Source of the DNA: an uncultured Bacilli bacterium | Lineage (GTDB): Bacteria > Bacillota_I > Bacilli_A > RFN20 > CAG-826 | Direction: 5' to 3' | Assembly (NCBI GenBank): GCA_944368975.1 | Contig: CALVXI010000005.1 | Span: 20,967-84,966, forward strand | DNA: 64,000 nucleotides | Shown here: positions 1-64,000 of the stretch, piece after piece | How the letters are laid out: each line of letters begins with the position of its first letter | Position numbering within the stretch: position 1 is the first letter of the stretch | Notes under the pieces: model-generated | The model's database searches: none | What the model saw: the letters and a program-made list of their open reading frames with translations, nothing else | Told to the model about the DNA's origin: nothing | Program-made: the position numbers and the translations under genes

Positions 1-179
1 ATCAAAGAATTGTTAAAGTTGATGCAGAAAAGAATTACATCTTAGTAAGTGGTGGAGTTCCAGGACCTAAAAAAGGAATCGTAATGATTAGAAGCGCAGT
101 TAAAGCTCAAAAAGGAAATGCTGAAGCTATTAAGCCATTAATTGATAGAACTCCAAAACAAGAAGCTGCTGCTGAATAA
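1..179 (+). CDS. rplC: 50S ribosomal protein uL3, C-terminal fragment (5' end outside window)
   Basis: Frame 3 reads [35 protein letters not shown]... ending TAA at 177-179. This is a typical uL3 C-terminus, and it sits directly before rplD as in S10 operons. Confidence 0.9.
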
Positions 180-195
180 TTAAGGAGAAGACAAC

Positions 196-849
196 ATGGA
201 AAAGAAAACTATTAAATTAAATGTCTATAACCTTGCTGGAGAAAAAGTTTCTACAGTCAGCGCTAATAAAGAAGTATTTGGACACGAAATTCATAATCAA
301 GCAATGTTTGATGCAGTTAATGTCTACTTAGCAAATAGAAGACAAGCAACAGCTAAAACAAAGAAAAGAAGTGAAGTTTCTGGCGGTGGTAAGAAACCAT
401 GGAGACAAAAAGGAACCGGAAGAGCTAGAGCAGGAAGCACACGTTCCCCTATCTGGGTTGGCGGTGGAAATGTCTTTGGACCTAAAGGTAACCAAAACTT
501 CAAACTTAGTCAAAACAAAAAGCAACATAGTTTAGCCCTTAAGAGTGCTTACTCAAGCTTAGGAAAGGAAAACATTTATGTCTTAGAAAGCTTAGAAGTT
601 AAGGGACAAACAAAAGAAATTTCAAGTTTATTAAAAGCTCTTAAATTAGAAAATAAAAAAGTTATTCTTGTCAGCGATGACAGCTTAATCTTAAGAGCTA
701 GTGCTAATATCTCTAATGTTACAAATAGAGCTATTGGAAATATTAGTGTCTATGACTTATTAAATACAAATGCCTTAATCTTAACTTCTAAAGAAGAAGT
801 CACAAAGATTGAAGCCTCTGTATTAAAAGATACTAAGGAGGAAAAATAA
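196..849 (+). CDS. rplD: 50S ribosomal protein uL4
   Basis: 217-aa ORF with the KKPWRQKGTGRARAGS motif. AAGGAG RBS upstream. Operon position fits. Confidence 0.97.
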   Translation: MEKKTIKLNVYNLAGEKVSTVSANKEVFGHEIHNQAMFDAVNVYLANRRQATAKTKKRSEVSGGGKKPWRQKGTGRARAGSTRSPIWVGGGNVFGPKGNQNFKLSQNKKQHSLALKSAYSSLGKENIYVLESLEVKGQTKEISSLLKALKLENKKVILVSDDSLILRASANISNVTNRAIGNISVYDLLNTNALILTSKEEVTKIEASVLKDTKEEK

Positions 850-851
850 TA

Positions 852-1196
852 ATGGCTAGAACAAGTAAAAAACAAGAAGAAGTCGTAAATGTTACAAAAA
901 GAGGAACTGCTAATGACTTTGACATTATTATCGAACCTCTTATAACTGAAAAAACAATGAATCAAAGCCAAGAAAAAAATAAAGCTACATTCATTGTTAA
1001 AAAATGTGCCAATAAAATTGCTATTAAAAAAGCAATCGAACACATTTATAACGTTCATGTTATTGGTGTTCAAACAGTAAATACCCCTACTAAAGCGGTT
1101 ACTCGTGGAAGTAGATATAAAGGAACTATTGGTGGATTTAAAAAAGCTATTATTACGCTTAAAGATGGCGAAGCCATTACATTATTCAACGAATAG
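852..1196 (+). CDS. rplW: 50S ribosomal protein uL23
   Basis: Core IIEPLITEKT...ATFIV...KKAIE. There is a ~20-aa basic N-terminal extension. Operon order fits. Confidence 0.95.
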   Translation: MARTSKKQEEVVNVTKRGTANDFDIIIEPLITEKTMNQSQEKNKATFIVKKCANKIAIKKAIEHIYNVHVIGVQTVNTPTKAVTRGSRYKGTIGGFKKAIITLKDGEAITLFNE

Positions 1197-1223
1197 TTAA
1201 AACTTAGATATAGGAGAAAAAAT

Positions 1224-2057
1224 ATGCCAATTAAAACTTATAAACCATACACTCCTTCACGTAGAGCAATGACTACGATCTCAATGGAGGAAATCACAAA
1301 ATCTGCTCCTGAAAAAAGTTTACTTGTTACCCTAAAGAAAAGTGGTGGAAGAAACAATCAAGGCGTTATTACCACTCGTCATATCGGCGGAGGAAACAAA
1401 AGAAAATATCGTCTTATCGATTTTAAAAGAGATAAGGACGGAGTAGTTGGTAAAGTATTCGCTATCGAATACGATCCAAATAGAAATGCAAATATTGCCT
1501 TAATCCATTATGTTGATGGAGAAAAACGCTATATTATCCATCCAAAAGGATTAAAAGTAGGTGATAAAATCGTAAGTGGAGATGCTTGCGATATCGTTAC
1601 AGGTAACGCAATGTTACTTAACAACATTCCAGAAGGTACTTTCGTTCATAATGTTGAACTTACTCCTAAAAAAGGTGGTCAACTTTGTAGAAGTGCTGGA
1701 TGTAGCGCTCAAATCTTAGGTAAAGAAGGAAAATATGTTATTGTTAGACTTCAATCCGGAGAAATGAGAAAGATCCTTGGAACTTGTAAAGCTACAATCG
1801 GTGTCGTAGGAAATGAAGATTATAGCTTAGTTAACTTAGGTAAAGCTGGTAAAACAAGATGGTTAGGAACTAGACCAACTGTTAGAGGTAGCGCAATGAA
1901 CCCAACCGATCACCCTCACGGTGGTGGTGAAGGTAAATGTCCTGTCGGTCGTGATGCACCAAGAACCCCATGGGGTAAAAGAGCTCTCGGTGTTAAGACT
2001 CGTAAAAATAAGAAAGCTTCTACTAAATTAATTATTAGAAGAAGAAACGGTAAGTAA
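1224..2057 (+). CDS. rplB: 50S ribosomal protein uL2
   Basis: 277 aa with the hallmark [23 protein letters not shown]. Confidence 0.98.
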
Positions 2058-2071
2058 TAAAGGAGTTAATT

Positions 2072-2380
2072 ATGGCAAGAAGTTTAAAAAAGGGACCATT
2101 CGTTGATGAACATTTAATGAAAAAAGTTGAAACTTTAAATGCTGCTAACAAAAAAGAAGTCATCAAAACATGGTCTAGAAGAAGTACAATATTCCCACAA
2201 TTTGTCGAACATACTTTCGCTGTTTATAATGGTCACGCCTTTATTACAGTCTATGTTACAGAAGATATGGTTGGTCATAAGCTTGGTGAATTTGCTCCAA
2301 CTAGAACATATAAAGGTCACTTCGGTAATAATGCTGAAGATAAAGCCGCTGCTAAAGCCGCAGCCGGTATTAAGAAATAG
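2072..2380 (+). CDS. rpsS: 30S ribosomal protein uS19
   Basis: [12 protein letters not shown]...TWSRRSTI...[11 protein letters not shown]. Short Ala/Lys-rich C-terminal tail. Confidence 0.97.
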
Positions 2381-2396
2381 TCACGGAGGTTAGTTT

Positions 2397-2999
2397 ATGG
2401 CAGAAGAAAAGAAAGTAACAAAAAGAGCTACTAAAAAAGCTACACCAGAAACTGAAGTAACTGAAGAAACAAAGAAAGTAACTCGTAAAAGAACTACTAA
2501 GAAAGCTGAAGCTAAAGAAACTACTGAAAAAACTGAAGTTAAAGAAGTAAAAGCAACAAAAAAGAAAACTTCTAAAGCTAAAGAAGAAAAAGTAGTCGAA
2601 GAAAAACCAGCTAAAAAAGAAGCTAAAGCTAAAAAGAAAGTCGAAGTTCAAAAACCACTTCGTACTGAAGCTAAAGCAAGTGCCTTAAATGTTAAGGTTA
2701 CCCCACGTAAAGCTCGCTTAGTTATCGACTTAGTTAGAAATAAAGATGTTGACGAAGCCCTTCAAATCTTATCAACAGTTCATAAAAGAGCTGCCACTAT
2801 GGTTAGTAAGGTCATCGCTAGTGCTTATGCAAATGCAACAAATAACTTCAATATGAATGGCGAAAAATTATATGTTGCATCAATTATGGCAAGTGACTCA
2901 ATTAAAATGAAACGTTACTTACCAAGAGCTAAAGGAAGTGCTAGTGGCTTAGTTAAAAGATTTAGTAACATCTATGTTACATTAAAAGAAAGAGATTAA
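2397..2999 (+). CDS. rplV: 50S ribosomal protein uL22 with long K/E/T-rich N-terminal extension
   Basis: The last ~110 aa (VTPRKARLVIDLVRNKDVDEA...RAKGSA) are uL22. The first ~90 aa are lysine/glutamate/threonine low complexity. Confidence 0.95.
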   Translation: MAEEKKVTKRATKKATPETEVTEETKKVTRKRTTKKAEAKETTEKTEVKEVKATKKKTSKAKEEKVVEEKPAKKEAKAKKKVEVQKPLRTEAKASALNVKVTPRKARLVIDLVRNKDVDEALQILSTVHKRAATMVSKVIASAYANATNNFNMNGEKLYVASIMASDSIKMKRYLPRAKGSASGLVKRFSNIYVTLKERD

Positions 3000-3010
3000 G
3001 AGGTGAGAAC

Positions 3011-3685
3011 ATGGGACAAAAAGTTAATCCAGTAGGAATGAGAATTGGTCTTAATAAAAATTGGAATAGCAGATGGTTTGCTAGTGATAAAGACTATTCA
3101 ACTTACTTAATTGAAGATAACAAAATTAGAAATTACATTGAAAAACACCTCGATAAAAATGCTTTCTTATCACATATTGAAATCGAAAGAAAGAAGATTG
3201 AAAAAGGTCAACTCGTAAGAATCATGATCTTCGTTGCTAGACCTGGCGTTGTCTTAGGTGATAAAGGTGCTAATGTTAAAGCTCTTAGAACTGAAATTAG
3301 CAAATTAATCAAAAATGAAAATGTTAGAATTGATGTTGTTGAAGTAAAACAACCATCATTAGATGCAAAGATTGTTTCCTTACAAATTTGTAAACAACTC
3401 GAAGAAAGAGCAAGTTTCCGTATCGTTCAAAAGAAAGCTTTAGCTCAAGTTAGAAAAGCTGGTGCTAAAGGATGCAAAACTGCCGTTAGTGGACGTTTAG
3501 CTGGTGCTGATATCGCTAGAACTGAAGGATACAAAGATGGAACTATGGCAATCAATACTCTTAAGAGTGATATTGACTTCGCAATTAGTGAAGCTATGAC
3601 AACTTATGGTAAACTCGGTGTTAAAGTTTGGATTTGTAGAGGTGAAGCTGAGATCGATCCTAAAGTTGAAAAGAAAGGAGAATAA
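3011..3685 (+). CDS. rpsC: 30S ribosomal protein uS3
   Basis: [13 protein letters not shown]... KH-domain pattern. 224 aa. Operon order fits. Confidence 0.98.
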
Positions 3686-3687
3686 AT

Positions 3688-4101
3688 ATGTTACAACCTA
3701 AAAGAGTTAAGTACAGAAGACCACATATTATTAAATATGAAGGCTTATCAAAAGCTGGTAACACTGTAGATTTTGGTACATATGGACTCCAAGCCGTCAC
3801 AGGTAATTATATTACCGATAGACAAATTGAAGCTTGCCGTATCGTTCTTAGCAGATACACCAAAAGACAAGGCCAAATTTGGATTAGAATCTTCCCACAC
3901 TTAGCAAAAACTAAAAAACCTGCTGAAGTCCGTATGGGTAGTGGTAAAGGTAATCCAGAATATTGGGTCGCAGTTGTTAAGAAAAATAGAATCTTATTCG
4001 AAATCGGTGGGGTTCCTGATGAAATGGCTTATGAAGCTCTTAGAATGGCAGCTTACAAGCTTCCAATTAAAACTAGAATTGTTAAGAAGGAGGAAAAATA
4101 A
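3688..4101 (+). CDS. rplP: 50S ribosomal protein uL16
   Basis: [11 protein letters not shown]...[17 protein letters not shown]. Confidence 0.98.
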
Positions 4102-4103
4102 CT

Positions 4104-4301
4104 ATGAAAATTACTGAAGTTAGAGAACTTTCAACTGAAGAATTAAATTCAAAAATTTACTCCTTAAAAGAACAATTATTCAATTTAAGAAGAATGAAAG
4201 CAACCGGACAACTTGAAAATACAAGTGAAATCAAAAATGTCCGTAAAGACATTGCTCGTGTTTATACAGTTCTAAAAGAAAGAGAACTTGGAATTAAATA
4301 A
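4104..4301 (+). CDS. rpmC: 50S ribosomal protein uL29
   Basis: 65 aa with LRELSTEEL...LFNLR pattern. Operon order fits. Confidence 0.96.
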
Positions 4302-4312
4302 GGAGAAAAGTT

Positions 4313-4633
4313 ATGGAAGGTAGAAGACAAATTCAAGGAACAGTTATTGCTAGTAACACAGCTAAAACCATTATTGTCCAAGTTGAATCTTATAGAAAAC
4401 ATCCAAAATATAAAAAGAGAGTTCAATTTAGAAGTAAATATTATGCTCATGATGAAAACGAAATTGCCAAAGTCGGTGATATCGTTACAATCGAAGAATG
4501 CCGTCCAATGAGCAAAACAAAGAGATTTAGACTTATAAGTGTTGATCAAAAAGCTCTCGAATCAATTAAACTCATGGAAGAAAAAGCTCTTGAAGAAGTT
4601 CTCCATGAAGATAAAGAAGAGGAGGCTAAATAA
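4313..4633 (+). CDS. rpsQ: 30S ribosomal protein uS17
   Basis: [22 protein letters not shown]...[27 protein letters not shown]. Acidic ~25-aa C-terminal tail. Confidence 0.96.
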
Positions 4634-4635
4634 TT

Positions 4636-5010
4636 ATGATACAAACAGAAACAAATTTAAAAGTAGCCGACAACTCTGGTGCTCGTAGCGTAAGAGTATT
4701 CAGAATTTATGGTGGTAGCCATAGAAAAAGTTGTTCTGTCGGAGATATCGTTCTTTGTGCCGTTAAAGATGCTACTCCAAATGGTAAAGTTAAAAAGAGT
4801 GATGTCGTTAAAGCAGTTATCGTAAGAACTAGCTATCCAATCCAAAGAAAAGATGGTTCAACAATTAGATTCGATGATAATGCTTGTGTCATTATTAACG
4901 AAGATAAATCACCAGTTGGAACTCGTGTCTTTGGACCAGTTGCTCGTGAACTTAGAGAAAAAGGTGATACATTTATGAAAATTGTATCCCTTGCTACTGA
5001 AGTCTTATAA
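4636..5010 (+). CDS. rplN: 50S ribosomal protein uL14
   Basis: [17 protein letters not shown]... 124 aa. Confidence 0.98.
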
Positions 5011-5028
5011 TAGGGAGGATAGACGGAT

Positions 5029-5340
5029 ATGAAACTTAAAAAAGGTGATAAAGTCATTGTCATCGCTGGCAAAGACAAAGGTAAAGTTGGTGTCATCCAA
5101 AGAGCCTACCCAAAATTAAATAAAGTTGTTGTTGAAGGCGTTAATGTTCACAAGAAACATCAAAAACCAACACAACAAAATCCAAATGGTTCAATTCTTG
5201 AAATGTATAGTCCTATTGATGCTAGTAATGTTATGTATTACGATTCAAAAAGTAAAAAAGCAACAAGAATTGGATATAAAATTGATGAAAATGGAAACAA
5301 GGTACGTTATATGAAAGCTAACGATACCATCATTAAATAA
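5029..5340 (+). CDS. rplX: 50S ribosomal protein uL24
   Basis: KOW motif [16 protein letters not shown]. 103 aa. Confidence 0.97.
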
Positions 5341-5351
5341 AGGAGAACCTT

Positions 5352-5987
5352 ATGGCAGAAGAAAAGAAAGTTAGCACAAAAGCTCCTAAAGCAAAGAAAG
5401 AAACAACTAAAAAAGTTGCTGAATCTGGACATAAAGTAAGAGCTCGCTCAACAAGATTATTAGATAAATATCATAAGGAAATTGTTCCTGAATTAATGAA
5501 GAAATTCGAATATAAATCAATTATGCAAGTACCACACCTTGAAAAGATTGTTCTTAATATTGGTGTTGGTGATGCAACAAGTGATAGTAAAAGACTCGAT
5601 GAAGCAGTTAGTGAATTAGCTCTTATTACTGGTCAAAAACCTGTTATTACAAAAGCTAAAAAATCAATTGCTACCTTCAAATTAAGAGAAGGTCAATCAA
5701 TTGGTTGTAAAGTTACACTTAGAGGAATTAGAATGTACGAATTCTTCGATAAATTAGTTTCAATTGCTTTACCTAGAGTTAGAGATTTCCGTGGTGTAAG
5801 TAAAAATAGTTTTGATGGAAGAGGTAATTATACTCTTGGTGTCAAAGAACAATTAATTTTCCCAGAAATCGATTATGATAAGGTTGGTCGTGTTAGAGGA
5901 CTTGATGTTGTAATTGTTACAACCGCTAACACAGACGAAGAATCCTATGCTCTATTAAAAGAGCTTGGAATGCCTTTTAGTAAATAA
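5352..5987 (+). CDS. rplE: 50S ribosomal protein uL5 with lysine-rich N-terminal extension
   Basis: uL5 core ([18 protein letters not shown]...VTLRG..MYEF) preceded by ~30 aa of K/E/T-rich sequence. Confidence 0.96.
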
Positions 5988-6001
5988 GGGAGGACGAAAG
6001 A

Positions 6002-6187
6002 ATGGCTAGAACAAGTTTAAAAGTCAAGCAAGCAAGACCTCAAAAATTCAAGGTTAGAGAATATACCCGTTGTAAAAGATGTGGACGTCCTCATGCTGTT
6101 TATTCAAAATTTGGACTTTGTAGAATTTGTCTTCGTGAACTTGCTTATAAAGGCGAGATTCCAGGACTTAAGAAATCTTCATGGTAA
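6002..6187 (+). CDS. rpsN: 30S ribosomal protein uS14, zinc-ribbon (type Z) form
   Basis: 61 aa with CKRCGR...CRIC cysteine pairs. Lies between rplE and rpsH. Confidence 0.97.
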
Positions 6188-6203
6188 TTAGGAGGTAATA
6201 ACG

Positions 6204-6602
6204 ATGCATCAAGATCCAATTGCAGATATGTTAACAAGAATTAGAAACGCTAATGCTTTATATCACGAAAGCGTTTCAATGCCTTCTAGTAATTTGAAGG
6301 TAGCTATTTGTAAAATTCTTCTTGAAGAAGGATTTATAAGCGATTATAAAGTCGAAAAAGTTGATGAACACAAGAAAACATTAACTATCACCTTAAAATA
6401 TGGTGAAAATAAAGAAAGAGTTATTACTGGCTTAAGAAGAATTTCAAAACCAGGACTTAGAGTTAACTGTGATTCAAAACATATTCCTAGTGTTCTTAGA
6501 GGACTAGGAATTGCAATTATCTCAACAAGTAAAGGCTTACTTACCGATAAAGGTTGTAGAAAACAAAATGTCGGTGGTGAAGTTATTTGCTACATTTGGT
6601 AA
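6204..6602 (+). CDS. rpsH: 30S ribosomal protein uS8
   Basis: [13 protein letters not shown] motif. 132 aa. Confidence 0.98.
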
Positions 6603-6616
6603 TAGGAGGTTAATGT

Positions 6617-7162
6617 ATGTCACGTATTGGTAAAAAACTTATTCCTATTATCGATGGTGTAACTGTCGAAATTAAAGAAAACTATGTTGATGTTAAAGGT
6701 AAAAATGGAGAAGACAAAATCTATTTCGATCCTTCACTCATTACAGTTGAAATTGAAGACAAAGTTATTAAAGTTTCAAGACTTAATGAAGAAAAACATA
6801 CAAAACAACTTCATGGTACAACAAGAGCCTTAATCAATAATGCAATTATTGGTTGCCACGATGGATTTACTAAAGAACTAGAAATCGTTGGTATTGGTTA
6901 TCGTGCTGAAATGAGAGGAACTAACTTAGTATTACATGTTGGTTATTCTCACGAAAATGTCATTACTCCTCTTGAAGGCGTAACAATTAAATGTGCTGAT
7001 GCAAACCATGTAAGTGTTACAGGTAGTGATAAATTCAAAGTTGGTCAAACTGCTGCTTTAATTCGTAATACCCGTAAACCAGAACCATATGGTGGAAAAG
7101 GTATTAAGTATAAAGGTGAACACATCTTACGTAAAGAAGGTAAGAGAGCTGGTAAGAAGTAA
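6617..7162 (+). CDS. rplF: 50S ribosomal protein uL6
   Basis: [11 protein letters not shown]... 181 aa. Operon order fits. Confidence 0.97.
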
Positions 7163-7173
7163 GGAGATTGTCT

Positions 7174-7530
7174 ATGATTAATAAAGCAGATAAAAATACT
7201 ATTAGAAGAAGAAAACACTTAAGAGTTCGTGCTAAAATTAGCGGAACAAGCCTTACTCCAAGACTTTGCGTTTATCGTAGTAATAAGAATATTGAAGTTC
7301 AAGTTATTGATGATACAAAAGGAATTACCCTTTGCTCAAGTAGTAGTGAACAACTTCATTTAGAACATGGCAATAACTGTGAAGCTGCTAGACAAGTTGG
7401 CTTAGATATTGCTAAAAAATGTTTAGAAAAGAATATTGATTCAGTTGTCTTTGATAGAGCTGGATATTTATATCATGGTAGAGTCAAAGCTGTAGCAGAA
7501 GCTGCTAGAGAAGGTGGACTTAAATTCTAA
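7174..7530 (+). CDS. rplR: 50S ribosomal protein uL18
   Basis: [25 protein letters not shown] pattern. The ORF track starts at TTG 7168, but ATG 7174 is better spaced from AAGGAG at 7161-7166. Confidence 0.95.
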
Positions 7531-7541
7531 GGAGATAAAAT

Positions 7542-8168
7542 ATGGCTGAAAATGAAAATAAAGTAATTGAAACAACTGAAGAAACTACTCAACAAGAAAC
7601 TACTACTGAACAAAAAGAAAAAGGTGGAAAGAAATTTCCACCACGTAATAAAAAGAGCTTTGCTAGAAAAGATAAAAAACCAGAAGTTAAAGAATACGAC
7701 GAAAGAGTCGTTGCAATTAACCGTGTTACCAAAGTTGTTAGTGGTGGTAAAAGAATGAAATTTAGTGCCTTAGTCGTTATTGGTAATGGCAAAGGAAAAT
7801 ATGGCTTTGCAAGTGGAAAATCAGGCGAAGTCCCAGATGCAATTAAAAAGGCAGTCGAAAAAGCTAAAAGAAACACAAGCACCGTTAGACTTGTAAATGC
7901 TAATTCTATTTCTCACGAAATTATTGGAAAATTTGGTGCAACAAGAGTCTTCTTAAAACCAGCTCCAGAAGGTACTGGAATTATCGCTGGTGGTGCTGTT
8001 AGAGCTATTCTTGAACTCACTGGAATTCAAAATGTTTATAGTAAAGTTTATGGTAGCAGAACTCCAATTAATGTTATTAGAGCAACTAATAATGCATTAA
8101 AGAGCTTAAAAAATTACAATAACGTTAAAGCTTTAAGAAGTAAGGAGGAAGTTAAAGATGTTAAATAA
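7542..8168 (+). CDS. rpsE: 30S ribosomal protein uS5 with N-terminal extension
   Basis: Core [31 protein letters not shown] preceded by ~45 aa of T/E/K-rich sequence. Confidence 0.97.
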
Positions 8169-8598
8169 TCTTAAACCAACCGAAGGAAGTAGAAAAGCTA
8201 AAACAAGACGTTGTAGAGGTCTTGGAAGTGGCTTAGGTAAAAATGGTGGATCAGGTTCAAAAGGACAAAACTCCCGTACAGGTGGTGGAGTTAGACTTGG
8301 ATTTGAAGGTGGTCAACTTCCTTTATTCAGAAGACTTCCAAAAAGAGGATTCAAGAACTTTGGACGTGTCGAATATGCTACAATCAATATTTCTGATTTA
8401 AATCGTTATAACGATGGAGAAGAAATTGATGTCACTAGACTTATTAGCGATCGTGTAATTAGAAAAGAATTTAATGGTCTTAAAGTCTTAGGAAATGGTG
8501 AATTAACTAAGAAAGTTACTATTAAAGCTAGTAAATTTAGTGCAAGTGCCTTAGAAAAAATTGAAAAAGCAGGTGCAAAAGCAATCGTTTTAGAATAA
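8158..8598 (+). CDS. rplO: 50S ribosomal protein uL15
   Basis: [24 protein letters not shown]. Overlaps rpsE by 11 nt, so there is no room for rpmD. Confidence 0.97.
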
Positions 8599-8619
8599 AA
8601 TACTCTATTGTAGTAATTT

Positions 8620-9954
8620 ATGAAAAAACTTATCCAAATTTTCAAAAACAAAGAAGTCGTTAATCGTATATTCTTTACGATAATGATTTTATTTGTCTTT
8701 AGAATCGGAGCAGCAATTACTGCTCCTGGAATCACCGTTAATAGTGATGTATTAGATCAAAGCAATAATATGTTTGCTCTTATGAATCTTCTTGGCGGTG
8801 GTGCTTTGCAAAATTTCTCAATTTTTGCTTTAGGTGTTTCACCTTATATTACAGCTCAAATTATTATTCAATTATTAAGTATGGATGTACTTCCTGCTTT
8901 AAGTGAATTAAATAAACAAGGGCAATATGGGCGAAAAAAGATTGAGATGGCAACAAGATATTTAACTTTAATGCTTGCTGCTGTTCAAGCTTATGGTATT
9001 ATCCAAACTGCACAAAATACCAGTTGGATAACCTTCAACTTTGAACAAAATTTCCTTAACTATGCTTATGTTGTTACGATTATGGTTGCTGGTGCAATGC
9101 TTGTTATGTGGCTTGGTGACCAAATTACATCAAAAGGTATAGGTAATGGTATTTCTGTTATAATTTTTGCTGGTATCGTTGCTAGTTTACCAAATCAAAT
9201 TTATACAGCTTTCACTGAATGGGTCTTAACAAATTGGAACTTAGGAAGTTCTGAAGCTATGCGAGGTGTCTTCCAATTTATCCTCTATGTTGCTTGTTTA
9301 GTTGCTATTGTTGCATTTGTCGTTTACATTGAACTTGCTAGACGTAAAATTCCTGTTCAACACGCAACTCGTAGCGGTGGAAGTGAAAAATTATCAAAAG
9401 CTAGTTTCTTACCTATAAAGATTAATAGTGCTGGTGTTATTCCTGTTATCTTCGCTAGTTCAATTATGATGGCACCTAGTGTTATTGCTAGTTTTATTAG
9501 TCAAGATGCAATGAATGCTAGTTGGTTACAAGTTTTCCAATATAATCAACTCGTTAATACTGGCGGTGTAATGATCCCTTGGGGATTAATAATTTATTTA
9601 ATTCTCATCCTATTATTTACATATTTCTATGCTAATTTACAAATTAATCCTGATAGATTAGCTGAAAATTTCCAAAAGAACGGAAGTTATATTCCTGGAA
9701 TTAGACCTGGTGTAGAAACTGCAAACTATGTGAAAAAAGTTTTAAATAGAGTAACTTTTATTGGAGCAATGAGTTTAATGTTTATTGCTGCTCTTCCAGT
9801 TGTCTTAACACTCACAGTCTTTAATGAAGATCCTACCTTAGCAATTGGTGGAACTGGACTTATTATCGTTGTTGGTGTTGCTCTTGAAATTAATAACCAA
9901 ATTAATGGTTTAATTGCTGGAAAAAGTTACGATGAAGTTATCGGAGGAATGTAA
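8620..9954 (+). CDS. secY: Preprotein translocase subunit SecY
   Basis: 444-aa polytopic membrane protein with FALGVSPYITAQIIIQLL and GDQITSKGIGNGISVIIFAGI motifs. spc operon position fits. Confidence 0.98.
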   Translation: MKKLIQIFKNKEVVNRIFFTIMILFVFRIGAAITAPGITVNSDVLDQSNNMFALMNLLGGGALQNFSIFALGVSPYITAQIIIQLLSMDVLPALSELNKQGQYGRKKIEMATRYLTLMLAAVQAYGIIQTAQNTSWITFNFEQNFLNYAYVVTIMVAGAMLVMWLGDQITSKGIGNGISVIIFAGIVASLPNQIYTAFTEWVLTNWNLGSSEAMRGVFQFILYVACLVAIVAFVVYIELARRKIPVQHATRSGGSEKLSKASFLPIKINSAGVIPVIFASSIMMAPSVIASFISQDAMNASWLQVFQYNQLVNTGGVMIPWGLIIYLILILLFTYFYANLQINPDRLAENFQKNGSYIPGIRPGVETANYVKKVLNRVTFIGAMSLMFIAALPVVLTLTVFNEDPTLAIGGTGLIIVVGVALEINNQINGLIAGKSYDEVIGGM

Positions 9955-9956
9955 TA

Positions 9957-10604
9957 GTGAAATCAATTATATTACTTGGCGCTCCTGGTGCTGGTAAAGG
10001 TACTAATGCGAAAAGAATCTGTCAAGCTTACAATATACCACATATTTCTACAGGAGATATGTTTAGAGAAGCTATCAAAAATAAAACTCCATTAGGAGAA
10101 CTTGCTAATAGTTATATTTCAAAAGGAGCACTTGTTCCTGATGAAGTTACTATCGGACTTGTTAAAGAAAGATTAGCTAAAGAAGATTGTAATGATGGAT
10201 ATTTACTTGATGGTTTTCCAAGAACTATTGTTCAAGCTGAAGCTCTTGAAGAAATTGGAAAAGAATTAGGTAAAGAAGTAAATTATGTTATAAACTTCGT
10301 TGTTCCTGAAAGCGTTCTTGTTGAACGTATTACTGGAAGAAGAGTTTGTACAAAATGTGGCGCTCCATATCATATAAAAAATATGCCACCAAAAGTCGAA
10401 GGTGTTTGTGATTTATGTGGTGGAGAATTAATTCAAAGAAAAGATGATAATGAAGAAACTTTAAAAAATCGTTTAAGTGAATATCATCAAAATACAATGC
10501 CACTTGTTAAATTCTATTCTAAAGTTAATAAACTCCATGAAGTTGATGGAACTAAACCTTTAGATGAATTAATGAATGATATTAATGCAATTTTAGATAA
10601 ATAA
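9957..10604 (+). CDS. adk: Adenylate kinase (zinc-lid type)
   Basis: GTG start. P-loop LLGAPGAGKGT. Lid cysteines CTKCG...CDLCG. Confidence 0.97.
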   Translation: MKSIILLGAPGAGKGTNAKRICQAYNIPHISTGDMFREAIKNKTPLGELANSYISKGALVPDEVTIGLVKERLAKEDCNDGYLLDGFPRTIVQAEALEEIGKELGKEVNYVINFVVPESVLVERITGRRVCTKCGAPYHIKNMPPKVEGVCDLCGGELIQRKDDNEETLKNRLSEYHQNTMPLVKFYSKVNKLHEVDGTKPLDELMNDINAILDK

Positions 10605-11374
10605 TGGCTATTATTATTAAATCTGATAGAGAAATTGCTTTAATAAAAGAAGCTGGAAAGATTATTATTGAACTATTTGACATCTTGAAGGATAATACTC
10701 TTCCTGGCAAATCGACCTACGAACTAGACATCCTTGCTAATAATTTTATTAAAAGCAAGGGTGCGATAGCTTCATGTTATAACTATGAAGGGTTCCCTGG
10801 TCATATTTGCATCTCAGTTAACGATACCTTAATTCATGGTATCCCTTCTAAAAAGATTATTTTAAAAGAAGGTGATATTGTTAGTTATGATGTATTAGTA
10901 ACTAAAAATGGTTATACTGCAGATGCTGCTCGTACATTTCCTGTCGGCAATATAAGTGAAGAAGCTCAAAAATTAATTGAAGTTACGGAAGAAAGCTTCT
11001 TTATGGGAGTAAAAGAGGTTCGTCCTGGAGCTCACATTGGAGATATCTCTAATGCTATCGAAACGTATGTCAAGTCGCATGGATATTCAATTAATGAAAT
11101 GTTTGCTGGTCATGGGGTTGGCCGCGAAGTTCATGAAGATCCTTATGTCGAAAATACTGGACATGCTCACACTGGACCATTAATTAAAAAGGGAATGACC
11201 TTAGCTATTGAACCTATGGTTAATATGGGTAAAAAAGATGTTAAGATCCTTGATGACGGTTGGACTTGCAAGACAGTTGATGGGAAATTATGTAGCCACT
11301 ACGAAAATACGGTCGTAGTAACCTCTGATGGCTACGAAATCATTACTTTAAAAGAAGGAGATAGTAGACATTAA
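10604..11374 (+). CDS. map: Methionine aminopeptidase type I
   Basis: 256 aa with the pattern of metal ligands (D..D..H..E..E) in [23 protein letters not shown] and LAIEPM. Start overlaps the adk stop by 1 nt. Confidence 0.96.
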
Positions 11375-11592
11375 TGGCAAAACAGGATGTAATAACCGTT
11401 GAGGCGACAGTCACAGAAGCTTTACCAAATTGTAACTTTAAGGTAAAACTAGAAAATGATATGGTAATTCATGCCACTGTTTCAGGTAAAATCCGTATGC
11501 ATTACATTCGCATTTTACCTGGTGATAAAGTTACCATCGAACTTTCGCCTTATGACTTAAACAATGGCAGAATTGTGTTTAGGCACAAATAA
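11374..11592 (+). CDS. infA: Translation initiation factor IF-1
   Basis: 72 aa: [28 protein letters not shown]...[16 protein letters not shown]. Confidence 0.97.
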
Positions 11593-11605
11593 GGAGGAAA
11601 TTATT

Positions 11606-11719
11606 ATGAAAGTAAGACCTTCAGTAAAACCTATTTGCGACAAATGTAAAGTTATTAGAAGACATGGCAAATTAATGGTCATTTGTTCTAATCCAAAACA
11701 TAAGCAAAGACAAGGTTAA
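11606..11719 (+). CDS. rpmJ: 50S ribosomal protein bL36
   Basis: Not in the ORF track (37 aa). ATG at 11606 after AAGGAGG. Translates to [37 protein letters not shown]. Confidence 0.95.
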
Positions 11720-11737
11720 TTTAGGAGGAAAAATTGT

Positions 11738-12112
11738 ATGGCACGTATTGTTGGTGTTGATATTCCAAATGATAAAGTTGTTACTTATTCATTAACATAT
11801 ATCTATGGAATTGGTTTATCTACTGCTAAAAAAATTGTCAAAGCTGCAAATGTAGATGAAAGTAAAAGAGTTAAAGATTTAACTGAAGATGAATTAACTA
11901 GAGTTAGAAATGAAGTCGCTCACTACAAGGTCGAAGGTGATCTTAGACGTGAAGTAATGATGAATATTAAACGTTTACAAGAAATTGGTTGTTACCGTGG
12001 TATTCGTCATAGAAGAGGACTTCCAGTAAGAGGTCAAAGAACTAAAACTAACGCTCGTACTCGTAAAGGTCCACGTAAGACCATTGCTAATAAGAAGGAA
12101 GCAGTTAAATAA
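11738..12112 (+). CDS. rpsM: 30S ribosomal protein uS13
   Basis: [13 protein letters not shown]...[26 protein letters not shown]. Confidence 0.98.
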
Positions 12113-12124
12113 GGAGGTTAGGAT

Positions 12125-12514
12125 ATGGCTAAGAAACAAACTACTCGTAAAAAGAAAATTAAAAGAGCTTATACGAAAGGTGTTGCACATATTCACGCCA
12201 CCTTTAATAACACTATTGTCACTATTACCGATGAACAAGGAAATGCAATTGCTTGGTCAAGTAGTGGTGTCTTAGGCTTCAAAGGAGCCAAAAAATCAAC
12301 CCCATTTGCTGCTCAAAGCGCTGCTGAAGCTGCTGGTAGAGCTGCAGTTGAACAAGGTATTAAAACTGTTGATGTTGATGTTAAAGGACCAGGAGCTGGT
12401 AGAGAAAGTGCAATTAGAGCTCTTTCCCAAGCAGGATTAACAATTACTTCAATTGTTGATACTACACCAATTCCACATAATGGTTGTAGACCACCAAAAC
12501 ATCCACATGGTTGA
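12125..12514 (+). CDS. rpsK: 30S ribosomal protein uS11 (atypical C-terminus)
   Basis: [18 protein letters not shown]...[12 protein letters not shown]. It ends HPHG-TGA instead of the usual basic RRRV-type tail. Confidence 0.95.
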
Positions 12515-12537
12515 TTTTAGTTAAAGGAGGCTAGAAG

Positions 12538-13524
12538 ATGGAAAATACTGAATTAAAAATTGCACGTCCATTCGAAAGAACTAATTTTGAATTAGAAATT
12601 CACGATCCAAGTGAAAATTACGCACGTGTTGTTTGCACCCCACTTGAAAGAGGATTTGGAACAACTTTAGGAAATGCACTTAGACGTGTATTACTCTCTA
12701 GTTTACCTGGAACTAGTGTTTATTGTGTTGAAGTTGAAGGAGCTGTTCACGAATTTACAGCTTTAGAAGGTGTTGAAGAAGACTTAACACAAATTATCTT
12801 AAATTTAAAAGATTTAATTTTAAAATCAGATACAATTAGCGATGAAGAATATTCTGCTGATGTTGATATTACTGGTCCAGCTACTTTAAAGGCTAGTGAT
12901 ATTGAACTTCCTACAGGTCTTGAAATCGTTAATGGCGATTTAGAAATTGCTCATATTGCTGAAGGTGGCCGTTTAAGAATGACTCTTCATATTAAAAATG
13001 GAAGAGGCTATGTTACTAGTGAACAAAATAAAATCTTAAATAGATTACCACTTCATGCTATTGCTACTGATAGTAACTATTCAAGTGTTACTAGAGTCCA
13101 ATATGATGTCGATCCAACCCGTGTTGGTCATGATAGTCAATATGATAAACTTACATTACAAGTTTGGACAAATGGTGCTATTAGCCCAGTTGATGCAATT
13201 AGTTTAGCAAGTAAAATCTTAATCGCTCACTTTGAAAAATTCTTAACAATTGGTCAAAAAGATTTAGATTCGATTAACTTAGTCAAAGATAAGGAAACCC
13301 CATCAGAAGATAAATTTGAAGATTTAACTGTTGAAGATCTCGATTTAAGTGTTAGAAGTTATAACTGCTTAAAACGTGCAGGTATCGCAACTGTTGCTGA
13401 GTTAACTCAAAAAACAGAAGCTGAAATGATGAAAGTTAGAAATTTAGGTAGAAAATCACTTAAAGAAGTTAAAGATAAACTTGAAGAAAAAGGTTTAAGC
13501 TTCAAAGATGGAAAACCTGAATAA
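12538..13524 (+). CDS. rpoA: DNA-directed RNA polymerase alpha subunit
   Basis: 328 aa. PLERGFGTTLGNALRRVLLSSLPG, plus C-terminal domain LDLSVRSYNCLKRAGI. Confidence 0.98.
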   Translation: MENTELKIARPFERTNFELEIHDPSENYARVVCTPLERGFGTTLGNALRRVLLSSLPGTSVYCVEVEGAVHEFTALEGVEEDLTQIILNLKDLILKSDTISDEEYSADVDITGPATLKASDIELPTGLEIVNGDLEIAHIAEGGRLRMTLHIKNGRGYVTSEQNKILNRLPLHAIATDSNYSSVTRVQYDVDPTRVGHDSQYDKLTLQVWTNGAISPVDAISLASKILIAHFEKFLTIGQKDLDSINLVKDKETPSEDKFEDLTVEDLDLSVRSYNCLKRAGIATVAELTQKTEAEMMKVRNLGRKSLKEVKDKLEEKGLSFKDGKPE

Positions 13525-13541
13525 TTTAGGAGACTATAATT

Positions 13542-13937
13542 ATGCAAATTGGTAGAAAGAATGTTCATGGTAAGGGTGGTGTAAGATTTAAGACCCCTTA
13601 TACTAGTAGTAAACATAAAGCACAAATTAGAAATTTATGTACTGAACTTGTCATTTTTGAAAAAGTAACTGTTACTAGAGGAATGGCAAAAGACGTTATT
13701 AAACAATTCGATCGTTTAGTAACATATGCTAAAAAAGGTGATTTACATAGTAGAAGACTTGCTGCAAGTATTTTACGTAAATACGATTTAGATAATCAAA
13801 CTGATGCTTTAACAAAATTATTTAGTGATTTAGCTAAGAGATTTGAAGATCGTAATGGTGGTTATCTCCGTATCTTAAAACTTGAAAATAGAAAAGGTGA
13901 TAACGCTCCAATGAGATTATTAGTTTTAGCAGACTAA
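13542..13937 (+). CDS. rplQ: 50S ribosomal protein bL17
   Basis: TSSKHKAQIRNLCTELV...GGYLRILKLENRKGDNAPM. Last gene of the alpha operon. Confidence 0.95.
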   Translation: MQIGRKNVHGKGGVRFKTPYTSSKHKAQIRNLCTELVIFEKVTVTRGMAKDVIKQFDRLVTYAKKGDLHSRRLAASILRKYDLDNQTDALTKLFSDLAKRFEDRNGGYLRILKLENRKGDNAPMRLLVLAD

Positions 13938-13964
13938 TTAATTTACATAAAATCTAAAATAAAG

Positions 13965-14000
13965 GCACTTATTAAGAGATTAATAGGTGCTTTTTTATTT
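13965..14000 (+). terminator. Rho-independent terminator of the alpha operon
   Basis: GCACTTATTA / TAATAGGTGC 10-bp stem (one G-U pair), 6-nt loop, then TTTTTTATTTT. Confidence 0.8.
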
Positions 14001-14119
14001 TAACGAATAGCAATAATAATCAAATATTAATATTTTATGAGATAAAATTAAGATTAAATATTTATCAATGTAATAGTAAGTTTTAAAAATGTAAGATATA
14101 AACATAAGGAGCAATATAT

Positions 14120-16450
14120 ATGTTAAAAAGGTTTATGCTTTGTTCTTTGGGATTATTATTATCCTTATCTTTATGTTCAAATCAATCCAAAACTGTATTA
14201 ATTGATGAGAAACCTAAACTTTTAGAGGAAACAAGTGTAAAATTAAAACTTGATAATAAGGAAGAATTGCTTTTAGAGCTGACCGATGTCGAATTTATTT
14301 CGATGAAAAATAACGAAACAAATTGGTACGAAGCCAATTTATCAAATATTTATTCAAATAAAGTTAACGTCTTAGAATGCTTATTGTTCGATAACGAAAA
14401 AGATTTTTTGGAGATTACTTATTGTGAAAAAAATCAAGATAAAATAGTTAATGATAGATATGAGATTTTAAGTCAAGATATAACAAATAAAATAATAGAA
14501 GACGCTGTAATTCTTAATGAAATTAATGAAGATATTATAGCTAGACAGCGTTCTTATTTATTTCAATTGCAAAATGATTTTTACTTATTTAAAAAAGGCT
14601 TAAATGGTAAAAATGTATTAGAAGAAAATGCTACTAGAATTAAGCAAAAAACATCAACTGATATATTTCTTGATGCTTTTGATCCAGAAAATGGTAATGA
14701 TGTTTTTAGGCTTCTTCCAAAGAATGTTTTTATGGTTACGGATAAAATATCATATTTTGGCAAGGAATTTGGTTTTTATATTAAATCTTTGGAAAGCAGC
14801 ACATCAAATAATATATTTACAAACAAGGGTATTTTTGCTTTAGTAAATATTGAAACAAGGATTCCTAATGCCGGAATAGGTAATAATGGTGAACTTTTAT
14901 ACCGTATTGAAAATCCTCTTATTTATAAATTTACTTATACTTATGATTTTAATACAAATAGCGCAAATATTTTATTTAATGAAAAACTTGAAAAATATTT
15001 TTTAACTAATTTTAAATTCGTTTGTCAAATTGAGAATGAAAATGAATTAAATTTTGGTGATACTAATTATAATGTGGACGAAGATTATGGTGATTATTTA
15101 ACCGGAGTTAGTTATGAGTACAATGCTTGTTCACCTTTAAGATGGGATGAGAATGAATATCCTATTTATGATATAGCCACAACCGCTATAAGTGCGGTGA
15201 CATTTATTGCTGGAGCAGTTTTTCCACCTTTAGAACTCTTTTGTGATGCTATTGACCTTATTTTATTAGGTTTAGATATTTATAAAATAGCTGAAGAGAG
15301 CATTGAGGTATCAAAAAGTAACGAACCATATCGTGAAAAAATTTCATTTGTAAACAATAATTGTCACAAAACTTTAGCTGCAAAAAACGAACAACTATAT
15401 TTATATGGTTGTATGTTAAGGACAATCGCCGGTCAGCCAACTTATGACGATAATTCTATGCCCGCTTTATACGGAGAAGAAAATTGGGTGGAATTTAAGC
15501 CAACAGTTATGTCTGATGCTTATAATCTAAATGGAAGTTCAGAAATGCATTTATACTTTGGCTTTTCTTGCGATTTAGTTGAGGATATTTCCACTAAAAA
15601 TAAATATGAGTTGAGAAAAATCGATACTTTATCTACTATAACTGATTTTGATACATATCAGTCAAATAAGAAAATGTATGATTTAGATCGAAATTTTAAA
15701 ATAGCTGATTCAATACAGCTTAAACCTAATGAAACAAGACGTTTTGCACTAGTAGGTTTAAATAATAAATTAAATTATTTTAATTTTAACTTGAGAGGTT
15801 CTAAATTTAGAGCAAAAGTATTGGGGTATGAGACGTCTGATTTTTCTTCTCAACCTAAAAAAACTGTTTTTGATTATATAGTTGAAGAAGAATTAACCTG
15901 TGGTGCAAGCTTCACATTTAATATTCCAAATGAACTGACTTATGGATTAGAAATTACAAATTTAGCTAATGAATCTGACTTTATCGACTTAGAAATTAGA
16001 TATCCTGGAGAGGAAATAACGAGAACTGACCAGGTAAATCTTTCAAGCATAACTTTAAATCATAAAGTTGAGTCTGATAACTTAAGTATCCTTTCGTTTG
16101 GTATTTTAATTAATTTATTAGATTTAAATTCTTATGAATTTAATGATATTCAAAAAAGTAACATAAATATTACACCTGATAAAAGAGTTGATTTTAAAAT
16201 TTATGATAATAATGTAAAACTTGAAAATGAAGGAAGTGATAATGGTTATTATGATAGTATCATATATAATGAAAAATATACTTTCGACTTAAAAGATTAT
16301 TCAAATAATAGAATTAGAATGCCATTAGGATTAAGGTTTAATGTCTCAAGACTTACAACCGAGGTTTCGATTGAAATATCTATAGATACTATAATTAATA
16401 ATTTAAATTATGTTCCTACTATGAATATTGATGATTTAATTCTAATTTAA
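14120..16450 (+). CDS. Hypothetical secreted/surface protein (776 aa), no recognised domain
   Basis: N-terminal signal peptide MLKRFMLCSLGLLLSLSLCSNQ (possible lipobox LSLC). AAGGAG RBS. Asn/Tyr-rich. One internal hydrophobic stretch (ATTAISAVTFIAGAVFPPLELF). Confidence 0.75.
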   Translation: MLKRFMLCSLGLLLSLSLCSNQSKTVLIDEKPKLLEETSVKLKLDNKEELLLELTDVEFISMKNNETNWYEANLSNIYSNKVNVLECLLFDNEKDFLEITYCEKNQDKIVNDRYEILSQDITNKIIEDAVILNEINEDIIARQRSYLFQLQNDFYLFKKGLNGKNVLEENATRIKQKTSTDIFLDAFDPENGNDVFRLLPKNVFMVTDKISYFGKEFGFYIKSLESSTSNNIFTNKGIFALVNIETRIPNAGIGNNGELLYRIENPLIYKFTYTYDFNTNSANILFNEKLEKYFLTNFKFVCQIENENELNFGDTNYNVDEDYGDYLTGVSYEYNACSPLRWDENEYPIYDIATTAISAVTFIAGAVFPPLELFCDAIDLILLGLDIYKIAEESIEVSKSNEPYREKISFVNNNCHKTLAAKNEQLYLYGCMLRTIAGQPTYDDNSMPALYGEENWVEFKPTVMSDAYNLNGSSEMHLYFGFSCDLVEDISTKNKYELRKIDTLSTITDFDTYQSNKKMYDLDRNFKIADSIQLKPNETRRFALVGLNNKLNYFNFNLRGSKFRAKVLGYETSDFSSQPKKTVFDYIVEEELTCGASFTFNIPNELTYGLEITNLANESDFIDLEIRYPGEEITRTDQVNLSSITLNHKVESDNLSILSFGILINLLDLNSYEFNDIQKSNINITPDKRVDFKIYDNNVKLENEGSDNGYYDSIIYNEKYTFDLKDYSNNRIRMPLGLRFNVSRLTTEVSIEISIDTIINNLNYVPTMNIDDLILI

Positions 16451-16460
16451 TGGGGTTTTT

Positions 16461-17777
16461 ATGAAAAAGAAGTTATTATTATCTATTTTGCCATTATTCT
16501 TATTATCATCATGCGGAGATATTGTTTTAAAACCAGTTAATGAAGAACCTAAAGAGTATCAAGCAAAAACTTTAGATGAGGCAATTATTGAAGCAGCTTC
16601 TAATAATTTAAAAATAAAAGGGACGATGAAATTATATAGGAATAATGGCTATCCTTATGATCTTTATGATATTGAAGCAGTTTATTATCAAAGCGGTGTA
16701 TGTACGATTAATGGATGGCCATATTATGTTGAAAATAATGAAGTTTATAAATTAGCTCCTAGTGTTGGTTTTAATTTTAAATTTCAAAAAATTGAAGACG
16801 ATTATCGTCGATTTATAAATCCTTTTAAATTAGCAATTAAAGAAAATAATGAAGTCGTTGATTATGGAAAAGGCTCTTTATCTCATAGTGTGAATACGAA
16901 ATATTTATCTATAAATGATTATAATGAAATGTATAGTTCAGAATATAATATTGCTTTATTAATGAAATGGAATATTTTTTCTCATTACTTTAATTTCAAA
17001 AATATTAAAAATTATAATTTATATACTAACTTTACTGTATATTATGAAAAAGCAGATTGGATTTATAATTTAAGCAAATTTACTTTTTCATTCAAAAATG
17101 TTTTAGAAGGAAAAGGTGAATTCGTATTAGAATACGGTAATAGTTTAAAAGATATGTCTAAAGATGAAATTGAAGATAATTTTAATGTAAATATTGATTA
17201 TTATGAATATCTAGAAGAATTTACTAAAGATGAGCAAGAATATGTTATTAAAAAAACTACTGATTATTATGGTGGACCAATTAAAAATGAAATATATTTA
17301 GTAGCAAAGAAAAAGGATTTATATTATATAGAAAATTACGATACTAAAAAATATAGAGTGTTTTATAACGATAATGGAAGTGCAAAAGAAATTTATAGTG
17401 TAAATAATGAGTTCCATGTACCTAAAGAGTATTTATTAGATGATCATAATAAACCAATAGATTTTTGTTATTTTGCTAATTCTCAAATTTATAGTGTGGA
17501 TAATTTTAGTGAAAACTGTGTAAATAATGAGTTTAGGATTTCAAGAAAAGATTATTTTAAAAAATATTCTTTGCTCCCAATTAAATATTTTCAAAACGAA
17601 CATTCTTGGATTACAGATACGATTATTAGAAATAATATTTACGAATCTAAAAAATACATGGAATATGGAAATTATGATGGAAATTTAATTCCTAATTATA
17701 TTATAAAAATTTATATAAATAATAGAGAATATGATATAAAAATTCCCTTTTCAATTAATGATTTAATATTCGATTAA
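16461..17777 (+). CDS. Hypothetical lipoprotein (438 aa), no recognised domain
   Basis: Classical lipobox LFLLSSCGD. Starts 10 nt after the previous stop. Confidence 0.75.
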   Translation: MKKKLLLSILPLFLLSSCGDIVLKPVNEEPKEYQAKTLDEAIIEAASNNLKIKGTMKLYRNNGYPYDLYDIEAVYYQSGVCTINGWPYYVENNEVYKLAPSVGFNFKFQKIEDDYRRFINPFKLAIKENNEVVDYGKGSLSHSVNTKYLSINDYNEMYSSEYNIALLMKWNIFSHYFNFKNIKNYNLYTNFTVYYEKADWIYNLSKFTFSFKNVLEGKGEFVLEYGNSLKDMSKDEIEDNFNVNIDYYEYLEEFTKDEQEYVIKKTTDYYGGPIKNEIYLVAKKKDLYYIENYDTKKYRVFYNDNGSAKEIYSVNNEFHVPKEYLLDDHNKPIDFCYFANSQIYSVDNFSENCVNNEFRISRKDYFKKYSLLPIKYFQNEHSWITDTIIRNNIYESKKYMEYGNYDGNLIPNYIIKIYINNREYDIKIPFSINDLIFD

Positions 17778-17845
17778 TATTTATTTAAGATTGCTTTATA
17801 AATTTTATTAATTATAATTTTAAGTATACGGAGGCTAACTTTTTT

Positions 17846-19531
17846 ATGGTTAAGAAGTTAAAGAAATATTTTTCAAAAGAAACAGTTATTTTTGTTGCTA
17901 TTATATTACTTTTCTACATTTTATGGGGAACTGTAAGCTTATTTTGTGATAAAAATAATAGTTTAACTAATAGTGGACATCCAATTTATGCAGTAATAAT
18001 GAATTTATTTCATATTCCATTTACTAATGCTTATGCTGCTACTTGGGTTCAATTTTTAGTATTCATGTTTTTGATATTTGTTACAACACTTGTATTTGGA
18101 ATTGTTTTGATTTATTTATTAAAAAATCATCAAAAAATTACTTGGAAATACTATGTTAGTTTAGGAGGAAGTTTCTTAATTAGCTGTTTTGTTCCAATTT
18201 TATTAAGTTTTGCTAGATCATTTACTTTTAGTGAAGCATCTATTCAATATGTAACATTTACTGGAACAACCTTTTTAATGACATTAATTACTTTAGTTTT
18301 CTTAGTACCAGTCCTTTTATTTATTTACTTTATCATTTATGTTTTAAAGAAATATGTTTTTACAAAGAAAGTATTTGGAGATACATCATTAGAATCTAAT
18401 AAAATTACTTTAGATAATGGTGATATTATTGATGCTAATGAAGAAATATTTGTTGGACTTAAAAATATTGATAATAACTTTACTAGTGAATTATTTATTC
18501 AAGATAACGAATTAACTTTAAAAGAAATAGCTGATAGATTTAGAAATTATTTAGCAGTTAAACACGAATTATATTTTGATATTAAAATAATTAGAGCTTT
18601 TATTGGTGCTTTTAGTGCTAGTAGACTTATCATTTTAGAAGGTTTAAGTGGCACAGGTAAATCAAGTTTACCTCGTTATTTTAGTGAATTTATTAATGAG
18701 GAAGCTTTCTTTGCTCCTGTTCAAGCAACTTGGAGAGATCGTACCAATTTACTTGGTTATTATAATGATTTTAGTAAAACATTTAAGGAAACTGATTTCC
18801 TTTGTCGATTATATAATGCAACATATAGTCCAAATCATTTAAATATAATGGTTTTAGATGAACTTAATCTAAGTAGAATTGAGTACTATTTTGCTGATTT
18901 TATATCGATTCTTGAATATCCTAGCGAAGAATGGAAAATTACTTTAATGCATTTACCACAAAATTATGTTGAACCTGAACATTTAACTAATGGTGTTTTA
19001 AAAATTAACGAAAATACATTCTTTGTTGGAACAGCCAATAAAGATGATTCAACTTATTTAATCACTGATAAAGTTTATGATAGAGCAATGGTTCTTGATT
19101 TTGAAGATCGTAATGAACCATTTGAAGTTATTGGAGGAAGTGATTCAATCTCCTTATCTTATACGAGATTGATGGAATTATTTAAAGAAGCTCAAGAGAA
19201 TAAGGAATATCAATTTAATAAAGAAGATTATGAAAAATTCCGTAAAATATGTGATTTTACTTATGAAACATTTGATATCACTTTTGGTAATCGTATCATG
19301 AATCAAATTAAAGATTTTGTTCCAACATTTGTTAGCTTAGGAGGAACAAAAGAAGAAGCTCTTGATATAATGTTTAGTAAGAAGATTCTTCGTAAAGTTG
19401 AAGGTCGTTATGAAGATTATATTTATAATGGATTATCTAAACTTCTTAATTTAATTAATAAAACATATGGTAAAGGTGTATTTACTTTAACAGAAAGAGC
19501 AATTACTAACTTATTAAAGAAAGTTAAATAA
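17846..19531 (+). CDS. McrB-family AAA+ NTPase fused to an N-terminal multi-pass transmembrane domain
   Basis: Residues ~10-170 contain 4-5 long hydrophobic helices. These are followed by Walker A ILEGLSGTGKSSL and Walker B IMVLDELNLSRIEYYFADFISILE. FFVGTANKDDSTYLITDKVYDRAMVLDF resembles the McrB MNxxDRS signature. GGAGG RBS at 17831. Confidence 0.7.
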   Translation: MVKKLKKYFSKETVIFVAIILLFYILWGTVSLFCDKNNSLTNSGHPIYAVIMNLFHIPFTNAYAATWVQFLVFMFLIFVTTLVFGIVLIYLLKNHQKITWKYYVSLGGSFLISCFVPILLSFARSFTFSEASIQYVTFTGTTFLMTLITLVFLVPVLLFIYFIIYVLKKYVFTKKVFGDTSLESNKITLDNGDIIDANEEIFVGLKNIDNNFTSELFIQDNELTLKEIADRFRNYLAVKHELYFDIKIIRAFIGAFSASRLIILEGLSGTGKSSLPRYFSEFINEEAFFAPVQATWRDRTNLLGYYNDFSKTFKETDFLCRLYNATYSPNHLNIMVLDELNLSRIEYYFADFISILEYPSEEWKITLMHLPQNYVEPEHLTNGVLKINENTFFVGTANKDDSTYLITDKVYDRAMVLDFEDRNEPFEVIGGSDSISLSYTRLMELFKEAQENKEYQFNKEDYEKFRKICDFTYETFDITFGNRIMNQIKDFVPTFVSLGGTKEEALDIMFSKKILRKVEGRYEDYIYNGLSKLLNLINKTYGKGVFTLTERAITNLLKKVK

Positions 19532-19532
19532 T

Positions 19533-20945
19533 ATGATTTCTAATAGTAACATTAAATTTTTAGAGAATTTTAATCTTTCGCTTAAGAAATTTTATCCAAA
19601 TGGAAAAATCAGCTTTTATAATCTTAATGAAAAGATAAAAAAAGAAGAGATTAAAGCTTATGGTAAAACAATTAATCGTATTAATTTTGGATTAATTGAT
19701 GAAATTAATAATGTTATTAAAGAAATTTCTAGAATATGTAGTGCTCCTTTAATTAGTGTTAAATATCTTGATGAGATTGTTAAAATTGAAAGTGCGACGA
19801 ATATAAATGAAGAATCAATAAAAGAAACAATTAATGATTCTAGTTTATGGAAAATTCGAAATCAAAAACCTGAACCTGAAAAGTCTCATAATAATTTAAT
19901 TGAAGAAAATTATGCTACTTATGAAAATTGTTTTATTAAATTATTAATAGATAAAATTGAAGGAATTTTACGTTATTATGAAGGAAGTATTTTTTCTAAA
20001 ATAAAAACTATTGGAAGCTATTTTAATTCTCTTGAATTAGGGTTTTCTAAATTTTCAGTCTTTAATAATTATTCAATTAAAGATTTAACAAAGAAAGCAA
20101 TTTTAGATAAAGGAAACTCAAAATATTTTGAATATTATAAGAAAACCCTGCAAATCCTTAATAAAATTAAGATTTTTAAAAGTTCTTTACTTTATAAAGA
20201 ATGCTCAAGAGTTAAAGATATAGATCCAAATATTCATTTAACTAATATCTTATCAAAAAATTATTCTTATAATTATTGCTTTAAATTTTATATTAATAAG
20301 ATACTTCGTAATTATGAAAAAACTACAGAAATAAATTATTATAATTATGCCTTAATTAGATTACTAATCTCTTTATTCGATAATGGTTTTTCATTTAAAG
20401 AACCTAATAGTGTTTTAACATTATATTCAGACAACGATAATATTTTAAGATTTGATAATATTAAACTTATTAAGAATGGTGTTAATTTAACTATTAGATC
20501 ATTAAATGAATTAGATATCGAATTTGAGACTAATCTTGATTTTAGTTATTATAGTTTTATTAAAAATAAAAATCTTAAAAATAAAAGAGCTAATAAACTT
20601 CATTTAATATTTAGACCAAGTTTATCAAATATTTTTGATTATGAAGAATTAAATAATTTAAATACTTACTACATTTTATTTAATACAGATGGACTATTTA
20701 ATAAAAACATAGTTTTAGTTAATGATAAAAAAGATCTCGACATTACTTTAAATAATTTTGTTAATACATTAGCTTTTATGATTGAAGGATCGAATGAAAT
20801 ATATTCAAAGAAATGTCCTATTTGTGGAAGTGATTTAATTAATGAAGTAGATGGCGATTATACTTGTGAAAATTGTGATTCAAATTATTCTTTATTAAAA
20901 AATAAAAGAAAAGAATTTGTTTATATTAAAAGATTTAATCGTTAA
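19533..20945 (+). CDS. Hypothetical partner of the McrB-like NTPase (McrC position), DUF2357-like box plus C-terminal zinc ribbon
   Basis: Starts 1 nt after the upstream stop. YATYENCFIKLLI resembles the TPENRF(V/L)K box I associate with DUF2357/McrC-like partners. C-terminus has CPICG-x15-CENCD. No PD-(D/E)xK motif recognised. Confidence 0.4.
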   Translation: MISNSNIKFLENFNLSLKKFYPNGKISFYNLNEKIKKEEIKAYGKTINRINFGLIDEINNVIKEISRICSAPLISVKYLDEIVKIESATNINEESIKETINDSSLWKIRNQKPEPEKSHNNLIEENYATYENCFIKLLIDKIEGILRYYEGSIFSKIKTIGSYFNSLELGFSKFSVFNNYSIKDLTKKAILDKGNSKYFEYYKKTLQILNKIKIFKSSLLYKECSRVKDIDPNIHLTNILSKNYSYNYCFKFYINKILRNYEKTTEINYYNYALIRLLISLFDNGFSFKEPNSVLTLYSDNDNILRFDNIKLIKNGVNLTIRSLNELDIEFETNLDFSYYSFIKNKNLKNKRANKLHLIFRPSLSNIFDYEELNNLNTYYILFNTDGLFNKNIVLVNDKKDLDITLNNFVNTLAFMIEGSNEIYSKKCPICGSDLINEVDGDYTCENCDSNYSLLKNKRKEFVYIKRFNR

Positions 20946-20947
20946 AT

Positions 20948-22087
20948 ATGATCTTATATTTTAAAGTTACTAATTTTAAATCAATAAAAGAAACTGAAAT
21001 TTCTTTTATTAGTAGTAATTCTTTAAATACTCACTTAGATCATATTTATCATTTAAACAAATTTAATATTAATAAATTTGGAGTCCTTTTTGGACCCAAT
21101 GGAAGTGGTAAATCAAACTTAATTAAAGCTTTATCAACTTTAAAAGATATAGTACTTCATAAAAATATAGATGAAAAATATAAATATAGTTTTAATAAGA
21201 ATGATTTAAATAATAAAGATTTAGATTCCATATTTAATATTATTTTTTCATTAGAAGATAAAATATATGAATATAAATTAACTTTAAATTTCTTTAATTT
21301 AAAGTTAATTAAAGAAGAACTGAATGAAATTAAAGATGATATTTATAATATCTATTCAGTAAATAATGAAATAAAACTAGATAATTATGAAGCATATAAA
21401 TTCTTTAAAGAACACTTAATTATTTATAGCGCTCGATATAATGTAATTAAAACTAATTTATTTAATAAAAGAGAAATTAATAAATTATTAACATATTTAA
21501 ATTTATTTCAAACTAAAATAATTGATATTAATCTAGTTAATTCCTCTAAGAAAGAGGTTAAAAATTATTTACCACCTTATTTTTATAAAACACTTGATAA
21601 GATGATTAATAGCTTAAATAAAGATGAAACTTTATCTATTAATATTGGGTTTAATTTCTTTTTAATTCATAATAAAAAAGTTAAAAAAATAACCAATAAA
21701 CATGCAAAACTCGATTATTTTATTGAATATCAAGAAGAAAGTGATGGTATTAGTAGATTATTTTCATTATGTTTAATGCTATTTAATATTAAGAAAGATA
21801 ATGTAATTTTAATAGATGAAATAGATAAATCTTTACATCAAAAATTATCAATATTAGTAACTAAATACTTTATTAATGAAGTCAGTAAACTTAATTCACA
21901 ACTTATATTTTCTTCTCATAATACGCTTTTACTTGATAAAGAATATTTTAAAGAAGATGAAATTTATTTCTTAGAAAAATCAAAATTAGAAAATTCTAAA
22001 TTATATTCATTAATTGATTTTGAATTAGATAACAATGAATATTTAAAAAATTATCAAGAAGGACGATATGGAGCAATTCCTAAATAA
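20948..22087 (+). CDS. AAA_21/ABC-like ATPase (AbiLi/RloA-type)
   Basis: N-terminus VTNFKSIKETEISF. Walker A FGPNGSGKSNLIKAL. Signature-like ESDGISRLFSL. Walker B VILIDEIDKSLH. H-loop LIFSSHNTLLLD. Confidence 0.75.
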   Translation: MILYFKVTNFKSIKETEISFISSNSLNTHLDHIYHLNKFNINKFGVLFGPNGSGKSNLIKALSTLKDIVLHKNIDEKYKYSFNKNDLNNKDLDSIFNIIFSLEDKIYEYKLTLNFFNLKLIKEELNEIKDDIYNIYSVNNEIKLDNYEAYKFFKEHLIIYSARYNVIKTNLFNKREINKLLTYLNLFQTKIIDINLVNSSKKEVKNYLPPYFYKTLDKMINSLNKDETLSINIGFNFFLIHNKKVKKITNKHAKLDYFIEYQEESDGISRLFSLCLMLFNIKKDNVILIDEIDKSLHQKLSILVTKYFINEVSKLNSQLIFSSHNTLLLDKEYFKEDEIYFLEKSKLENSKLYSLIDFELDNNEYLKNYQEGRYGAIPK

Positions 22088-22089
22088 AT

Positions 22090-22758
22090 ATGATTTATCC
22101 ATTTTTACTTAATAGAAGTGATTCAACTATGAAAATAAAAAGAAATATTTATTTTTTAGTCGAAGGAAAAAATACCGAACAATATTATTTTGATAGTTTA
22201 ATTAATGAGTCTAGTTTTGATCCTTATGACAATATTAATTTCTTTTCATTTACAAAATTAGGTAATGATGAAGGATTAACTCAACCTCGAAAAATGCTTG
22301 AAAAAGCTAATGAATATGCAAACGATAAGAAAAATAAATTTAATAAAAATATCGATGTAATCTATGTTATTTTTGATTTAGATGTCTTTAATAATGATCA
22401 AAGTGAAATAAATAAATTACTTAAATATAAGAAAAAATATATAAGGTTAGGTTTTTCAAATCCAGCTTTTGAATTATTCTTATTACTCCATTTAGATGAT
22501 GCATATAATAAATATATAAAGAAGAATAAGAAAAATATTTTATTAAATAATTATGTTAACGGTAAAAGATTTGTTAATAATTTAGTTTATGAAATAACCG
22601 GTGTAAACACTAAAAAAAGTGAAAAGGTTGGTCTATTTGCTTTAAATTTTAAAAATGCGATTAAAGAAGAGAAAAAAATAAATGAAAAATTTTCTTATAG
22701 TGGTAGTAAAGTAACTTCAAATATCGGTAAAATTATTGAATCTTTAATGGAAAAGTAA
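22090..22758 (+). CDS. RloB-like (Toprim-like) protein, AbiLii-type partner of the AAA_21 ATPase
   Basis: YFLVEGKNTEQYYF, IYVIFDLD and GFSNPAFELFLLLH match the RloB family pattern (EGxxTE...D.D...SNPxFE.W.LLH). Starts 2 nt after the upstream stop. Confidence 0.7.
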   Translation: MIYPFLLNRSDSTMKIKRNIYFLVEGKNTEQYYFDSLINESSFDPYDNINFFSFTKLGNDEGLTQPRKMLEKANEYANDKKNKFNKNIDVIYVIFDLDVFNNDQSEINKLLKYKKKYIRLGFSNPAFELFLLLHLDDAYNKYIKKNKKNILLNNYVNGKRFVNNLVYEITGVNTKKSEKVGLFALNFKNAIKEEKKINEKFSYSGSKVTSNIGKIIESLMEK

Positions 22759-22764
22759 TATTTA

Positions 22765-22801
22765 TTTACAATTTCTTTACTAAAATTTACTTATCTTTGA
22801 T
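22765..22801 (+). promoter_or_regulatory. Pho-box-like array upstream of pstS
   Basis: TTTACA-5-TTTACT-4-TTTACT-4-TTTGAT hexamers with 10-11 bp periodicity. This resembles the Bacillus PhoP TT(A/T/C)ACA direct-repeat sites. Confidence 0.55.
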
Positions 22802-22857
22802 TTTTTAAGTATCCTTCTTTTAATCATAATTTATGTGTTTAAAAGGAGAAACGAAAA

Positions 22858-23796
22858 ATGAAAAAAATTAGTGGTGTATTCGTATTAGGACTTGCAGCAA
22901 TGACTTTACTTAGCTGTGGTCCACAAGGATTTGATACTTCAAGTGATATTAAACTTTACACAAGAGACACCGATAGTGGTACAAGAGATGGATTTTTTAC
23001 AAAAATTGGATTAGAAAAAGCTAAAGCAGATAACGCTCCACTTAAAACTGGAATTGTTACAGTTGATAGTAATGGAAGTATGATGAATTCAGTTGGAAAC
23101 GATATGTATGGAATTGGTTATATTTCTTTATCAACATTATCTGAAAGCGATGCTATTAAAGGATTAAGCTATAACGGAGTTGAACCAACCGAAGCAAATG
23201 TTTTAAATGAAACTTATGGCTTAACAAGAAACTTTAATTATATTACTCGTAAACCTGGAGATTATTCTAGTACTGATGTTGAAGCTGTTGTTAATGCATT
23301 CATCGATTATACATTCTCTTTTGAAGGTTATACAATCATGAAAGGAGAACACGGTATTGTTGAAATCCCATCAGATGTAAAACATTGGTCTGAAATTGCT
23401 AGTCAACATGCTATTATGCAAAGAACTGATTTAAATTTAACAATTAATGTTGGTGGTTCAACTAGCGTTAGTGGTATGGCTCAAGCATTAACTACTGCTT
23501 TTAGTAGTTTATTCCCATCAGGATCAACAGTTAAATTTAATCATAATCATACTGGAAGTGGTGATGCTTATAAAAATACTCAAGGTGGAAAAGGCTTAGA
23601 TATTGGTTATTTAAGTAGAGAATTAGAAAGTAGTGAACAAGCTGTGGAAGGTACAAGCGGTTATATGTGTACTGATGCTATTGTTACAATTGTAAATAGC
23701 GAAAATCCATTAGATAACATTACAAATACTCAATTAGTTGATATGTATGGTCTTAATGGTGAAACAGTTACTTGGTCACAATTAATTACTGAATAA
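22858..23796 (+). CDS. pstS: Phosphate ABC transporter substrate-binding lipoprotein PstS
   Basis: Lipobox LTLLSCG. DSGTRDGF and GSGDAYK motifs typical of PstS/PBP-like_2. First gene of the pst operon. Confidence 0.9.
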   Translation: MKKISGVFVLGLAAMTLLSCGPQGFDTSSDIKLYTRDTDSGTRDGFFTKIGLEKAKADNAPLKTGIVTVDSNGSMMNSVGNDMYGIGYISLSTLSESDAIKGLSYNGVEPTEANVLNETYGLTRNFNYITRKPGDYSSTDVEAVVNAFIDYTFSFEGYTIMKGEHGIVEIPSDVKHWSEIASQHAIMQRTDLNLTINVGGSTSVSGMAQALTTAFSSLFPSGSTVKFNHNHTGSGDAYKNTQGGKGLDIGYLSRELESSEQAVEGTSGYMCTDAIVTIVNSENPLDNITNTQLVDMYGLNGETVTWSQLITE

Positions 23797-23850
23797 TTTA
23801 CAATTTCTTTACATATATTTACTTTTCACTGATTTTTACATATTACATTA
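23797..23850 (+). promoter_or_regulatory. Second Pho-box-like array between pstS and pstC
   Basis: TTTACA-5-TTTACA-4-TTTACT, then further TTACA/TACAT repeats. The first ~27 nt nearly copy the pstS-upstream array. Confidence 0.45.
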
Positions 23851-23867
23851 AATTGTAAAGTAATGTC

Positions 23868-24938
23868 ATGAAAACGTTAAACGAAGAAAAAGTAATCAAA
23901 AACTCAAATAGAAAGGCTATGATTGATAAAATTGTAGGCTTTCTTTTTTTGTTTGTGTGTATTATAAGCGCTAGTATTATCATTTTTACAATCTTTTTTA
24001 TAATTTATGAAGGAATTAATCCATTTGTAAATCAATACACACTAGATGATGGGACGATTGGAAATCAAAATTTTTGGGGATTTTTAACTGGTTTAAGTTA
24101 TGGCGAAAGTAATTATGGTAGTTTATTTTTAGTAATTAACACGCTTTATGTAACTTTATTATCAGCAATAATTTCTATTCCAGTATCAATTTTAACAAGT
24201 ATTTTTATAACAAGAATTGCTCCAAAAATAATTGGTGAAGTATTTAAAACTGGAATTGAAATATTAGCGAGTGTTCCTAGTGTAATTTATGGTTTATTTG
24301 GAATGGGCGTTATTTGTCCTCTTATAAGAGATTTAGCTTATGGTATTGGAATTCAAACTTCTGGCGGATTAAGTGTTATTAGTGGAGCGATAGTTTTAGC
24401 AATGATGTCGATTCCAACTATTACTTTAGTTAGTATCACCTCTATTCAAAGTGTTAGTAAAAGTTTTATCGAAGGAAGTTTAGCTTTAGGTGCTACAAAT
24501 AGTGAAACAAACTTTAAAGTTGTTCTTAAAGGAGCAACAAGCGGAATTATTTCTGGAATTATTTTAGGTATAGGGAGAGCCTTAGGTGAAGCTACCGCCG
24601 TAAGTTTAGTTATAGGTAATGCCTTTAGTGGACCTACATTTAATATTTTTGGTATATCAAGCACTTTAACTTCAATTATGATGTTAGGTATAGGAGAAGC
24701 TACTGGATTAAGTTATGACATTAGATTTAGTCTAGGTATTATGTTAATGCTTATTATTGTCATTATTAACTTAATATTAAATTATGTTAAGAATAAAATT
24801 ACTAATCCATTTAAGAAAGAAAATAAAGTATTAGCTTATGTTAAAGATGGCGTAATTTATTTAAAAGCTTACTTTAATAAAAATAAAAATAACGATAATG
24901 AGGAAAATAAAAATGAAACTAAAGATGAAAATAAGTAA
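23868..24938 (+). CDS. pstC: Phosphate ABC transporter permease PstC
   Basis: 356-aa polytopic membrane protein with the EAA-like loop EGSLALGATNSETNFKVVLKGATSGIISG. Confidence 0.9.
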   Translation: MKTLNEEKVIKNSNRKAMIDKIVGFLFLFVCIISASIIIFTIFFIIYEGINPFVNQYTLDDGTIGNQNFWGFLTGLSYGESNYGSLFLVINTLYVTLLSAIISIPVSILTSIFITRIAPKIIGEVFKTGIEILASVPSVIYGLFGMGVICPLIRDLAYGIGIQTSGGLSVISGAIVLAMMSIPTITLVSITSIQSVSKSFIEGSLALGATNSETNFKVVLKGATSGIISGIILGIGRALGEATAVSLVIGNAFSGPTFNIFGISSTLTSIMMLGIGEATGLSYDIRFSLGIMLMLIIVIINLILNYVKNKITNPFKKENKVLAYVKDGVIYLKAYFNKNKNNDNEENKNETKDENK

Positions 24939-26175
24939 TCCTTTTAAATTTGACGATGGAATGAGTAGAAAAAGAAGATTTAAAGATATTTTTCGTAATG
25001 CTTCAACTTTAATTTTCTCTTTATTAACTTTAGTTACACTTATTTATATTATTGTTTACATTTTTGCAAATGGAAGCTCTACTTTAAGTTGGCAATTTAT
25101 TACAAGTGATTATCAAGAAGTAAGTACATCATTATATTCACGTAGCGATTTAAATTTTGATGATCGAACATTTGATTTTAATGAAGATGGTGGTGAAATC
25201 AGTGAAAAATGGGGTGTTCAATTAGTTGATGGTGAAAATAATTTAGGCGAACACGTCGTTTATTTTTTAGAAGTAGCTGATAATTCTTACTTTAATGAAT
25301 TAGTTATCGGTTCTAATACTGCTACGGAAACATATAATAACTATGACGGACAATATATTAGTAATCTTTCTTTAAGAGTTGATGAACAAATTATTACATT
25401 AAGTTCAAGAGATAGTGCTAGTGATATTGTAAATTATCTAGATCAATCGAATGAAATAATGTTTATGGAAATATGCACTGTTGGTGGTGGCATTAGAGGG
25501 AGTTTATTAACAACAATTTACTTAATTTTAATTACATTAATAATCGCTATACCTTTAGGAGTTTGTGCAGCAATATATCTAGCGTTATATGCTAAGAAAA
25601 ATAAATTTACAATGATTTTAAGAAGTTTAATAGATATGACAAGTGCAATACCTTCAATTATTTTTGGTTTTATTGGCGCTCTTGTCTTTATACCATTTAT
25701 GAATGCTGTGAGTGGAAGTAATGGAGGAAGTATTCTTAGTGGTGCTTTAACTTTAACCATTATGTTAATTTCAACAATCGTTAAAACGACTGAAGAAAGT
25801 ATTATTGCTTTACCTAAAGGTTATATGGATAGTTCATTAGCGTTAGGAGCAAGTAGAACTGAAACAGTATTTAAAATAATTTTACCTAATGCTTTACCTG
25901 GTATTATTACATCAATTATTTTATCAATTGGTAGAATTATTGGAGAAAGTGCAGCATTAGTATTTGCTATTGGTGTTTCAATTCAAGATAATATTAGTTT
26001 AACTGGATCATCAACGTCACTTGCAGTACATATTTGGAGTTTACTTAAATTAGAAAATCCTAATTATGATGCAGCATGTGCAATCTCAATAATTATTCTA
26101 TGTATAGTCTTAGTTTTATGCTTATTAACAAAGATTATTTCTTATAGATTTAATAAGAAATTTAAAAGGAGCTAA
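24913..26175 (+). CDS. pstA: Phosphate ABC transporter permease PstA (large extracytoplasmic loop)
   Basis: EAA loop [26 protein letters not shown]. The ORF track start is 24898, but ATG 24913 is better spaced from GAGGA. ~150-aa loop after TM1. Confidence 0.9.
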
Positions 26176-26180
26176 TAAAA

Positions 26181-26939
26181 ATGGAAGAAAATCAAGTCGT
26201 ATTTAGTGTTAAAAATTTAAATTTATATTATGGAGATAAAAAAGCTTTAAATAATATTTCTTTAGATATTTATAAAAATAAAGTTACTGCTTTTATTGGT
26301 CCTTCTGGATGTGGTAAATCAACATTTTTAAGATGTTTTAATCGTATGAATGATTTAATTGAAAACTGTAAAGTTGAAGGAGAAATTCTACTTAATGGAA
26401 AAAATATTTTAGAAGTAAATCCAATATATTTAAGAACAAAAGTAGGAATGGTTTTTCAGCAGCCAAATCCTTTTCCAATGTCAATCTATAACAATGTTAT
26501 CTATGGGTTAAAATGCCAAGGAATTAAAAATAAAAAAGAATTAATGGAGATTTGCATAGATTCTTTAGAAAAAAGCGCCTTAATTAATGAAGTTAAAGAA
26601 AGATTAAAAGATAATGCTTTAGCTCTTAGTGGTGGTCAACAACAACGTTTATGTATAGCTAGATGCATCGCTTTATCTCCAGAAGTTATATTAATGGATG
26701 AGCCTACAAGCGCTCTTGATCCTATCGCTACAAGTAAAATTGAAGAATTAATTAGAGAACTTAAAAAAGATTATACAATAATAATTGTTACTCATAATAT
26801 GCAACAAGCAACTAGAATTAGTGATTATACTGCTTTCTTTATGCTTGGTGACTTAGTTGAATATAATAAAACAGAAGAATTTTTTGCTCATCCTCAAGAT
26901 AAAAGAAGTGATGATTATATTAGTGGTAAATTTAGTTAA
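26181..26939 (+). CDS. pstB: Phosphate ABC transporter ATP-binding protein PstB
   Basis: Walker [10 protein letters not shown], signature [13 protein letters not shown], Walker [12 protein letters not shown]. PstB-like N-terminus. Confidence 0.95.
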
Positions 26940-26953
26940 TAAGGAGAAAGTTT

Positions 26954-27586
26954 ATGCTTAAAGATGAATTAATTAATGAACTAAAAATTAAATGTATTAA
27001 GATGATGGAATTAACATTTAATGATGTTAATATTGCTTTAGAAGCAATTAAAAATCATACAACTAATAAAGTTAATGATGATACAATTGATAATTATCAT
27101 ATGGAAATTGAAAGTGAATGCTTAAAAATTCTTCTAAAAGAACAAGTTTATTCTAAAGATCTAAGAATTGTTACAGGTATTTTAAAATTAGTAGATGATA
27201 TTGAAAGAATTGGTGATCATGCTGAAGATTTATTATGGTGTAATTCAAAATTATCTACTGAAGAAAAGTTTATCGAAATTAAAAATTTAGATATTTTACT
27301 TAGTGAAATTAGTGAAATGGTGACATTAACTTTAAAAAGTTATCTTACTGAAGATATTGAGTTAGCAAATAAATTAATTCAAAGCGATGATAATATTGAT
27401 AAATTATATTTAAAAGTTTTAGATGAATTAGAAGAAAAGAAAACATTAGCAAAAGATCAAAATTTAATTATTTATGATACATTAATAAGTAAATATTTAG
27501 AAAGAATTGCTGATCATTTAGTTAATATTAATGAATGGATTGTGTATATCAAAAATGGTTATTATAAATCGAAAGTGATATTATAA
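26954..27586 (+). CDS. phoU: Phosphate signalling regulator PhoU
   Basis: 210 aa with the duplicated motif ERIGDHAEDL / ERIADHLVNI. Confidence 0.9.
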   Translation: MLKDELINELKIKCIKMMELTFNDVNIALEAIKNHTTNKVNDDTIDNYHMEIESECLKILLKEQVYSKDLRIVTGILKLVDDIERIGDHAEDLLWCNSKLSTEEKFIEIKNLDILLSEISEMVTLTLKSYLTEDIELANKLIQSDDNIDKLYLKVLDELEEKKTLAKDQNLIIYDTLISKYLERIADHLVNINEWIVYIKNGYYKSKVIL

Positions 27587-27590
27587 GATT

Positions 27591-28253
27591 ATGAAAAAAT
27601 TAATTTATTCAGTAGAAGACGATAAAGATATAGCCTATATTATCAAAATAGCTCTTGAAAATGCTAACTATGAAGTTAAAAGTTTTGATAATGGCGAAGA
27701 TTTCTTAAAAGAATTTAATAAAGTTAAACCTAACTTAATTCTTTTAGATATGATGTTACCTAAAATTCAAGGTGCAGATTTGCTTAAAATAATTCGTAAA
27801 GATGAAGCTAATAATGATATCGATATTATTATCATAAGTGCTAATAAATTAGTTAGTGATAAAGTTAATGGATTAAATTTAGGAGCTGATGATTATATTG
27901 CTAAGCCATTTGATTTACTTGAACTTGTTAGTCGAGTTAATGCTAGATTTAGAAAAAATAAATCTAAAATATATAAAATTAAAGATATTTTAATAAATGA
28001 AGAAAAAAGATTAGTGACTAAGCAAGATGAAGTAATAAGATTAACAAATAGTGAATTTGATATTTTATTAACTTTAGCAAAAGCTAATGGTGATATTGTT
28101 AGTAGAGAATCTTTAATGAATACTTTATGGGGTGAAAGTGAAGCTTATGAATCAAGAACCATCGATATGCATATCGGTGCTATAAGAAAAAAACTTAAAG
28201 ATAAAGATATAATTTTAACAATACATGGACATGGGTATCGACTAAATGAATAA
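27591..28253 (+). CDS. OmpR/PhoB-family response regulator
   Basis: Receiver domain (LILLDMMLP, ADDYIAKPF) plus winged-helix C-terminus (LTNSEFDILLTL...RTIDMHIGAIRKKL...GHGYRL). Confidence 0.9.
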   Translation: MKKLIYSVEDDKDIAYIIKIALENANYEVKSFDNGEDFLKEFNKVKPNLILLDMMLPKIQGADLLKIIRKDEANNDIDIIIISANKLVSDKVNGLNLGADDYIAKPFDLLELVSRVNARFRKNKSKIYKIKDILINEEKRLVTKQDEVIRLTNSEFDILLTLAKANGDIVSRESLMNTLWGESEAYESRTIDMHIGAIRKKLKDKDIILTIHGHGYRLNE

Positions 28254-29898
28254 AAAAAGTTTAGTTTTGCAGGATTTTTTATTTTTTATAACTACTTTTT
28301 TAATTTTTATTATCTCGATAAGTTTAGTTTTAACTTATTCAAGAAAAGAAAGTGATGATAATTTAGTTCACTATTCTGAGATTGTTTTAGCTTTGTATGA
28401 TGAAGAAAATAATGACTATAGTGAAGTTGATAAAACTTTTAATGAATCAATAGATATAAGAGTAACTATTTTAAACGGAAGTAATGGAGATGTTATCTAT
28501 GATAATAATCCTAACTATAATCAAGAAGAAAATCGTTTAAATGAATTTCTTAATTATGCTGATAAAGGAATTTATGAAAAATACTCTTTAACTTTAAATG
28601 AAAAAATGTTTTATTTAGTTAGAAGTGATGATTCTAACTATATTCGTGTTGGTATTTTAAAATCTGAGGTAATGGAAGTTACAAATAATATAGCTTTATA
28701 TGGATCTATTAGTTTAATTTTATTAAATGTTATTTATTTTATTCTTTCTTATTTATACTTTAAAAAGAATATTGATACGTTAAAAGAAGAAGTAATTAAG
28801 CTTGATAGTTTAGTTAATCCACAAAGTTTTATTAAAGATTTTGATATTCAAGATCTTAAAAATACTATGTCAAAATCTTATACCTTAATTAATGAACAAA
28901 TTAATGAAGTTAAAAGTGAAAAAGAAAAATATGAATTTATATTAAATAATATTTCTGAAGGTTTCATTGTTTTAGATCTTAATTACAATATTATTCAGAT
29001 TAATAAATATGCCTTAAATATATTCAATAAGAATTTTAATGAAGTATATGGTCATAATATTGTTTATTTATATAATGCTTCAAATTTATTAAATAATATT
29101 GAGAAAATGGATAAAACATTTAAATCATTTAAAGAGAAAATAGATGAAAGAATTTATGAATTTGAAATTAATAAAATTACATTTAATAATATTAATCTAA
29201 TTGCAATCTTATTTATTGATATAACAAATGAAGAAAATACAGAGATAATGAAAAAAGAGTTTTTTGCTAATGCTTCACATGAATTAAAATCACCTTTAAC
29301 TTCAATTATCGGATATCAAGAATTAATTAAAGAAGGAATAATTAAAGATAATAACGAGATTAAAAATATAAGTGAAAAAACTCTTAAAGAATCTATAAGA
29401 ATGAAAAATATTGTTTTAGATATGCTTGAATTATCGAAACTTGAAAGTAAAGAAGTTAAAGAAATTGAAAGACTAAATTTAAAAGAAATTATTGAAGATA
29501 TAATTAGTTCAAATGAAGTCTTAATTAAGCAAAAAAATATCAAAATCACTGCAAATCTCAAGGATTTTTATATAAATTCATCTTTTGAGGATATTCAAAA
29601 GTTATTATCTAATATTATCTCTAATGCGATAAATTATAATAATATTAATGGTGAAATAGAGTTAATTTTAAAAGATAATTCATTTATATGTAAAGATAAT
29701 GGAATAGGAATTAAAAAAGAAGATTTACCACGAATTTTTGAAAGATTTTATCGAGTTGATAAATCTAGAAGTAAGGAAAATAGTGGCACTGGTTTAGGTT
29801 TAGCAATTGTAAAACATATTTGTCTTAATTATCATTATAAAATTAAAGTTGATTCTAAATTTGGTTTAGGAACCACATTTACTATAATTTTTAAATAA
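28246..29898 (+). CDS. PhoR-like sensor histidine kinase
   Basis: Two TM segments. PAS-like region. H-box FFANASHELKSPLTSI, N-box NAINYN, G boxes DNGIGI and GTGLGLAIV. Overlaps the regulator gene by 8 nt. Confidence 0.88.
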   Translation: MNKKSLVLQDFLFFITTFLIFIISISLVLTYSRKESDDNLVHYSEIVLALYDEENNDYSEVDKTFNESIDIRVTILNGSNGDVIYDNNPNYNQEENRLNEFLNYADKGIYEKYSLTLNEKMFYLVRSDDSNYIRVGILKSEVMEVTNNIALYGSISLILLNVIYFILSYLYFKKNIDTLKEEVIKLDSLVNPQSFIKDFDIQDLKNTMSKSYTLINEQINEVKSEKEKYEFILNNISEGFIVLDLNYNIIQINKYALNIFNKNFNEVYGHNIVYLYNASNLLNNIEKMDKTFKSFKEKIDERIYEFEINKITFNNINLIAILFIDITNEENTEIMKKEFFANASHELKSPLTSIIGYQELIKEGIIKDNNEIKNISEKTLKESIRMKNIVLDMLELSKLESKEVKEIERLNLKEIIEDIISSNEVLIKQKNIKITANLKDFYINSSFEDIQKLLSNIISNAINYNNINGEIELILKDNSFICKDNGIGIKKEDLPRIFERFYRVDKSRSKENSGTGLGLAIVKHICLNYHYKIKVDSKFGLGTTFTIIFK

Positions 29899-29934
29899 CT
29901 TTTTATATTCTTTATTTTAATATAATATAAATAC

Positions 29935-30420
29935 ATGAAAAAATTTTTATCTAAATTAGATTTTAAAATGTTAATTATTTTATTGAGTTTTTTAATAAAT
30001 CTAATTTACTTAGGCTATATGTTTTTACCCTTAATAAAAGCCGATAATACTTTTTATTTTTCAATGTTTGATTTAGCAATTGGTTATAATAAAGTAAATA
30101 ATTCGTTTAATGGAAATTATATTAATATATTTTCTATCCTCAATTTGATTTTTACTTTTATCTCCCTAATTTTAGGAACTATATATTTGTGTTTAATATT
30201 TTTTAAGAAGAAAGAAGTATATAAATTACTTATTGCCTATTTTCAAACTATGGGTGTAAGTGGATTAATAACCTTATTAATTAAAACTGATTCTACTGGT
30301 TTAATTTACGATAGTTACGCTTATTCTAATTTAATATATTTGATAGGAGCTTTAAAAGTAGTAATCTGGGTTTTCTTTTTTATTAATCATTATTTTGGAT
30401 TTAAAAGTAAAAAATATTAA
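29935..30420 (+). CDS. Hypothetical small membrane protein (4 predicted TM)
   Basis: 161-aa ORF with four hydrophobic segments and no recognised motif. Confidence 0.55.
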   Translation: MKKFLSKLDFKMLIILLSFLINLIYLGYMFLPLIKADNTFYFSMFDLAIGYNKVNNSFNGNYINIFSILNLIFTFISLILGTIYLCLIFFKKKEVYKLLIAYFQTMGVSGLITLLIKTDSTGLIYDSYAYSNLIYLIGALKVVIWVFFFINHYFGFKSKKY

Positions 30421-30492
30421 TAAGATAACTAATTAGAGCATTTTTTAATTAAAATTTAACTTTAAAATATCTAAAAAAGTTAATTTATTTTT

Positions 30493-30519
30493 TTAGCACT
30501 CTACTATTGCAATTGCTAA
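30493..30519 (+). promoter_or_regulatory. CIRCE-like HrcA operator upstream of groES
   Basis: TTAGCACTC-N9-AATTGCTAA against consensus TTAGCACTC-N9-GAGTGCTAA. Left arm 9/9, right arm 7/9. Confidence 0.6.
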
Positions 30520-30558
30520 AAATAGTATTACAATATTATTCAGTTGGAGGTAATCAAA

Positions 30559-30822
30559 ATGATTAAACCATTAAGAAATTATTGTTTATTAAAGAAAGAA
30601 AAAATCGAAAAAGAAACTAAATTTGGAGATATTATAATCTCTACTAAAAAAGATAATGGCACTGTTTCAAAAATAATTAGTGTTGGAGAAGATGTTAAAA
30701 ATCCATTATTAAAAGAAGGCGCAAGAGTTATATATAAAGAATATTCAACAACTTCATATAAAGAAAATGATGAAGAATATTTATTAATTAAAGATGAAGA
30801 TATTCTTGCAGTTATTGAATAA
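30559..30822 (+). CDS. groES: Co-chaperonin GroES
   Basis: MIKPLRNYCLLKK.. with GGAGG RBS at 30547. The ORF-track TTG 30544 start is probably too early. Confidence 0.93.
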   Translation: MIKPLRNYCLLKKEKIEKETKFGDIIISTKKDNGTVSKIISVGEDVKNPLLKEGARVIYKEYSTTSYKENDEEYLLIKDEDILAVIE

Positions 30823-30834
30823 GGAGATAAATAA

Positions 30835-32460
<1,626 letters not shown>

Positions 32461-32493
32461 TAATTTCTAACCTATTAATTATTAGATAATAAC

Positions 32494-32537
32494 TAAGAGC
32501 TAATAAGGTAACTAACCAAGTTAGCTCTTTTCTTTTT
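32494..32537 (+). terminator. Rho-independent terminator after groEL
   Basis: TAAGAGCTAA ... TTAGCTCTT stem followed by TTTTCTTTTT. Confidence 0.7.
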
Positions 32538-32545
32538 AGTTAAAT

Positions 32546-32651
32546 CTAACTTTTAATACACAATGACTAGATGAGTGTGTATCAAAAGTTAGAAGATTAA
32601 GTTTTTCCTTTTTGATACACAAATACCTTATTAATGAGTATCATAAGTTTG
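32546..32651 (+). promoter_or_regulatory. Two inverted-repeat pairs, candidate AbiEi operators overlapping the abiEi promoter
   Basis: IR1: CTAACTTTTAATACACA (32546-62) / TGTGTATCAAAAGTTAG (32576-92). IR2: CTTTTTGATACACA (32608-21) / TGAGTATCATAAGTTTG (32635-51). The last arm overlaps a TTGATT(-35)-17-TATAAT(-10) promoter at 32649-32677. Confidence 0.55.
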
Positions 32652-32692
32652 ATTTTTAATGTTGCTTTTTATATAATTTTATTGAGGCAAAT

Positions 32693-33295
32693 ATGACGAA
32701 TTTTCTACTTATTGAATCTATTATTAATAAAAATGATGGTGTTGCTAAAACATCAGATTTTATTGCTGCTGGTATTAATAAATACGAAATTTCAAAATTA
32801 CTTTCCAATAATAAAATTGAAAGAATTACTAATGGTTATTATAAATTAGGGAATGAATTTTTAGATTTTGGTCAAGTTTTAAAGGCTTATTTACCAGAAG
32901 GAATACTTTTTCTTGAAACTGCCCTATATTATTATTTTTATTCAGATTATACTCCACGTAAATTTTCGATTGCTGTCCCTAGAAATATTTCAAAGAATCG
33001 TTTAAAGAAAATTCCTATGCCTGCGAAATATTTTTATATTAGTGAAAATATTTTTGAACTAGGTTTAACAACTATGGAAATTGATGGAAGAGAACTAAGA
33101 ATTTATGATCGAGAAAGAACAATATGTGACTGTTTTAAATATAAAAATAAAATTGATATTGAAACTTTTATTAAAGCAATAAAAGCTTATGCTTATGATG
33201 AAAATAATAATATAACACGATTAATTTCTTATTCAAAACAACTTGGTGTATATAATCAAGTAATTGAAACTATGAGGATTTTATTAAATGACTGA
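32693..33295 (+). CDS. AbiEi-family type IV toxin-antitoxin antitoxin / transcriptional regulator
   Basis: N-terminal wHTH pattern GVAKTSDFIAAGINKYEISKLLSNNKIERITNGYYKL. 200 aa. Overlaps the start of the AbiEii remnant through an ATGA-type junction. Confidence 0.75.
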   Translation: MTNFLLIESIINKNDGVAKTSDFIAAGINKYEISKLLSNNKIERITNGYYKLGNEFLDFGQVLKAYLPEGILFLETALYYYFYSDYTPRKFSIAVPRNISKNRLKKIPMPAKYFYISENIFELGLTTMEIDGRELRIYDRERTICDCFKYKNKIDIETFIKAIKAYAYDENNNITRLISYSKQLGVYNQVIETMRILLND

Positions 33296-34183
33296 TAAAG
33301 GCGCCTCTGTTCTTGCTTTACTTAAACAAAATAGCAGATAAAATTGTTAATACTCAAAATTATTTACAACTTTTCTGTGAGGAGGAGTTTATTAGAAGGT
33401 TATCTAAATCTAAATATGCAGATAACTTTATATTAAAAGGTGGATTTTTCTTATATTGTTTGACGAATTTTGATAGTCGAGTTACTTACGATATAGATTT
33501 CCTTTTGAGTAAAATCCCTAATGATGAAGAAAAATTGAAAGAAATTTTTAATAGAAATTATTTCAACACAAAGTGGTAATGACTTTATTAGTTTTGAAAT
33601 ACGTAAGATTAGTAAAATTAATCTTCAGATGAAATATCACGGTTTAAGTGTTTCACTTGTAGGAAAGATTAAAAATACTAAAACACCTTTTAATATTGAT
33701 TTTGGTGTTGGTGATATCATTTTTCCAAGTATAGAAAAAAGAAAATTACCAACTCAATTAAAAAATTTTGATAGACCAATTGTTAATACTTATTCAATTG
33801 AATCAACAATTGCAGAAAAGATAGATTCGATATTACATTTAAAAGATTCGACTAGTAGAATGAAAGATTTTTTTGACATTTATTATTTAAGTTTTCACTT
33901 CGATTTTGAAGGCAGTAATTTAATTGGTGCTTTCAAAACAACTTTTATAAATAGAAACAGGAAATTCAATATTAGTGACTTTAATTGTGTATTAAATTTA
34001 TATAAGAACAATGATTTATGCAAATTATGGCAAGCTTTTATTAATAAAGTTAATATAACCAATATTAGTTTTAAAGAAGTATTATTTTATATTTATAACT
34101 TTTTACATGAACCACTAGAGTGTTTATTTAATGATAAACCATTTAATAAACACTGGAATTCATCTTTATATAAATGGAACTAA
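33288..34183 (+). pseudogene. AbiEii/AbiGii-family nucleotidyltransferase toxin, disrupted by at least two frameshifts
   Basis: Three consecutive frames carry the protein. MTDKGASVLALLKQNSR* starts at 33288. ..FCEEEFIRRLSKSKYADNFILKGG...RVTYDIDFL covers 33313-33579. GNDFISFEI..NIDFGVGDIIFP...IAEKIDSIL...SRMKDFFDIYYL runs to 34183. Confidence 0.75.
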
Positions 34184-34251
34184 TTAAAATTGTTATTACA
34201 ATGATTAACTTTAATATATAATTATGTAGCAGTAATTAATGAGGTAAAAAA

Positions 34252-35199
34252 ATGAAGATTGTTTGTCCATATTGTGAAAAAGTAAATGATGTAAGTAAAG
34301 GTGCATTAAGTTGTACTTGTAGTGCATGTAATACGACATTTGATATAACTGAAGGTAAAAAGAAAACTTTAGCTAAACTTAAGGAACTTCAAACTGGTGC
34401 ATATAATTGTTTATATCGAACCCAAAATTTTGATATGGCAATTAAATGTTATGAAGAAGCTTTATTAATTAAACCAAATGATTTAAGTTCAATTATTGGA
34501 ATATGTTTAGCGATTACTTCTTTATCAACATTTAGTAAAACTCGTTTTGATGAAGTTATACCAACGATTGAAAAATATGAAGTTTATTTAAATGTTGAAA
34601 ATACAGTTATCTTCCTTCATTTTATGATGGATATGTTTAATCAATTTGATTTTTATTATAAAGAAAGTGATACACGACTTATTAAAGATAACACATATAT
34701 AAATAGAGATTATTTTGATGTTTATCTTAAAACATTAAAAGATATTAAAGAAATTCTTAATTACTTTAAAGAATCTTTTGATATTATGGATCAAGAAGAA
34801 CTTAAGGCTTTTAAAGTTGATCATCCTTCATTTATAGAAAGATTTGATGAGCAAGAAAAAGAAGTAAATGATAGATTAAATAAAATTTATAATGTTAATA
34901 AAGTAGGTGATATTGAAGTTAAAGACGGAGAAGTAACTTTATTAAATAAAAATGTTGTAACACTTGATGTTGATTATATTAATGATGAAAATATGATTAA
35001 AGAAAATAAAGAAGGAAAGTTATATCAAAAAATATTTATTCCTTTAACTTTAATCTTTTTATTAATAGGTATTATTTTATTTATTTGCTATGCTGCTATG
35101 GGCGAAATTGCTTTATTAATTTCAGCTTGTATTTCTTTAGTTATTGGTGGAGGAAGTTACTTAGCTTTTTATTTATTAGCAAAGAAAACATTAAAATAG
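34252..35199 (+). CDS. Hypothetical zinc-ribbon protein with TPR-like segment and C-terminal membrane anchor
   Basis: CPYC-x14-CSAC at the N-terminus. YEEALLIKPND is a TPR-like segment. Two C-terminal hydrophobic helices. Confidence 0.6.
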   Translation: MKIVCPYCEKVNDVSKGALSCTCSACNTTFDITEGKKKTLAKLKELQTGAYNCLYRTQNFDMAIKCYEEALLIKPNDLSSIIGICLAITSLSTFSKTRFDEVIPTIEKYEVYLNVENTVIFLHFMMDMFNQFDFYYKESDTRLIKDNTYINRDYFDVYLKTLKDIKEILNYFKESFDIMDQEELKAFKVDHPSFIERFDEQEKEVNDRLNKIYNVNKVGDIEVKDGEVTLLNKNVVTLDVDYINDENMIKENKEGKLYQKIFIPLTLIFLLIGIILFICYAAMGEIALLISACISLVIGGGSYLAFYLLAKKTLK

Positions 35200-35217
35200 T
35201 TGAGATTTAGAGGCTTT

Positions 35218-35802
35218 TTAGATTAAATTACTACTTTTTAAATAATTAATTAACTTATTAAACGCTATTCCTCGATGAGAAATAGCGTTTTTTTCTTCAT
35301 CTTTCAATGTGCTTACTGGTTCATTAAGTCCATCTGGAATAAAAATAGGATCATAACCAAACCCATTACCTGTAACTATTTTATCAGAGATTCTTCCTTT
35401 AAATTCACCTTTAAAAACTAATGGTATATCTATTAAATTAACTAAAGTAATAACACAGGTAAACATTGCTTTACTATTAGGACAAGTTTTAACTAACATT
35501 TCATTTGTTTTTTCTTGTCCACCATTATTTATAGCATAGCGGTGTGTATAAATTCCTGGAAAATGTTCACCAAGAGCTTCAATTTCTATTCCTGAATCAT
35601 CAGCAATAATAGGTAAAGTTGTATAATCTTTAATAGCTAAAGCTTTAATTAATGAATTTTCTTCAAAAGTTTGGCCATTTTCAATTATTTCATTATGAAA
35701 ATTAATATCATTTAAACTTAAAAATTTAATATTAAGACCTTTCACCATCTCTTGATATTCTTTTACTTTATGATCATTACTTGTTGCAATTACTATTTCC
35801 AT
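35218..35802 (-). CDS. rdgB: Non-canonical purine NTP pyrophosphatase (dITP/XTP pyrophosphatase, RdgB/HAM1 family)
   Basis: IVIATSNDHKVKEY, ADDSGIEIEAL, GFGYDPIF and SHRGIAF motifs. 194 aa. Confidence 0.9.
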   Translation of the reverse strand: MEIVIATSNDHKVKEYQEMVKGLNIKFLSLNDINFHNEIIENGQTFEENSLIKALAIKDYTTLPIIADDSGIEIEALGEHFPGIYTHRYAINNGGQEKTNEMLVKTCPNSKAMFTCVITLVNLIDIPLVFKGEFKGRISDKIVTGNGFGYDPIFIPDGLNEPVSTLKDEEKNAISHRGIAFNKLINYLKSSNLI

Positions 35803-35923
35803 AAGCTTACCTCACGAGTAAGTAGTTTATCATTTTCTTATGTAATTTAAAGTAAATTCTAAAAATGAAAAGTGGCATTTTTTAGGTAAAAGTTGAAATA
35901 AGTGGCACAAATAGAAAAATTAG

Positions 35924-36112
35924 AATACGAAAAGAAACTTACTTATTAAACTTGAAGAGTGGCTAAATAAGCCTAACAAGAATGGTTTATTTATTTTAGG
36001 TGTTAGGCAGTCGGTAAAACTTATTTAGTTAGAGAATTTGCTTCTAAACATTTTGATAAAAATCATTTTATTGAAATTAATTTTGAATTAAATAATATTT
36101 AAGATTATTAGT
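35924..36112 (+). pseudogene. N-terminal fragment of an AAA ATPase (GxRQxGKT P-loop type, DUF4143-like), frameshifted and truncated
   Basis: ..LLIKLEEWLNKPNKNGLFILGVRQS, then a 1-nt shift, then GKTYLVREFASKHFDKNHFIEINFELNNI*. No start codon, and nothing follows the P-loop region. Confidence 0.55.
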
Positions 36113-36136
36113 TTCTTTAAGAATGTTATTTTTTTG

Positions 36137-36397
36137 TTATTTAATTAACTCATACCGTTTAACTAAAGATTCATCTCCTTTTAAAGTTAGATCTACATAT
36201 TCTTTAATTTTCTTTAAATACATATTAGTTTTCTTTAGGTAGTTTAAAACTCTTAACCATTCAAAGCCGTTATCTTCAAAGACTCTAATTCCATTAATTC
36301 TTTTAATATTAGGTAATAATTCTTTCTTATCATAATACCTAATGGTTTAAGGATTAATATTTATTAATTTAGAAATTTCACTAATTGTATAGCTCAT
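36137..36397 (-). pseudogene. MerR-family transcriptional regulator with in-frame nonsense codon and short C-terminus
   Basis: The minus strand reads MSYTISEISKLININP-TAA(36347-36349)-TIRYYDKKELLPNIKRINGIRVFEDNGFEWLRVLNYLKKTNMYLKKIKEY... all in a single frame. This is the MerR HTH signature interrupted where Ser/Pro is usual. Confidence 0.65.
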
Positions 36398-36503
36398 ATT
36401 TAAATAATAAGACTTTAACCATACTTTAAGAAAACATCTAAAATTATCTAATAATTGATTATTTGCACAAAAAAATATAAAATTTGTGCAAAGGAGGAAG
36501 CAT

Positions 36504-37559
36504 ATGCACAAATTACCATATAATTTAATCATTAATAATATCGAAATTTTCAAAGCGTTAATTAAGGCGAATTCAAAGTTAGGCGAACTGAATGGAATTT
36601 TAAATACATTACCTAATCCAAATGTAATTTTAAATGCAGTGATTTTAGGTGAAGCCAAAGAATCAAGTGATATTGAAAATATTGTGACAACTTTTGATGA
36701 AATTTTTAAAGAACTTACTTTAAAAAATCAAAGTGCATCTTCAAAAGAAGTAGTTCATTATAAAGAAGCTATTTTGTATGGATATAATAAAGTTATTAAA
36801 AATGGTTTTATTAACACAAAACTTTTAGAAGAAATACATCATATAATTGAACCAAATGTAGGTGGAATTAGAAAAATTCCAGGTACAGTAATTATTAACA
36901 CTAAAACTAAAGAAATTTTACATGAACCTCCTCAAAATGAAGTCGAAATAAGAGATTATTTAACTAATTTAGAAAAATATATTAATTATGATGATTTAGA
37001 TGATATTGATGATTTAGTTAAAATGGCTTTAATACATTTTCAATTTGAATCAATTCGTCCTTTTTATGATGGAAATGGTAGAACAGGAAGAATCTTAAAT
37101 GTACTTTATTTAATATTAAAGAAAAAGTTATCTTTACCAGTTTTATATTTATCTAAATACATAAATTCTAATAAGAGTCTTTATTATGACTGTTTAAATA
37201 AAACTCAAAAAGATTTAAAAAATATTGTTGATTATATTATTTATGTTGTAAACGGCGTCTATGAGACATGTATTTTTACAATTGATTTTATTAGAAAGTT
37301 TAATAAGGTAATGGAAGAATGTGGTACTTTAATTCAACAAAAAGCTCCAAAATTATATTCAAAAGATTTAGTGGAATACCTCTTTTTTGATTTTTATACA
37401 AAAAACGAATATTTTAGAGAAAAACTTTCAATATCAAGAAATACAGCTACTAAATATTTAAATGAATTAGTAGATATAGGAATTTTAAGTGTAGAAAATA
37501 TTGGTGTAGAAAAACTTTACAAAAATAATTATTTATTTGAACTAATGAAAGTTTGGTAA
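36504..37559 (+). CDS. Fic-family protein with His-to-Arg substitution in the catalytic motif
   Basis: HFQFESIRPFYDGNGRTGRIL against the Fic motif HxFx(D/E)GNGRxxR. N-terminal inhibitory-helix-like SSDIEN. C-terminal wHTH-like tail. ATG 36504 follows AGGAGGA, so the track start GTG 36486 is unlikely. Confidence 0.8.
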   Translation: MHKLPYNLIINNIEIFKALIKANSKLGELNGILNTLPNPNVILNAVILGEAKESSDIENIVTTFDEIFKELTLKNQSASSKEVVHYKEAILYGYNKVIKNGFINTKLLEEIHHIIEPNVGGIRKIPGTVIINTKTKEILHEPPQNEVEIRDYLTNLEKYINYDDLDDIDDLVKMALIHFQFESIRPFYDGNGRTGRILNVLYLILKKKLSLPVLYLSKYINSNKSLYYDCLNKTQKDLKNIVDYIIYVVNGVYETCIFTIDFIRKFNKVMEECGTLIQQKAPKLYSKDLVEYLFFDFYTKNEYFREKLSISRNTATKYLNELVDIGILSVENIGVEKLYKNNYLFELMKVW

Positions 37560-37585
37560 TTTTAAAAACTTAATTAACTTAATTA

Positions 37586-37614
37586 TTGACATACTTTTAA
37601 TCTAGTTTAATATT
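37586..37614 (+). promoter_or_regulatory. Sigma-A type promoter for the L-box leader
   Basis: TTGACA (37586-91), 16-nt spacer, TAATAT (37608-13). Confidence 0.6.
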
Positions 37615-37621
37615 ATTGTTC

Positions 37622-37790
37622 GAAGATTGATAGAGGCGCAATCTTAAATAGTAACTAGTCTAGAAGGCATTCATTGAAGCTAGTGAAAGGTAAGATTGCC
37701 GAAACGACATTTAGGCATAAATGTTAGTTGGGCTATAAGAGAATATCTTATAGACTCCTAGAAAGTTTTCTAGAGGCGCTATCGGTGTAA
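37622..37790 (+). promoter_or_regulatory. Lysine riboswitch (L-box) aptamer
   Basis: GATAGAGGCGC...AGTA...GTGAAAGG...ATTGCCGAA...TTGGG...ACTCCTAGA..TCTAGAGGCGCTATC. These are the conserved L-box blocks in canonical order, closed by a P1 helix GATAG/CTATC. Confidence 0.8.
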
Positions 37791-37801
37791 CTTGTCTTTA
37801 A

Positions 37802-37834
37802 AAAGATTGCATCGAGCGATGCAATCTTTATTTT
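37802..37834 (+). terminator. L-box expression-platform terminator
   Basis: AAAGATTGCAT-CGAGCG-ATGCAATCTTT hairpin followed by a T-run. The 5' leader segment GAAGATTG can alternatively pair with CAATCTT. Confidence 0.8.
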
Positions 37835-37848
37835 AAAGGGAGGTTACT

Positions 37849-39540
37849 ATGGAAAAGAAGTTAACTAAGCTTTTTGCTTTTATCGCTTTTTTATTTCTTT
37901 CTTTTGGAGCATTAACAAGTTGTGGCGTTAATAATAACGATAATACTTATCGACTAGTTATTGCGGGTATGACTGACACCGAAGAAAGAAGAAGATCTGT
38001 TGATTTTACTGATTACTATTATGAAAGTGAATTAGTTCTTGTTACTAAAACTGATAGTGGATTAAATAGTGAGACAGTTTATACTTATGAAGATTTATCA
38101 ACAATTCTTGAGGGACAAACCTTAGTAAGTCAAACTGGCACAATAACTTATAAAATGATTGATGTTTTTGAAAATGAATTTGGAGCCATTAAAGCTAATC
38201 CGGTTGATTCTTTTACTACCGCTTCACTTAATGTAATTAATGGAGCAGCTTTTGCTTTTACTGCTGAGCTTCCAGTTGCTCAATCTTATGTTAATGGTAA
38301 TGATAACTTAATGCTTATTCATATTGATCCAACAATCCTTGGTGATTCACTAAATGATTTAAGAGTTTCTATTGGTATAGCTAAAGGAAATGAAGACTTT
38401 ATTTCAAAAATAAATCGAGTTTTAGAAGGTATTTCACAAGAAGAACGTAATTCCATAATGACAAATATGGTTCAATTTAATAGTAATAATACTGAAAAAA
38501 CTGATAATATCACTAATAGAATTGAAGGAGAAAACGGAACAATTATTATAGGTTTAGAATGTAATTATCCTTCATTTAATTGGACTGAAACTAGTCCTAA
38601 TAATTATACATATCCTATAAGTGGATTAACTAATCAATATGCTGAAGGATATGATATTGAAATAGCTAAAATATTAGCTAGAGAATTAAATATGACTCTT
38701 GAAGTTCAAAAGATGGATTGGGATTCGTTACTTCCTTGGGCTACTTTAGTAGGTGAAGGAAGTGATAATAGTGTCAGTTATATTATTTCAAATTACTTTA
38801 GACAATTTGGATATGGTATTGCAACAACTTTATTTTTAGCAGTTATTGGAACTTTAGGCGGACTTATTATTGGCTTATTTTTAGGATTAGGAAGAACCTT
38901 AAAAATGTCACCAAATGATAATGTATTTATTAAAGCTATAAAGAAAGTAATTAATTTTATTTGCTATATTTATATTCTTATATTTAGAGGAACACCAATG
39001 ATGATTCAAGGAATGATTTTCTTTTTAGGTTTACCTTTAATTATTCCAATTGATTGGGTAAATATGGGGAGTAATGTAATTTTTAATGGATATTTTTATT
39101 GTGGATGTATAGTAATAGTTTTAAATACTGCAGCTTATATTGGAGAAATTATTAGAGGAGGAATTAATTCAGTTGATATCGGTCAATATGAAGGAGCTAG
39201 AAGTTTAGGATTAGGTTATTTTACGACAATGTTTAAAATTATTCTTCCACAAGCTTTAAAAAATTCAATTCCAAGTATTGGAAATGAATTTATTGTTAAT
39301 ATTAAAGATAGTAGTGTTTTAAATGTTATTGGTTTAACAGAACTTTATGGTTGGGGGAGAATTGTGATTAATAATACATATAATGCAATAGGAGTATATT
39401 TTATTGTTGCGATAATTTATTTAATTTTAACTTTACTTTTCTCATTAATTCTTAAATTAATTGAGAAGAAACTTAATGGTGAGGTAATTTTTCATTTAAA
39501 TTACTTTAGACATTTTAAAATCAATAAGGTAGGTGCTTAA
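37849..39540 (+). CDS. Amino-acid ABC transporter, fused substrate-binding lipoprotein domain + permease (binding domain apparently circularly permuted)
   Basis: Lipobox GALTSCG. SBP_bac_3-like blocks appear in swapped order: [22 protein letters not shown] near the N-terminus, and [33 protein letters not shown] just before the membrane domain. His/Glu/Gln-type permease with EAA loop [23 protein letters not shown]. Confidence 0.85.
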
Positions 39541-39541
39541 A

Positions 39542-40384
39542 ATGGAAAATGAATTATTACTTCATATAAATCATTTAAAAAAGGATTTTGATACAACTAG
39601 TGTTTTAAAAGATATATCACTCGATGTATATAAAGGTGATATTATTTCTTTAATTGGACCTAGCGGTAGTGGTAAATCGACTTTTCTTAGATGTTTAAAT
39701 TTACTTGAAACACCTAATGGTGGCGATATTTATTTTAAAGGAATTGGAGTAAATAAAATAACTAGAGACAAGCAAATAAAAGAACTAAAAAGAAAGATTA
39801 AAGATAATAAAGGGAATAATGAATTAATTAAAGAGTTAAAAACAAAGCTTAAAGTAATTAAAAAAACTAATTTAAATAAGATTAGAAAAAATTTAATCAT
39901 GGTTTTTCAAAATTTTAATCTATTTAATAATATGAACGTTTTAGATAATGTTATCTTTGCTCAAAAGAAAGTTCTTCATCGAAACTATTTAGAGGCAAAA
40001 AAGATTGCTTTAAGATGCTTAGAAGAAGTTGGATTAAGTGAAAGAGTTAATTATAAAATAAGTGAAATTAGCGGTGGACAAAAGCAGCGTGTTGCAATCG
40101 CTAGAGCTTTAGCAATGAATCCTGAGATTATTTTATTTGATGAACCTACAAGTGCTCTTGATCCTGAAATGACTATTGAAGTTCTTGATGTTATGAAAAA
40201 GTTAGCAAAAGAAGAAAAAACTATGATTGTAGTAACTCATGAGATGAATTTTGCTAGAAATGTTTCTAATAAAGTTATTTTTATGGATAAAGGAGAAATT
40301 ATTGAAAGCGGTAAACCATGTGAGATATTTAATAATCCAAAAACTGAGAGGTTAAAAGAGTTTCTAAAAGTTGATTCTAAGTAA
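39542..40384 (+). CDS. Amino-acid ABC transporter ATP-binding protein (with lysine-rich insertion)
   Basis: Walker [11 protein letters not shown]-loop VFQNFNLF, signature [13 protein letters not shown], Walker [12 protein letters not shown]. ~40-aa K-rich insert between Walker A and the Q-loop. ATG 39542 is preferred over GTG 39533. Confidence 0.92.
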
Positions 40385-40467
40385 TATCTTAAATTATTAC
40401 TATAATCTCTTAATTAGAGAAACTCTTAAAGATTTAAAAATTGATATAATAATCATGAGGTATAATT

Positions 40468-41505
40468 ATGAGCGAATCAATAATGCATAAAGAAATATTA
40501 ATGATAAGAGAATCTTTAAAACTTACATATTCTTTTAATAAAGAAAAAATAATTGATTTTTGCAAGGTTTTTAAAGAAAAAAATATTAAAAATGTAATGG
40601 TTGTTGCTAGAGGAAGTAGTGATAATGTCGGTGTATATTTAAAATATTTATTTGAAATATATCTTCATATTCCTGTTAGTTTTGCTAGTAGCAGTGTTGT
40701 AACTAAATATGATTCTTACTTAAATTTTGATAAAACTTTAGTAATTGGAATTAGTCAAAGTGGAAGCGGCGAAGATATTTGTGAATTTATTAAAATGAGT
40801 AAAAAACATGGAGCTTTAACTTTAAGCATTACAAATAATCCTACATCAATAGTAAGTTTAGCAAGTGATTTTGATTTCCAACTTAATTTAACTAAAGAAG
40901 AAGGCTTAGCAGCGACCAAAACTTTTATCTCTCAGCTTGAATTAGCTTTATTATTAACTGCATATTTAGGTGAAAATAATTCTCTATTACGAGAATATGA
41001 AAAGCTTGATGAACTTATTAAAGAAGTTATTGATAATGAAAAAAATATTATTGAGATAGCAAAACAATGTATTAATTTTAATGATTGTTATTTACTTAGT
41101 AGAGGAATAAATTATGTTTCAAGCTTAGAAGGCGCCTTAAAAATTCAAGAAACTACCTATATTAAAGCTAAAGCCTATGCTAGTAGTGATTTTTATCATG
41201 GACCAATGGCAATTGTCGACGATAAACAAAATATATTTTTATTAAGTGCTTTAGGAAAAGTTAATGATGATAATCATGCAATATATAATAAAATTAAAGA
41301 GTTAGGAGCAAATATAATCATTATTAGTAACGACTCTTATTTTGATAATGAAAAAAATATAATTAAAATTCCTAACTGTGAAGAAGTTATTTCACCATTT
41401 TTAATAATTATTTCAATTCAATTATTAGCTTGTAACTTATCAAAATTAAGAGGAATAGATGTTGATCATCCTCGTAATCTAAAAAAAGTTACAGTAACTA
41501 GATAA
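40468..41505 (+). CDS. Double-SIS-domain sugar-phosphate isomerase/deaminase (GlmS C-terminal-like; AgaS/FrlB/NagB-II class)
   Basis: 345 aa with VVARGSSDN and GISQSGSGEDI (SIS phosphosugar-binding motif). A second SIS half has SRGINYVSSLEGALKIQE. Confidence 0.8.
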   Translation: MSESIMHKEILMIRESLKLTYSFNKEKIIDFCKVFKEKNIKNVMVVARGSSDNVGVYLKYLFEIYLHIPVSFASSSVVTKYDSYLNFDKTLVIGISQSGSGEDICEFIKMSKKHGALTLSITNNPTSIVSLASDFDFQLNLTKEEGLAATKTFISQLELALLLTAYLGENNSLLREYEKLDELIKEVIDNEKNIIEIAKQCINFNDCYLLSRGINYVSSLEGALKIQETTYIKAKAYASSDFYHGPMAIVDDKQNIFLLSALGKVNDDNHAIYNKIKELGANIIIISNDSYFDNEKNIIKIPNCEEVISPFLIIISIQLLACNLSKLRGIDVDHPRNLKKVTVTR

Positions 41506-41507
41506 TA

Positions 41508-42329
41508 TTAATTTTTAGATTTTATATAAAGTTGCCTAAATTGCTTTGGAGTTAAATTGGTATGAGCTTTAAATTTTCTAATATAATTATTTGCACTATT
41601 AAACCCACACTCAAGAGCAATTTCTTTGATTGATTTTGAAGATAACTTTAATAATTTCTTAGAATAATTTACTTTTAAATTAGACAAATACTCTTTATAA
41701 GTAACTCCAGTTTTCTTTTTAAAGAATTCACAAAAATAATTTTTTTGATAACCGCAAAATTCACTTAATTCTTTTAAGGTTGGATTTCTTGCAAAGTTTT
41801 TATGAATATATTTTAAAACATCATTATTACTAGAAGGTTCGATATTTCCCTTTAATTCATTTGAACCAATAATAATTAAAAGTAAAGCATTTAATAAATG
41901 AGTTAATATAAGTTCTTTGTTAGTACGACTTCCTAAGAAAATATCTTGAATCATTTCCATAATTGAACGAACTTGTTTCAAACGATGAGATGATAAATTT
42001 AAAACAATTTCATTTTGATAGTCGAGAAAATAAGTTATATTTTCTTCATCAATTAAAGAATTAGTAAAGGCAACATTAAACATTTTTAAAGGTTTAGTTG
42101 CAACTATTTGATGGTAATCAGTTGGATGAAGTAAAAATATTTTATTTGGCGAAATTGGATATTTATTGCCATTAATTACTTCATATCCTTCTCCTTCATA
42201 GCATAATTCGATTTCATAGAATTCATGAAAATGTAAAGGATACTCTTTCTCAATTGAACTTAGGACAAAGAAAATATTATTTCCATGAAGATATTCATTA
42301 CTTAAATAATTAGTTACATTTTCTTTCAT
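41508..42329 (-). CDS. AraC-family transcriptional regulator (cupin N-domain + HTH)
   Basis: N-terminal HFHEFYEIELC cupin-like sensor. C-terminal dual HTH (LKELSEFCGYQKNYFCEFFKKKTG...IALECGFNSANNYIRKFK). Confidence 0.88.
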   Translation of the reverse strand: MKENVTNYLSNEYLHGNNIFFVLSSIEKEYPLHFHEFYEIELCYEGEGYEVINGNKYPISPNKIFLLHPTDYHQIVATKPLKMFNVAFTNSLIDEENITYFLDYQNEIVLNLSSHRLKQVRSIMEMIQDIFLGSRTNKELILTHLLNALLLIIIGSNELKGNIEPSSNNDVLKYIHKNFARNPTLKELSEFCGYQKNYFCEFFKKKTGVTYKEYLSNLKVNYSKKLLKLSSKSIKEIALECGFNSANNYIRKFKAHTNLTPKQFRQLYIKSKN

Positions 42330-42588
42330 ATTGAATATTATAACATCTGTTTAAAAATAGTCAAAAATTAAGAAAAATGTCTGAAATATTGTTTATATAT
42401 CTAAATAATTTAAGAAATATTTAAACTATTTATCAATATAGTTTAACTAAACTTTCTTAATTTTTGATTATTTTAAAAATTAGTTTATAAATTATTTTAA
42501 GAAATAATATTCATATATTAATAATTTAAGATAGTTTATTTTATTTATTAAATAAATAAATCTATTATTAAATAAAGGAAAGATAATT

Positions 42589-43746
42589 ATGAAAAAAAGT
42601 TTAAAAAGTTTATTCTTAGTACTAGCTGCTAGTTTTTCTTTAATTGGAAGTGGATGTGATAAGGAGAATAATATGCCTTTATATGAAGATAATTTAATTG
42701 AAAGTTTAGATGCATTAAATACCCAAGAAATAAAATATTTAGGAAGATATACTAAAACTGAAGTGAATGGAAAAAATGCAGTATATTTTGGATTTACCAA
42801 TACTGGTTTTGAATTATTCGTTGATGTTAAAAGTGAAACCAATTCCTTATCAATGAGTTTATATAGTGAATTATTAGGTGGAGCCGAAACTCAATATTTA
42901 AAAACTTATATCGATGGTAAAGAAGATAAAAAGATTGAATTAGTTGCTGGTGAGCAAGAAATTGAACTTTATAAAAATTTACCAGCAGGAAAACATACAC
43001 TAAAAGTTTTAAAACTAAATGAAGCAAGTGTTTCTAAATTAGGAGTTTATGAATTTTCTTATGAAGGGGAAATTGAATTTTATAGTAGAACCTATAAAGA
43101 GGAACCTAAATTAATCGAATTTTATGGCGATAGTTTAACTTGTGGCTATGGTAATATTGGAACTCCAGACATTAAAACTTTTAGAACTCAAGACGAAGAT
43201 GGTAGCTTAACTTATGCTCAACTTGTTGCTGATCGCTTAGGTTATGAATCAAGTTTAGTTGCTTGGAGTGGAATTGCTTTAAGTGAAATTTTAGCTCCAT
43301 ATGGTGTAGATATGATGGACCATTATAATACTGTTGAAGGCACAATCCCATTTGATATGAGTAAATCAACGCCTGATATTGTAGTATTTAATTTAGGTAG
43401 TAATGATGATGGTGGTTATGAAAATTTAACTAGTGAACAAAGAGAATTAGGAATCCAAGAATTTATACATAACTATGAAATTATCACCACAGAAATAAAA
43501 AATGCTAATCCAAATTGTGTATTTATTTCTTGTTATAATATGTGCTTTAATATTCGAAATGCGTTAGTAGATGCTATTGAAGAAGCAACAGATAATTTAA
43601 ATAAAAAATATGGTGAAAATACTGCTTTTACTTTAAAATTCCAAGGCAATCAAAGTGGAGCAAATGGTCATCCAAATTTAATGGGTCATCAAATGTCAGC
43701 TGATAGACTTTATAAATTTATAGTCGATAATAATTTAAATAAATAA
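42589..43746 (+). CDS. Lipoprotein SGNH/GDSL esterase, carbohydrate-esterase-2-like (N-terminal beta-sandwich + esterase)
   Basis: Lipobox LIGSGCD. Block I FYGDSLTCGYG. Block V GANGHPNLMGH. 385 aa. Confidence 0.75.
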   Translation: MKKSLKSLFLVLAASFSLIGSGCDKENNMPLYEDNLIESLDALNTQEIKYLGRYTKTEVNGKNAVYFGFTNTGFELFVDVKSETNSLSMSLYSELLGGAETQYLKTYIDGKEDKKIELVAGEQEIELYKNLPAGKHTLKVLKLNEASVSKLGVYEFSYEGEIEFYSRTYKEEPKLIEFYGDSLTCGYGNIGTPDIKTFRTQDEDGSLTYAQLVADRLGYESSLVAWSGIALSEILAPYGVDMMDHYNTVEGTIPFDMSKSTPDIVVFNLGSNDDGGYENLTSEQRELGIQEFIHNYEIITTEIKNANPNCVFISCYNMCFNIRNALVDAIEEATDNLNKKYGENTAFTLKFQGNQSGANGHPNLMGHQMSADRLYKFIVDNNLNK

Positions 43747-43759
43747 AAATTAATTTATA

Positions 43760-43789
43760 TTGAATTGTCAAAAATTAAGAAATTATACT
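43760..43789 (+). promoter_or_regulatory. Candidate promoter with embedded repeated operator motif
   Basis: TTGAAT-18-TATACT. The spacer is the motif TGTCAAAAATTAAGAAAT, which recurs at 42360-75, in inverted form at 42453-67, and in degenerate form at 51461-76. Confidence 0.4.
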
Positions 43790-43854
43790 AATTTAATATA
43801 TATTTAAATTTAATTTAAATATAATAAATTTGGTTATATATTTAGGAGATTTAT

Positions 43855-45819
43855 ATGAAAAAATTGCCATTTTTTCTAGTTTTAATGACTACCTTTTTAA
43901 GTAGTGGTTTATTAACAAAAGTTAATAATGATAATACTTTAGTTAATAATCAAGTTGTTCAAAAAAGAGCCATTAACACTAATGTGTTAGAAACATCTTT
44001 TAATGAAACAACTAAACATGATACTAATGTTTTAAGTCCTGTATTTATTAATACTTTCATTGATTCATTAGATAGCTTAATTAATTATAGTAATGATGAA
44101 AGTATTAGACCAAGTAATGTTATTTTAAGAGTAAATAGTGATTTAATGCTAGTAGATGAAAATGGTAAATTACTTATTAATAGTACTTATAGTAATGGGT
44201 TATCATTTAAAGATGCTTATGACATTTTTATTAAAACTAAAATGTTACCTGTAATTTATTTTAATGATGCTAATACAAAAGATGCACTTATTAATTTTCT
44301 TAATAATACAATGTGCCCTATTGATATGGCAGTTTGTTCAAGTAATGCTGAGCTATTAAAAGAAGTAAGAAGTAAAGATAATGGCGAAGCAATTCGAGGA
44401 ATATATGATGTAAGTAATAATAATCAAATTACAAAAGAAGAAATGGTTAAAATCGCTAATACTTCCTATGCTAATACCATTATTTTAAATGATTCCCAAG
44501 CTAGTGAAGAAACTATACGTTACTTAGAAAGTAGATTTAAATCAGTTTGGGTAATTAATAGTGAATATAGTGATTTAGAAATAGCTAGATTAATAACAGA
44601 TGGAGTTTATGGAATTGTTACTTCTAATGTAAGTGAAGCAATAAATGTATTTGAATATTTTAATGACACCGAGAATAAACTTTATAATGTGAATAGACCT
44701 GCTTTTAATATAGCTCATAGAGGTAATCCAATTACTAATTATACAAATTCTTTAGAAGGCTTTATTGAATCTTATGAGAAAGGTGCAACTCATATCGAAT
44801 TAGATATTATGACCACTAAAGATAATAAGTTAGTTATAATGCATGATAGTGAATTATCAATATCAACTAATGGAAAAGGGAATGTTGCAGATTTAACTAG
44901 TGAAGAAATAAAGCAATACAAAATTACAAAAAACGCCAATCAAATGGTTATTGGAGACGGAGTTGAAATTCCATTTTTAGATGATGTTTTTAAAGAATTT
45001 AAAGGTAATGGAAAAATAATTGTTGTTGAAATTAAAGATAGCAATGTTAATACTGTCAATAATTTAAAAACATATTTAGATGAATATGATATGTATGATC
45101 AGGTTGTTTGTATTGCTTTTGATAATGCGCAACTTGTTAGATGCAAAGAAATTATTCCAGAAGTTCCTTGTGCGACATTAAATAATATGAGTGAAAGTAT
45201 GTTTAACGATCCATCTGGATTAGGTGTAATAAGTTTAAATAGAAATAATTATTCAAATGACTTTAATAAAGGTGTTTTTAATGAGAACTTTGATTTTAAT
45301 CTTGCTGAAAGAGGATTTTTAGGTTTTTATTGGACTTATTCAAATATTGCTGAAATATATACAGGAATAAATAATGGAGTACTTGGAATAACTAATGATT
45401 ATTGTACAACTTTTGAGACTTTCCCTACAAAATTATTATCTCCTGAGGATTTAGTTTTATCTTCAATTGATGAACTTGATGAAAAAACCTTTGAATTAAA
45501 TTATCTTCAATATAATGGAGAAGTAAGTGAAAAAACTATTGAGTCAAAAGCTTTTATCACAAGAAATAATAATGATGGTACAGTAAGTGCGATACTTTCT
45601 GGTTATTTCCTTGGGCCAAATGGTTCACCAAGATATCGTGGAACTTATTTTACAGATGAAATTATATTCAAAATAAATTCTAGTAGTAGCGATGATACTA
45701 ATGGTGATAATAATTTAGGTCTTATATTAGGTATTAGTATTCCTGTTGGTGTAATTTTGATTGGTTCTGGAATAGCAATTCCATTAATACTTAAAAAGAA
45801 AAAAGAGAAAAATAATTAA
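43855..45819 (+). CDS. Surface-anchored glycerophosphodiester phosphodiesterase (GDPD) family protein
   Basis: Signal peptide. Catalytic GDPD block FNIAHRGNP...THIELDIMTTKDNKLVIMHD. The N-terminal half looks like a degenerate second GDPD-like barrel (ends GVYGIVTSN). C-terminal TM helix plus KKKKEKNN tail. Confidence 0.8.
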   Translation: MKKLPFFLVLMTTFLSSGLLTKVNNDNTLVNNQVVQKRAINTNVLETSFNETTKHDTNVLSPVFINTFIDSLDSLINYSNDESIRPSNVILRVNSDLMLVDENGKLLINSTYSNGLSFKDAYDIFIKTKMLPVIYFNDANTKDALINFLNNTMCPIDMAVCSSNAELLKEVRSKDNGEAIRGIYDVSNNNQITKEEMVKIANTSYANTIILNDSQASEETIRYLESRFKSVWVINSEYSDLEIARLITDGVYGIVTSNVSEAINVFEYFNDTENKLYNVNRPAFNIAHRGNPITNYTNSLEGFIESYEKGATHIELDIMTTKDNKLVIMHDSELSISTNGKGNVADLTSEEIKQYKITKNANQMVIGDGVEIPFLDDVFKEFKGNGKIIVVEIKDSNVNTVNNLKTYLDEYDMYDQVVCIAFDNAQLVRCKEIIPEVPCATLNNMSESMFNDPSGLGVISLNRNNYSNDFNKGVFNENFDFNLAERGFLGFYWTYSNIAEIYTGINNGVLGITNDYCTTFETFPTKLLSPEDLVLSSIDELDEKTFELNYLQYNGEVSEKTIESKAFITRNNNDGTVSAILSGYFLGPNGSPRYRGTYFTDEIIFKINSSSSDDTNGDNNLGLILGISIPVGVILIGSGIAIPLILKKKKEKNN

Positions 45820-45835
45820 GTTTTGAGGGGTTTTT

Positions 45836-47467
45836 ATGAAAAGAAAGATTATTTATGCATTTAGTTTAATTACATTTTTATCTATTGGTGGTGTGAGTTT
45901 AGTTTCATGCGACCCTGAAATAAATGAAGTTGAAGAAACAAAATATAAAGTTAATTTTACAAATACAAATGATTATGAAATTTATGGAATTAACACTGAA
46001 GGTTATTTAGAAAATGAAATAGTTAATTTTGAAATTAATGTGTTAAATGAAAATTTAATGATAAACGAAGTTAAAACTGATGATTCTATTTTAAATAGTG
46101 AAACTAATAAATATAGTTTTACGATGCCAAATAAAGATGTAACAATTACTGTCTCTTTAAAAAATAAATCAATATTTGATTTAGCTAGTCCAGGTAATAA
46201 TAAGAATTACCCTGATAAACTAGAAGATTTTACTCCTACTGAATTTGAAGAGGATACTTTTAAAGAAGCAAGTAAGGAAGCTTTAGGTGATGGAGTAAAT
46301 CATATTGTCTATACATTTAATTTAAATAATAATCATGAAGTTCATGCTAATATAATTGAAGTAGATTTAACTAAAGCAACATTAACAACTAATTATGCTA
46401 CTAATGGTATTGCTACCCCATATAGTCAATTATTAGACTATGAAGCTAAAACTAATAAAAAAGTAATGGCAATAACAAATGGAGATTTCTTTGCTACTGG
46501 AGTTGGAACAAGCGTTAATGCTTATGCTCTTAATAATAAGATTATTAAAGCCGGTCATAATGATAATGGGATATATGATTATAAAAATCCTCAAAGTGAT
46601 ATTCCTGCTTCGAATCCAATGTTAATAGGAATAAGTGGAGAAACAGCCTTAATTTCAAGTATACTTGATACTGATTCTAAAGAAGAATGTATTAAATCAC
46701 AGTTAAGTTATTCCATAGTTTATGAAGATAATGGTGAAGTTAAAACTTTAGATCATGTCCTTAATACTGGTAATAATTTATCAAGTAATAATGATTATTT
46801 ATTAATAACATCTGATATGAGTATTAATTTAGAAGGGAATCAATATTTATATAAAATTAAGTATTCTGATACTCAAAATGTTATTACTGAAGGTTATATT
46901 GAAGAAATTATTAATTATGGTATAGATTTAAGTTATCAAATTAGTGATACAAATGAATATTTTTATTTACTTAGTAATGAAGAATTAACTTTTAAAGTTA
47001 ATGATAGAGTAGGTTATACATTAAATAGTGACGATGGAACCTTTAAATTTTATAAAGATATTATAGGTGGGCGTCAATCTTTAGTTGAAAATGGTGAGAT
47101 AGCTAAAACTGTATATGAAGAAAATACTAATGGAGCTCAAACTAGTAATATTCCTCGAACAGCAGTTGGAGTAAAAGATGAACATACTGTTTTACTTTGT
47201 TCTATAGAGAGCTTAAGATATGGAAGTAAAGCTACGAGTGATTCTGATCCATATGGTGTTGATTTACCTGAATTAGCGGAGTTTATGCGATATATAGGAT
47301 GCTATGACGCTATGAATTTTGATGGAGGCGGTTCAACACAACTTATTACCAAAAATAATAATGGTGAAGGGGAAGCCAAAGTTAAAGTTAGAAGTAGTGA
47401 CTATGGCACTTATGAATTAAATGATTCACGTAGAGTTTACAATACTGTTATTATTTCCACAAAGTAA
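45836..47467 (+). CDS. Lipoprotein, phosphodiester glycosidase family (NAGPA/DUF2233-like)
   Basis: Lipobox VSLVSCD. ITNGDFF, PRTAVGV and AMNFDGGGSTQL motifs. N-terminal ~75-aa beta domain is shared with the next lipoprotein. Confidence 0.8.
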   Translation: MKRKIIYAFSLITFLSIGGVSLVSCDPEINEVEETKYKVNFTNTNDYEIYGINTEGYLENEIVNFEINVLNENLMINEVKTDDSILNSETNKYSFTMPNKDVTITVSLKNKSIFDLASPGNNKNYPDKLEDFTPTEFEEDTFKEASKEALGDGVNHIVYTFNLNNNHEVHANIIEVDLTKATLTTNYATNGIATPYSQLLDYEAKTNKKVMAITNGDFFATGVGTSVNAYALNNKIIKAGHNDNGIYDYKNPQSDIPASNPMLIGISGETALISSILDTDSKEECIKSQLSYSIVYEDNGEVKTLDHVLNTGNNLSSNNDYLLITSDMSINLEGNQYLYKIKYSDTQNVITEGYIEEIINYGIDLSYQISDTNEYFYLLSNEELTFKVNDRVGYTLNSDDGTFKFYKDIIGGRQSLVENGEIAKTVYEENTNGAQTSNIPRTAVGVKDEHTVLLCSIESLRYGSKATSDSDPYGVDLPELAEFMRYIGCYDAMNFDGGGSTQLITKNNNGEGEAKVKVRSSDYGTYELNDSRRVYNTVIISTK

Positions 47468-47563
47468 ATTAACAAATATTAAGATTTTTTGTTAAATATT
47501 TAATTAATTATCAATAAATATTAACTTTTAACATAATTTAATTATAATAATTATGTAAGCGCT

Positions 47564-47577
47564 TACATTTGGTAAGC
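47564..47577 (+). promoter_or_regulatory. Catabolite-responsive element (cre)
   Basis: TGTAAGCGCTTACA is a perfect palindromic match to TGWAANCGNTNWCA. It lies 28 nt upstream of the ATG at 47606, just downstream of a TATAAT box. Confidence 0.7.
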
Positions 47578-47605
47578 AAATAGAAATTTAAAAAGGAGAA
47601 TAATA

Positions 47606-49492
47606 ATGAAAAAAAGATTTCTATCAGTTGTAACTATTAGTGCACTAGTTGCTTTAGGTACTTTTGCAGTTACATCATGTCAACCAGAAACTCCTGTTGA
47701 AACGACAAAATATAAAGTCACATATTCCACGGGGGGGGGTTATAATTTAACTGGTTTAAAAACTGAAGGTTACGCTGAAGGTGAAACTGTTACTTTTAAA
47801 GTTGAACCTGATAGCGGTAAACGTGTTACTGAAGTAAAAGCTGGAAGTGAAACTTTAACAGCAAACGCAAGTGGCGAATATTCCTTCACAATGGGAACAA
47901 GTGATGTCACAATCACTGTTACCGTTGAAGATATTCCTACTGATGCCACTATTACTTTAGATAAAGAAGCAATTAGAATTGATGAACTTGGAAAAACTGA
48001 AACTATTACTGCAACAGTAACTAATTTCACCGGAACAATTGAATGGACTACTACTGATGCAACAAAGATTTCAATTACACCAAGTGCTGATGGAAAGACT
48101 TGTACAGTAACTAATGTTGGTGGTGGATCAGCTGTAGTTACAGCAACTGCTGGAACAGCTAAAGCTAACGTCGCAGTTACTGGATCAACATATGGTGATA
48201 CAAGAAAATCGTATACAATTTATAATGCAAATGGTGATGTAATATTAGATGATGTAAAAGGATTGTGGAATGCAATCGGAAAACTTGAAGCAAACACATC
48301 TAGATTAAATGGTTATATTACAGAAAAAGGGTCTGAAGATGTTATCTATACATGCGACGACCATTGGCTCAAATCTATGGGTAAAAACGGTAAGACAACT
48401 GAAGTTGATGGATTACCAGGGTTTGAAAATGGTGATGTTCCTGGATGGTTTTCAGGATATCCAACTGCTCAGGCTGATGATTTGCAGGAAGCTAATATTA
48501 TTGTAGGACAAAAGGCAAGCGGATCATATAAAACATTTAATGGTAGAGCAACAAATTGGGATGGAAGTTTATTTGCTGATAAAGGAAAAGGATATTACAC
48601 ATCACAAGATGGTAAGTATCCAGGAAACGATGTTTATAGTGGATGGAGAGGAAGTTATTATATAGCTTCCGTCACAACAGCTCAATATGTTTCTTGGGCT
48701 GATGCAGCTAAATGGAGCGCTATTGATATAACTTGGGATTTGTCTAACTCAACAATTACTCCATCATACAATGAGGAACAAGGTGCTTTTGCTCAACTTT
48801 ATGTTGGCTCTTCATTCTTAATTAGTAAGTTCTCCGGAATGTATTTTTATGCAGGTACAATGGAAGAAAATAAGAATTTAGAAGATGGAACAACAAGAGA
48901 TATTTATACTTTTACTGAAACGCTTGGAAAAGGAAGCGACGCTCTTATTACAGCTAAGTTTGGTGCAGATAGAACTATTAATGAGGAAGTGTCGATTGGT
49001 AAGGCTGTTTGGGATTCATTTAATAAGGTTTGGACATTCCCAGATGTTACAATTAATTTAAGAACAGATATCTATTTCACTGGTGAGGATACTGAAAATC
49101 CTACAGCAAATTATCATAGAGTTAATACTATAACTGGTTACTCTGATGGCGAAAAAGTAAATAGTGTTGAATATGATTTTGATTATGGTCAATCACTACC
49201 TAGAATTAGAAATGAAGCTGGCGAGTCTCAACAAGAAAGAACAGATTATGGTGCTTCCTTAACTCCAGAATATGGAGATAGTATTGCGGACTTAAATTGT
49301 GGCGCTAAATGGACAAATTTAGTTCAAACAAAATCTGCAGCATATGATTTAGAAGATAAAGAAATTGTTAATTTACAATTCTTTGAAGGAAGAACTGTTA
49401 ATAGTGGTTGTCAGACAGCATTATTAGGTTCAGATTGTTTAACTGGCTATCTTGATGCTAATAGAAACTCAGTTTATAATTTTGAATATTAA
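47606..49492 (+). CDS. Surface lipoprotein: N-terminal beta domain + Big_2-like Ig domain + orphan C-terminal domain
   Basis: Lipobox FAVTSCQ. Big_2-like ITLDKEAIRIDELGKTETITATV...VTATAGTAKANVAVT. The C-terminal ~430 aa are paralogous to the ORFs at 51560 and 53085. Visibly more G+C than its neighbours. Confidence 0.8.
   Translation: MKKRFLSVVTISALVALGTFAVTSCQPETPVETTKYKVTYSTGGGYNLTGLKTEGYAEGETVTFKVEPDSGKRVTEVKAGSETLTANASGEYSFTMGTSDVTITVTVEDIPTDATITLDKEAIRIDELGKTETITATVTNFTGTIEWTTTDATKISITPSADGKTCTVTNVGGGSAVVTATAGTAKANVAVTGSTYGDTRKSYTIYNANGDVILDDVKGLWNAIGKLEANTSRLNGYITEKGSEDVIYTCDDHWLKSMGKNGKTTEVDGLPGFENGDVPGWFSGYPTAQADDLQEANIIVGQKASGSYKTFNGRATNWDGSLFADKGKGYYTSQDGKYPGNDVYSGWRGSYYIASVTTAQYVSWADAAKWSAIDITWDLSNSTITPSYNEEQGAFAQLYVGSSFLISKFSGMYFYAGTMEENKNLEDGTTRDIYTFTETLGKGSDALITAKFGADRTINEEVSIGKAVWDSFNKVWTFPDVTINLRTDIYFTGEDTENPTANYHRVNTITGYSDGEKVNSVEYDFDYGQSLPRIRNEAGESQQERTDYGASLTPEYGDSIADLNCGAKWTNLVQTKSAAYDLEDKEIVNLQFFEGRTVNSGCQTALLGSDCLTGYLDANRNSVYNFEY
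47731..47739 (+). repeat. Poly-G (G9) homopolymer inside the lipoprotein coding sequence
   Basis: ccacGGGGGGGGGttat encodes T-G-G-G at codons ~42-45, just after the signal peptide. It is a striking outlier in this AT-rich sequence. Confidence 0.9.
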
Positions 49493-49518
49493 TCAAATAT
49501 AAAAACAATTTATAACTT

Positions 49519-51471
49519 ATGCTTAAGCCATTTATAATTCTCTCTATAAGTTTAAGTTTAATAAGTTTGAATACTAGCCCTAAGAGGGCTAGTATTCAAA
49601 TAGAAAAGGAAGATCTAATTGATATAAAATCAAATGACACCTCCCATTTGACTAATCAAATAATTCCAATTTATGAACTTAAAGATGCCAATGATTTAAA
49701 TGGCTTTTTTAGTTATAAGCCTGTATATATTAAATTTAAAATTAATGAAAATATTGAAGTTTTAGACACTTTTAATAATAATTTAGGTGATTTAAGTGAG
49801 TTTTATAATACTTATTTAGAAGGAAAATATATTCCGTTTATTGAAATTAATAATGATGATATTGCTTTAAATTATATTGAGTATATTAATAATTTTTATA
49901 TTAAAGATGCTGCAATTTATTCTAGTGACTTAAGAATATTTAAAGCTTTTAGTGAAAATAATAGCCTAAATAAAAATTATTTTGTTTATGATATATCAAA
50001 TTATAACTTAAATGATTTTAATAATATCGATACATTAATTAATGTATCGAATATATATGGAGTTAATATATTTGCTATTGATTCGATGAATGAAAATTTA
50101 AAAGAGATTACTAATTATTTTCATTCTTTTAATAAAGTAGTTTTTACAAAAAATAATACTGAAAATATCGAATTTTTTAATTCAATAACTAGTGGAAGTA
50201 ATGGAATAATCACTTCAAATTTAGATAAATTAAATGAATCATTAAATAAATTTAGTAATGATGGAACAACTACTATGAAGCAAATTGTTGCTCATAGAGG
50301 TGTAGTTTTAGATGGAATAAATGAAAATTCTTTAACATCAATTAATAAAGCAATTGAATTAAATATTCCTTTTGTTGAGATTGATTTACAAATAACAAAA
50401 GATAATGAGATTGTTATTTGTCATAATGATGAGTTAAAGGTTACAACTGATTGTAATGATAATTCAAAAATCAGTCAAAAAACATTAAAACAAATTAAAG
50501 AATATAATTTAATTGATAATAATGGTTTAAATAATGAAAAAATACCTACATTGAAAGAAGTATTTGAGCTTAGTAAAGATACTAATCTAAGATTTATTTT
50601 AGAATTTAAATTTGATGGTGGCTTTTCTACTTTTAATCTTGATGTTGCTAAATATGTAGATGAGATTGTTAAAGATTACAATATGGAAAGTCGAGTACTA
50701 GGTATAACTTTCTTTAAAGTTTATTATGAATCAATTAATACTCACATGAGTTATATGCCTACAATGTATTTAGGAGCTCCAAATGGTGAAAGTGAATTTG
50801 GTAGCTATAATGATTTTACTAAAGCCATTAACTTCTTTAATAAGTATAATACTTGTTTAGATTTAGGATTTGATAGTGGATTAAAGAATCAATATTTTAA
50901 TTATGTAAGTCGAGGATTTTTATTAAACTCTTATACATTTACTGATAATAGTTTTATTAGTGAACCTTTAAATTTTGCTACTAGTGATGCTAGTGATCAA
51001 AATATTGAATTAATTAAAGAAATTAGTTCTGAATCAAAGTTTTATACTATTAATTCATATAATGAATTAGATAGTAAAATTGACTTTAAATTAGTTAAGT
51101 TTAATGAAGAAGTTATTAATGAAAATTTTAGTTATCAAACTATAATTCTTGATGGAGATATGATTAGTCCTTATTTAATAGTAAGTGGCTATTATTTTGA
51201 TGAAATTAATAATTATGGAGTTTATAGTGATGCAATTTTAGTTAGTAATTTAGAAAAAGGTGGAGAAAACATTAATCCATATTCATATCGAAATGGAGAA
51301 TTAACTCCTAGTTTTAATTTAGATAATTATATAGAAGAATTAACATCTTTAACTAAATCAACTGACTTAAATTTGATACTTTTATCGACATTAATTCCAT
51401 TAGGTGTTATATGTATTGGGTCGATTATTTTTCTTCTTATTTATAGAAAGAAGAAAATACACAAAAATTAA
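49519..51471 (+). CDS. Surface-anchored GDPD family protein, paralog of 43855-45819
   Basis: IVAHRGVV...PFVEIDLQITKDNEIVICHND. Degenerate N-terminal GDPD-like half (ends GSNGIITSN). C-terminal TM helix plus RKKKIHKN tail. No obvious RBS. Confidence 0.75.
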   Translation: MLKPFIILSISLSLISLNTSPKRASIQIEKEDLIDIKSNDTSHLTNQIIPIYELKDANDLNGFFSYKPVYIKFKINENIEVLDTFNNNLGDLSEFYNTYLEGKYIPFIEINNDDIALNYIEYINNFYIKDAAIYSSDLRIFKAFSENNSLNKNYFVYDISNYNLNDFNNIDTLINVSNIYGVNIFAIDSMNENLKEITNYFHSFNKVVFTKNNTENIEFFNSITSGSNGIITSNLDKLNESLNKFSNDGTTTMKQIVAHRGVVLDGINENSLTSINKAIELNIPFVEIDLQITKDNEIVICHNDELKVTTDCNDNSKISQKTLKQIKEYNLIDNNGLNNEKIPTLKEVFELSKDTNLRFILEFKFDGGFSTFNLDVAKYVDEIVKDYNMESRVLGITFFKVYYESINTHMSYMPTMYLGAPNGESEFGSYNDFTKAINFFNKYNTCLDLGFDSGLKNQYFNYVSRGFLLNSYTFTDNSFISEPLNFATSDASDQNIELIKEISSESKFYTINSYNELDSKIDFKLVKFNEEVINENFSYQTIILDGDMISPYLIVSGYYFDEINNYGVYSDAILVSNLEKGGENINPYSYRNGELTPSFNLDNYIEELTSLTKSTDLNLILLSTLIPLGVICIGSIIFLLIYRKKKIHKN

Positions 51472-51559
51472 GATTTAGTTTTTAATTTTTCTTATATTTA
51501 TTGTTAATTATTAAGATTTATCTTTTAAAAGTTTATTATATTGCAAAGAGGAAAAGTTT

Positions 51560-53080
51560 ATGAAAAAGAAATTAATTATTTATAGTTTATTAGTATGTAG
51601 TACATTCATTCTTGCTAGTTGTGGTCCAGAATCAACAATTGGTGGTGGAACTGATAATACTTCTACCTTTGTTGATAGTAGAACTGATGCTTTTACTGTT
51701 GTAAGTGGTGAAATGACTATGGAAGGTTTTGTTCCAGATGGAGATGAAGTTAATTTTAAGTCTCTTTATGAAGCAGCTAATTATTTATTTGATAATTGTG
51801 ATAATGGTTCTTATGTAAAGAAACTTGGAGATACCACAAATACTATTTTATTTCAAAAAAGAGGTAGTGAATCTTCAATTAGTGGAGCTACTACTGATCA
51901 ATTTTGGTATTATGCTAACGGAACAACTGTAAATGGTTATTCAGCTTATTTTGCTAATAACTATGAATTATTTAATTCTGAAAATGTTTCTGTTATTATG
52001 GCTTCAACAGACAATTTAAAGCAATATTACCAACCTTATGGATTAATTGCTGGTGAAGGTCATTCAGAGACTACAGCTAGTTGGAACCATACACCATTAC
52101 TTGATACAGCTATTAGATATAATCCTATTGCTTTTAGTGGTATGAGAAGTATTACTTATAATTTTGATTTATCAGAAGCAAAAATTAGACCTTCTTATAA
52201 TGAAACACAAAAAGCTGTTCCAATGATTACTTTATCAAGTACAGACTCCTATAACTGGTCAAATCAAGGTATTTATATGGATACTGATACAGGTGATTGG
52301 TATTACTTATATGGTGAAACTCAAGCCGATAGTAAATTTTTAGAATATGATACTGAAGAAGTAATTTTAGGAAGTACTTGGAATGCTGAAACTCAAGAAT
52401 ATACTCCTAATGGTGATGTTAGGATGACATTAAATTATGTATTTAGTGAAGAAAGTGAAACTTGGTCAAATGATTTAATTATCGAAGTAACTTATAATAA
52501 TGGTGATGTTAAAACATTTAATAAAAATTATGAATACTCAGCAATGAATGGTAGAGGTACCCCTAGAGCAAATATCGCTTTAGATTTAATTTCAAGTGAT
52601 GAAGATTATGATGAAACATCTTTTTCTCCTGATTTTATGTGTGGTTCATATTTTAAAAATATCGTTATCACTGAAGCAAAAGGAACTGTACCTGAAGGTT
52701 TAACTGATGATGAATATCAAGGTGATACCGATATGCAAGGTGTACCAGGTACAACATATGACTTAACTACAAATGATTTAGGTAGTGATATTGATATGGA
52801 AATTATTTTAGATCATTACGATGCTATTACATTCCATGAAGACGCAACTAATGGTGATGTTTTTGATATTGATTATACACCAGTAATTTCTGAAGCAACT
52901 AGAACAGCTGAAGTTTTAGAAGCTGAAGAATTAATCGGTCAAATTAAAGACACCGATACAGCAGAATCTGCTAGCGTTATTTTAGCAAGTCAAGCCTATA
53001 ATGCTCTTGATGCTGTTAGTCAAAAACTTGTTAGATATATTGATGGTTATACTCAACTTGAAGAAGCTTTAGAAAGATAA
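51560..53080 (+). CDS. Orphan lipoprotein, paralog family member
   Basis: Lipobox FILASCG. Shares the blocks NFKSLYEAANYL and ITYNFDLSEAKIRPSYNE with the 47606 and 53085 products. Confidence 0.75.
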   Translation: MKKKLIIYSLLVCSTFILASCGPESTIGGGTDNTSTFVDSRTDAFTVVSGEMTMEGFVPDGDEVNFKSLYEAANYLFDNCDNGSYVKKLGDTTNTILFQKRGSESSISGATTDQFWYYANGTTVNGYSAYFANNYELFNSENVSVIMASTDNLKQYYQPYGLIAGEGHSETTASWNHTPLLDTAIRYNPIAFSGMRSITYNFDLSEAKIRPSYNETQKAVPMITLSSTDSYNWSNQGIYMDTDTGDWYYLYGETQADSKFLEYDTEEVILGSTWNAETQEYTPNGDVRMTLNYVFSEESETWSNDLIIEVTYNNGDVKTFNKNYEYSAMNGRGTPRANIALDLISSDEDYDETSFSPDFMCGSYFKNIVITEAKGTVPEGLTDDEYQGDTDMQGVPGTTYDLTTNDLGSDIDMEIILDHYDAITFHEDATNGDVFDIDYTPVISEATRTAEVLEAEELIGQIKDTDTAESASVILASQAYNALDAVSQKLVRYIDGYTQLEEALER

Positions 53081-53084
53081 TTTT

Positions 53085-54470
53085 ATGAGTAAATTTAAAT
53101 TTGTTACATTATCAATTCTTGGAATATTAGCTTTAGGACTTGTATCTGGCTGTGGACCTAAAGAAGATATACCAACTGAGTTTAGTAGAACTAATCCTCG
53201 TATAATTGATGAAATTAGTTTAGAAAGTGAACCAGTTAAGTTAAAAAAACCATTTACGATTTTGACTGAAGAAGGTGAAATTCCAGAAGAATTGAAATAT
53301 GAAAATGCTACTTTAAACACAAATGAATTTGAAAATTTATATGAAGCAATAAGAATAGCTGGGCAAAATGCTACTAATTCAAATAAATTACAAGTTCAAG
53401 ATGCAAACTTTACACAAGTTTTCATAAGACAAAGAGCAAGTAGTTGGTTTGTTTTTGATGGGCATGATTATGTTGGAACTGATGCTTCTAAAGGTGCAAA
53501 AGAGTATATAGATGCAAATAGTGATGCTTATGCGATTACTGGAAGTGGAAGTCAATATGCTTATTTAGGAAGAGAAGATTATGTTAGTGAAATGTCTCTT
53601 CAAGAAAATAAATTAGAACTTAATGCCGGTGCATATAATTATATGTTTTCAAAAAATGGTGTCGGTCAAGGGGAAAATCAAACAAATATTAATGGTTTTT
53701 CTTATGTTGATGCTACAGTTAGATTAAGTGAAATGAAATATCGTCCATCAACTGATGGTGATGGCTGGAATGCTTATATATTTATTAATTTAGGTGCTGG
53801 AATTAGTGCAGACTTAGGTTTAATCGGTAATTTAATGGGTGACACAGTTCAATGGAGATTATTTAGAAACTGTCAATCACAAGCTCATGGAAGCCAAGGC
53901 TTTTTAACTTTCCCAGATTTAGGAACTGTTACTGAATCTACACATTATGATCCAACAACTGGTGAATATTCAGGCTTTGATGATTTACACTTTGAAGTAG
54001 TTGGATTAAGTTATGGTTGGATATTAAATATTACTAATTTAAGAACTGGCCAAGTATTTACTTTAAATGATTTACATTATGAACAAGATGGAACGACTCC
54101 TTTAGTTGAAAATAGTGAACAATGTTATTTTACTGTTTTAGTTGCTTCAAGTTATTGTCCTGTTGTTGGAACTGTATGGAACTGGGATTGTGGAGCTAGT
54201 ACAACAAATGTTTTATGGGAAAATATAACTATGCAAAGATATGTTGATGACAATATTGAAACTTATCGTAATGCAACTGAAGACAAAAAAGTATTATTTA
54301 CACCTGATAGTGAATATTTAAGAGATGGTTATTCTCAAGGTGCTTTTGCTGCATCTTTTGAATTTGGAACTTATGAAGAAGATGGCACTTATGCTAGTGG
54401 CGCAACCTATCAAAAAGGAGATCATTATTTATCACAAACAGTAAGTTATACTAATCCATGGGAGGAATAA
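53085..54470 (+). CDS. Orphan lipoprotein, paralog family member
   Basis: Lipobox LGLVSGCG. Blocks EFENLYEAIRIA and VDATVRLSEMKYRPSTDG align with the other two paralogs. Confidence 0.75.
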   Translation: MSKFKFVTLSILGILALGLVSGCGPKEDIPTEFSRTNPRIIDEISLESEPVKLKKPFTILTEEGEIPEELKYENATLNTNEFENLYEAIRIAGQNATNSNKLQVQDANFTQVFIRQRASSWFVFDGHDYVGTDASKGAKEYIDANSDAYAITGSGSQYAYLGREDYVSEMSLQENKLELNAGAYNYMFSKNGVGQGENQTNINGFSYVDATVRLSEMKYRPSTDGDGWNAYIFINLGAGISADLGLIGNLMGDTVQWRLFRNCQSQAHGSQGFLTFPDLGTVTESTHYDPTTGEYSGFDDLHFEVVGLSYGWILNITNLRTGQVFTLNDLHYEQDGTTPLVENSEQCYFTVLVASSYCPVVGTVWNWDCGASTTNVLWENITMQRYVDDNIETYRNATEDKKVLFTPDSEYLRDGYSQGAFAASFEFGTYEEDGTYASGATYQKGDHYLSQTVSYTNPWEE

Positions 54471-54473
54471 AAA

Positions 54474-56156
54474 ATGAAAAAAAAGAAATTATTCTTAAGT
54501 TTTGCAGTGTTTTTATCATTAAGCGGGCTTTTATTTAGTTGTGGTCCAGCTTTAGATCCTAATCCTGATTGGGGAATTGATGTTAGTAACACTAAAGATG
54601 GTATAACTTTAAATACATATTTTCCTGCCTTTGGACAAAGTAATAGCAAAGTTCAAAGTGGATATATTGCCACTCAAATTAAAGAAAAAACTGGTTATGA
54701 AGTTAATTTTAATCAATTAAGTGAAGGTAGTGCTGATACTCAAGTTCAAGCTATGTTAACTGGTAAAGAAGCAGTTGATGTTTTAAAGTTAACTCCAACA
54801 TTATTTAATAATTATGTTACTGATGGTTATTTCACTGATTTAACTGATGGTTTTGAAAAATATGCTCCAAATGTTTTAAATTTATGTGATATCACAGAAG
54901 AACAATGGGAAGCTTGTACTTATAATGGAAGAATATATGCTATTCCAGAAGTTGGACATACTTCAATGGTTAATGTTGGTTTAGTTTGGAACATGGATCA
55001 TTTAGAAGAAGTAGGGATTAGTAAAATTCCTGAAACAATTAGTGAGTTTGATACGGCAATTAGAGCCTTACAAGCCCATTATGGAAATAGCGCAATTAAT
55101 GAAAATGCTGCAAATTACCATGCTTTTGGTTTAGCTGGAACTAATGCTGAAGCAAATCCTATTACAGCAGCATTTGATATGCCTAAAAATTGGTTTGAAA
55201 ATGAAAACGGTGAGCTTGAAAATGCTTTATTTAGTGATAGAACTGAAGCTTATTTAAATTATATGCATGAAATTGCTAACTTAGGAATTTTAGCTGATGG
55301 ATGGGCTCAACAAGTTGAATCAAATATTATGGGCAATTTTGTTTTAGGAAATTGTAGTGTTGCTAATTTATCTTATTGGAATGTTACTAATTTAAGAACA
55401 CAAATGATTAGTTCATATAAAGGATTTCCTAGTGATGTTGTAAGTCAAAGTGACCGTGAAGATTATGTTTATGGTGTCGAAGATAGTGAATATGGTGTCG
55501 CTAGTCCTGATGCTTTAGTTCAATGGGAAGTTTATCTTAAAGGTGATGGGACTCATGGTACGAATGTTCAAGAAATTGGAAAAGCTAGAGATTCACATGG
55601 TATTTCTTATTATATTGTTGTTCCTGTAGCAAGTGCCAAAAGAGCAGCTTATTCTTTAGATTTTATAAATGAGAAAAATACTGAAGAAATTACTCGTTTA
55701 GTATGTGCTGGTGATGAAAATGTACATTATCAAGTAACAACAAGTGATGATCCTGATGCTATTGAACTTTTAACAGAAGAAAATGAGCCAAAAGAATATA
55801 TTAAATTAATTCAACCAGCTTATGATAATGACATTCGTGGTATGAGCCAATATCAAACCGGTGTTAATCCTAGTGTTGCTAGAAAATGGTGGCCTGCAAG
55901 CGAAAAAGGTTTTGATGCATGGGAAGTATTAGTAACTAATGATGAGCAATTAATATTAGATCCTTTTGCTGTTCATCCAATCTTACCTAATTTTGCAAAA
56001 GTTGATTTAACAGCTCAAAATTATGTTATTACTCAATTACAAAATGTTATTAATAATGGTGGAGAAACCTTAGCTAATGCTAGAAAATCATATACATCAA
56101 GATTTTGGACTTCAAAAGTTAAAGATGAAGTTAATAATTGGTATAAAAATAAATAA
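54474..56156 (+). CDS. Sugar ABC transporter substrate-binding lipoprotein (CUT1, large LplA-like type)
   Basis: Lipobox GLLFSCG. 560 aa. Directly precedes two CUT1-type permease genes. Confidence 0.8.
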   Translation: MKKKKLFLSFAVFLSLSGLLFSCGPALDPNPDWGIDVSNTKDGITLNTYFPAFGQSNSKVQSGYIATQIKEKTGYEVNFNQLSEGSADTQVQAMLTGKEAVDVLKLTPTLFNNYVTDGYFTDLTDGFEKYAPNVLNLCDITEEQWEACTYNGRIYAIPEVGHTSMVNVGLVWNMDHLEEVGISKIPETISEFDTAIRALQAHYGNSAINENAANYHAFGLAGTNAEANPITAAFDMPKNWFENENGELENALFSDRTEAYLNYMHEIANLGILADGWAQQVESNIMGNFVLGNCSVANLSYWNVTNLRTQMISSYKGFPSDVVSQSDREDYVYGVEDSEYGVASPDALVQWEVYLKGDGTHGTNVQEIGKARDSHGISYYIVVPVASAKRAAYSLDFINEKNTEEITRLVCAGDENVHYQVTTSDDPDAIELLTEENEPKEYIKLIQPAYDNDIRGMSQYQTGVNPSVARKWWPASEKGFDAWEVLVTNDEQLILDPFAVHPILPNFAKVDLTAQNYVITQLQNVINNGGETLANARKSYTSRFWTSKVKDEVNNWYKNK

Positions 56157-56166
56157 ATTTTAGTTT

Positions 56167-57192
56167 ATGGAAGCTTTAAGAATTGGAAATAAAACTAGAA
56201 AATTAAACCCAAAATCGATGAATTATTTTCATCGTGTTGGAGTAAAAATAAAAAAATACGCTTCGATATTTTGGTTTATTATACCGGGGGCATTTTTAGC
56301 TATATTATTTGGTTATTTACCATTAATATTTATTTTAGCAGCTTTTAAATCTGACTTTGTTTTAGCAATTAATTCACCTTTACAAGAATTGTTTAGAAAT
56401 AATTGGAGTTTTATTCAATTTACCAGAATCTTTGGTGAAGATAGTGAAATGTTTTTACTAGCAATTAGTAATACATTAATTATTAATGCTATTAATTTAG
56501 TTTTGGTTTTCCCTTTCTCAATTCTTTTAGCAATCATGCTTAGTGAAGTTAAATCTACATTTACTTCTAAACTTATTTTAATTATTTTATGTTTACCAAA
56601 CTTTTTAAGTTGGCCTACAGTTATAGGTATATGGAATAACTTATTTAGAGATCAAAATGGTGTTATAAATAACTTATTAATGAATATTGGTTTAATTAAA
56701 GAACCTATTTACTGGTTTGGTGATAATATTGGTGGAATTGGTGGATTTAATTTATTTAAATTTTTTGCAATTGTTATGAATGCTTGGAAAGGTAGCGGTT
56801 GGAATTCAATTATGTTTTACACTGCTATTATGAGTATTGATAAATCATATTACGAAGCAAGTGAAATTGATGGTTGTAATAAAGTTAAACAAATATGGTA
56901 TTTGACTTTACCATCAATTTTACCAATTATAGCTCTGATGTTTATTATGAATATTACTTATATTTTAAGTAGCGGTTTTGAAGAAATTAATTTATTAGCA
57001 AATATTAGTGATCCAAACTTAAAAGAAAGAATGAAAACATTAGATGTTTATTTATATGAAGTTGCTTTAGGAGCGGGTGCTGATATGTCATTTGCGACCG
57101 CTTTAGGTATATTTAATTCTACAGTTAGCTTAATATTTATGATTGGCGGTAATGCTATAAGTAAAAAATTATTACATAGAGGTCTTTGGTAG
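56167..57192 (+). CDS. Sugar ABC transporter permease (LplB-like)
   Basis: Six-TM MalF-type fold. EAA loop YEASEIDGCNKVKQIWYLTLPSILP. Confidence 0.85.
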   Translation: MEALRIGNKTRKLNPKSMNYFHRVGVKIKKYASIFWFIIPGAFLAILFGYLPLIFILAAFKSDFVLAINSPLQELFRNNWSFIQFTRIFGEDSEMFLLAISNTLIINAINLVLVFPFSILLAIMLSEVKSTFTSKLILIILCLPNFLSWPTVIGIWNNLFRDQNGVINNLLMNIGLIKEPIYWFGDNIGGIGGFNLFKFFAIVMNAWKGSGWNSIMFYTAIMSIDKSYYEASEIDGCNKVKQIWYLTLPSILPIIALMFIMNITYILSSGFEEINLLANISDPNLKERMKTLDVYLYEVALGAGADMSFATALGIFNSTVSLIFMIGGNAISKKLLHRGLW

Positions 57193-57193
57193 T

Positions 57194-58102
57194 ATGAATA
57201 ATCCCTTTATAACAGTTAAAAAAAGACATTTAAGAAAATTAATAAAGAAACCTACAAGTGACCGTGTATTAAATGGTATTAATTTAATATTACTTGCTCT
57301 TTTTTGTTTATTAGTAATTATTCCTTTGCTTAATTTATTATCTTTTGCTTTCTCTACTGGTAGTAGAAATAGTGAAGTTACATTTTTACCAAAAGGTTTT
57401 ACTTTTGATATGTTTAACTATGTTATACATGATAGTGCTTTTTGGAGAAGCTTAGGAAATAGTGTTATTATCACTGTCTTTGTTACTATTTTTAGTAATT
57501 TATTTATGGCTATGGCTGCTTATCCATTAAGTAAACCTGATTTCCCATTCAAAAGAACTATTATGGTTTTCTTTATCATTACTATGTTATTTAGTGCTGG
57601 TATTGTTCCTACTGTTTTATTACTTAGAGCTTTAGGAATTTATGGGACTATCTGGTCAGTAATGCTATTATCGATTAACAATGTTTATAATATGCTTTTA
57701 TATAAATCTTTCTTTGAAGGTTTACCAAAAGAAACATTAGAAGCAGCTGAAGTAGATGGTGTAAGTAATTTACAAATGTTTTTAAGAATTGTCTTACCAA
57801 TGTCTTTACCTGTTTTTGCTAGTTGTGCATTCTTTTCGATTGTCGGAACGTGGAATTCATATAGTGGTGCTTTAATGTTTATTGGTACAACAAGTGATAA
57901 AGAAGCTTATTGGCCACTTGCTCTTTATATATATAATTTACTTCAAGTTGATCCTAGTAGTGATCCTACAAGTTTTTTAAATATGAATTTAACAAATGTT
58001 CAATCAGCTTCAATTGTTATTTCAGTTATTCCTATTTTAGTTATTTATCCTTTTGTTATTCGTTATATTAAATCAGGTATTACTTTAGGAAGTGAGAAAT
58101 AG
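57194..58102 (+). CDS. Sugar ABC transporter permease (LplC-like)
   Basis: EAA loop LEAAEVDGVSNLQMFLRIVLPMSLP. 302 aa. Confidence 0.85.
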   Translation: MNNPFITVKKRHLRKLIKKPTSDRVLNGINLILLALFCLLVIIPLLNLLSFAFSTGSRNSEVTFLPKGFTFDMFNYVIHDSAFWRSLGNSVIITVFVTIFSNLFMAMAAYPLSKPDFPFKRTIMVFFIITMLFSAGIVPTVLLLRALGIYGTIWSVMLLSINNVYNMLLYKSFFEGLPKETLEAAEVDGVSNLQMFLRIVLPMSLPVFASCAFFSIVGTWNSYSGALMFIGTTSDKEAYWPLALYIYNLLQVDPSSDPTSFLNMNLTNVQSASIVISVIPILVIYPFVIRYIKSGITLGSEK

Positions 58103-58103
58103 T

Positions 58104-59240
58104 ATGTTTAAAGAAGAGATTATTAAAAAAGCTTATGCTTATACAAAATTAGATGACGATAATATGTTTAATGATGTTATCGTTGAATATCATGATCCAT
58201 TTAATGAAGAAGAATTTAAAATTTATGGAAGTGGTGTTAGTGATAAACATACATTTTATCGATTTACTCAAGAAGAGATTAATAAAGTAACTGGTGTTTC
58301 AAAAGATGTCCCATGGCTAGCTACGCATAGTAGTGGAATCCAAATTCATTTTAAAACTAATTCAAGATTTATTACCATTCGAGTTTTAGAAAACGGAATT
58401 TTCGATATGAAAAATCTTAATTTTATGGCTCAATGTGGTTTTGACTTATATTATAAAGAAGATGGTATTTATAAATATCATAATAGTAGTTTTCCTAATT
58501 ATATAGATAGTAAGAAATTTATATCCAATATTGGTTTATTTAGAGAAGAAAAAGAGCGTGAGATAATTATTAATTTACCTTTATATATTGGAGTAGTTAA
58601 TTTAGAAATTGGAATTGAAAAAGGGAAGTACGTTAAACCAAATTATTTTCAAAATAATGGGAAAATAATATGTTATGGAACTTCCATTTTACAAGGATGT
58701 GGAGCAAGTAGACCAGGATTATGTGTGACAAATTTAATATCAAGATATTTTGATATTGATGTCTTAAATTATGCTTTTAGTGGAGCTGGTTTACTTGAAA
58801 AGGAAGTTGGAGAAATTATTGCAAGTCGAGATGATATCCGTTTATTAATTATTGATGCAGAAGCAAATGCAGGTTGTGATCGATGGATGGTTGATAATTT
58901 TGATAACTTTATTAATGAATTTTATAAAAAATATCCTGATTTACCTGTTATTTTAATGAATAAAACTAAAATGGCAATTGATAGTTATATCCCTAGAAAT
59001 AAATTTATGAAAGAGTTTAATGATAGATTTTTGAAGTCTAGAGTAAGGAAATATCGTAAATTAAATAAAGAAATTTATTTTGCTAATAATTATGTTTTAT
59101 TTGATAATCAATTTCTTGATGCTAGTGAATTTACAGTCGATGGTGTTCACCCAAATGATTTAGGAATGTTAGAAATCTCGAAAAATTATATTAAAGCAAT
59201 TAAAAAGGTTAAAATTTTAAATTTAAAAAAGGAAGGGTGA
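58104..59240 (+). CDS. Cytoplasmic SGNH/GDSL-family hydrolase (esterase)
   Basis: Block I ICYGTSILQG. Block V VDGVHPNDLG. No signal peptide. ATG 58104 is preferred over GTG 58092. Confidence 0.7.
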   Translation: MFKEEIIKKAYAYTKLDDDNMFNDVIVEYHDPFNEEEFKIYGSGVSDKHTFYRFTQEEINKVTGVSKDVPWLATHSSGIQIHFKTNSRFITIRVLENGIFDMKNLNFMAQCGFDLYYKEDGIYKYHNSSFPNYIDSKKFISNIGLFREEKEREIIINLPLYIGVVNLEIGIEKGKYVKPNYFQNNGKIICYGTSILQGCGASRPGLCVTNLISRYFDIDVLNYAFSGAGLLEKEVGEIIASRDDIRLLIIDAEANAGCDRWMVDNFDNFINEFYKKYPDLPVILMNKTKMAIDSYIPRNKFMKEFNDRFLKSRVRKYRKLNKEIYFANNYVLFDNQFLDASEFTVDGVHPNDLGMLEISKNYIKAIKKVKILNLKKEG

Positions 59241-59244
59241 GAAT

Positions 59245-60756
59245 ATGAAAATAGTAGTAATTCCTTTAGATGAAAGACCATGTAATTATAATTATTTACT
59301 TGAATTACCTTTACCAAGTGAAGTTACACTTGTTTTACCTCCAAAAGAAATTTTAAGCAACAAGAAAACTGTTAAAGATTTAGATAAAATAAGTGAATGG
59401 TTAGTAAATGAATCAATTGATGCAGATTACTTAGTATTATCTTTTGATACGCTTTTATATGGAGGAATTATTCCTAGTAGAATTCATCATAAAAATATTG
59501 ATGAGATTATTAGACGTAGTGAAATTCTTAAAGATATAAAAAATAAAAATCCAAATATTAAAATTTTTGCTAATGAATTAATAATGAGATGCCCTGCTTA
59601 TAATTGTGCTGATGAGGAACCTGAATATTTTGATTATTGTGGTTATGATATTTTTAGATATGGTGAATTAATTGATATTAGAAGTCAAAGACAATTAACC
59701 GATGAAGAAAAAATAGAGTTAGAAAAACGTAAAAATAATATAAAAGAGGCCGATTTAGAAGACTTTTTGAATAGAAGAAAAATAAATTTAGATGGTTTAC
59801 TTCATAATTTAGAGCTTGTAAAAGATAATGTAATTGATTTTTTTGTTATTCCACAAGATGATTGTAGTGAATATGGTTTTACTTCAATTGATATTCGTAA
59901 GGTTAAAAAATATGTTAACGATAATGATTTAGAGGAAAATGTCGTTATGTATCCTGGGGCAGATGAAATTGGACTAACTTTAATTAGTAGATGTTTAAAT
60001 GATTACTATAAATATGAACCTAAAATTTATGTATTTTATAGTTCAACTACTGGGCGTAATGCTATTCCAATGTTTGAAGATCGTCCTATAAATGAAACTA
60101 TTAAATATCATATTTATGCGGTTAAAGGTATTAAAGTTAGTAGCATTATTGAAGCAGATATTTGTTTAGGTGTTAATAATGGAAGTGAGTTTTTAGATAA
60201 AGGAAATAAAAGAGTATCGATAGTTTATGGTAAAAATCGTAATATTCACTCATTTATTGATACTTTAAATTATTCATTAAGTTTAAATAAAATTAGTGGT
60301 ATAGCTGATGTTGCTTATTGTAATGAAGCGGATAAAGAATTAATAAATTATTTAAAGAAAAAGAAATTATTATTTAAAATAGATGCTTATGCTGGATGGA
60401 ATACATCAAGTAATACTTTAGGTACAACTTTAGCAAATTTAATTAGTTATTATTACTCTAAAAACGAGTTAAAGAAAAATAAATCTATATTAAATCGTTA
60501 TATCGAAGATTACATTTATATGGGTATTGTTAGGCAAAAGATAATCAATATCATTAATGAAAAATGCGATCCAAATGTAACTAAATTTAATTTAGGAAAT
60601 AAAAAAGAAGAATATGAAGGCATAGCTAAAAAATTGATCTTAGAAGAAACTAAAAATTTTTCTAGTGATTTATTTTCTTATATAAAAGATATTGATGTAA
60701 ATTTTATTTGGAATAGAACTTTTGAAATTGAACTTAAATTAAAGGATAATTTTTAA
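59245..60756 (+). CDS. DUF4127-family protein (function unknown)
   Basis: The N-terminus MKIVVIPLDERPCNYNY matches my recollection of the DUF4127 signature (PLDxRPxN). 503 aa. Confidence 0.6.
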   Translation: MKIVVIPLDERPCNYNYLLELPLPSEVTLVLPPKEILSNKKTVKDLDKISEWLVNESIDADYLVLSFDTLLYGGIIPSRIHHKNIDEIIRRSEILKDIKNKNPNIKIFANELIMRCPAYNCADEEPEYFDYCGYDIFRYGELIDIRSQRQLTDEEKIELEKRKNNIKEADLEDFLNRRKINLDGLLHNLELVKDNVIDFFVIPQDDCSEYGFTSIDIRKVKKYVNDNDLEENVVMYPGADEIGLTLISRCLNDYYKYEPKIYVFYSSTTGRNAIPMFEDRPINETIKYHIYAVKGIKVSSIIEADICLGVNNGSEFLDKGNKRVSIVYGKNRNIHSFIDTLNYSLSLNKISGIADVAYCNEADKELINYLKKKKLLFKIDAYAGWNTSSNTLGTTLANLISYYYSKNELKKNKSILNRYIEDYIYMGIVRQKIINIINEKCDPNVTKFNLGNKKEEYEGIAKKLILEETKNFSSDLFSYIKDIDVNFIWNRTFEIELKLKDNF

Positions 60757-60758
60757 TT

Positions 60759-61613
60759 ATGACTATATTATCTATTGATATAGGTGGTACTAATATTAAA
60801 AGTGGTGTTTTTGTTAATAATGAATTAACAAAAACTTTTAAAACTAAAACCAATGGAAAATTAGGATTAGATTTTATTAAAGATGGAATAGATGAAGTTT
60901 ATAAATATTTTAAAAATGATTATAAAATTGAGATAATTACTATATCAACTGCTGGCGATATCGATTACAAAAATGGAAAATGCGTATATGCTAGTGATAA
61001 TTTAAAAGGTTTTACTGGTTTTAATATTAAGAAATATATTGAAGAAAAATATCTTACTAAATGTTTAGTTAATAATGATGCAGTATGCCATCTTTTAGGA
61101 ATTTTAAATGAAGAAAATATTAATAAAAATATTTTTATGATAACTTTAGGGACGGGAGTTGGAGCGGTTTTATATAAAGATCATGAAATATATTATGGTA
61201 ATAATTTTGATTTAGGAAGATTCGCTCATTATGAATTAGTAAAAAATGGATTAAGATGTGATTGTGGTAAAAAAGGGTGCGCTGAAAAAGAATTATCAAT
61301 ATCTTATTTAGATAAAGCAATTTTTGAAAAATATCATTATGAAATGAGTGTTAAAAATTTATTTAGTTTATATAAAGAAAACGATAAAAGAGCGATAGAA
61401 ATTTTAAATATTTATTTTGCTAAATTAAATAAATATTTAAAATTTATTGAATCATTAGGGGTAGATTTAATTTATATCTCAGGTGGTATTGCTAGTAGTA
61501 AAGATGTATTTATGGATTATATAAAACTTGATAAAGTTAAATATATTAATGAAAATGAATTTTTAGGAATTTATGGAGCAAAAAAATTAATAGAGTTTTA
61601 TGGTCAATATTAA
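60759..61613 (+). CDS. ROK-family sugar kinase
   Basis: ATP-binding SIDIGGTNIKSG. ROK zinc motif CDCGKKGCAE. GTGVGA loop. Confidence 0.88.
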   Translation: MTILSIDIGGTNIKSGVFVNNELTKTFKTKTNGKLGLDFIKDGIDEVYKYFKNDYKIEIITISTAGDIDYKNGKCVYASDNLKGFTGFNIKKYIEEKYLTKCLVNNDAVCHLLGILNEENINKNIFMITLGTGVGAVLYKDHEIYYGNNFDLGRFAHYELVKNGLRCDCGKKGCAEKELSISYLDKAIFEKYHYEMSVKNLFSLYKENDKRAIEILNIYFAKLNKYLKFIESLGVDLIYISGGIASSKDVFMDYIKLDKVKYINENEFLGIYGAKKLIEFYGQY

Positions 61614-63432
61614 TTGGTGTTTAAAAGAATTAGAAAAAGAATTTGAGTTTTGCAGGGTTTTTAATAAATTAAATATTAAATTCGAGGCTTTTTTAAGTGA
61701 AGAAAATAGTATTAATTTTAATCTAAATGAGAATAAAATTATTATTTATTACACTAATGAAGTGAATATTTTTAGACTCATTTTTAGTTTAAGTAATTTT
61801 AATTTTGATAGAGATTATGAATTAAAACTAATAAATAAATTTAAGGATTTAAGTGTATTAATTGATGTTGCAAGAAATAATGTTTTAAGAGTTAAAACTT
61901 TTAAAAAATTAATCTTATATTTAGCTTTACTTGGGTATAGCTCTATTAGGTTATATTTAGAAGATCTTTATGAAATTCCTTCTGAACCTTATTTTGGTTA
62001 TTTTCGAGGTCGATATAATAAAGAAGAAATAAATGAAATTGTAGCCTATGCTAATTCATTTGGAATTAAAGTTATCCCTTGTATTCAAACTTTAGCGCAC
62101 TTAAAAAGATTAAAAAGATGGATAATGTATCGCGATTTATTTGATATAGATGATATTTTACTTACTGATAACCCTAAGACATATAATTTAATTGAAAAGA
62201 TGATTAAAACAGCGAAAGAATATTTTAATACTGATGTAATTAATATTGGAATGGATGAAGCTATTAATTTAGGAAGAGGGAGATATCTTGATAATCATCC
62301 TTATACTAATCGTTTCGAGATATTTAAAAATCATTTAAATAAGGTTTTAGATATAATTAATAAATATAATTTAAAAGCTGAAATTTGGGGAGATATGTTC
62401 TTTAATAATAAAGAATATGCTTATGAAGATACTTCAAATGTTAATACTATTCAAAATATCGATAAAAATTTAAGTTTAATTTATTGGGATTATAATGATA
62501 AACCAATCGAAGAATATCAAAAAATTATTTCGATGCATAAAACTGTTAGTAAGAATATTTTAGTTGCAGGAGGAAGTTGGAAATGGCTTGGATTTTCTCC
62601 TAATAATATGTATGCGATAAATCATAACAAAAAACTTATGGAAGCAAGCATAAAAGAAAATATTAGTAGTTATATTCTTACTTGTTGGGGTGATAATGGG
62701 GGTGAAACTTCTATTTTTATGGTTTTACCAACTTTATTTAAAGTTAGTAATTATAATTTTGAAGTAAATGATGATTTATTATTTAATAAATTAACTGACA
62801 ATATTTCTATCGATGAATTTTTAAGTGTTGATTATCTAAATAAGGTCTCTTTTGATTATTCTGATTATACGTTAAATTCTTTAAATAGAATCTATTTATA
62901 TAATGATATTTTATTAGGAACTTATGATAGCTTAATTAATGATATCCAAGATAAAGTTTATCTTGATGTATATAAAAAATTAAAGAAATATTCCGATAAT
63001 TCAAAATTTGGTTATTTATTTGATTCTTTAAGTAAATTAAGTAGAGTATTAAGTTTAAAAACTAATATTGCTAAAAGAATAAGAAGAGCCTATAAGGAAA
63101 ATGATTTAACCGAATTAAAAAAACTAGTTAATGACTTAAAAAGATTAAAAAGATATTTATCAACATTTTATAAAAGTTTTTATAAAATGTGGCATTATGA
63201 GAGCAAAGATTTTGGATTTGATGTTTGTGATCTTAGAATTGGAGGAGTTGAAAAAAGAGTTGAAGTTGCAATTAATAAGTTAAATAAATATTTATTAGAC
63301 AAAAATAATATTATTGATGAATTAAGCGAAGATAATTTAGATTTTTATGGGAATAATAAGGATTTCTATAAACCAAACGATATTGTTGATCCGTATTATT
63401 CAAAAATGTCGACAGTAAATGTAAATGATTAG
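61600..63432 (+). CDS. Glycoside hydrolase family 20 (beta-N-acetylhexosaminidase-like), cytoplasmic
   Basis: DVARN, LYLED, IQTLAHL and the catalytic-pair context INIGMDEA (GH20 D-E). No signal peptide. Overlaps the ROK gene by 14 nt. Confidence 0.7.
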   Translation: MVNINWCLKELEKEFEFCRVFNKLNIKFEAFLSEENSINFNLNENKIIIYYTNEVNIFRLIFSLSNFNFDRDYELKLINKFKDLSVLIDVARNNVLRVKTFKKLILYLALLGYSSIRLYLEDLYEIPSEPYFGYFRGRYNKEEINEIVAYANSFGIKVIPCIQTLAHLKRLKRWIMYRDLFDIDDILLTDNPKTYNLIEKMIKTAKEYFNTDVINIGMDEAINLGRGRYLDNHPYTNRFEIFKNHLNKVLDIINKYNLKAEIWGDMFFNNKEYAYEDTSNVNTIQNIDKNLSLIYWDYNDKPIEEYQKIISMHKTVSKNILVAGGSWKWLGFSPNNMYAINHNKKLMEASIKENISSYILTCWGDNGGETSIFMVLPTLFKVSNYNFEVNDDLLFNKLTDNISIDEFLSVDYLNKVSFDYSDYTLNSLNRIYLYNDILLGTYDSLINDIQDKVYLDVYKKLKKYSDNSKFGYLFDSLSKLSRVLSLKTNIAKRIRRAYKENDLTELKKLVNDLKRLKRYLSTFYKSFYKMWHYESKDFGFDVCDLRIGGVEKRVEVAINKLNKYLLDKNNIIDELSEDNLDFYGNNKDFYKPNDIVDPYYSKMSTVNVND

Positions 63433-63440
63433 GAGAGATT

Positions 63441-64000
63441 ATGGAATATTTAGTTAAGAAAAATATTGTTACAATTAAAAATAGTGAAGAAAAGTTTTTA
63501 AACTTTGAATTTTTATTAAATGATACTATTCGTATTTATACTAAGAAAAATAAGACTGATTTAATTGAATTAAATCTTTTTAAAACTAGAAAGAAATTCG
63601 AAATCAAAGAAGACAATGGAAATATTGTTATAAACTACTTAAATTATACTTTTAAAATTAATGATAAATTAGGTTTTAATTTATATATTAATAATAAGTT
63701 TATTACAACATATTCATTTAATATATATTTTGATGATTATGAAAAGAAAAACTATTTTAATACAACTTTAAATATTAATAATAAAACTGACTATATTTTT
63801 GGACTTGGAGATAAGATGTCTTATCTTGATAAAAAAGGATATTTTTATGCTAGTTATAATACCGATGATCCATCTCACCAAGATGAATTATTTCCTAGTT
63901 TATATAAAAGTTTAAATTATCTTTTACTTAATATAAGCGATAATTTTTTGGGACTATATTTTCCATCAACTTATCGTTATACATATGATTTAGGTAAAAC
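63441..64000 (+). CDS. Glycoside hydrolase family 31 (alpha-glucosidase/xylosidase-like), N-terminal part; continues beyond window
   Basis: AGGAGAG RBS. FGLGDKMSYLDKKGYFYASYNTDDPSHQDELFPSLYKSLNY matches the GH31 N-domain pattern (GLGE..g.L.k.G....WN.D...). Confidence 0.65.
   Translation, partial: MEYLVKKNIVTIKNSEEKFLNFEFLLNDTIRIYTKKNKTDLIELNLFKTRKKFEIKEDNGNIVINYLNYTFKINDKLGFNLYINNKFITTYSFNIYFDDYEKKNYFNTTLNINNKTDYIFGLGDKMSYLDKKGYFYASYNTDDPSHQDELFPSLYKSLNYLLLNISDNFLGLYFPSTYRYTYDLGK

Follow-up and report, generated by a model that had tools for sequence, protein, structure and literature searches.

Do the two adjacent genes at positions 17846 to 20945 of the window (the whole 64,000-nucleotide stretch of DNA from an uncultured Bacilli bacterium that was analysed here) descend from McrBC and, if so, what does such a pair do? 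McrBC is the textbook example of a restriction nuclease driven by GTP. An earlier note, made from the sequence alone, had described the pair as a membrane-anchored McrB-like NTPase followed by a McrC-like protein that appeared to lack a nuclease, and had suggested that it acts in abortive infection or in blocking DNA entry. Our analysis bears on each part of this description, with different outcomes for the identity of the proteins and for their function.

Organization and Selection of the Gene Pair

The pair consists of two ORFs on the plus strand (as are all features described below), the first at 17846–19531 encoding the McrB-like NTPase (561 aa) and the second at 19533–20945 encoding the McrC-like partner (470 aa), so that the second begins 1 nt past the stop of the first (19531 to 19533), just as had been read before. 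A possible promoter and ribosome binding site were read from the sequence at 17791–17834, with TTGCTT at 17791–17796, a 16-nt spacer, TATAAT at 17813–17818, and GGAGG at 17830–17834, 11 nt upstream of the ATG of the NTPase gene. A consensus promoter scan did not list the candidate at 17791–17818, so this promoter is tentative. No terminator-like sites were found on the plus strand from 15198 to 23000.

Comparison with a 98% identical strain gave dN/dS values of 0.07 and 0.10 for the two genes which, together with the invariant catalytic motifs described below, indicates at the sequence level that both are functional and under strong purifying selection. Regarding composition, the GC3 of the pair was similar to that of the neighbouring genes and showed no anomaly, and total GC was reduced in the McrC-like gene and in the downstream AbiLi gene. 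The lower total GC of these two genes was considered as a compositional sign of horizontal transfer and rejected, as their GC3 is like that of their neighbours. Between-strain divergence was higher over 16.3–22.8 kb than in the flanks, with a gradual rise and no sharply bounded block.

The First Gene Encodes a Membrane-Anchored McrB-Type NTPase

The N-terminal region of the NTPase (aa 1–177, positions 17846–18376) is a transmembrane module found throughout the family. Kyte-Doolittle hydrophobic segments were located at residues 8–36, 61–95, 102–128, and 135–173, and the AF2 model (mean pLDDT 84.5) placed helices at 11–34, 64–93, 100–125, and 130–177; thus, the hydrophobic region reported earlier as having four to five helices is real, and the helices are four, not five. 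In the model, TM4 extends into the cytoplasm as a predicted stalk, and the charges, K-rich at the N-terminus, in loop 2, and in the segment after TM4, fit an N-in/C-in topology with the AAA+ domain in the cytoplasm. A flexible linker follows (aa 178–200, positions 18377–18445), disordered in the AF2 model (pLDDT <50 at residues 176–195), and longer and Glu-rich in homologues of around 610 aa.

The rest of the protein (aa 201–561, positions 18446–19531) is assigned by HHalign, and by the presence of AAA_5 in the family, to a McrB-type AAA+ NTPase domain with a helical lid. It contains Walker A (18641–18664; G266–S273, GLSGTGKS), Walker B (18848–18862; D338-E339), and an N-K-D-D sensor/signature (19037–19048) within the segment T396-A-N398-K-D400-D401-S-T, invariant across 54 homologues, as are all the catalytic motifs. 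HHalign matched the NTPase to E. coli McrB (probability 80.8%, E 1.3e-5, 161 columns) with its motifs in register with GPPGVGKT, IIDEINRAN...FGE, and MNTADRS of McrB, so that the Walker motifs and McrB-like signature proposed earlier were borne out. The Pfam AAA_5 match of the window protein was sub-threshold (E 0.0068), but all 54 family members matched this model.

The main alternative for this protein is a housekeeping AAA+ chaperone of the MoxR/RavA type, with an unrelated partner and no kinship with McrBC. Its Foldseek matches would agree with this, since they were the AAA+ proteins MCM, NorQ, RavA, and dynein, with MCM, NorQ, and RavA ranking above McrB, and AAA_5 is common to MoxR-like proteins. 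However, the HHalign control against RavA reached only 3.8% probability over 40 columns, placing the NTPase with McrB rather than with the MoxR clade, the partner family is related to DUF2357 and not to VWA proteins, and the best PDB fold of the partner is McrC, as described below; this alternative is thus largely refuted and very improbable.

Several searches gave negative results. No DNA-binding Pfam domain was found in the window NTPase, whose N-terminus is formed by the four transmembrane helices; in a pair derived from McrBC, this agrees with the earlier proposal that a membrane module takes the place of the DNA reader of McrB. The FtsB and DivIC Pfam models matched none of the 54 family members. 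Direct and profile sequence searches against PDB chains returned no McrB or McrC for either protein, only generic P-loop and zinc-ribbon matches, and neither PHROGs (nothing useful) nor NCBIfam (no match to either gene of the pair) added to the assignment.

The Second Gene Encodes a McrC-Like Protein with a Zinc Ribbon and No Recognizable Nuclease

In McrC, the DUF2357 domain plugs and activates the McrB ring. The partner shows a DUF2357-like N-terminal domain (about aa 60–160, positions 19710–20012, placed by the Pfam matches of homologues), a helical middle region, a beta-rich domain (aa 275–425), and a C-terminal C4 zinc ribbon (20814–20876) of the form CPIC-x13-CENC, in which the spacing after CPICG is 12 residues and not the 15 given in the earlier description. 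Across 66 divergent homologues, P115, Y130-E131-N132 (19920–19928), C428, C431, and C448 were invariant, and C445 was nearly so. The Pfam DUF2357 model was matched by 37 of these 66 homologues (best E 1.4e-11), several of them exceeding its gathering cut-off; the window partner itself had no match to it. The AF2 model of the partner (pLDDT 91.3) had McrC as its best PDB folds (6hz4_M, E 0.019; 6ut6_G, E 0.14), a weak match with a Foldseek alignment covering the full length of the target. Compared by HHalign with the E. coli McrC sequence alone, the partner profile gave no match (probability 0.4%). The link to DUF2357 is therefore drawn through the Pfam matches of the homologues and the fold match to McrC, and it supports the earlier reading of the YENCF-type box as DUF2357/McrC-like.

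Within aa 275–425, no acidic or basic residue was conserved at ≥60% among the 66 homologues; therefore, the partner has no PD-(D/E)xK triad, in agreement with the absence of a recognizable nuclease noted before. The pair could still be a conventional type IV restriction enzyme if its nuclease were too divergent to be recognized, with the beta-rich domain or the zinc ribbon cutting DNA, and the full-length Foldseek alignment to McrC means that the beta-domain may be a PD-(D/E)xK-derived fold. The lack of conserved acidic or basic residues in that domain argues against such an enzyme, as does the lack of a DNA-reading domain. In addition, E. coli McrBC forms a back-to-back double ring bridged by McrC (PMC6624300), which a membrane-tethered ring cannot form. 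We consider this possibility highly unlikely.

Taken together, the two genes very probably form a pair that descends from McrBC and falls in the NxD branch, made up of a membrane-anchored McrB-type NTPase and a nuclease-less McrC-like protein with a zinc ribbon. The McrB identity is based on the motif-register HHalign match, in contrast to the failed RavA control, and its placement in the NxD branch on the N-K-D-D signature, which fits the published NxD signature "usually followed by E or a second D" (PMC11090510). The McrC identity is based on the transitive DUF2357 matches and on McrC being the top PDB fold.

Chromosomal Setting and the Adjoining AbiL System

The earlier note had treated the pair and the two genes downstream as a "4-gene operon". 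However, genes three and four correspond to AbiLi, an AAA_21 ATPase (20948–22087; PADLOC AbiLi E 1.1e-58, Pfam AAA_21 E 8e-22), and AbiLii, an RloB-like protein (22090–22758; PADLOC AbiLii E 2e-19, Pfam RloB E 4e-26), a tandem that qualifies as AbiL on the window genes at 20948–22758 only. AbiL is thus a separate, known defence system adjoining the McrBC-like pair. The spacing between them is 2 nt with no terminator, and locus L002 is arranged likewise; the four-gene set was also found at L091. At the syntenic locus L001, the pair occupies the same place without AbiL, and AbiL is not beside the pair in any other clade of the family. In the window, L001, and L002, the pair lies upstream of pstS. 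The site of the window copy on the chromosome is stable, with lipoprotein genes on one side and the pst operon on the other.

Family Size and Usual Gene Cluster

A word-indexed search for partner homologues recovered only 3–10 proteins, so an exhaustive search of representatives was needed; at 50% identity, there were 967 partner representatives. Of 8,000 candidates scored, 7,534 were hits. The family is thus very large, with over 7,500 protein clusters, and the genomes of at least 588 species carry it. Conservation was unusually high, with 43–60% identity across orders.

Of 85 related loci examined, 63–65 (about three quarters) had the pair inside one conserved cluster, in the order two to seven 254-aa paralogues, signal peptidase, AAA gene, partner, ABC ATPase, 12-TM permease, 813-aa protein, and 369-aa lipoprotein. 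It thus includes a SipW-type signal peptidase (TIGR02228 score 52.0 against a cut-off of 51.85; SipW match E 8e-16), two to seven secreted paralogues, an ABC-2 exporter, and surface proteins. The paralogues share a conserved, K/R-rich, hydrophobic N-terminus with the motif GF[AS]xW, and none matched the TasA or camelysin Pfam models.

The stand-alone pairs form a single derived clade, nested within the family and present in several orders, to which the window copy belongs. The genes flanking this clade are housekeeping, lipoprotein, or surface-protein genes, and at around 13 stand-alone loci no other defence gene adjoins the pair. Homologues of the SipW peptidase, secreted paralogues, 12-TM permease, and large surface proteins are absent from the whole 64-kb window. 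The two lipoproteins encoded upstream (776 and 438 aa) were considered as divergent forms of the 813- and 369-aa cluster proteins. This was rejected, since the cluster HMMs do not match them and neither L001 nor L002 conserves them. Since the cluster genes are absent, the window copy is linked to the envelope through its ancestry and through lipoprotein neighbours unrelated to the cluster.

This distribution bears on whether the pair is an anti-phage or anti-plasmid system, in which a membrane-located McrBC derivative would sense entering DNA or envelope perturbation and either block entry or trigger abortive infection, possibly together with AbiL. Its origin from a type IV restriction enzyme, the tight packing with AbiLi/AbiLii shared with L002 and L091, and the raised strain divergence would be consistent with this, and the zinc ribbon may bind nucleic acid. 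In addition, the NTPase core matched the PADLOC defence candidate PDC-M26A (E 2.5e-38), and C-terminal extensions of some partners matched another, PDC-S18. However, the PDC-M26A match covers only positions 278–448 of a 724-position model, and the partners, in the window and in its relatives, gave no PDC-M26B match at E ≤ 1, so that the comparison with PDC-M26 held in part for one protein of the pair and not for the other. The pair also lacks a nuclease or any other effector domain, L001 retains it without AbiL, its GC3 is not anomalous, and its identity across orders and stable chromosomal position are atypical of defence cargo. Enrichment near defence genes, set beforehand as a test, was not seen, with housekeeping or surface-protein genes flanking the stand-alone clade, and the location of most of the family (around 63 of 85 loci) in the SipW/secreted-paralogue/ABC-exporter cluster further weakens the proposal of abortive infection or DNA-entry blocking. 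A defence role therefore appears unlikely, although several observations speak for it.

Comparison with Known Systems

The earlier note had not recognized the architecture as a named system. It fits, however, CoCoPALM, a McrBC-like clade of the NxD branch named in one paragraph by Bell et al. 2024 (PMC11090510), when the pair is compared with the published description. Both have a McrB-like GTPase of the NxD type that carries a membrane segment at its N-terminus, with N398-K-D400-D401 invariant in the family of the pair (an NxxD reading is also possible), and a McrC-like partner from a branch that often loses its nucleases, in gut Bacillota. Moreover, most relatives of the pair have a signal-peptidase-family gene immediately upstream, and for the CoCoPALM representative GTPase RHC33375.1 such a gene is the adjacent accession, RHC33374.1. 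In contrast, CoCoPALM as published has a GTPase with one TM helix and an "FtsB-like" coiled coil (the authors' HHpred E 1.2), and its McrB and McrC homologues both usually carry coiled coils (PMC11090510), whereas the window NTPase has four TM helices and a short disordered linker, the AF2 models of both window proteins are free of long coiled coils, and neither the signal peptidase nor any other cluster gene accompanies the window copy or its clade.

This last difference could suggest that the pair is left over from a CoCoPALM cluster, is decaying, and no longer has a function, as the window lacks the SipW and ABC neighbours. The dN/dS values contradict such decay, the catalytic motifs are all intact, and the whole stand-alone clade persists in several orders, so we regard this as the least probable of the readings.

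Compared with canonical McrBC of E. coli K-12, the window pair shares an AAA+ core in which both Walker motifs and the Nx(x)D motif align in register, and a DUF2357 partner immediately downstream, but carries a membrane anchor instead of the N-terminal DNA-binding domain, lacks the PD-(D/E)xK nuclease, has an extra zinc ribbon, and shows N-K-D-D where McrB has N-T-A-D-R-S. CnuB/CnuC of CoCoNuT types II/III also belong to the NxD branch, with the CnuC nuclease inactivated or missing and zinc-ribbon CPxC motifs (PMC11090510); however, CoCoNuTs have long coiled coils and always a HEPN or other nuclease, and the window pair has neither. Other NxD-branch systems were predicted to be defence systems (PMC11090510).

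The family cluster, though not the window, recalls SipW-TasA-TapA of B. subtilis in having a SipW-type peptidase beside several secreted paralogues with a special N-terminal signal in common. We know of no McrBC-like pair or ABC-2 exporter in the tapA-sipW-tasA operon. A literature search on PDC-M26, on any CoCoPALM follow-up, and on SipW with McrB found nothing further.

Proposed Assembly and Function

By analogy with the solved McrBC complexes, the NTPase would form a hexameric ring under the membrane, tethered by 24 helices and flexible linkers; a beta-finger of the partner would enter the ring from its cytoplasmic face and turn on hydrolysis, and the beta-domain and zinc ribbon of the partner would be left free for ligand binding. 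As to function, the leading candidate, which we put forward tentatively, is a nucleotide-driven membrane motor or switch in a process of the envelope or of surface structures, and not a DNA-cutting restriction enzyme. This role is proposed because the home context of the family is the cluster of SipW, secreted paralogues, ABC-2 exporter, and surface proteins, and the evidence favours it over restriction or abortive infection. The window copy, as a member of the derived clade, would work without the cluster neighbours, and AbiL beside it would be an independent system. For this explanation as a whole, covering McrBC-derived identity, assembly, and envelope function, we estimate a probability of about 50%.

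Several observations run against an envelope role: the cluster genes are missing from the window, the pair abuts AbiL, its NTPase has a PDC-M26A-like core, some partners carry PDC-S18-like extensions, and other NxD-branch systems are predicted to act in defence.

A more specific and frankly speculative version of the envelope role, which we hold to be improbable in its full detail, is that the motor of a restriction enzyme has been turned into a membrane machine. A membrane-tethered, McrB-type GTP-driven ring gated by a nuclease-dead McrC with a zinc ribbon would power or license the export or assembly of SipW-processed surface-fibre subunits in most members of the family, with the stand-alone clade, the window copy included, having become an autonomous membrane switch. 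If true, this ATPase would be of a new type, serving secretion/assembly or envelope surveillance, without characterized precedent.

In conclusion, the architecture fits one already noticed and named as CoCoPALM, and the pair is a variant of this barely described McrBC-like kind. Its family is among the more abundant uncharacterized gene pairs of gut Bacilli, Mollicutes-like bacteria, and Christensenellales. Strong selection has preserved the motor together with its activator, whereas the DNA reader and the nuclease are both lost and the pair has gained a membrane anchor. The role of the pair, once known, would show what a McrBC without a nuclease does, and could bring to light a surface-fibre or envelope system new to science in a poorly cultured part of the gut microbiota. 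The stand-alone two-gene form of the window is the simplest version for cloning and testing.

The Membrane-Anchored NTPase and Its McrC-like Partner

The first gene of the pair (17846–19531, + strand) encodes an NTPase of 561 aa, for which hydropathy and the AF2 model (pLDDT 84.5) agreed on four transmembrane (TM) helices within aa 1–177. The membrane region described in the earlier note, as 4–5 hydrophobic helices in the first ~170 aa, thus stands with a count of four, and the charge distribution fits an N-in/C-in topology. A disordered linker and an AAA+ core with a helical lid follow in the AF2 model. Pfam AAA_5 was matched by the window NTPase only below threshold and by 54 of 54 aligned homologues, and Foldseek neighbours of the fold were MCM, NorQ, RavA, and dynein AAA+ proteins, with McrB not singled out. 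Membership of the McrB family, already proposed from the sequence, was corroborated by the family profile, which aligned with E. coli McrB over 161 columns (probability 80.8%, E 1.3e-5), with Walker A, Walker B and the subsequent ...F.(E/D)....(L/M)E helix, and the G-x-x-N-x-x-D-x-S segment in register, whereas the same profile gave 3.8% over 40 columns against the E. coli RavA control. In addition, N398-K-D400-D401, invariant among the homologues, appears to fit the NxD-branch signature, "NxD, usually followed by E or a second D" (Bell et al. 2024, PMC11090510). A PADLOC PDC-M26A match was confined to the GTPase core.

Direct searches with the partner (19533–20945, + strand, 470 aa) gave no Pfam, PADLOC, or PDB sequence match except for its zinc ribbon. 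An exhaustive search recovered 967 representatives at 50% identity, and DUF2357, the Pfam McrC N-terminal domain, was matched by 37 of 66 aligned members, several homologues scoring above the gathering cut-off. The best PDB folds for the confident AF2 model (pLDDT 91.3) were the McrC chains 6hz4_M (E 0.019) and 6ut6_G (E 0.14), weak matches that nevertheless ranked first and third. Conserved sites were mainly P115 and Y-E-N 130–132, invariant in the DUF2357 part, T237-N238 and Y246 in the helical middle, and four cysteines. No conserved acidic or basic residue was found among aligned homologues in the beta-rich domain (aa 275–425); a PD-(D/E)xK site is therefore absent, in agreement with the first reading. 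The zinc ribbon was also recovered, with the spacing CPIC-x13-CENC instead of the CPICG-x15-CENCD given before.

Some homologues were longer. In three Christensenellales-type stand-alone pairs (L081, 6286–8658; L079, 1968–4325; L085, 1836–3791), the partner is extended beyond the zinc ribbon by one or two C-terminal repeats of ~130 aa, which match PDC-S18, a PADLOC single-gene defence candidate (E 4e-15). Partner homologues P0186, P0189, and P0270 (942–1123 aa) show a C-terminal GNAT acetyltransferase fusion (Acetyltransf_3, E about 1e-18), which could be a lead to an effector or a merged gene call.

Family Distribution and Gene Context

Among 8,000 candidates scored, 7,534 matched the NTPase, almost all unnamed, and, with one genome scanned for each species, the family was placed in at least 588 species, most carriers being MAGs labelled Bacilli, Mollicutes, Acholeplasmatales, Anaeroplasmataceae, Christensenellaceae, or Clostridia. 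When ORFs from 89 loci were clustered, both genes were adjacent in 84, and a fixed order surrounded the pair in 63–65: 2–7 paralogues of ~254 aa, a ~342-aa protein, NTPase, partner, an ABC ATPase and a 12-TM permease forming an ABC-2-type exporter, a membrane-anchored ~813-aa protein, and a ~369-aa lipoprotein with Listeria-Bacteroides and Gly-rich repeats (8–12 genes; e.g., L008, 5469–17311, also L006, L032, and about 60 more loci). The 342-aa protein (52.0 against TIGR02228, cut-off 51.85; SipW match, E 8e-16) is an archaeal/SipW-type signal peptidase I, for which the K/R-rich, hydrophobic GF[AS]xW N-terminus common to the 254-aa paralogues is probably a dedicated signal. One Bacillales UBA4855 locus (L015) held two pairs in tandem, the upstream one (106–~4500) very divergent, at a contig edge, with an NTPase ORF called at 923 aa, and the downstream one (7247 onward) normal and in-cluster.

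In a neighbour-joining tree, all cluster-less pairs formed one clade nested inside the family (the window, L001, L002/3, L007, L029, L033, L034, L057, L063, L076, L079, L081, L084, L085, and L087). HMMs of the cluster proteins detected no homologue elsewhere in the 64-kb window. This stand-alone clade is flanked by housekeeping genes (including CCA-adding enzyme, PfkB kinase, UPRTase, ABC-F and SIS-domain proteins, and tRNA synthetases in L001) or by surface proteins (including lipoproteins, metallophosphoesterases, and collagen-like repeat proteins).

The Locus in the Window and Its AbiL Neighbour

Between the pstSCAB-phoU operon and two lipoprotein genes, the + strand carries four genes in close succession. 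The gaps of 1, 2, and 2 nt along 17846–22758, a GGAGG 11 nt 5' of the NTPase ATG, and the lack of any terminator-like site on the + strand from 15198 to 23000 make co-transcription plausible. The last two genes encode proteins of 379 aa (20948–22087, +; PADLOC AbiLi, E 1.1e-58; also Pfam AAA_21) and 222 aa (22090–22758, +; PADLOC AbiLii, E 2e-19; Pfam RloB, E 4e-26), and make up a complete AbiLi/AbiLii pair, a known two-gene defence system. Within the region, GC reaches its minimum in the AbiLi gene (17.7%), whose GC3 resembles that of its neighbours. Two close relatives, L002 and L091, likewise have AbiL beside the pair. AbiL is missing next to the pair in L001, at the same site upstream of pstS, and in every other related locus examined; it is therefore a neighbour outside the conserved unit, and the four-gene operon proposed earlier does not hold as one unit. 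Within the stand-alone clade, a defence-gene neighbour was found in the window lineage only, the flanks being otherwise housekeeping or surface genes, contrary to the expected defence neighbourhood. A defence role for the pair seems rather unlikely.

Upstream, a strong terminator-like hairpin with a 15-bp stem (13961–13994, after rplQ) closes the ribosomal-protein/rpoA operon a short way ahead of two large predicted lipoproteins (14120–16450 and 16461–17777; lipoboxes LSLC and LSSC). These have no Pfam family, immediately precede the pair without an intervening terminator, and are conserved in the 98%-identical strain (L091) only, and not in L001 or L002. Downstream, pstS-pstC-pstA-pstB-phoU, a response regulator, and a histidine kinase occupy 22858–29500. 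As the pair precedes pstS in three loci (window, L001, and L002), its locus is a stable chromosomal site.

In the comparison with L091, the NTPase gene had a dN/dS of 0.07 and the partner gene one of 0.10, so both are kept by selection. The region 16300–22850 (second lipoprotein gene, pair, and AbiL) showed 2–5% nucleotide divergence and dS of 0.11–0.17, against about 0.2–1.5% and 0.015–0.045 in the ribosomal-protein and rpoA genes; since the rise is gradual, its cause may be constraint linked to expression and not recombination.

Relation to CoCoPALM and Proposed Role

The family's cluster context matches the one-paragraph description of CoCoPALM, whose GTPase RHC33375.1 stands in the supplementary table beside the signal-peptidase-family RHC33374.1 (Bell et al. 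2024, PMC11090510), an association shared with the family. The architecture, which the earlier note did not recognise as a named system, had been flagged and named in 2024, though without detailed description. The window pair differs in lacking both this defining association and coiled coils, and represents a derived two-gene form.

In the pair, a membrane-anchored, intact McrB-type NTPase is combined with a partner that has a McrC-type activator domain and a zinc ribbon but no nuclease. By analogy with solved McrBC complexes (PMC6624300, PMC7680126), the NTPase would form a hexameric ring, with a finger of the partner inserted in the pore and stimulating hydrolysis. The membrane tether leaves the cytoplasmic face alone open to the partner and rules out a McrC-bridged double ring. 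Of the membrane-located sensor/effector suggested earlier, the anchor and the missing nuclease were retained, whereas abortive infection or blocking of DNA is less favoured, on gene context, than an envelope role; readings beyond these two are minor. From that context, the pair would act in a process of the envelope or surface and would not cut DNA, a reading to which we give a probability of about 0.45–0.5.

Follow-up and report, generated by a model that had tools for sequence, protein, structure and literature searches.

What might a gut bacterium gain from a cluster of genes that places phosphodiesterases, an esterase and unusual lipoproteins at the cell surface, alongside a sugar importer and amino-sugar enzymes? 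The cluster lies in a 64,000-nucleotide stretch (the window, to which all positions refer) from an uncultured gut bacterium of the Bacilli that is Onthovivens-like and of the "uncultured Mollicutes" type. This bacterium is probably wall-less, and we take it to belong to a wall-less family, a placement based on the names of homologues and on GTDB taxonomy. The locus is catabolic, comprises at least 21 genes over ~30 kb, and is PUL-like in the Gram-positive sense, combining an ABC importer, a regulator and enzymes. On the public contig beyond the window (L001), it continues with the remainder of the GH31 gene, a GFO/IDH/MocA oxidoreductase, NanE, a MalK-type ATPase and GH36. We put at about even odds (roughly 0.5) that it serves the carbon-regulated catabolism of an O-acylated, phosphodiester-bridged, HexNAc/ManNAc-containing polymer of bacterial envelopes.

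Every domain named in the original prediction passed an HMM search (Pfam matches above curated cut-offs), and all ORFs were recovered at the positions in Table 1, on the plus strand except for the AraC gene. The lipoboxes, C-terminal membrane anchors, cre site and shared 15-mer that it described were all present, and its division into extracellular and cytoplasmic products held, with signals and motifs read from the sequence. Lipobox cysteines were found in the CE2, NAGPA, LP1, LP2, LP3 and solute-binding proteins, and no signal peptide was seen in enzymes other than CE2, NAGPA and both GDPDs. Domains, motifs, topology signals, gene order and cre conservation are directly established.

Table 1. 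Features of the locus, in window coordinates.
Feature	Position	Strand	Basis or remark
Double-SIS sugar-phosphate isomerase/deaminase, cytoplasmic	40468..41505	+	Pfam SIS, two stretches
AraC-family regulator, divergent from CE2 gene	41508..42329	-	Pfam AraC_binding + HTH_AraC/HTH_18
Operator-like 15-mer, copy 1	42361..42375	+	AraC-CE2 intergenic
Operator-like 15-mer, copy 2	42453..42467	-	inverted relative to copy 1; starts 92 bp apart
CE2-like SGNH esterase lipoprotein	42589..43746	+	Pfam CE2_N + Lipase_GDSL
Operator-like 15-mer, copy 3	43768..43782	+	CE2-GDPD1 intergenic
GDPD1 surface phosphodiesterase	43855..45819	+	Pfam GDPD, 98 bits
NAGPA/DUF2233-type phosphodiester glycosidase lipoprotein	45836..47467	+	Pfam NAGPA, 79 bits
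cre (CcpA-type), perfect palindrome	47554-47567		sole site in 64 kb
LP1 lipoprotein	47606..49492	+	no Pfam or NCBIfam match
GDPD2, second membrane-anchored GDPD	49519..51471	+	Pfam GDPD, 73.5 bits
LP2 lipoprotein, rare family	51560..53080	+	no Pfam match; AF2 model
LP3 lipoprotein, distant LP2 paralogue	53085..54470	+	hhalign LP2-LP3 probability 69%
Solute-binding lipoprotein, family 1, 560 aa	54474..56156	+	Pfam SBP_bac_1, SBP_bac_8
ABC permease 1	56167..57192	+	Pfam BPD_transp_1; weak best NCBIfam match UgpA
ABC permease 2	57194..58102	+	Pfam BPD_transp_1
GxDLY-type SGNH esterase, cytoplasmic	58104..59240	+	Pfam GxDLY + Lipase_GDSL_3
DUF4127, predicted cytoplasmic enzyme	59245..60756	+	Pfam 479.8 bits, E = 1e-143
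ROK sugar kinase	60759..61613	+	Pfam ROK
GH20C-type beta-hexosaminidase, cytoplasmic	61600..63432	+	Pfam Glyco_hydro_20 + Glyco_H_20C_C, 144.9 bits
GH31 alpha-glucosidase-like gene, cut by window end	63441..64000	+	735 aa in L001

The recognisable extracellular bond-breaking enzymes were confined to an esterase, two GDPD phosphodiesterases and a phosphodiester glycosidase. The CE2-like lipoprotein (lipobox LIGSGC, GDS block) is a predicted extracellular deacylase. In GDPD1, a signal-like N-terminal segment, a ~235-aa domain, the GDPD barrel with HRG, ExD and HD motifs, and a C-terminal membrane anchor follow one another, and its PDB relatives include GlpQ (5t91) and the large GP-PDE domain proteins 9eul/9euf. 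GDPD2 was 25% identical to it over the full length (BLASTP 1.5e-22) and, when aligned to 2pz0, contained HRG, E, ExD and H; the HRG/E/ExD/H catalytic motifs were intact in both proteins, and both began with a signal-like segment and ended in a hydrophobic helix with a lysine-rich tail behind it. The NAGPA-like protein (PDB match 3ohg, 3.9e-11) retained DGGGS, as did 120/120 homologues among the matches listed; its Asp is indispensable to human NAGPA (PMC13474241). GDPD action on teichoic acids and on sugar phosphodiesters has precedents: wall teichoic acids (WTA) are substrates of GlpQ and WhyD, and foreign WTA is scavenged by S. aureus (PMC9208761; PMC7086022); XanP of Xanthomonas is a phosphodiesterase that hydrolyses a galactose-1-phosphate diester produced by AvrBs2, a GDPD-derived synthetase (PMC12807533). 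The specificities of the GDPD and NAGPA proteins cannot be told from sequence.

Three further lipoproteins without a Pfam or NCBIfam match had been listed as orphans; they proved to be one rare family within the conserved core of the locus rather than incidental to it, and together with DUF4127 were its most conserved parts. The AF2 model of LP2 (pLDDT 87.9) comprised a ConA-like beta-sandwich and a C-terminal helical module, with Foldseek matches to YncM, neprosin, HC7, PL14 and legume lectins that were generically ConA-like (TM <=0.53). At E<=1e-10, a set of 1.84 billion contained 63 representatives of the LP2 family, some of which match the helical module only. LP3 shared the motif LSEaKiRPS with LP2 and always adjoined it in relatives, while the C-terminal part of LP1 was weakly related to LP2 (hhalign probability 50%) and its N-terminal ~110 aa were common to the NAGPA protein (BLASTP against the NAGPA N-terminus, 4.8e-17).

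The solute-binding protein, with lipobox LFSC, precedes two permeases, and the proposal that the locus has no ATPase gene was true only inside the window: a 627-aa ABC_tran/OB_MalK protein is encoded five genes past GH20 in L001, and related loci contain ATPase genes as well.

Among the cytoplasmic proteins, the GxDLY esterase matched an uncharacterised protein in the PDB (4lhs, 1.9e-42). DUF4127 was modelled confidently by AF2 as TIM-barrel-like (pLDDT 95.7), and 10 Asp and 4 Glu were among its 47 invariant positions; it had no close solved relative, the best Foldseek TM being just 0.22-0.28. The ROK protein contained CxCGxxGC and matched the glucokinase and ManNAc kinase NCBIfam models below cut-off, and is plausibly a ManNAc or GlcNAc kinase. 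The GH20C protein had the GMDE catalytic pair. The double-SIS protein was nearest to the C-terminal half of GlmS and to NagB-II (NCBIfam 229 and 198.6 bits, neither score reaching its equivalog cut-off), and its gene kept its position in L006, L007 and L014. Downstream, NanE passed its NCBIfam cut-off. No deacetylase was seen in the window, a role filled by NagA or PIG-L in relatives; neither a recognisable phosphomonoesterase nor NagA was present in the locus, and related loci encoded phosphatases of different folds (Metallophos, Exo_endo_phos, Y_phosphatase3).

Could the substrate be a host glycan? Foraging on mucin or other glycoconjugates of the host, in which NAGPA would uncover GlcNAc-P-Man on N-glycans and the esterases would take off O-acetyl groups, would suit the gut habitat, the frequency of GH20C, GH36, ROK, NanE and esterases in host-glycan loci, the N-glycan substrate of the sole characterised NAGPA, and the resemblance of the LP2 model to, among others, the glycopeptide-binding HC7 (8pn3). 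We nevertheless consider it unlikely: the Pfam search of the locus placed no secreted protein in a known glycoside hydrolase family; sialidase, NanA, fucosidase and beta-galactosidase were absent from the window, L001 and every related locus; GlcNAc-P-Man is scarce as a substrate; GH31 was closest to alpha-glucosidases, not alpha-GalNAc-ases; and the LP2 resemblance is of the generic kind noted above. Since NanE is present and NanA and sialidase are missing from all loci examined, ManNAc is probably a direct product, and the polymer accordingly looks bacterial. The same sugar makes it quite improbable that the locus targets dietary or fungal phosphoglycans, for which yeast phosphomannan, glycosyl-inositol-phosphoceramides from plants or fungi, or some comparable phosphodiester-linked glycoconjugate would be candidates. 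In favour, the hosts comprise omnivores and herbivores, the PLC-like phosphodiesterase fold of GDPD also handles inositol phosphodiesters, and alpha-glucosides and alpha-galactosides would suit GH31 and GH36; however, related loci repeatedly encode a ManNAc route (NanE or GlcNAc 2-epimerase), the walls of plants and yeasts to our knowledge do not contain ManNAc, and a mannosidase is absent.

A bacterial polymer could also be the cell's own, with the locus remodelling or recycling a surface lipoglycan, capsule or teichoic-acid-like polymer, and we judge this to be as improbable as a dietary source. All of its surface enzymes are cell-tethered, and the membrane-anchored GDPD WhyD trims the WTA of its own cell. 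Against this, the AraC regulator, conserved cre, ABC importer and full catabolic route indicate nutrient use, and no biosynthetic glycosyltransferase was among the genes annotated from window position 14120 onward and in L001. Moreover, RFN20-type lineages are predicted to lack WTA/LTA synthesis by the standard route, and two RFN20-type families to lack peptidoglycan (PMC10868615), so that a foreign polymer is favoured over self.

Regulation bears on whether carbon or phosphate is sought. The AraC regulator had a 79% identical orthologue in L006. The window contained the operator-like 15-mer TCAAAAATTAAGAAA without mismatch at three places, each within intergenic DNA of the locus; at two mismatches, 8 were found across the window versus 4.7 expected from shuffles, which is not above shuffles, and the corresponding intergenic regions of L006, L007 and L014 contained versions with one or two mismatches. 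The cre palindrome TGTAAGCGCTTACA closely follows a -10-like hexamer and lies 39 bp ahead of the LP1 start, where a promoter-like TTAACT-16-TATAAT spans 47521-47548, and it was conserved upstream of LP1 in L006, L007, L012, L013, L014 and L017. This predicted control by AraC and cre points to carbon catabolism and lends no support to the proposed harvesting of phosphate. A locus given mainly to GlpQ/PhoD-type phosphate scavenging, and switched on when phosphate runs short, thus seems very unlikely: GlpQ-type teichoicases do acquire phosphate in Bacillus and Staphylococcus, and a pstSCAB-phoU operon with a two-component system lies ~11 kb upstream, but unrelated genes separate it from the locus, and most locus genes have roles in sugar metabolism.

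Synteny had been suggested as a check, and gene order was kept in 10 distinct related loci (40-90% protein identity) from chicken, human, rumen, sheep and horse samples; because of this recurrence, the clustering is more than chance. Starting independently from distant DUF4127 homologues, we found NAGPA and the GxDLY esterase within 10 kb in 6/6 cases, with GDPD and NanE in 3/6 each, GlcNAc 2-epimerase in 1/6, LP2/LP3-family domains in 3/6 and ROK often nearby; sialidase and NanA were absent from all six. The esterase adjoined DUF4127 in five of these six contexts and in all 11 loci that reach far enough downstream. The front end is modular across relatives: GDPD2 was missing in L007 and L014, GDPD was missing from several loci (L009, L021, L023 and L025), and in L017 DUF4185 proteins replace the whole CE2/GDPD/NAGPA front end. 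These absences and this replacement indicate that the conserved back end does not depend on phosphodiester cleavage in itself. That several unrelated small operons merely adjoin by chance, with no single substrate, is barely credible despite this modularity and at least three or four promoter-sized gaps, given the neighbours shared by the related loci and the return of the NAGPA, GxDLY and DUF4127 trio in far more distant genomes.

The reading of the locus as a system for a phosphodiester-linked polymer thus stands in its domains, intact catalytic motifs, protein location and synteny, and gives way on phosphate harvest, the missing ATPase and the orphan status of the lipoproteins. From these data we infer both the substrate and every enzyme activity. 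For the envelope-polymer reading, catabolism would begin at the cell surface, where the CE2 lipoprotein would take off ester substituents, the two anchored GDPDs would cut polyol-phosphate or sugar-phosphate diesters, and the NAGPA-like lipoprotein would cleave the C1-O bond of alpha-HexNAc-1-phosphate linkages, while the three ConA-like lipoproteins may hold the polymer or carry out another cleavage. Fragments of repeat-unit size would then be imported by the binding protein, the two permeases and the MalK-type ATPase encoded downstream, and dismantled in the cytoplasm by the GxDLY esterase, DUF4127, GH20C, GH31 and GH36. The ROK kinase, NanE, a deacetylase and the NagB-II-like SIS protein would pass the amino sugars, in that order, into glycolysis, under induction by the AraC regulator and repression by CcpA via cre. 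The most likely sources of such a polymer would be wall or lipoteichoic acids, secondary wall polymers of the sugar-phosphate kind, or capsules, shed by Gram-positive neighbours.

The region from 40468 to the end of the window contained 17 closely packed genes, all on the forward strand save that of an AraC regulator. The original prediction had proposed a surface-enzyme locus built to dismantle a phosphodiester-linked amino-sugar polymer, and all of its domain assignments were backed by Pfam searches. Specifically, these recovered a double-SIS protein, AraC, a CE2_N plus GDSL protein, two GDPD proteins, a NAGPA protein, a family-1 solute-binding protein with two permeases, a GxDLY/GDSL_3 esterase, DUF4127 (E = 1e-143), a ROK kinase and a GH20 of the GH20C type, and the ORF truncated at the window end was a GH31 gene. 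The locus sequence was also present on a 122-kb public metagenomic contig (L001), in which GH20 was followed by GH31, a GFO/IDH/MocA oxidoreductase (430 aa), NanE, an ABC ATPase with a MalK OB domain, and GH36; the total locus comprised at least 21 genes and ~30 kb. Neither a phosphomonoesterase nor NagA was found at this locus.

Coordinates of the locus genes, regulatory sites and flanking features (window positions unless another sequence is named)
Feature	Position	Strand	Remark
Large ORFs	14120-22758		four (776, 438, 561 and 470 aa), without Pfam match
Candidate-defence ORF	17846-19531		PADLOC model PDC-M26A, 2.5e-38
AbiLi/AbiLii pair	20948-22758
Phosphate cluster	22858-29898		PstS-like binding protein, PstC, PstA, PstB, PhoU, response regulator, histidine kinase
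AbiEi antitoxin-like gene, AbiEii	32693-34183		AbiEii matches the C-terminal part of its profile only
Fic-domain gene	36486-37559
Lysine riboswitch	37623-37789		107.7 bits
Amino-acid ABC transporter operon	37849-40384
SIS	40468-41505	+
AraC	41508-42329	-
CE2	42589-43746	+
GDPD1	43855-45819	+
GDPD1 N-terminal domain	43855-44700	+
NAGPA	45836-47467	+
cre palindrome TGTAAGCGCTTACA	47554-47567		perfect; single such site in 64 kb
LP1	47606-49492	+	lipobox; no Pfam or NCBIfam match
GDPD2	49519-51471	+
GDPD2 N-terminal domain	49519-50280	+
LP2	51560-53080	+	lipobox; no Pfam or NCBIfam match
LP2 helical module	52850-53080	+	residues ~430-506
LP3	53085-54470	+	lipobox; no Pfam or NCBIfam match
Binding protein	54474-56156	+
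Two permeases	56167-58102	+
GxDLY	58104-59240	+
DUF4127	59245-60756	+
ROK	60759-61613	+
GH20	61600-63432	+
15-mer TCAAAAATTAAGAAA			three exact copies, every one in locus intergenic DNA
MalK-type ATPase	L001 18494-20377		627 aa
DUF4185/Big_2 block	L017 318-4885		Mollicutes bin

The proposed division into surface and intracellular products agreed with our reading of the sequence, in that lipobox cysteines were located in CE2, NAGPA, LP1-3 and the binding protein, and export signals were absent from the remaining enzymes. In both GDPDs, a signal-like segment stood at the N-terminus, and a hydrophobic helix near the C-terminus preceded a lysine-rich tail. The PF03009 scores of the two proteins were 98.2 and 73.5 bits (Pfam gathering cut-off 23.6), and the HRG, E, ExD and second His motifs were retained in GDPD2 when aligned to 2pz0 and 7e0v and were also readable in GDPD1. 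The NCBIfam equivalogs GlpQ/UgpQ were missed by a wide margin (51 versus a cut-off of 264, 25 versus 254), and the AvrBs2 model matched GDPD2 weakly. Additionally, both proteins carried an N-terminal domain of ~235 aa, without detectable family, that ended in a GxYGIxT motif recalling the C-terminal strand of the GDPD barrel, although profile comparison was not significant; the idea of a second, degenerate barrel was unsupported (hhalign probability 0.6%).

The NAGPA protein scored 79.4 bits against PF09992 (gathering score 25), matched PDB 3ohg at 3.9e-11 and contained NFDGGGSTQ, the DGGGS loop of which was kept in 120/120 homologues among the matches listed. The loop does not vary between bacterial and human members, and human NAGPA requires its Asp (PMC13474241). 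No natural substrate for bacterial NAGPA proteins was found in the literature searched. The CE2 protein scored 41.2 bits for CE2_N and 36.6 bits for Lipase_GDSL, had the GDSL and GHP blocks, and did not reach the AxeC2 equivalog (54 versus a cut-off of 500). The GDPDs may hydrolyse poly(glycerol phosphate) or other teichoic acids in the manner of GlpQ-type teichoicases, and NAGPA is a candidate cleaver of alpha-HexNAc-1-phosphodiesters.

The LP lipoproteins appear to form a new family. The first ~110 residues of LP1 were common to the NAGPA protein, and BLASTP gave no match among LP1, LP2 and LP3. By hhalign, LP1-LP2 and LP2-LP3 reached probabilities of 50% and 69%, and LP1-LP3 aligned over the signal peptide only; with moderate confidence, the three appear to be distant relatives. 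For LP2, a word-indexed search returned 33 clusters and an exhaustive HMM search against 1.84 billion representatives returned 63 at E <= 1e-10, some of which matched the C-terminal helical module alone, and many core matches sat within surface proteins of 800-2800 aa. This module (~60 aa), not reported by Pfam, was a repeat in many large proteins, occurring as 3-20 tandem stretches in proteins of up to 3500 aa. The AlphaFold model of LP2 (pLDDT 87.9, pTM 0.86) had a ConA-like beta-sandwich as its core, and its best matches were B. subtilis YncM, neprosin (a glutamic peptidase), HC7 (glycopeptide-binding), a PL14 lyase and legume lectins, at Foldseek TM scores normalised to target of 0.29-0.53 and identities of at most 12%. 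For the glutamic peptidase/neprosin type, the Foldseek probability was 1.0, with a TM of just 0.39-0.53 and identity of 10-12%. A comparison with viral structures, in which phage receptor-binding proteins were sought, gave generic jelly-roll matches only. The modelled fold would suit capture in the manner of a lectin, or catalysis. G+C content was 31-35% in the LP1, LP2, LP3 and binding protein genes (47606-56156) versus 22-28% in their neighbours, which could reflect amino-acid composition (rich in Thr, Gly and Ala) or a different origin.

The absence of an ATPase gene, as originally described, held for the window alone, because L001 continues to a MalK-type ATPase encoded downstream. The CUT1-type importer was complete, comprising this ATPase, the family-1 binding protein and two MalF/MalG-type permeases. 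The ATPase was ~250 aa above the usual length, with its ABC_tran domain in two stretches, and its counterpart in a related locus (L006) had 604 aa. Among the cytoplasmic proteins, the SIS protein fell below the NCBIfam equivalog cut-offs (NagB-II, 198.6 bits versus 430; GlmS, 229 versus 381) and is best described, by sequence, as a double-SIS member of the NagB-II/GlmS superfamily. GH20 scored 36.6 bits for the catalytic domain and 144.9 bits for the GH20C C-terminal domain and had the D-E pair in a GMDE motif; the ROK zinc motif could be read as intact. NanE of L001 scored 270 bits against an NCBIfam subfamily cut-off of 189, and the nearest PDB relatives of the L001 GH31 were alpha-glucosidases. 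The GFO/IDH/MocA protein was tried as a GH109-like NAD-dependent alpha-HexNAc-ase, and the PDB sequence search returned generic dehydrogenases only.

For DUF4127, no papers were found in the literature searched. Its structural model was of high confidence (pLDDT 95.7), and the fold search gave no close solved relative; what it matched were TIM-barrel enzymes, among them xylose isomerase, GH1 and GH20C, and these matches were weak (TM 0.22-0.28). The family had 47 invariant positions, and since these included 10 Asp and 4 Glu, we read DUF4127 as an enzyme; D9, D205/D206, E278/D279, D305 and D355 are among its invariant acidic residues.

With NAGPA and LP2 as starting points, searches yielded 10 distinct related loci that had a gene order in common and protein identities of 40-90%. 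This order ran (SIS) - CE2 - GDPD1 - NAGPA - LP1 - (GDPD2) - LP2 - LP3 - SBP (binding protein) - permease - permease - GxDLY - DUF4127 - (ROK - GH20 or GH31). Extra genes in the relatives fill gaps left by the locus under study, namely a Metallophos phosphatase, an ATPase and NagA upstream in L006, and a PIG-L deacetylase in L007 and L014. In L012, an ATPase gene was located immediately 5′ of LP1. The front end is modular; in L017 it consisted of Big_2, two DUF4185 proteins (one with a lipobox), SIS, a PfkB kinase and an ATPase instead of CE2/GDPD/NAGPA. This DUF4185/Big_2 block preceded the same LP1-LP3/ABC/GxDLY/DUF4127 cassette. The DUF4185 family includes endo-D-arabinanases of mycobacterial wall polymers, and its presence in L017 suggests that related loci may each target a different wall polymer of bacteria.

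More distant NAGPA homologues were found in two settings. In L009 (36% identity), NAGPA was immediately followed by GxDLY, DUF4127, ROK, GH20C, GH31, an acetyltransferase and GH36, with no GDPD, LP genes or transporter nearby. L010 (35% identity) broke the pattern, as NAGPA adjoined a 1068-aa binding protein and two permeases, and both GxDLY and DUF4127 were absent within 10 kb. Independently, we started from six DUF4127 homologues at 40-46% identity, and all six had NAGPA and a GxDLY esterase within 10 kb, in the order NAGPA-GxDLY-DUF4127 in four. A GDPD of the long subfamily seen at our locus was near DUF4127 in L019, L024 and L026; NanE was near it in L019, L023 and L026, and a GlcNAc 2-epimerase in L024. 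Recurrent neighbours of the distant DUF4127 genes were CE2 esterases, ROK, GFO, GH31 and GH20C, as well as phosphatases of three folds and RpiR-type regulators, the latter (HTH_6 + SIS) in place of AraC in L019, L021, L023 and L025. A NAT_N/GNAT_C acetyltransferase-like gene was located 3′ of GH20C or GH31 in L009, L021 and L025. Profile searches also detected LP2- or LP3-family domains inside large "orphan" proteins of L019, L021 and L023.

The cre site and the shared operator-like motif that had been noted earlier were both present in the locus. The cre palindrome lay directly after a promoter-like TTAACT-16-TATAAT, 39 bp ahead of LP1, and six related genomes (L006, L007, L012, L013, L014, L017) had it at the same position 5′ of LP1, which makes it a phylogenetic footprint. 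Of the 15-mer copies, two made up an inverted pair in the AraC-CE2 gap and one was 5′ of GDPD1; near-copies, loosely conserved, were found in the equivalent regions of orthologous loci. The evidence for this motif is moderate, because at two mismatches no window-wide enrichment was found. Promoter-like sites were fewer in the window than in shuffles, and promoter and terminator scans were uninformative at a G+C content of 25%. Together, AraC, cre and the 15-mer point to a putative system of substrate induction and carbon catabolite repression that does not look like a Pho-type response.

The genes 5′ of 40468 were unrelated to the locus: an amino-acid ABC transporter, Fic, defence genes, a pst-phoU operon and a ribosomal protein operon. 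The amino-acid transporter operon, preceded by a lysine riboswitch, stopped just 5′ of the locus. The phosphate uptake and sensing cluster was ~11 kb upstream, with unrelated genes between. Directly after the ribosomal protein operon was what is probably a defence island (14120-22758), and a separate AbiEii gene looks truncated from its profile match. The DNA (22-35% G+C) used code 11; code 4 was ruled out, given that TGA ended 2/50 ORFs and every Trp codon was TGG.

Homologues were named Candidatus Onthovivens, "uncultured Mollicutes bacterium", "Bacilli bacterium" and "Erysipelotrichaceae", and came from chicken, human (including Hadza), rumen, sheep colon and horse metagenomes and one Mollicutes genome bin (SUG431). 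In GTDB, Onthovivens belongs to order RFN20. Small-genome gut Bacilli that probably lack a wall show enrichment in non-industrial human populations. Uncultured orders of this kind are predicted to lack both sortases and the standard route to wall and lipoteichoic acids (PMC10868615). Tethering of surface proteins by lipoprotein anchors and C-terminal helices agrees with these predictions.

We next consider the substrate. The recognisable extracellular bond-breaking capacities were de-esterification by CE2, phosphodiester hydrolysis by the two GDPDs and sugar-1-phosphate cleavage by NAGPA, and all glycosidases of known families were cytoplasmic. The simplest reading of such a set is a polymer with phosphodiester-joined repeat units and ester substituents. 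We put the probability that the substrate is a phosphodiester-bridged bacterial envelope glycopolymer at roughly one half. On the surface, the polymer would lose its acyl groups and be cleaved at its phosphates, and pieces the size of repeat units would be imported. Inside, GH31 and GH36 would release alpha-glucose or alpha-galactose and GH20C beta-HexNAc, with ManNAc or GlcNAc also arising, and the amino sugars would be handled by ROK, NanE, a deacetylase and the NagB-II-like SIS protein.

Teichoic acid specifically is less probable than an envelope glycopolymer of this general kind. Secondary wall polymers and capsules can contain ManNAc, and the sugar is also part of the ManNAc-GlcNAc-1-phosphate linkage unit of wall teichoic acids. 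By analogy only, the alpha-GlcNAc-1-phosphate-6-MurNAc anchor of these polymers would be chemically like the GlcNAc-1-phosphate-6-Man bond that NAGPA cleaves. Wall teichoic acid (WTA) is degraded by GlpQ, by which S. aureus scavenges WTA of other staphylococci, and complex WTA is released by the membrane-anchored GDPD WhyD (PMC9208761, PMC7086022). A galactose-1-phosphate diester is likewise hydrolysed by the Xanthomonas phosphodiesterase XanP, its maker being the GDPD-derived synthetase AvrBs2 (PMC12807533). GDPD was missing from several related loci, and the whole front end was swapped for DUF4185 proteins in one, which indicates that the back end (LP2, LP3, transporter, GxDLY, DUF4127) is not tied to phosphodiester chemistry per se; it may handle a part common to several polymers. 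Phosphate harvest, also envisaged in the original prediction, found no support in the regulation seen. A sialic-acid (nan) cluster, which NanE, ROK, GFO, AraC and the esterase might bring to mind, was rejected, as neither NanA nor sialidase occurred in the window, L001 or any related locus. The recurrence of ManNAc epimerases without any sialic acid lyase favours a bacterial polymer.

A more far-reaching reading, which we regard as unlikely in its entirety, is that NAGPA, GxDLY, DUF4127 and LP2/LP3 define a widespread pathway by which gut bacteria, among them reduced and possibly wall-less Bacilli, eat the wall glycopolymers of their neighbours, including the ManNAc-GlcNAc-1-phosphate unit tying teichoic acids to peptidoglycan. 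The bacterial NAGPA homologue would then detach or uncap HexNAc-1-phosphate linkages, DUF4127 would be a new glycoside hydrolase family (e.g., a beta-N-acetylmannosaminidase), and the LP family would be a new class of surface binding protein or an endo-acting enzyme.

Returning to the envelope-glycopolymer reading, its closest enzymatic precedents are GlpQ/PhoD of B. subtilis and S. aureus and WhyD of Streptococcus pneumoniae, extracellular or membrane-anchored phosphodiesterases of the same GDPD fold and motifs that cleave wall teichoic acids, those of other bacteria included. However, these act as single enzymes, either Pho-controlled or housekeeping in role, and release glycerol-3-phosphate or whole WTA chains, whereas our locus places two larger GDPDs (~650 aa, with extra N- and C-terminal domains) within a sugar-catabolic setting alongside an importer, esterases, NAGPA, glycosidases and AraC/cre control. 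PF09992 and the invariant DGGGS with its catalytic Asp are shared by the window protein with mammalian NAGPA, the uncovering enzyme, and with 3ohg, a bacterial DUF2233 protein; similarity to vertebrate NAGPA was marginal (E = 0.01-0.1), and, unlike either, the window protein is a lipoprotein with ~380 extra N-terminal residues, the LP1-like stretch among them. Gram-positive polysaccharide utilisation loci (PULs) and the Ruminococcus gnavus nan cluster have in common with the locus AraC, a family-1 binding protein, two permeases, an esterase, a GFO/IDH/MocA oxidoreductase, NanE and a ROK-type kinase. In contrast to them, our locus is without sialidase and NanA, uses extracellular phosphodiester cleavage with no known extracellular glycoside hydrolases, and has the uncharacterised DUF4127 and LP1-3 families as a conserved core.

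Bacteroidota PULs follow the same logic of surface capture, limited extracellular cleavage, oligomer import and internal exo-glycosidases, and by analogy the lipoproteins may act as their surface glycan-binding proteins do. Unlike those systems, this one, in a member of the Bacilli, has an ABC transporter and no outer membrane or SusC/SusD pair, and a Pfam search returned no SusC/SusD domains. XanT-XanP xanthosan utilisation in Xanthomonas likewise uses a phosphodiesterase to feed on a sugar-1-phosphate diester, but it comprises two genes, belongs to a Gram-negative plant pathogen and works on a cyclic dimer instead of a polymer. The component families and the Gram-positive utilisation logic are thus known, and the composition is different; what sets it apart is the extracellular kit of phosphodiester cleavers plus esterase and the conserved core of NAGPA, DUF4127, GxDLY and the new lipoproteins. 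As had been stated at the outset, no described locus with this composition was found in the literature searched, nor was any dedicated multi-gene teichoic-acid utilisation system.

The gut contains a large pool of carbon, nitrogen and phosphorus in the form of teichoic acids and related phosphodiester-linked wall polymers. If the reading is true, the enzymes would be usable as tools to dissect teichoic acids or strip pathogens of them, bacterial NAGPA/DUF2233 proteins would gain their first natural substrate, and roles would be assigned to DUF4127 and to the new lipoprotein family. Small-genome, probably wall-less gut Bacilli would then be shown to live off the envelope debris of other bacteria.
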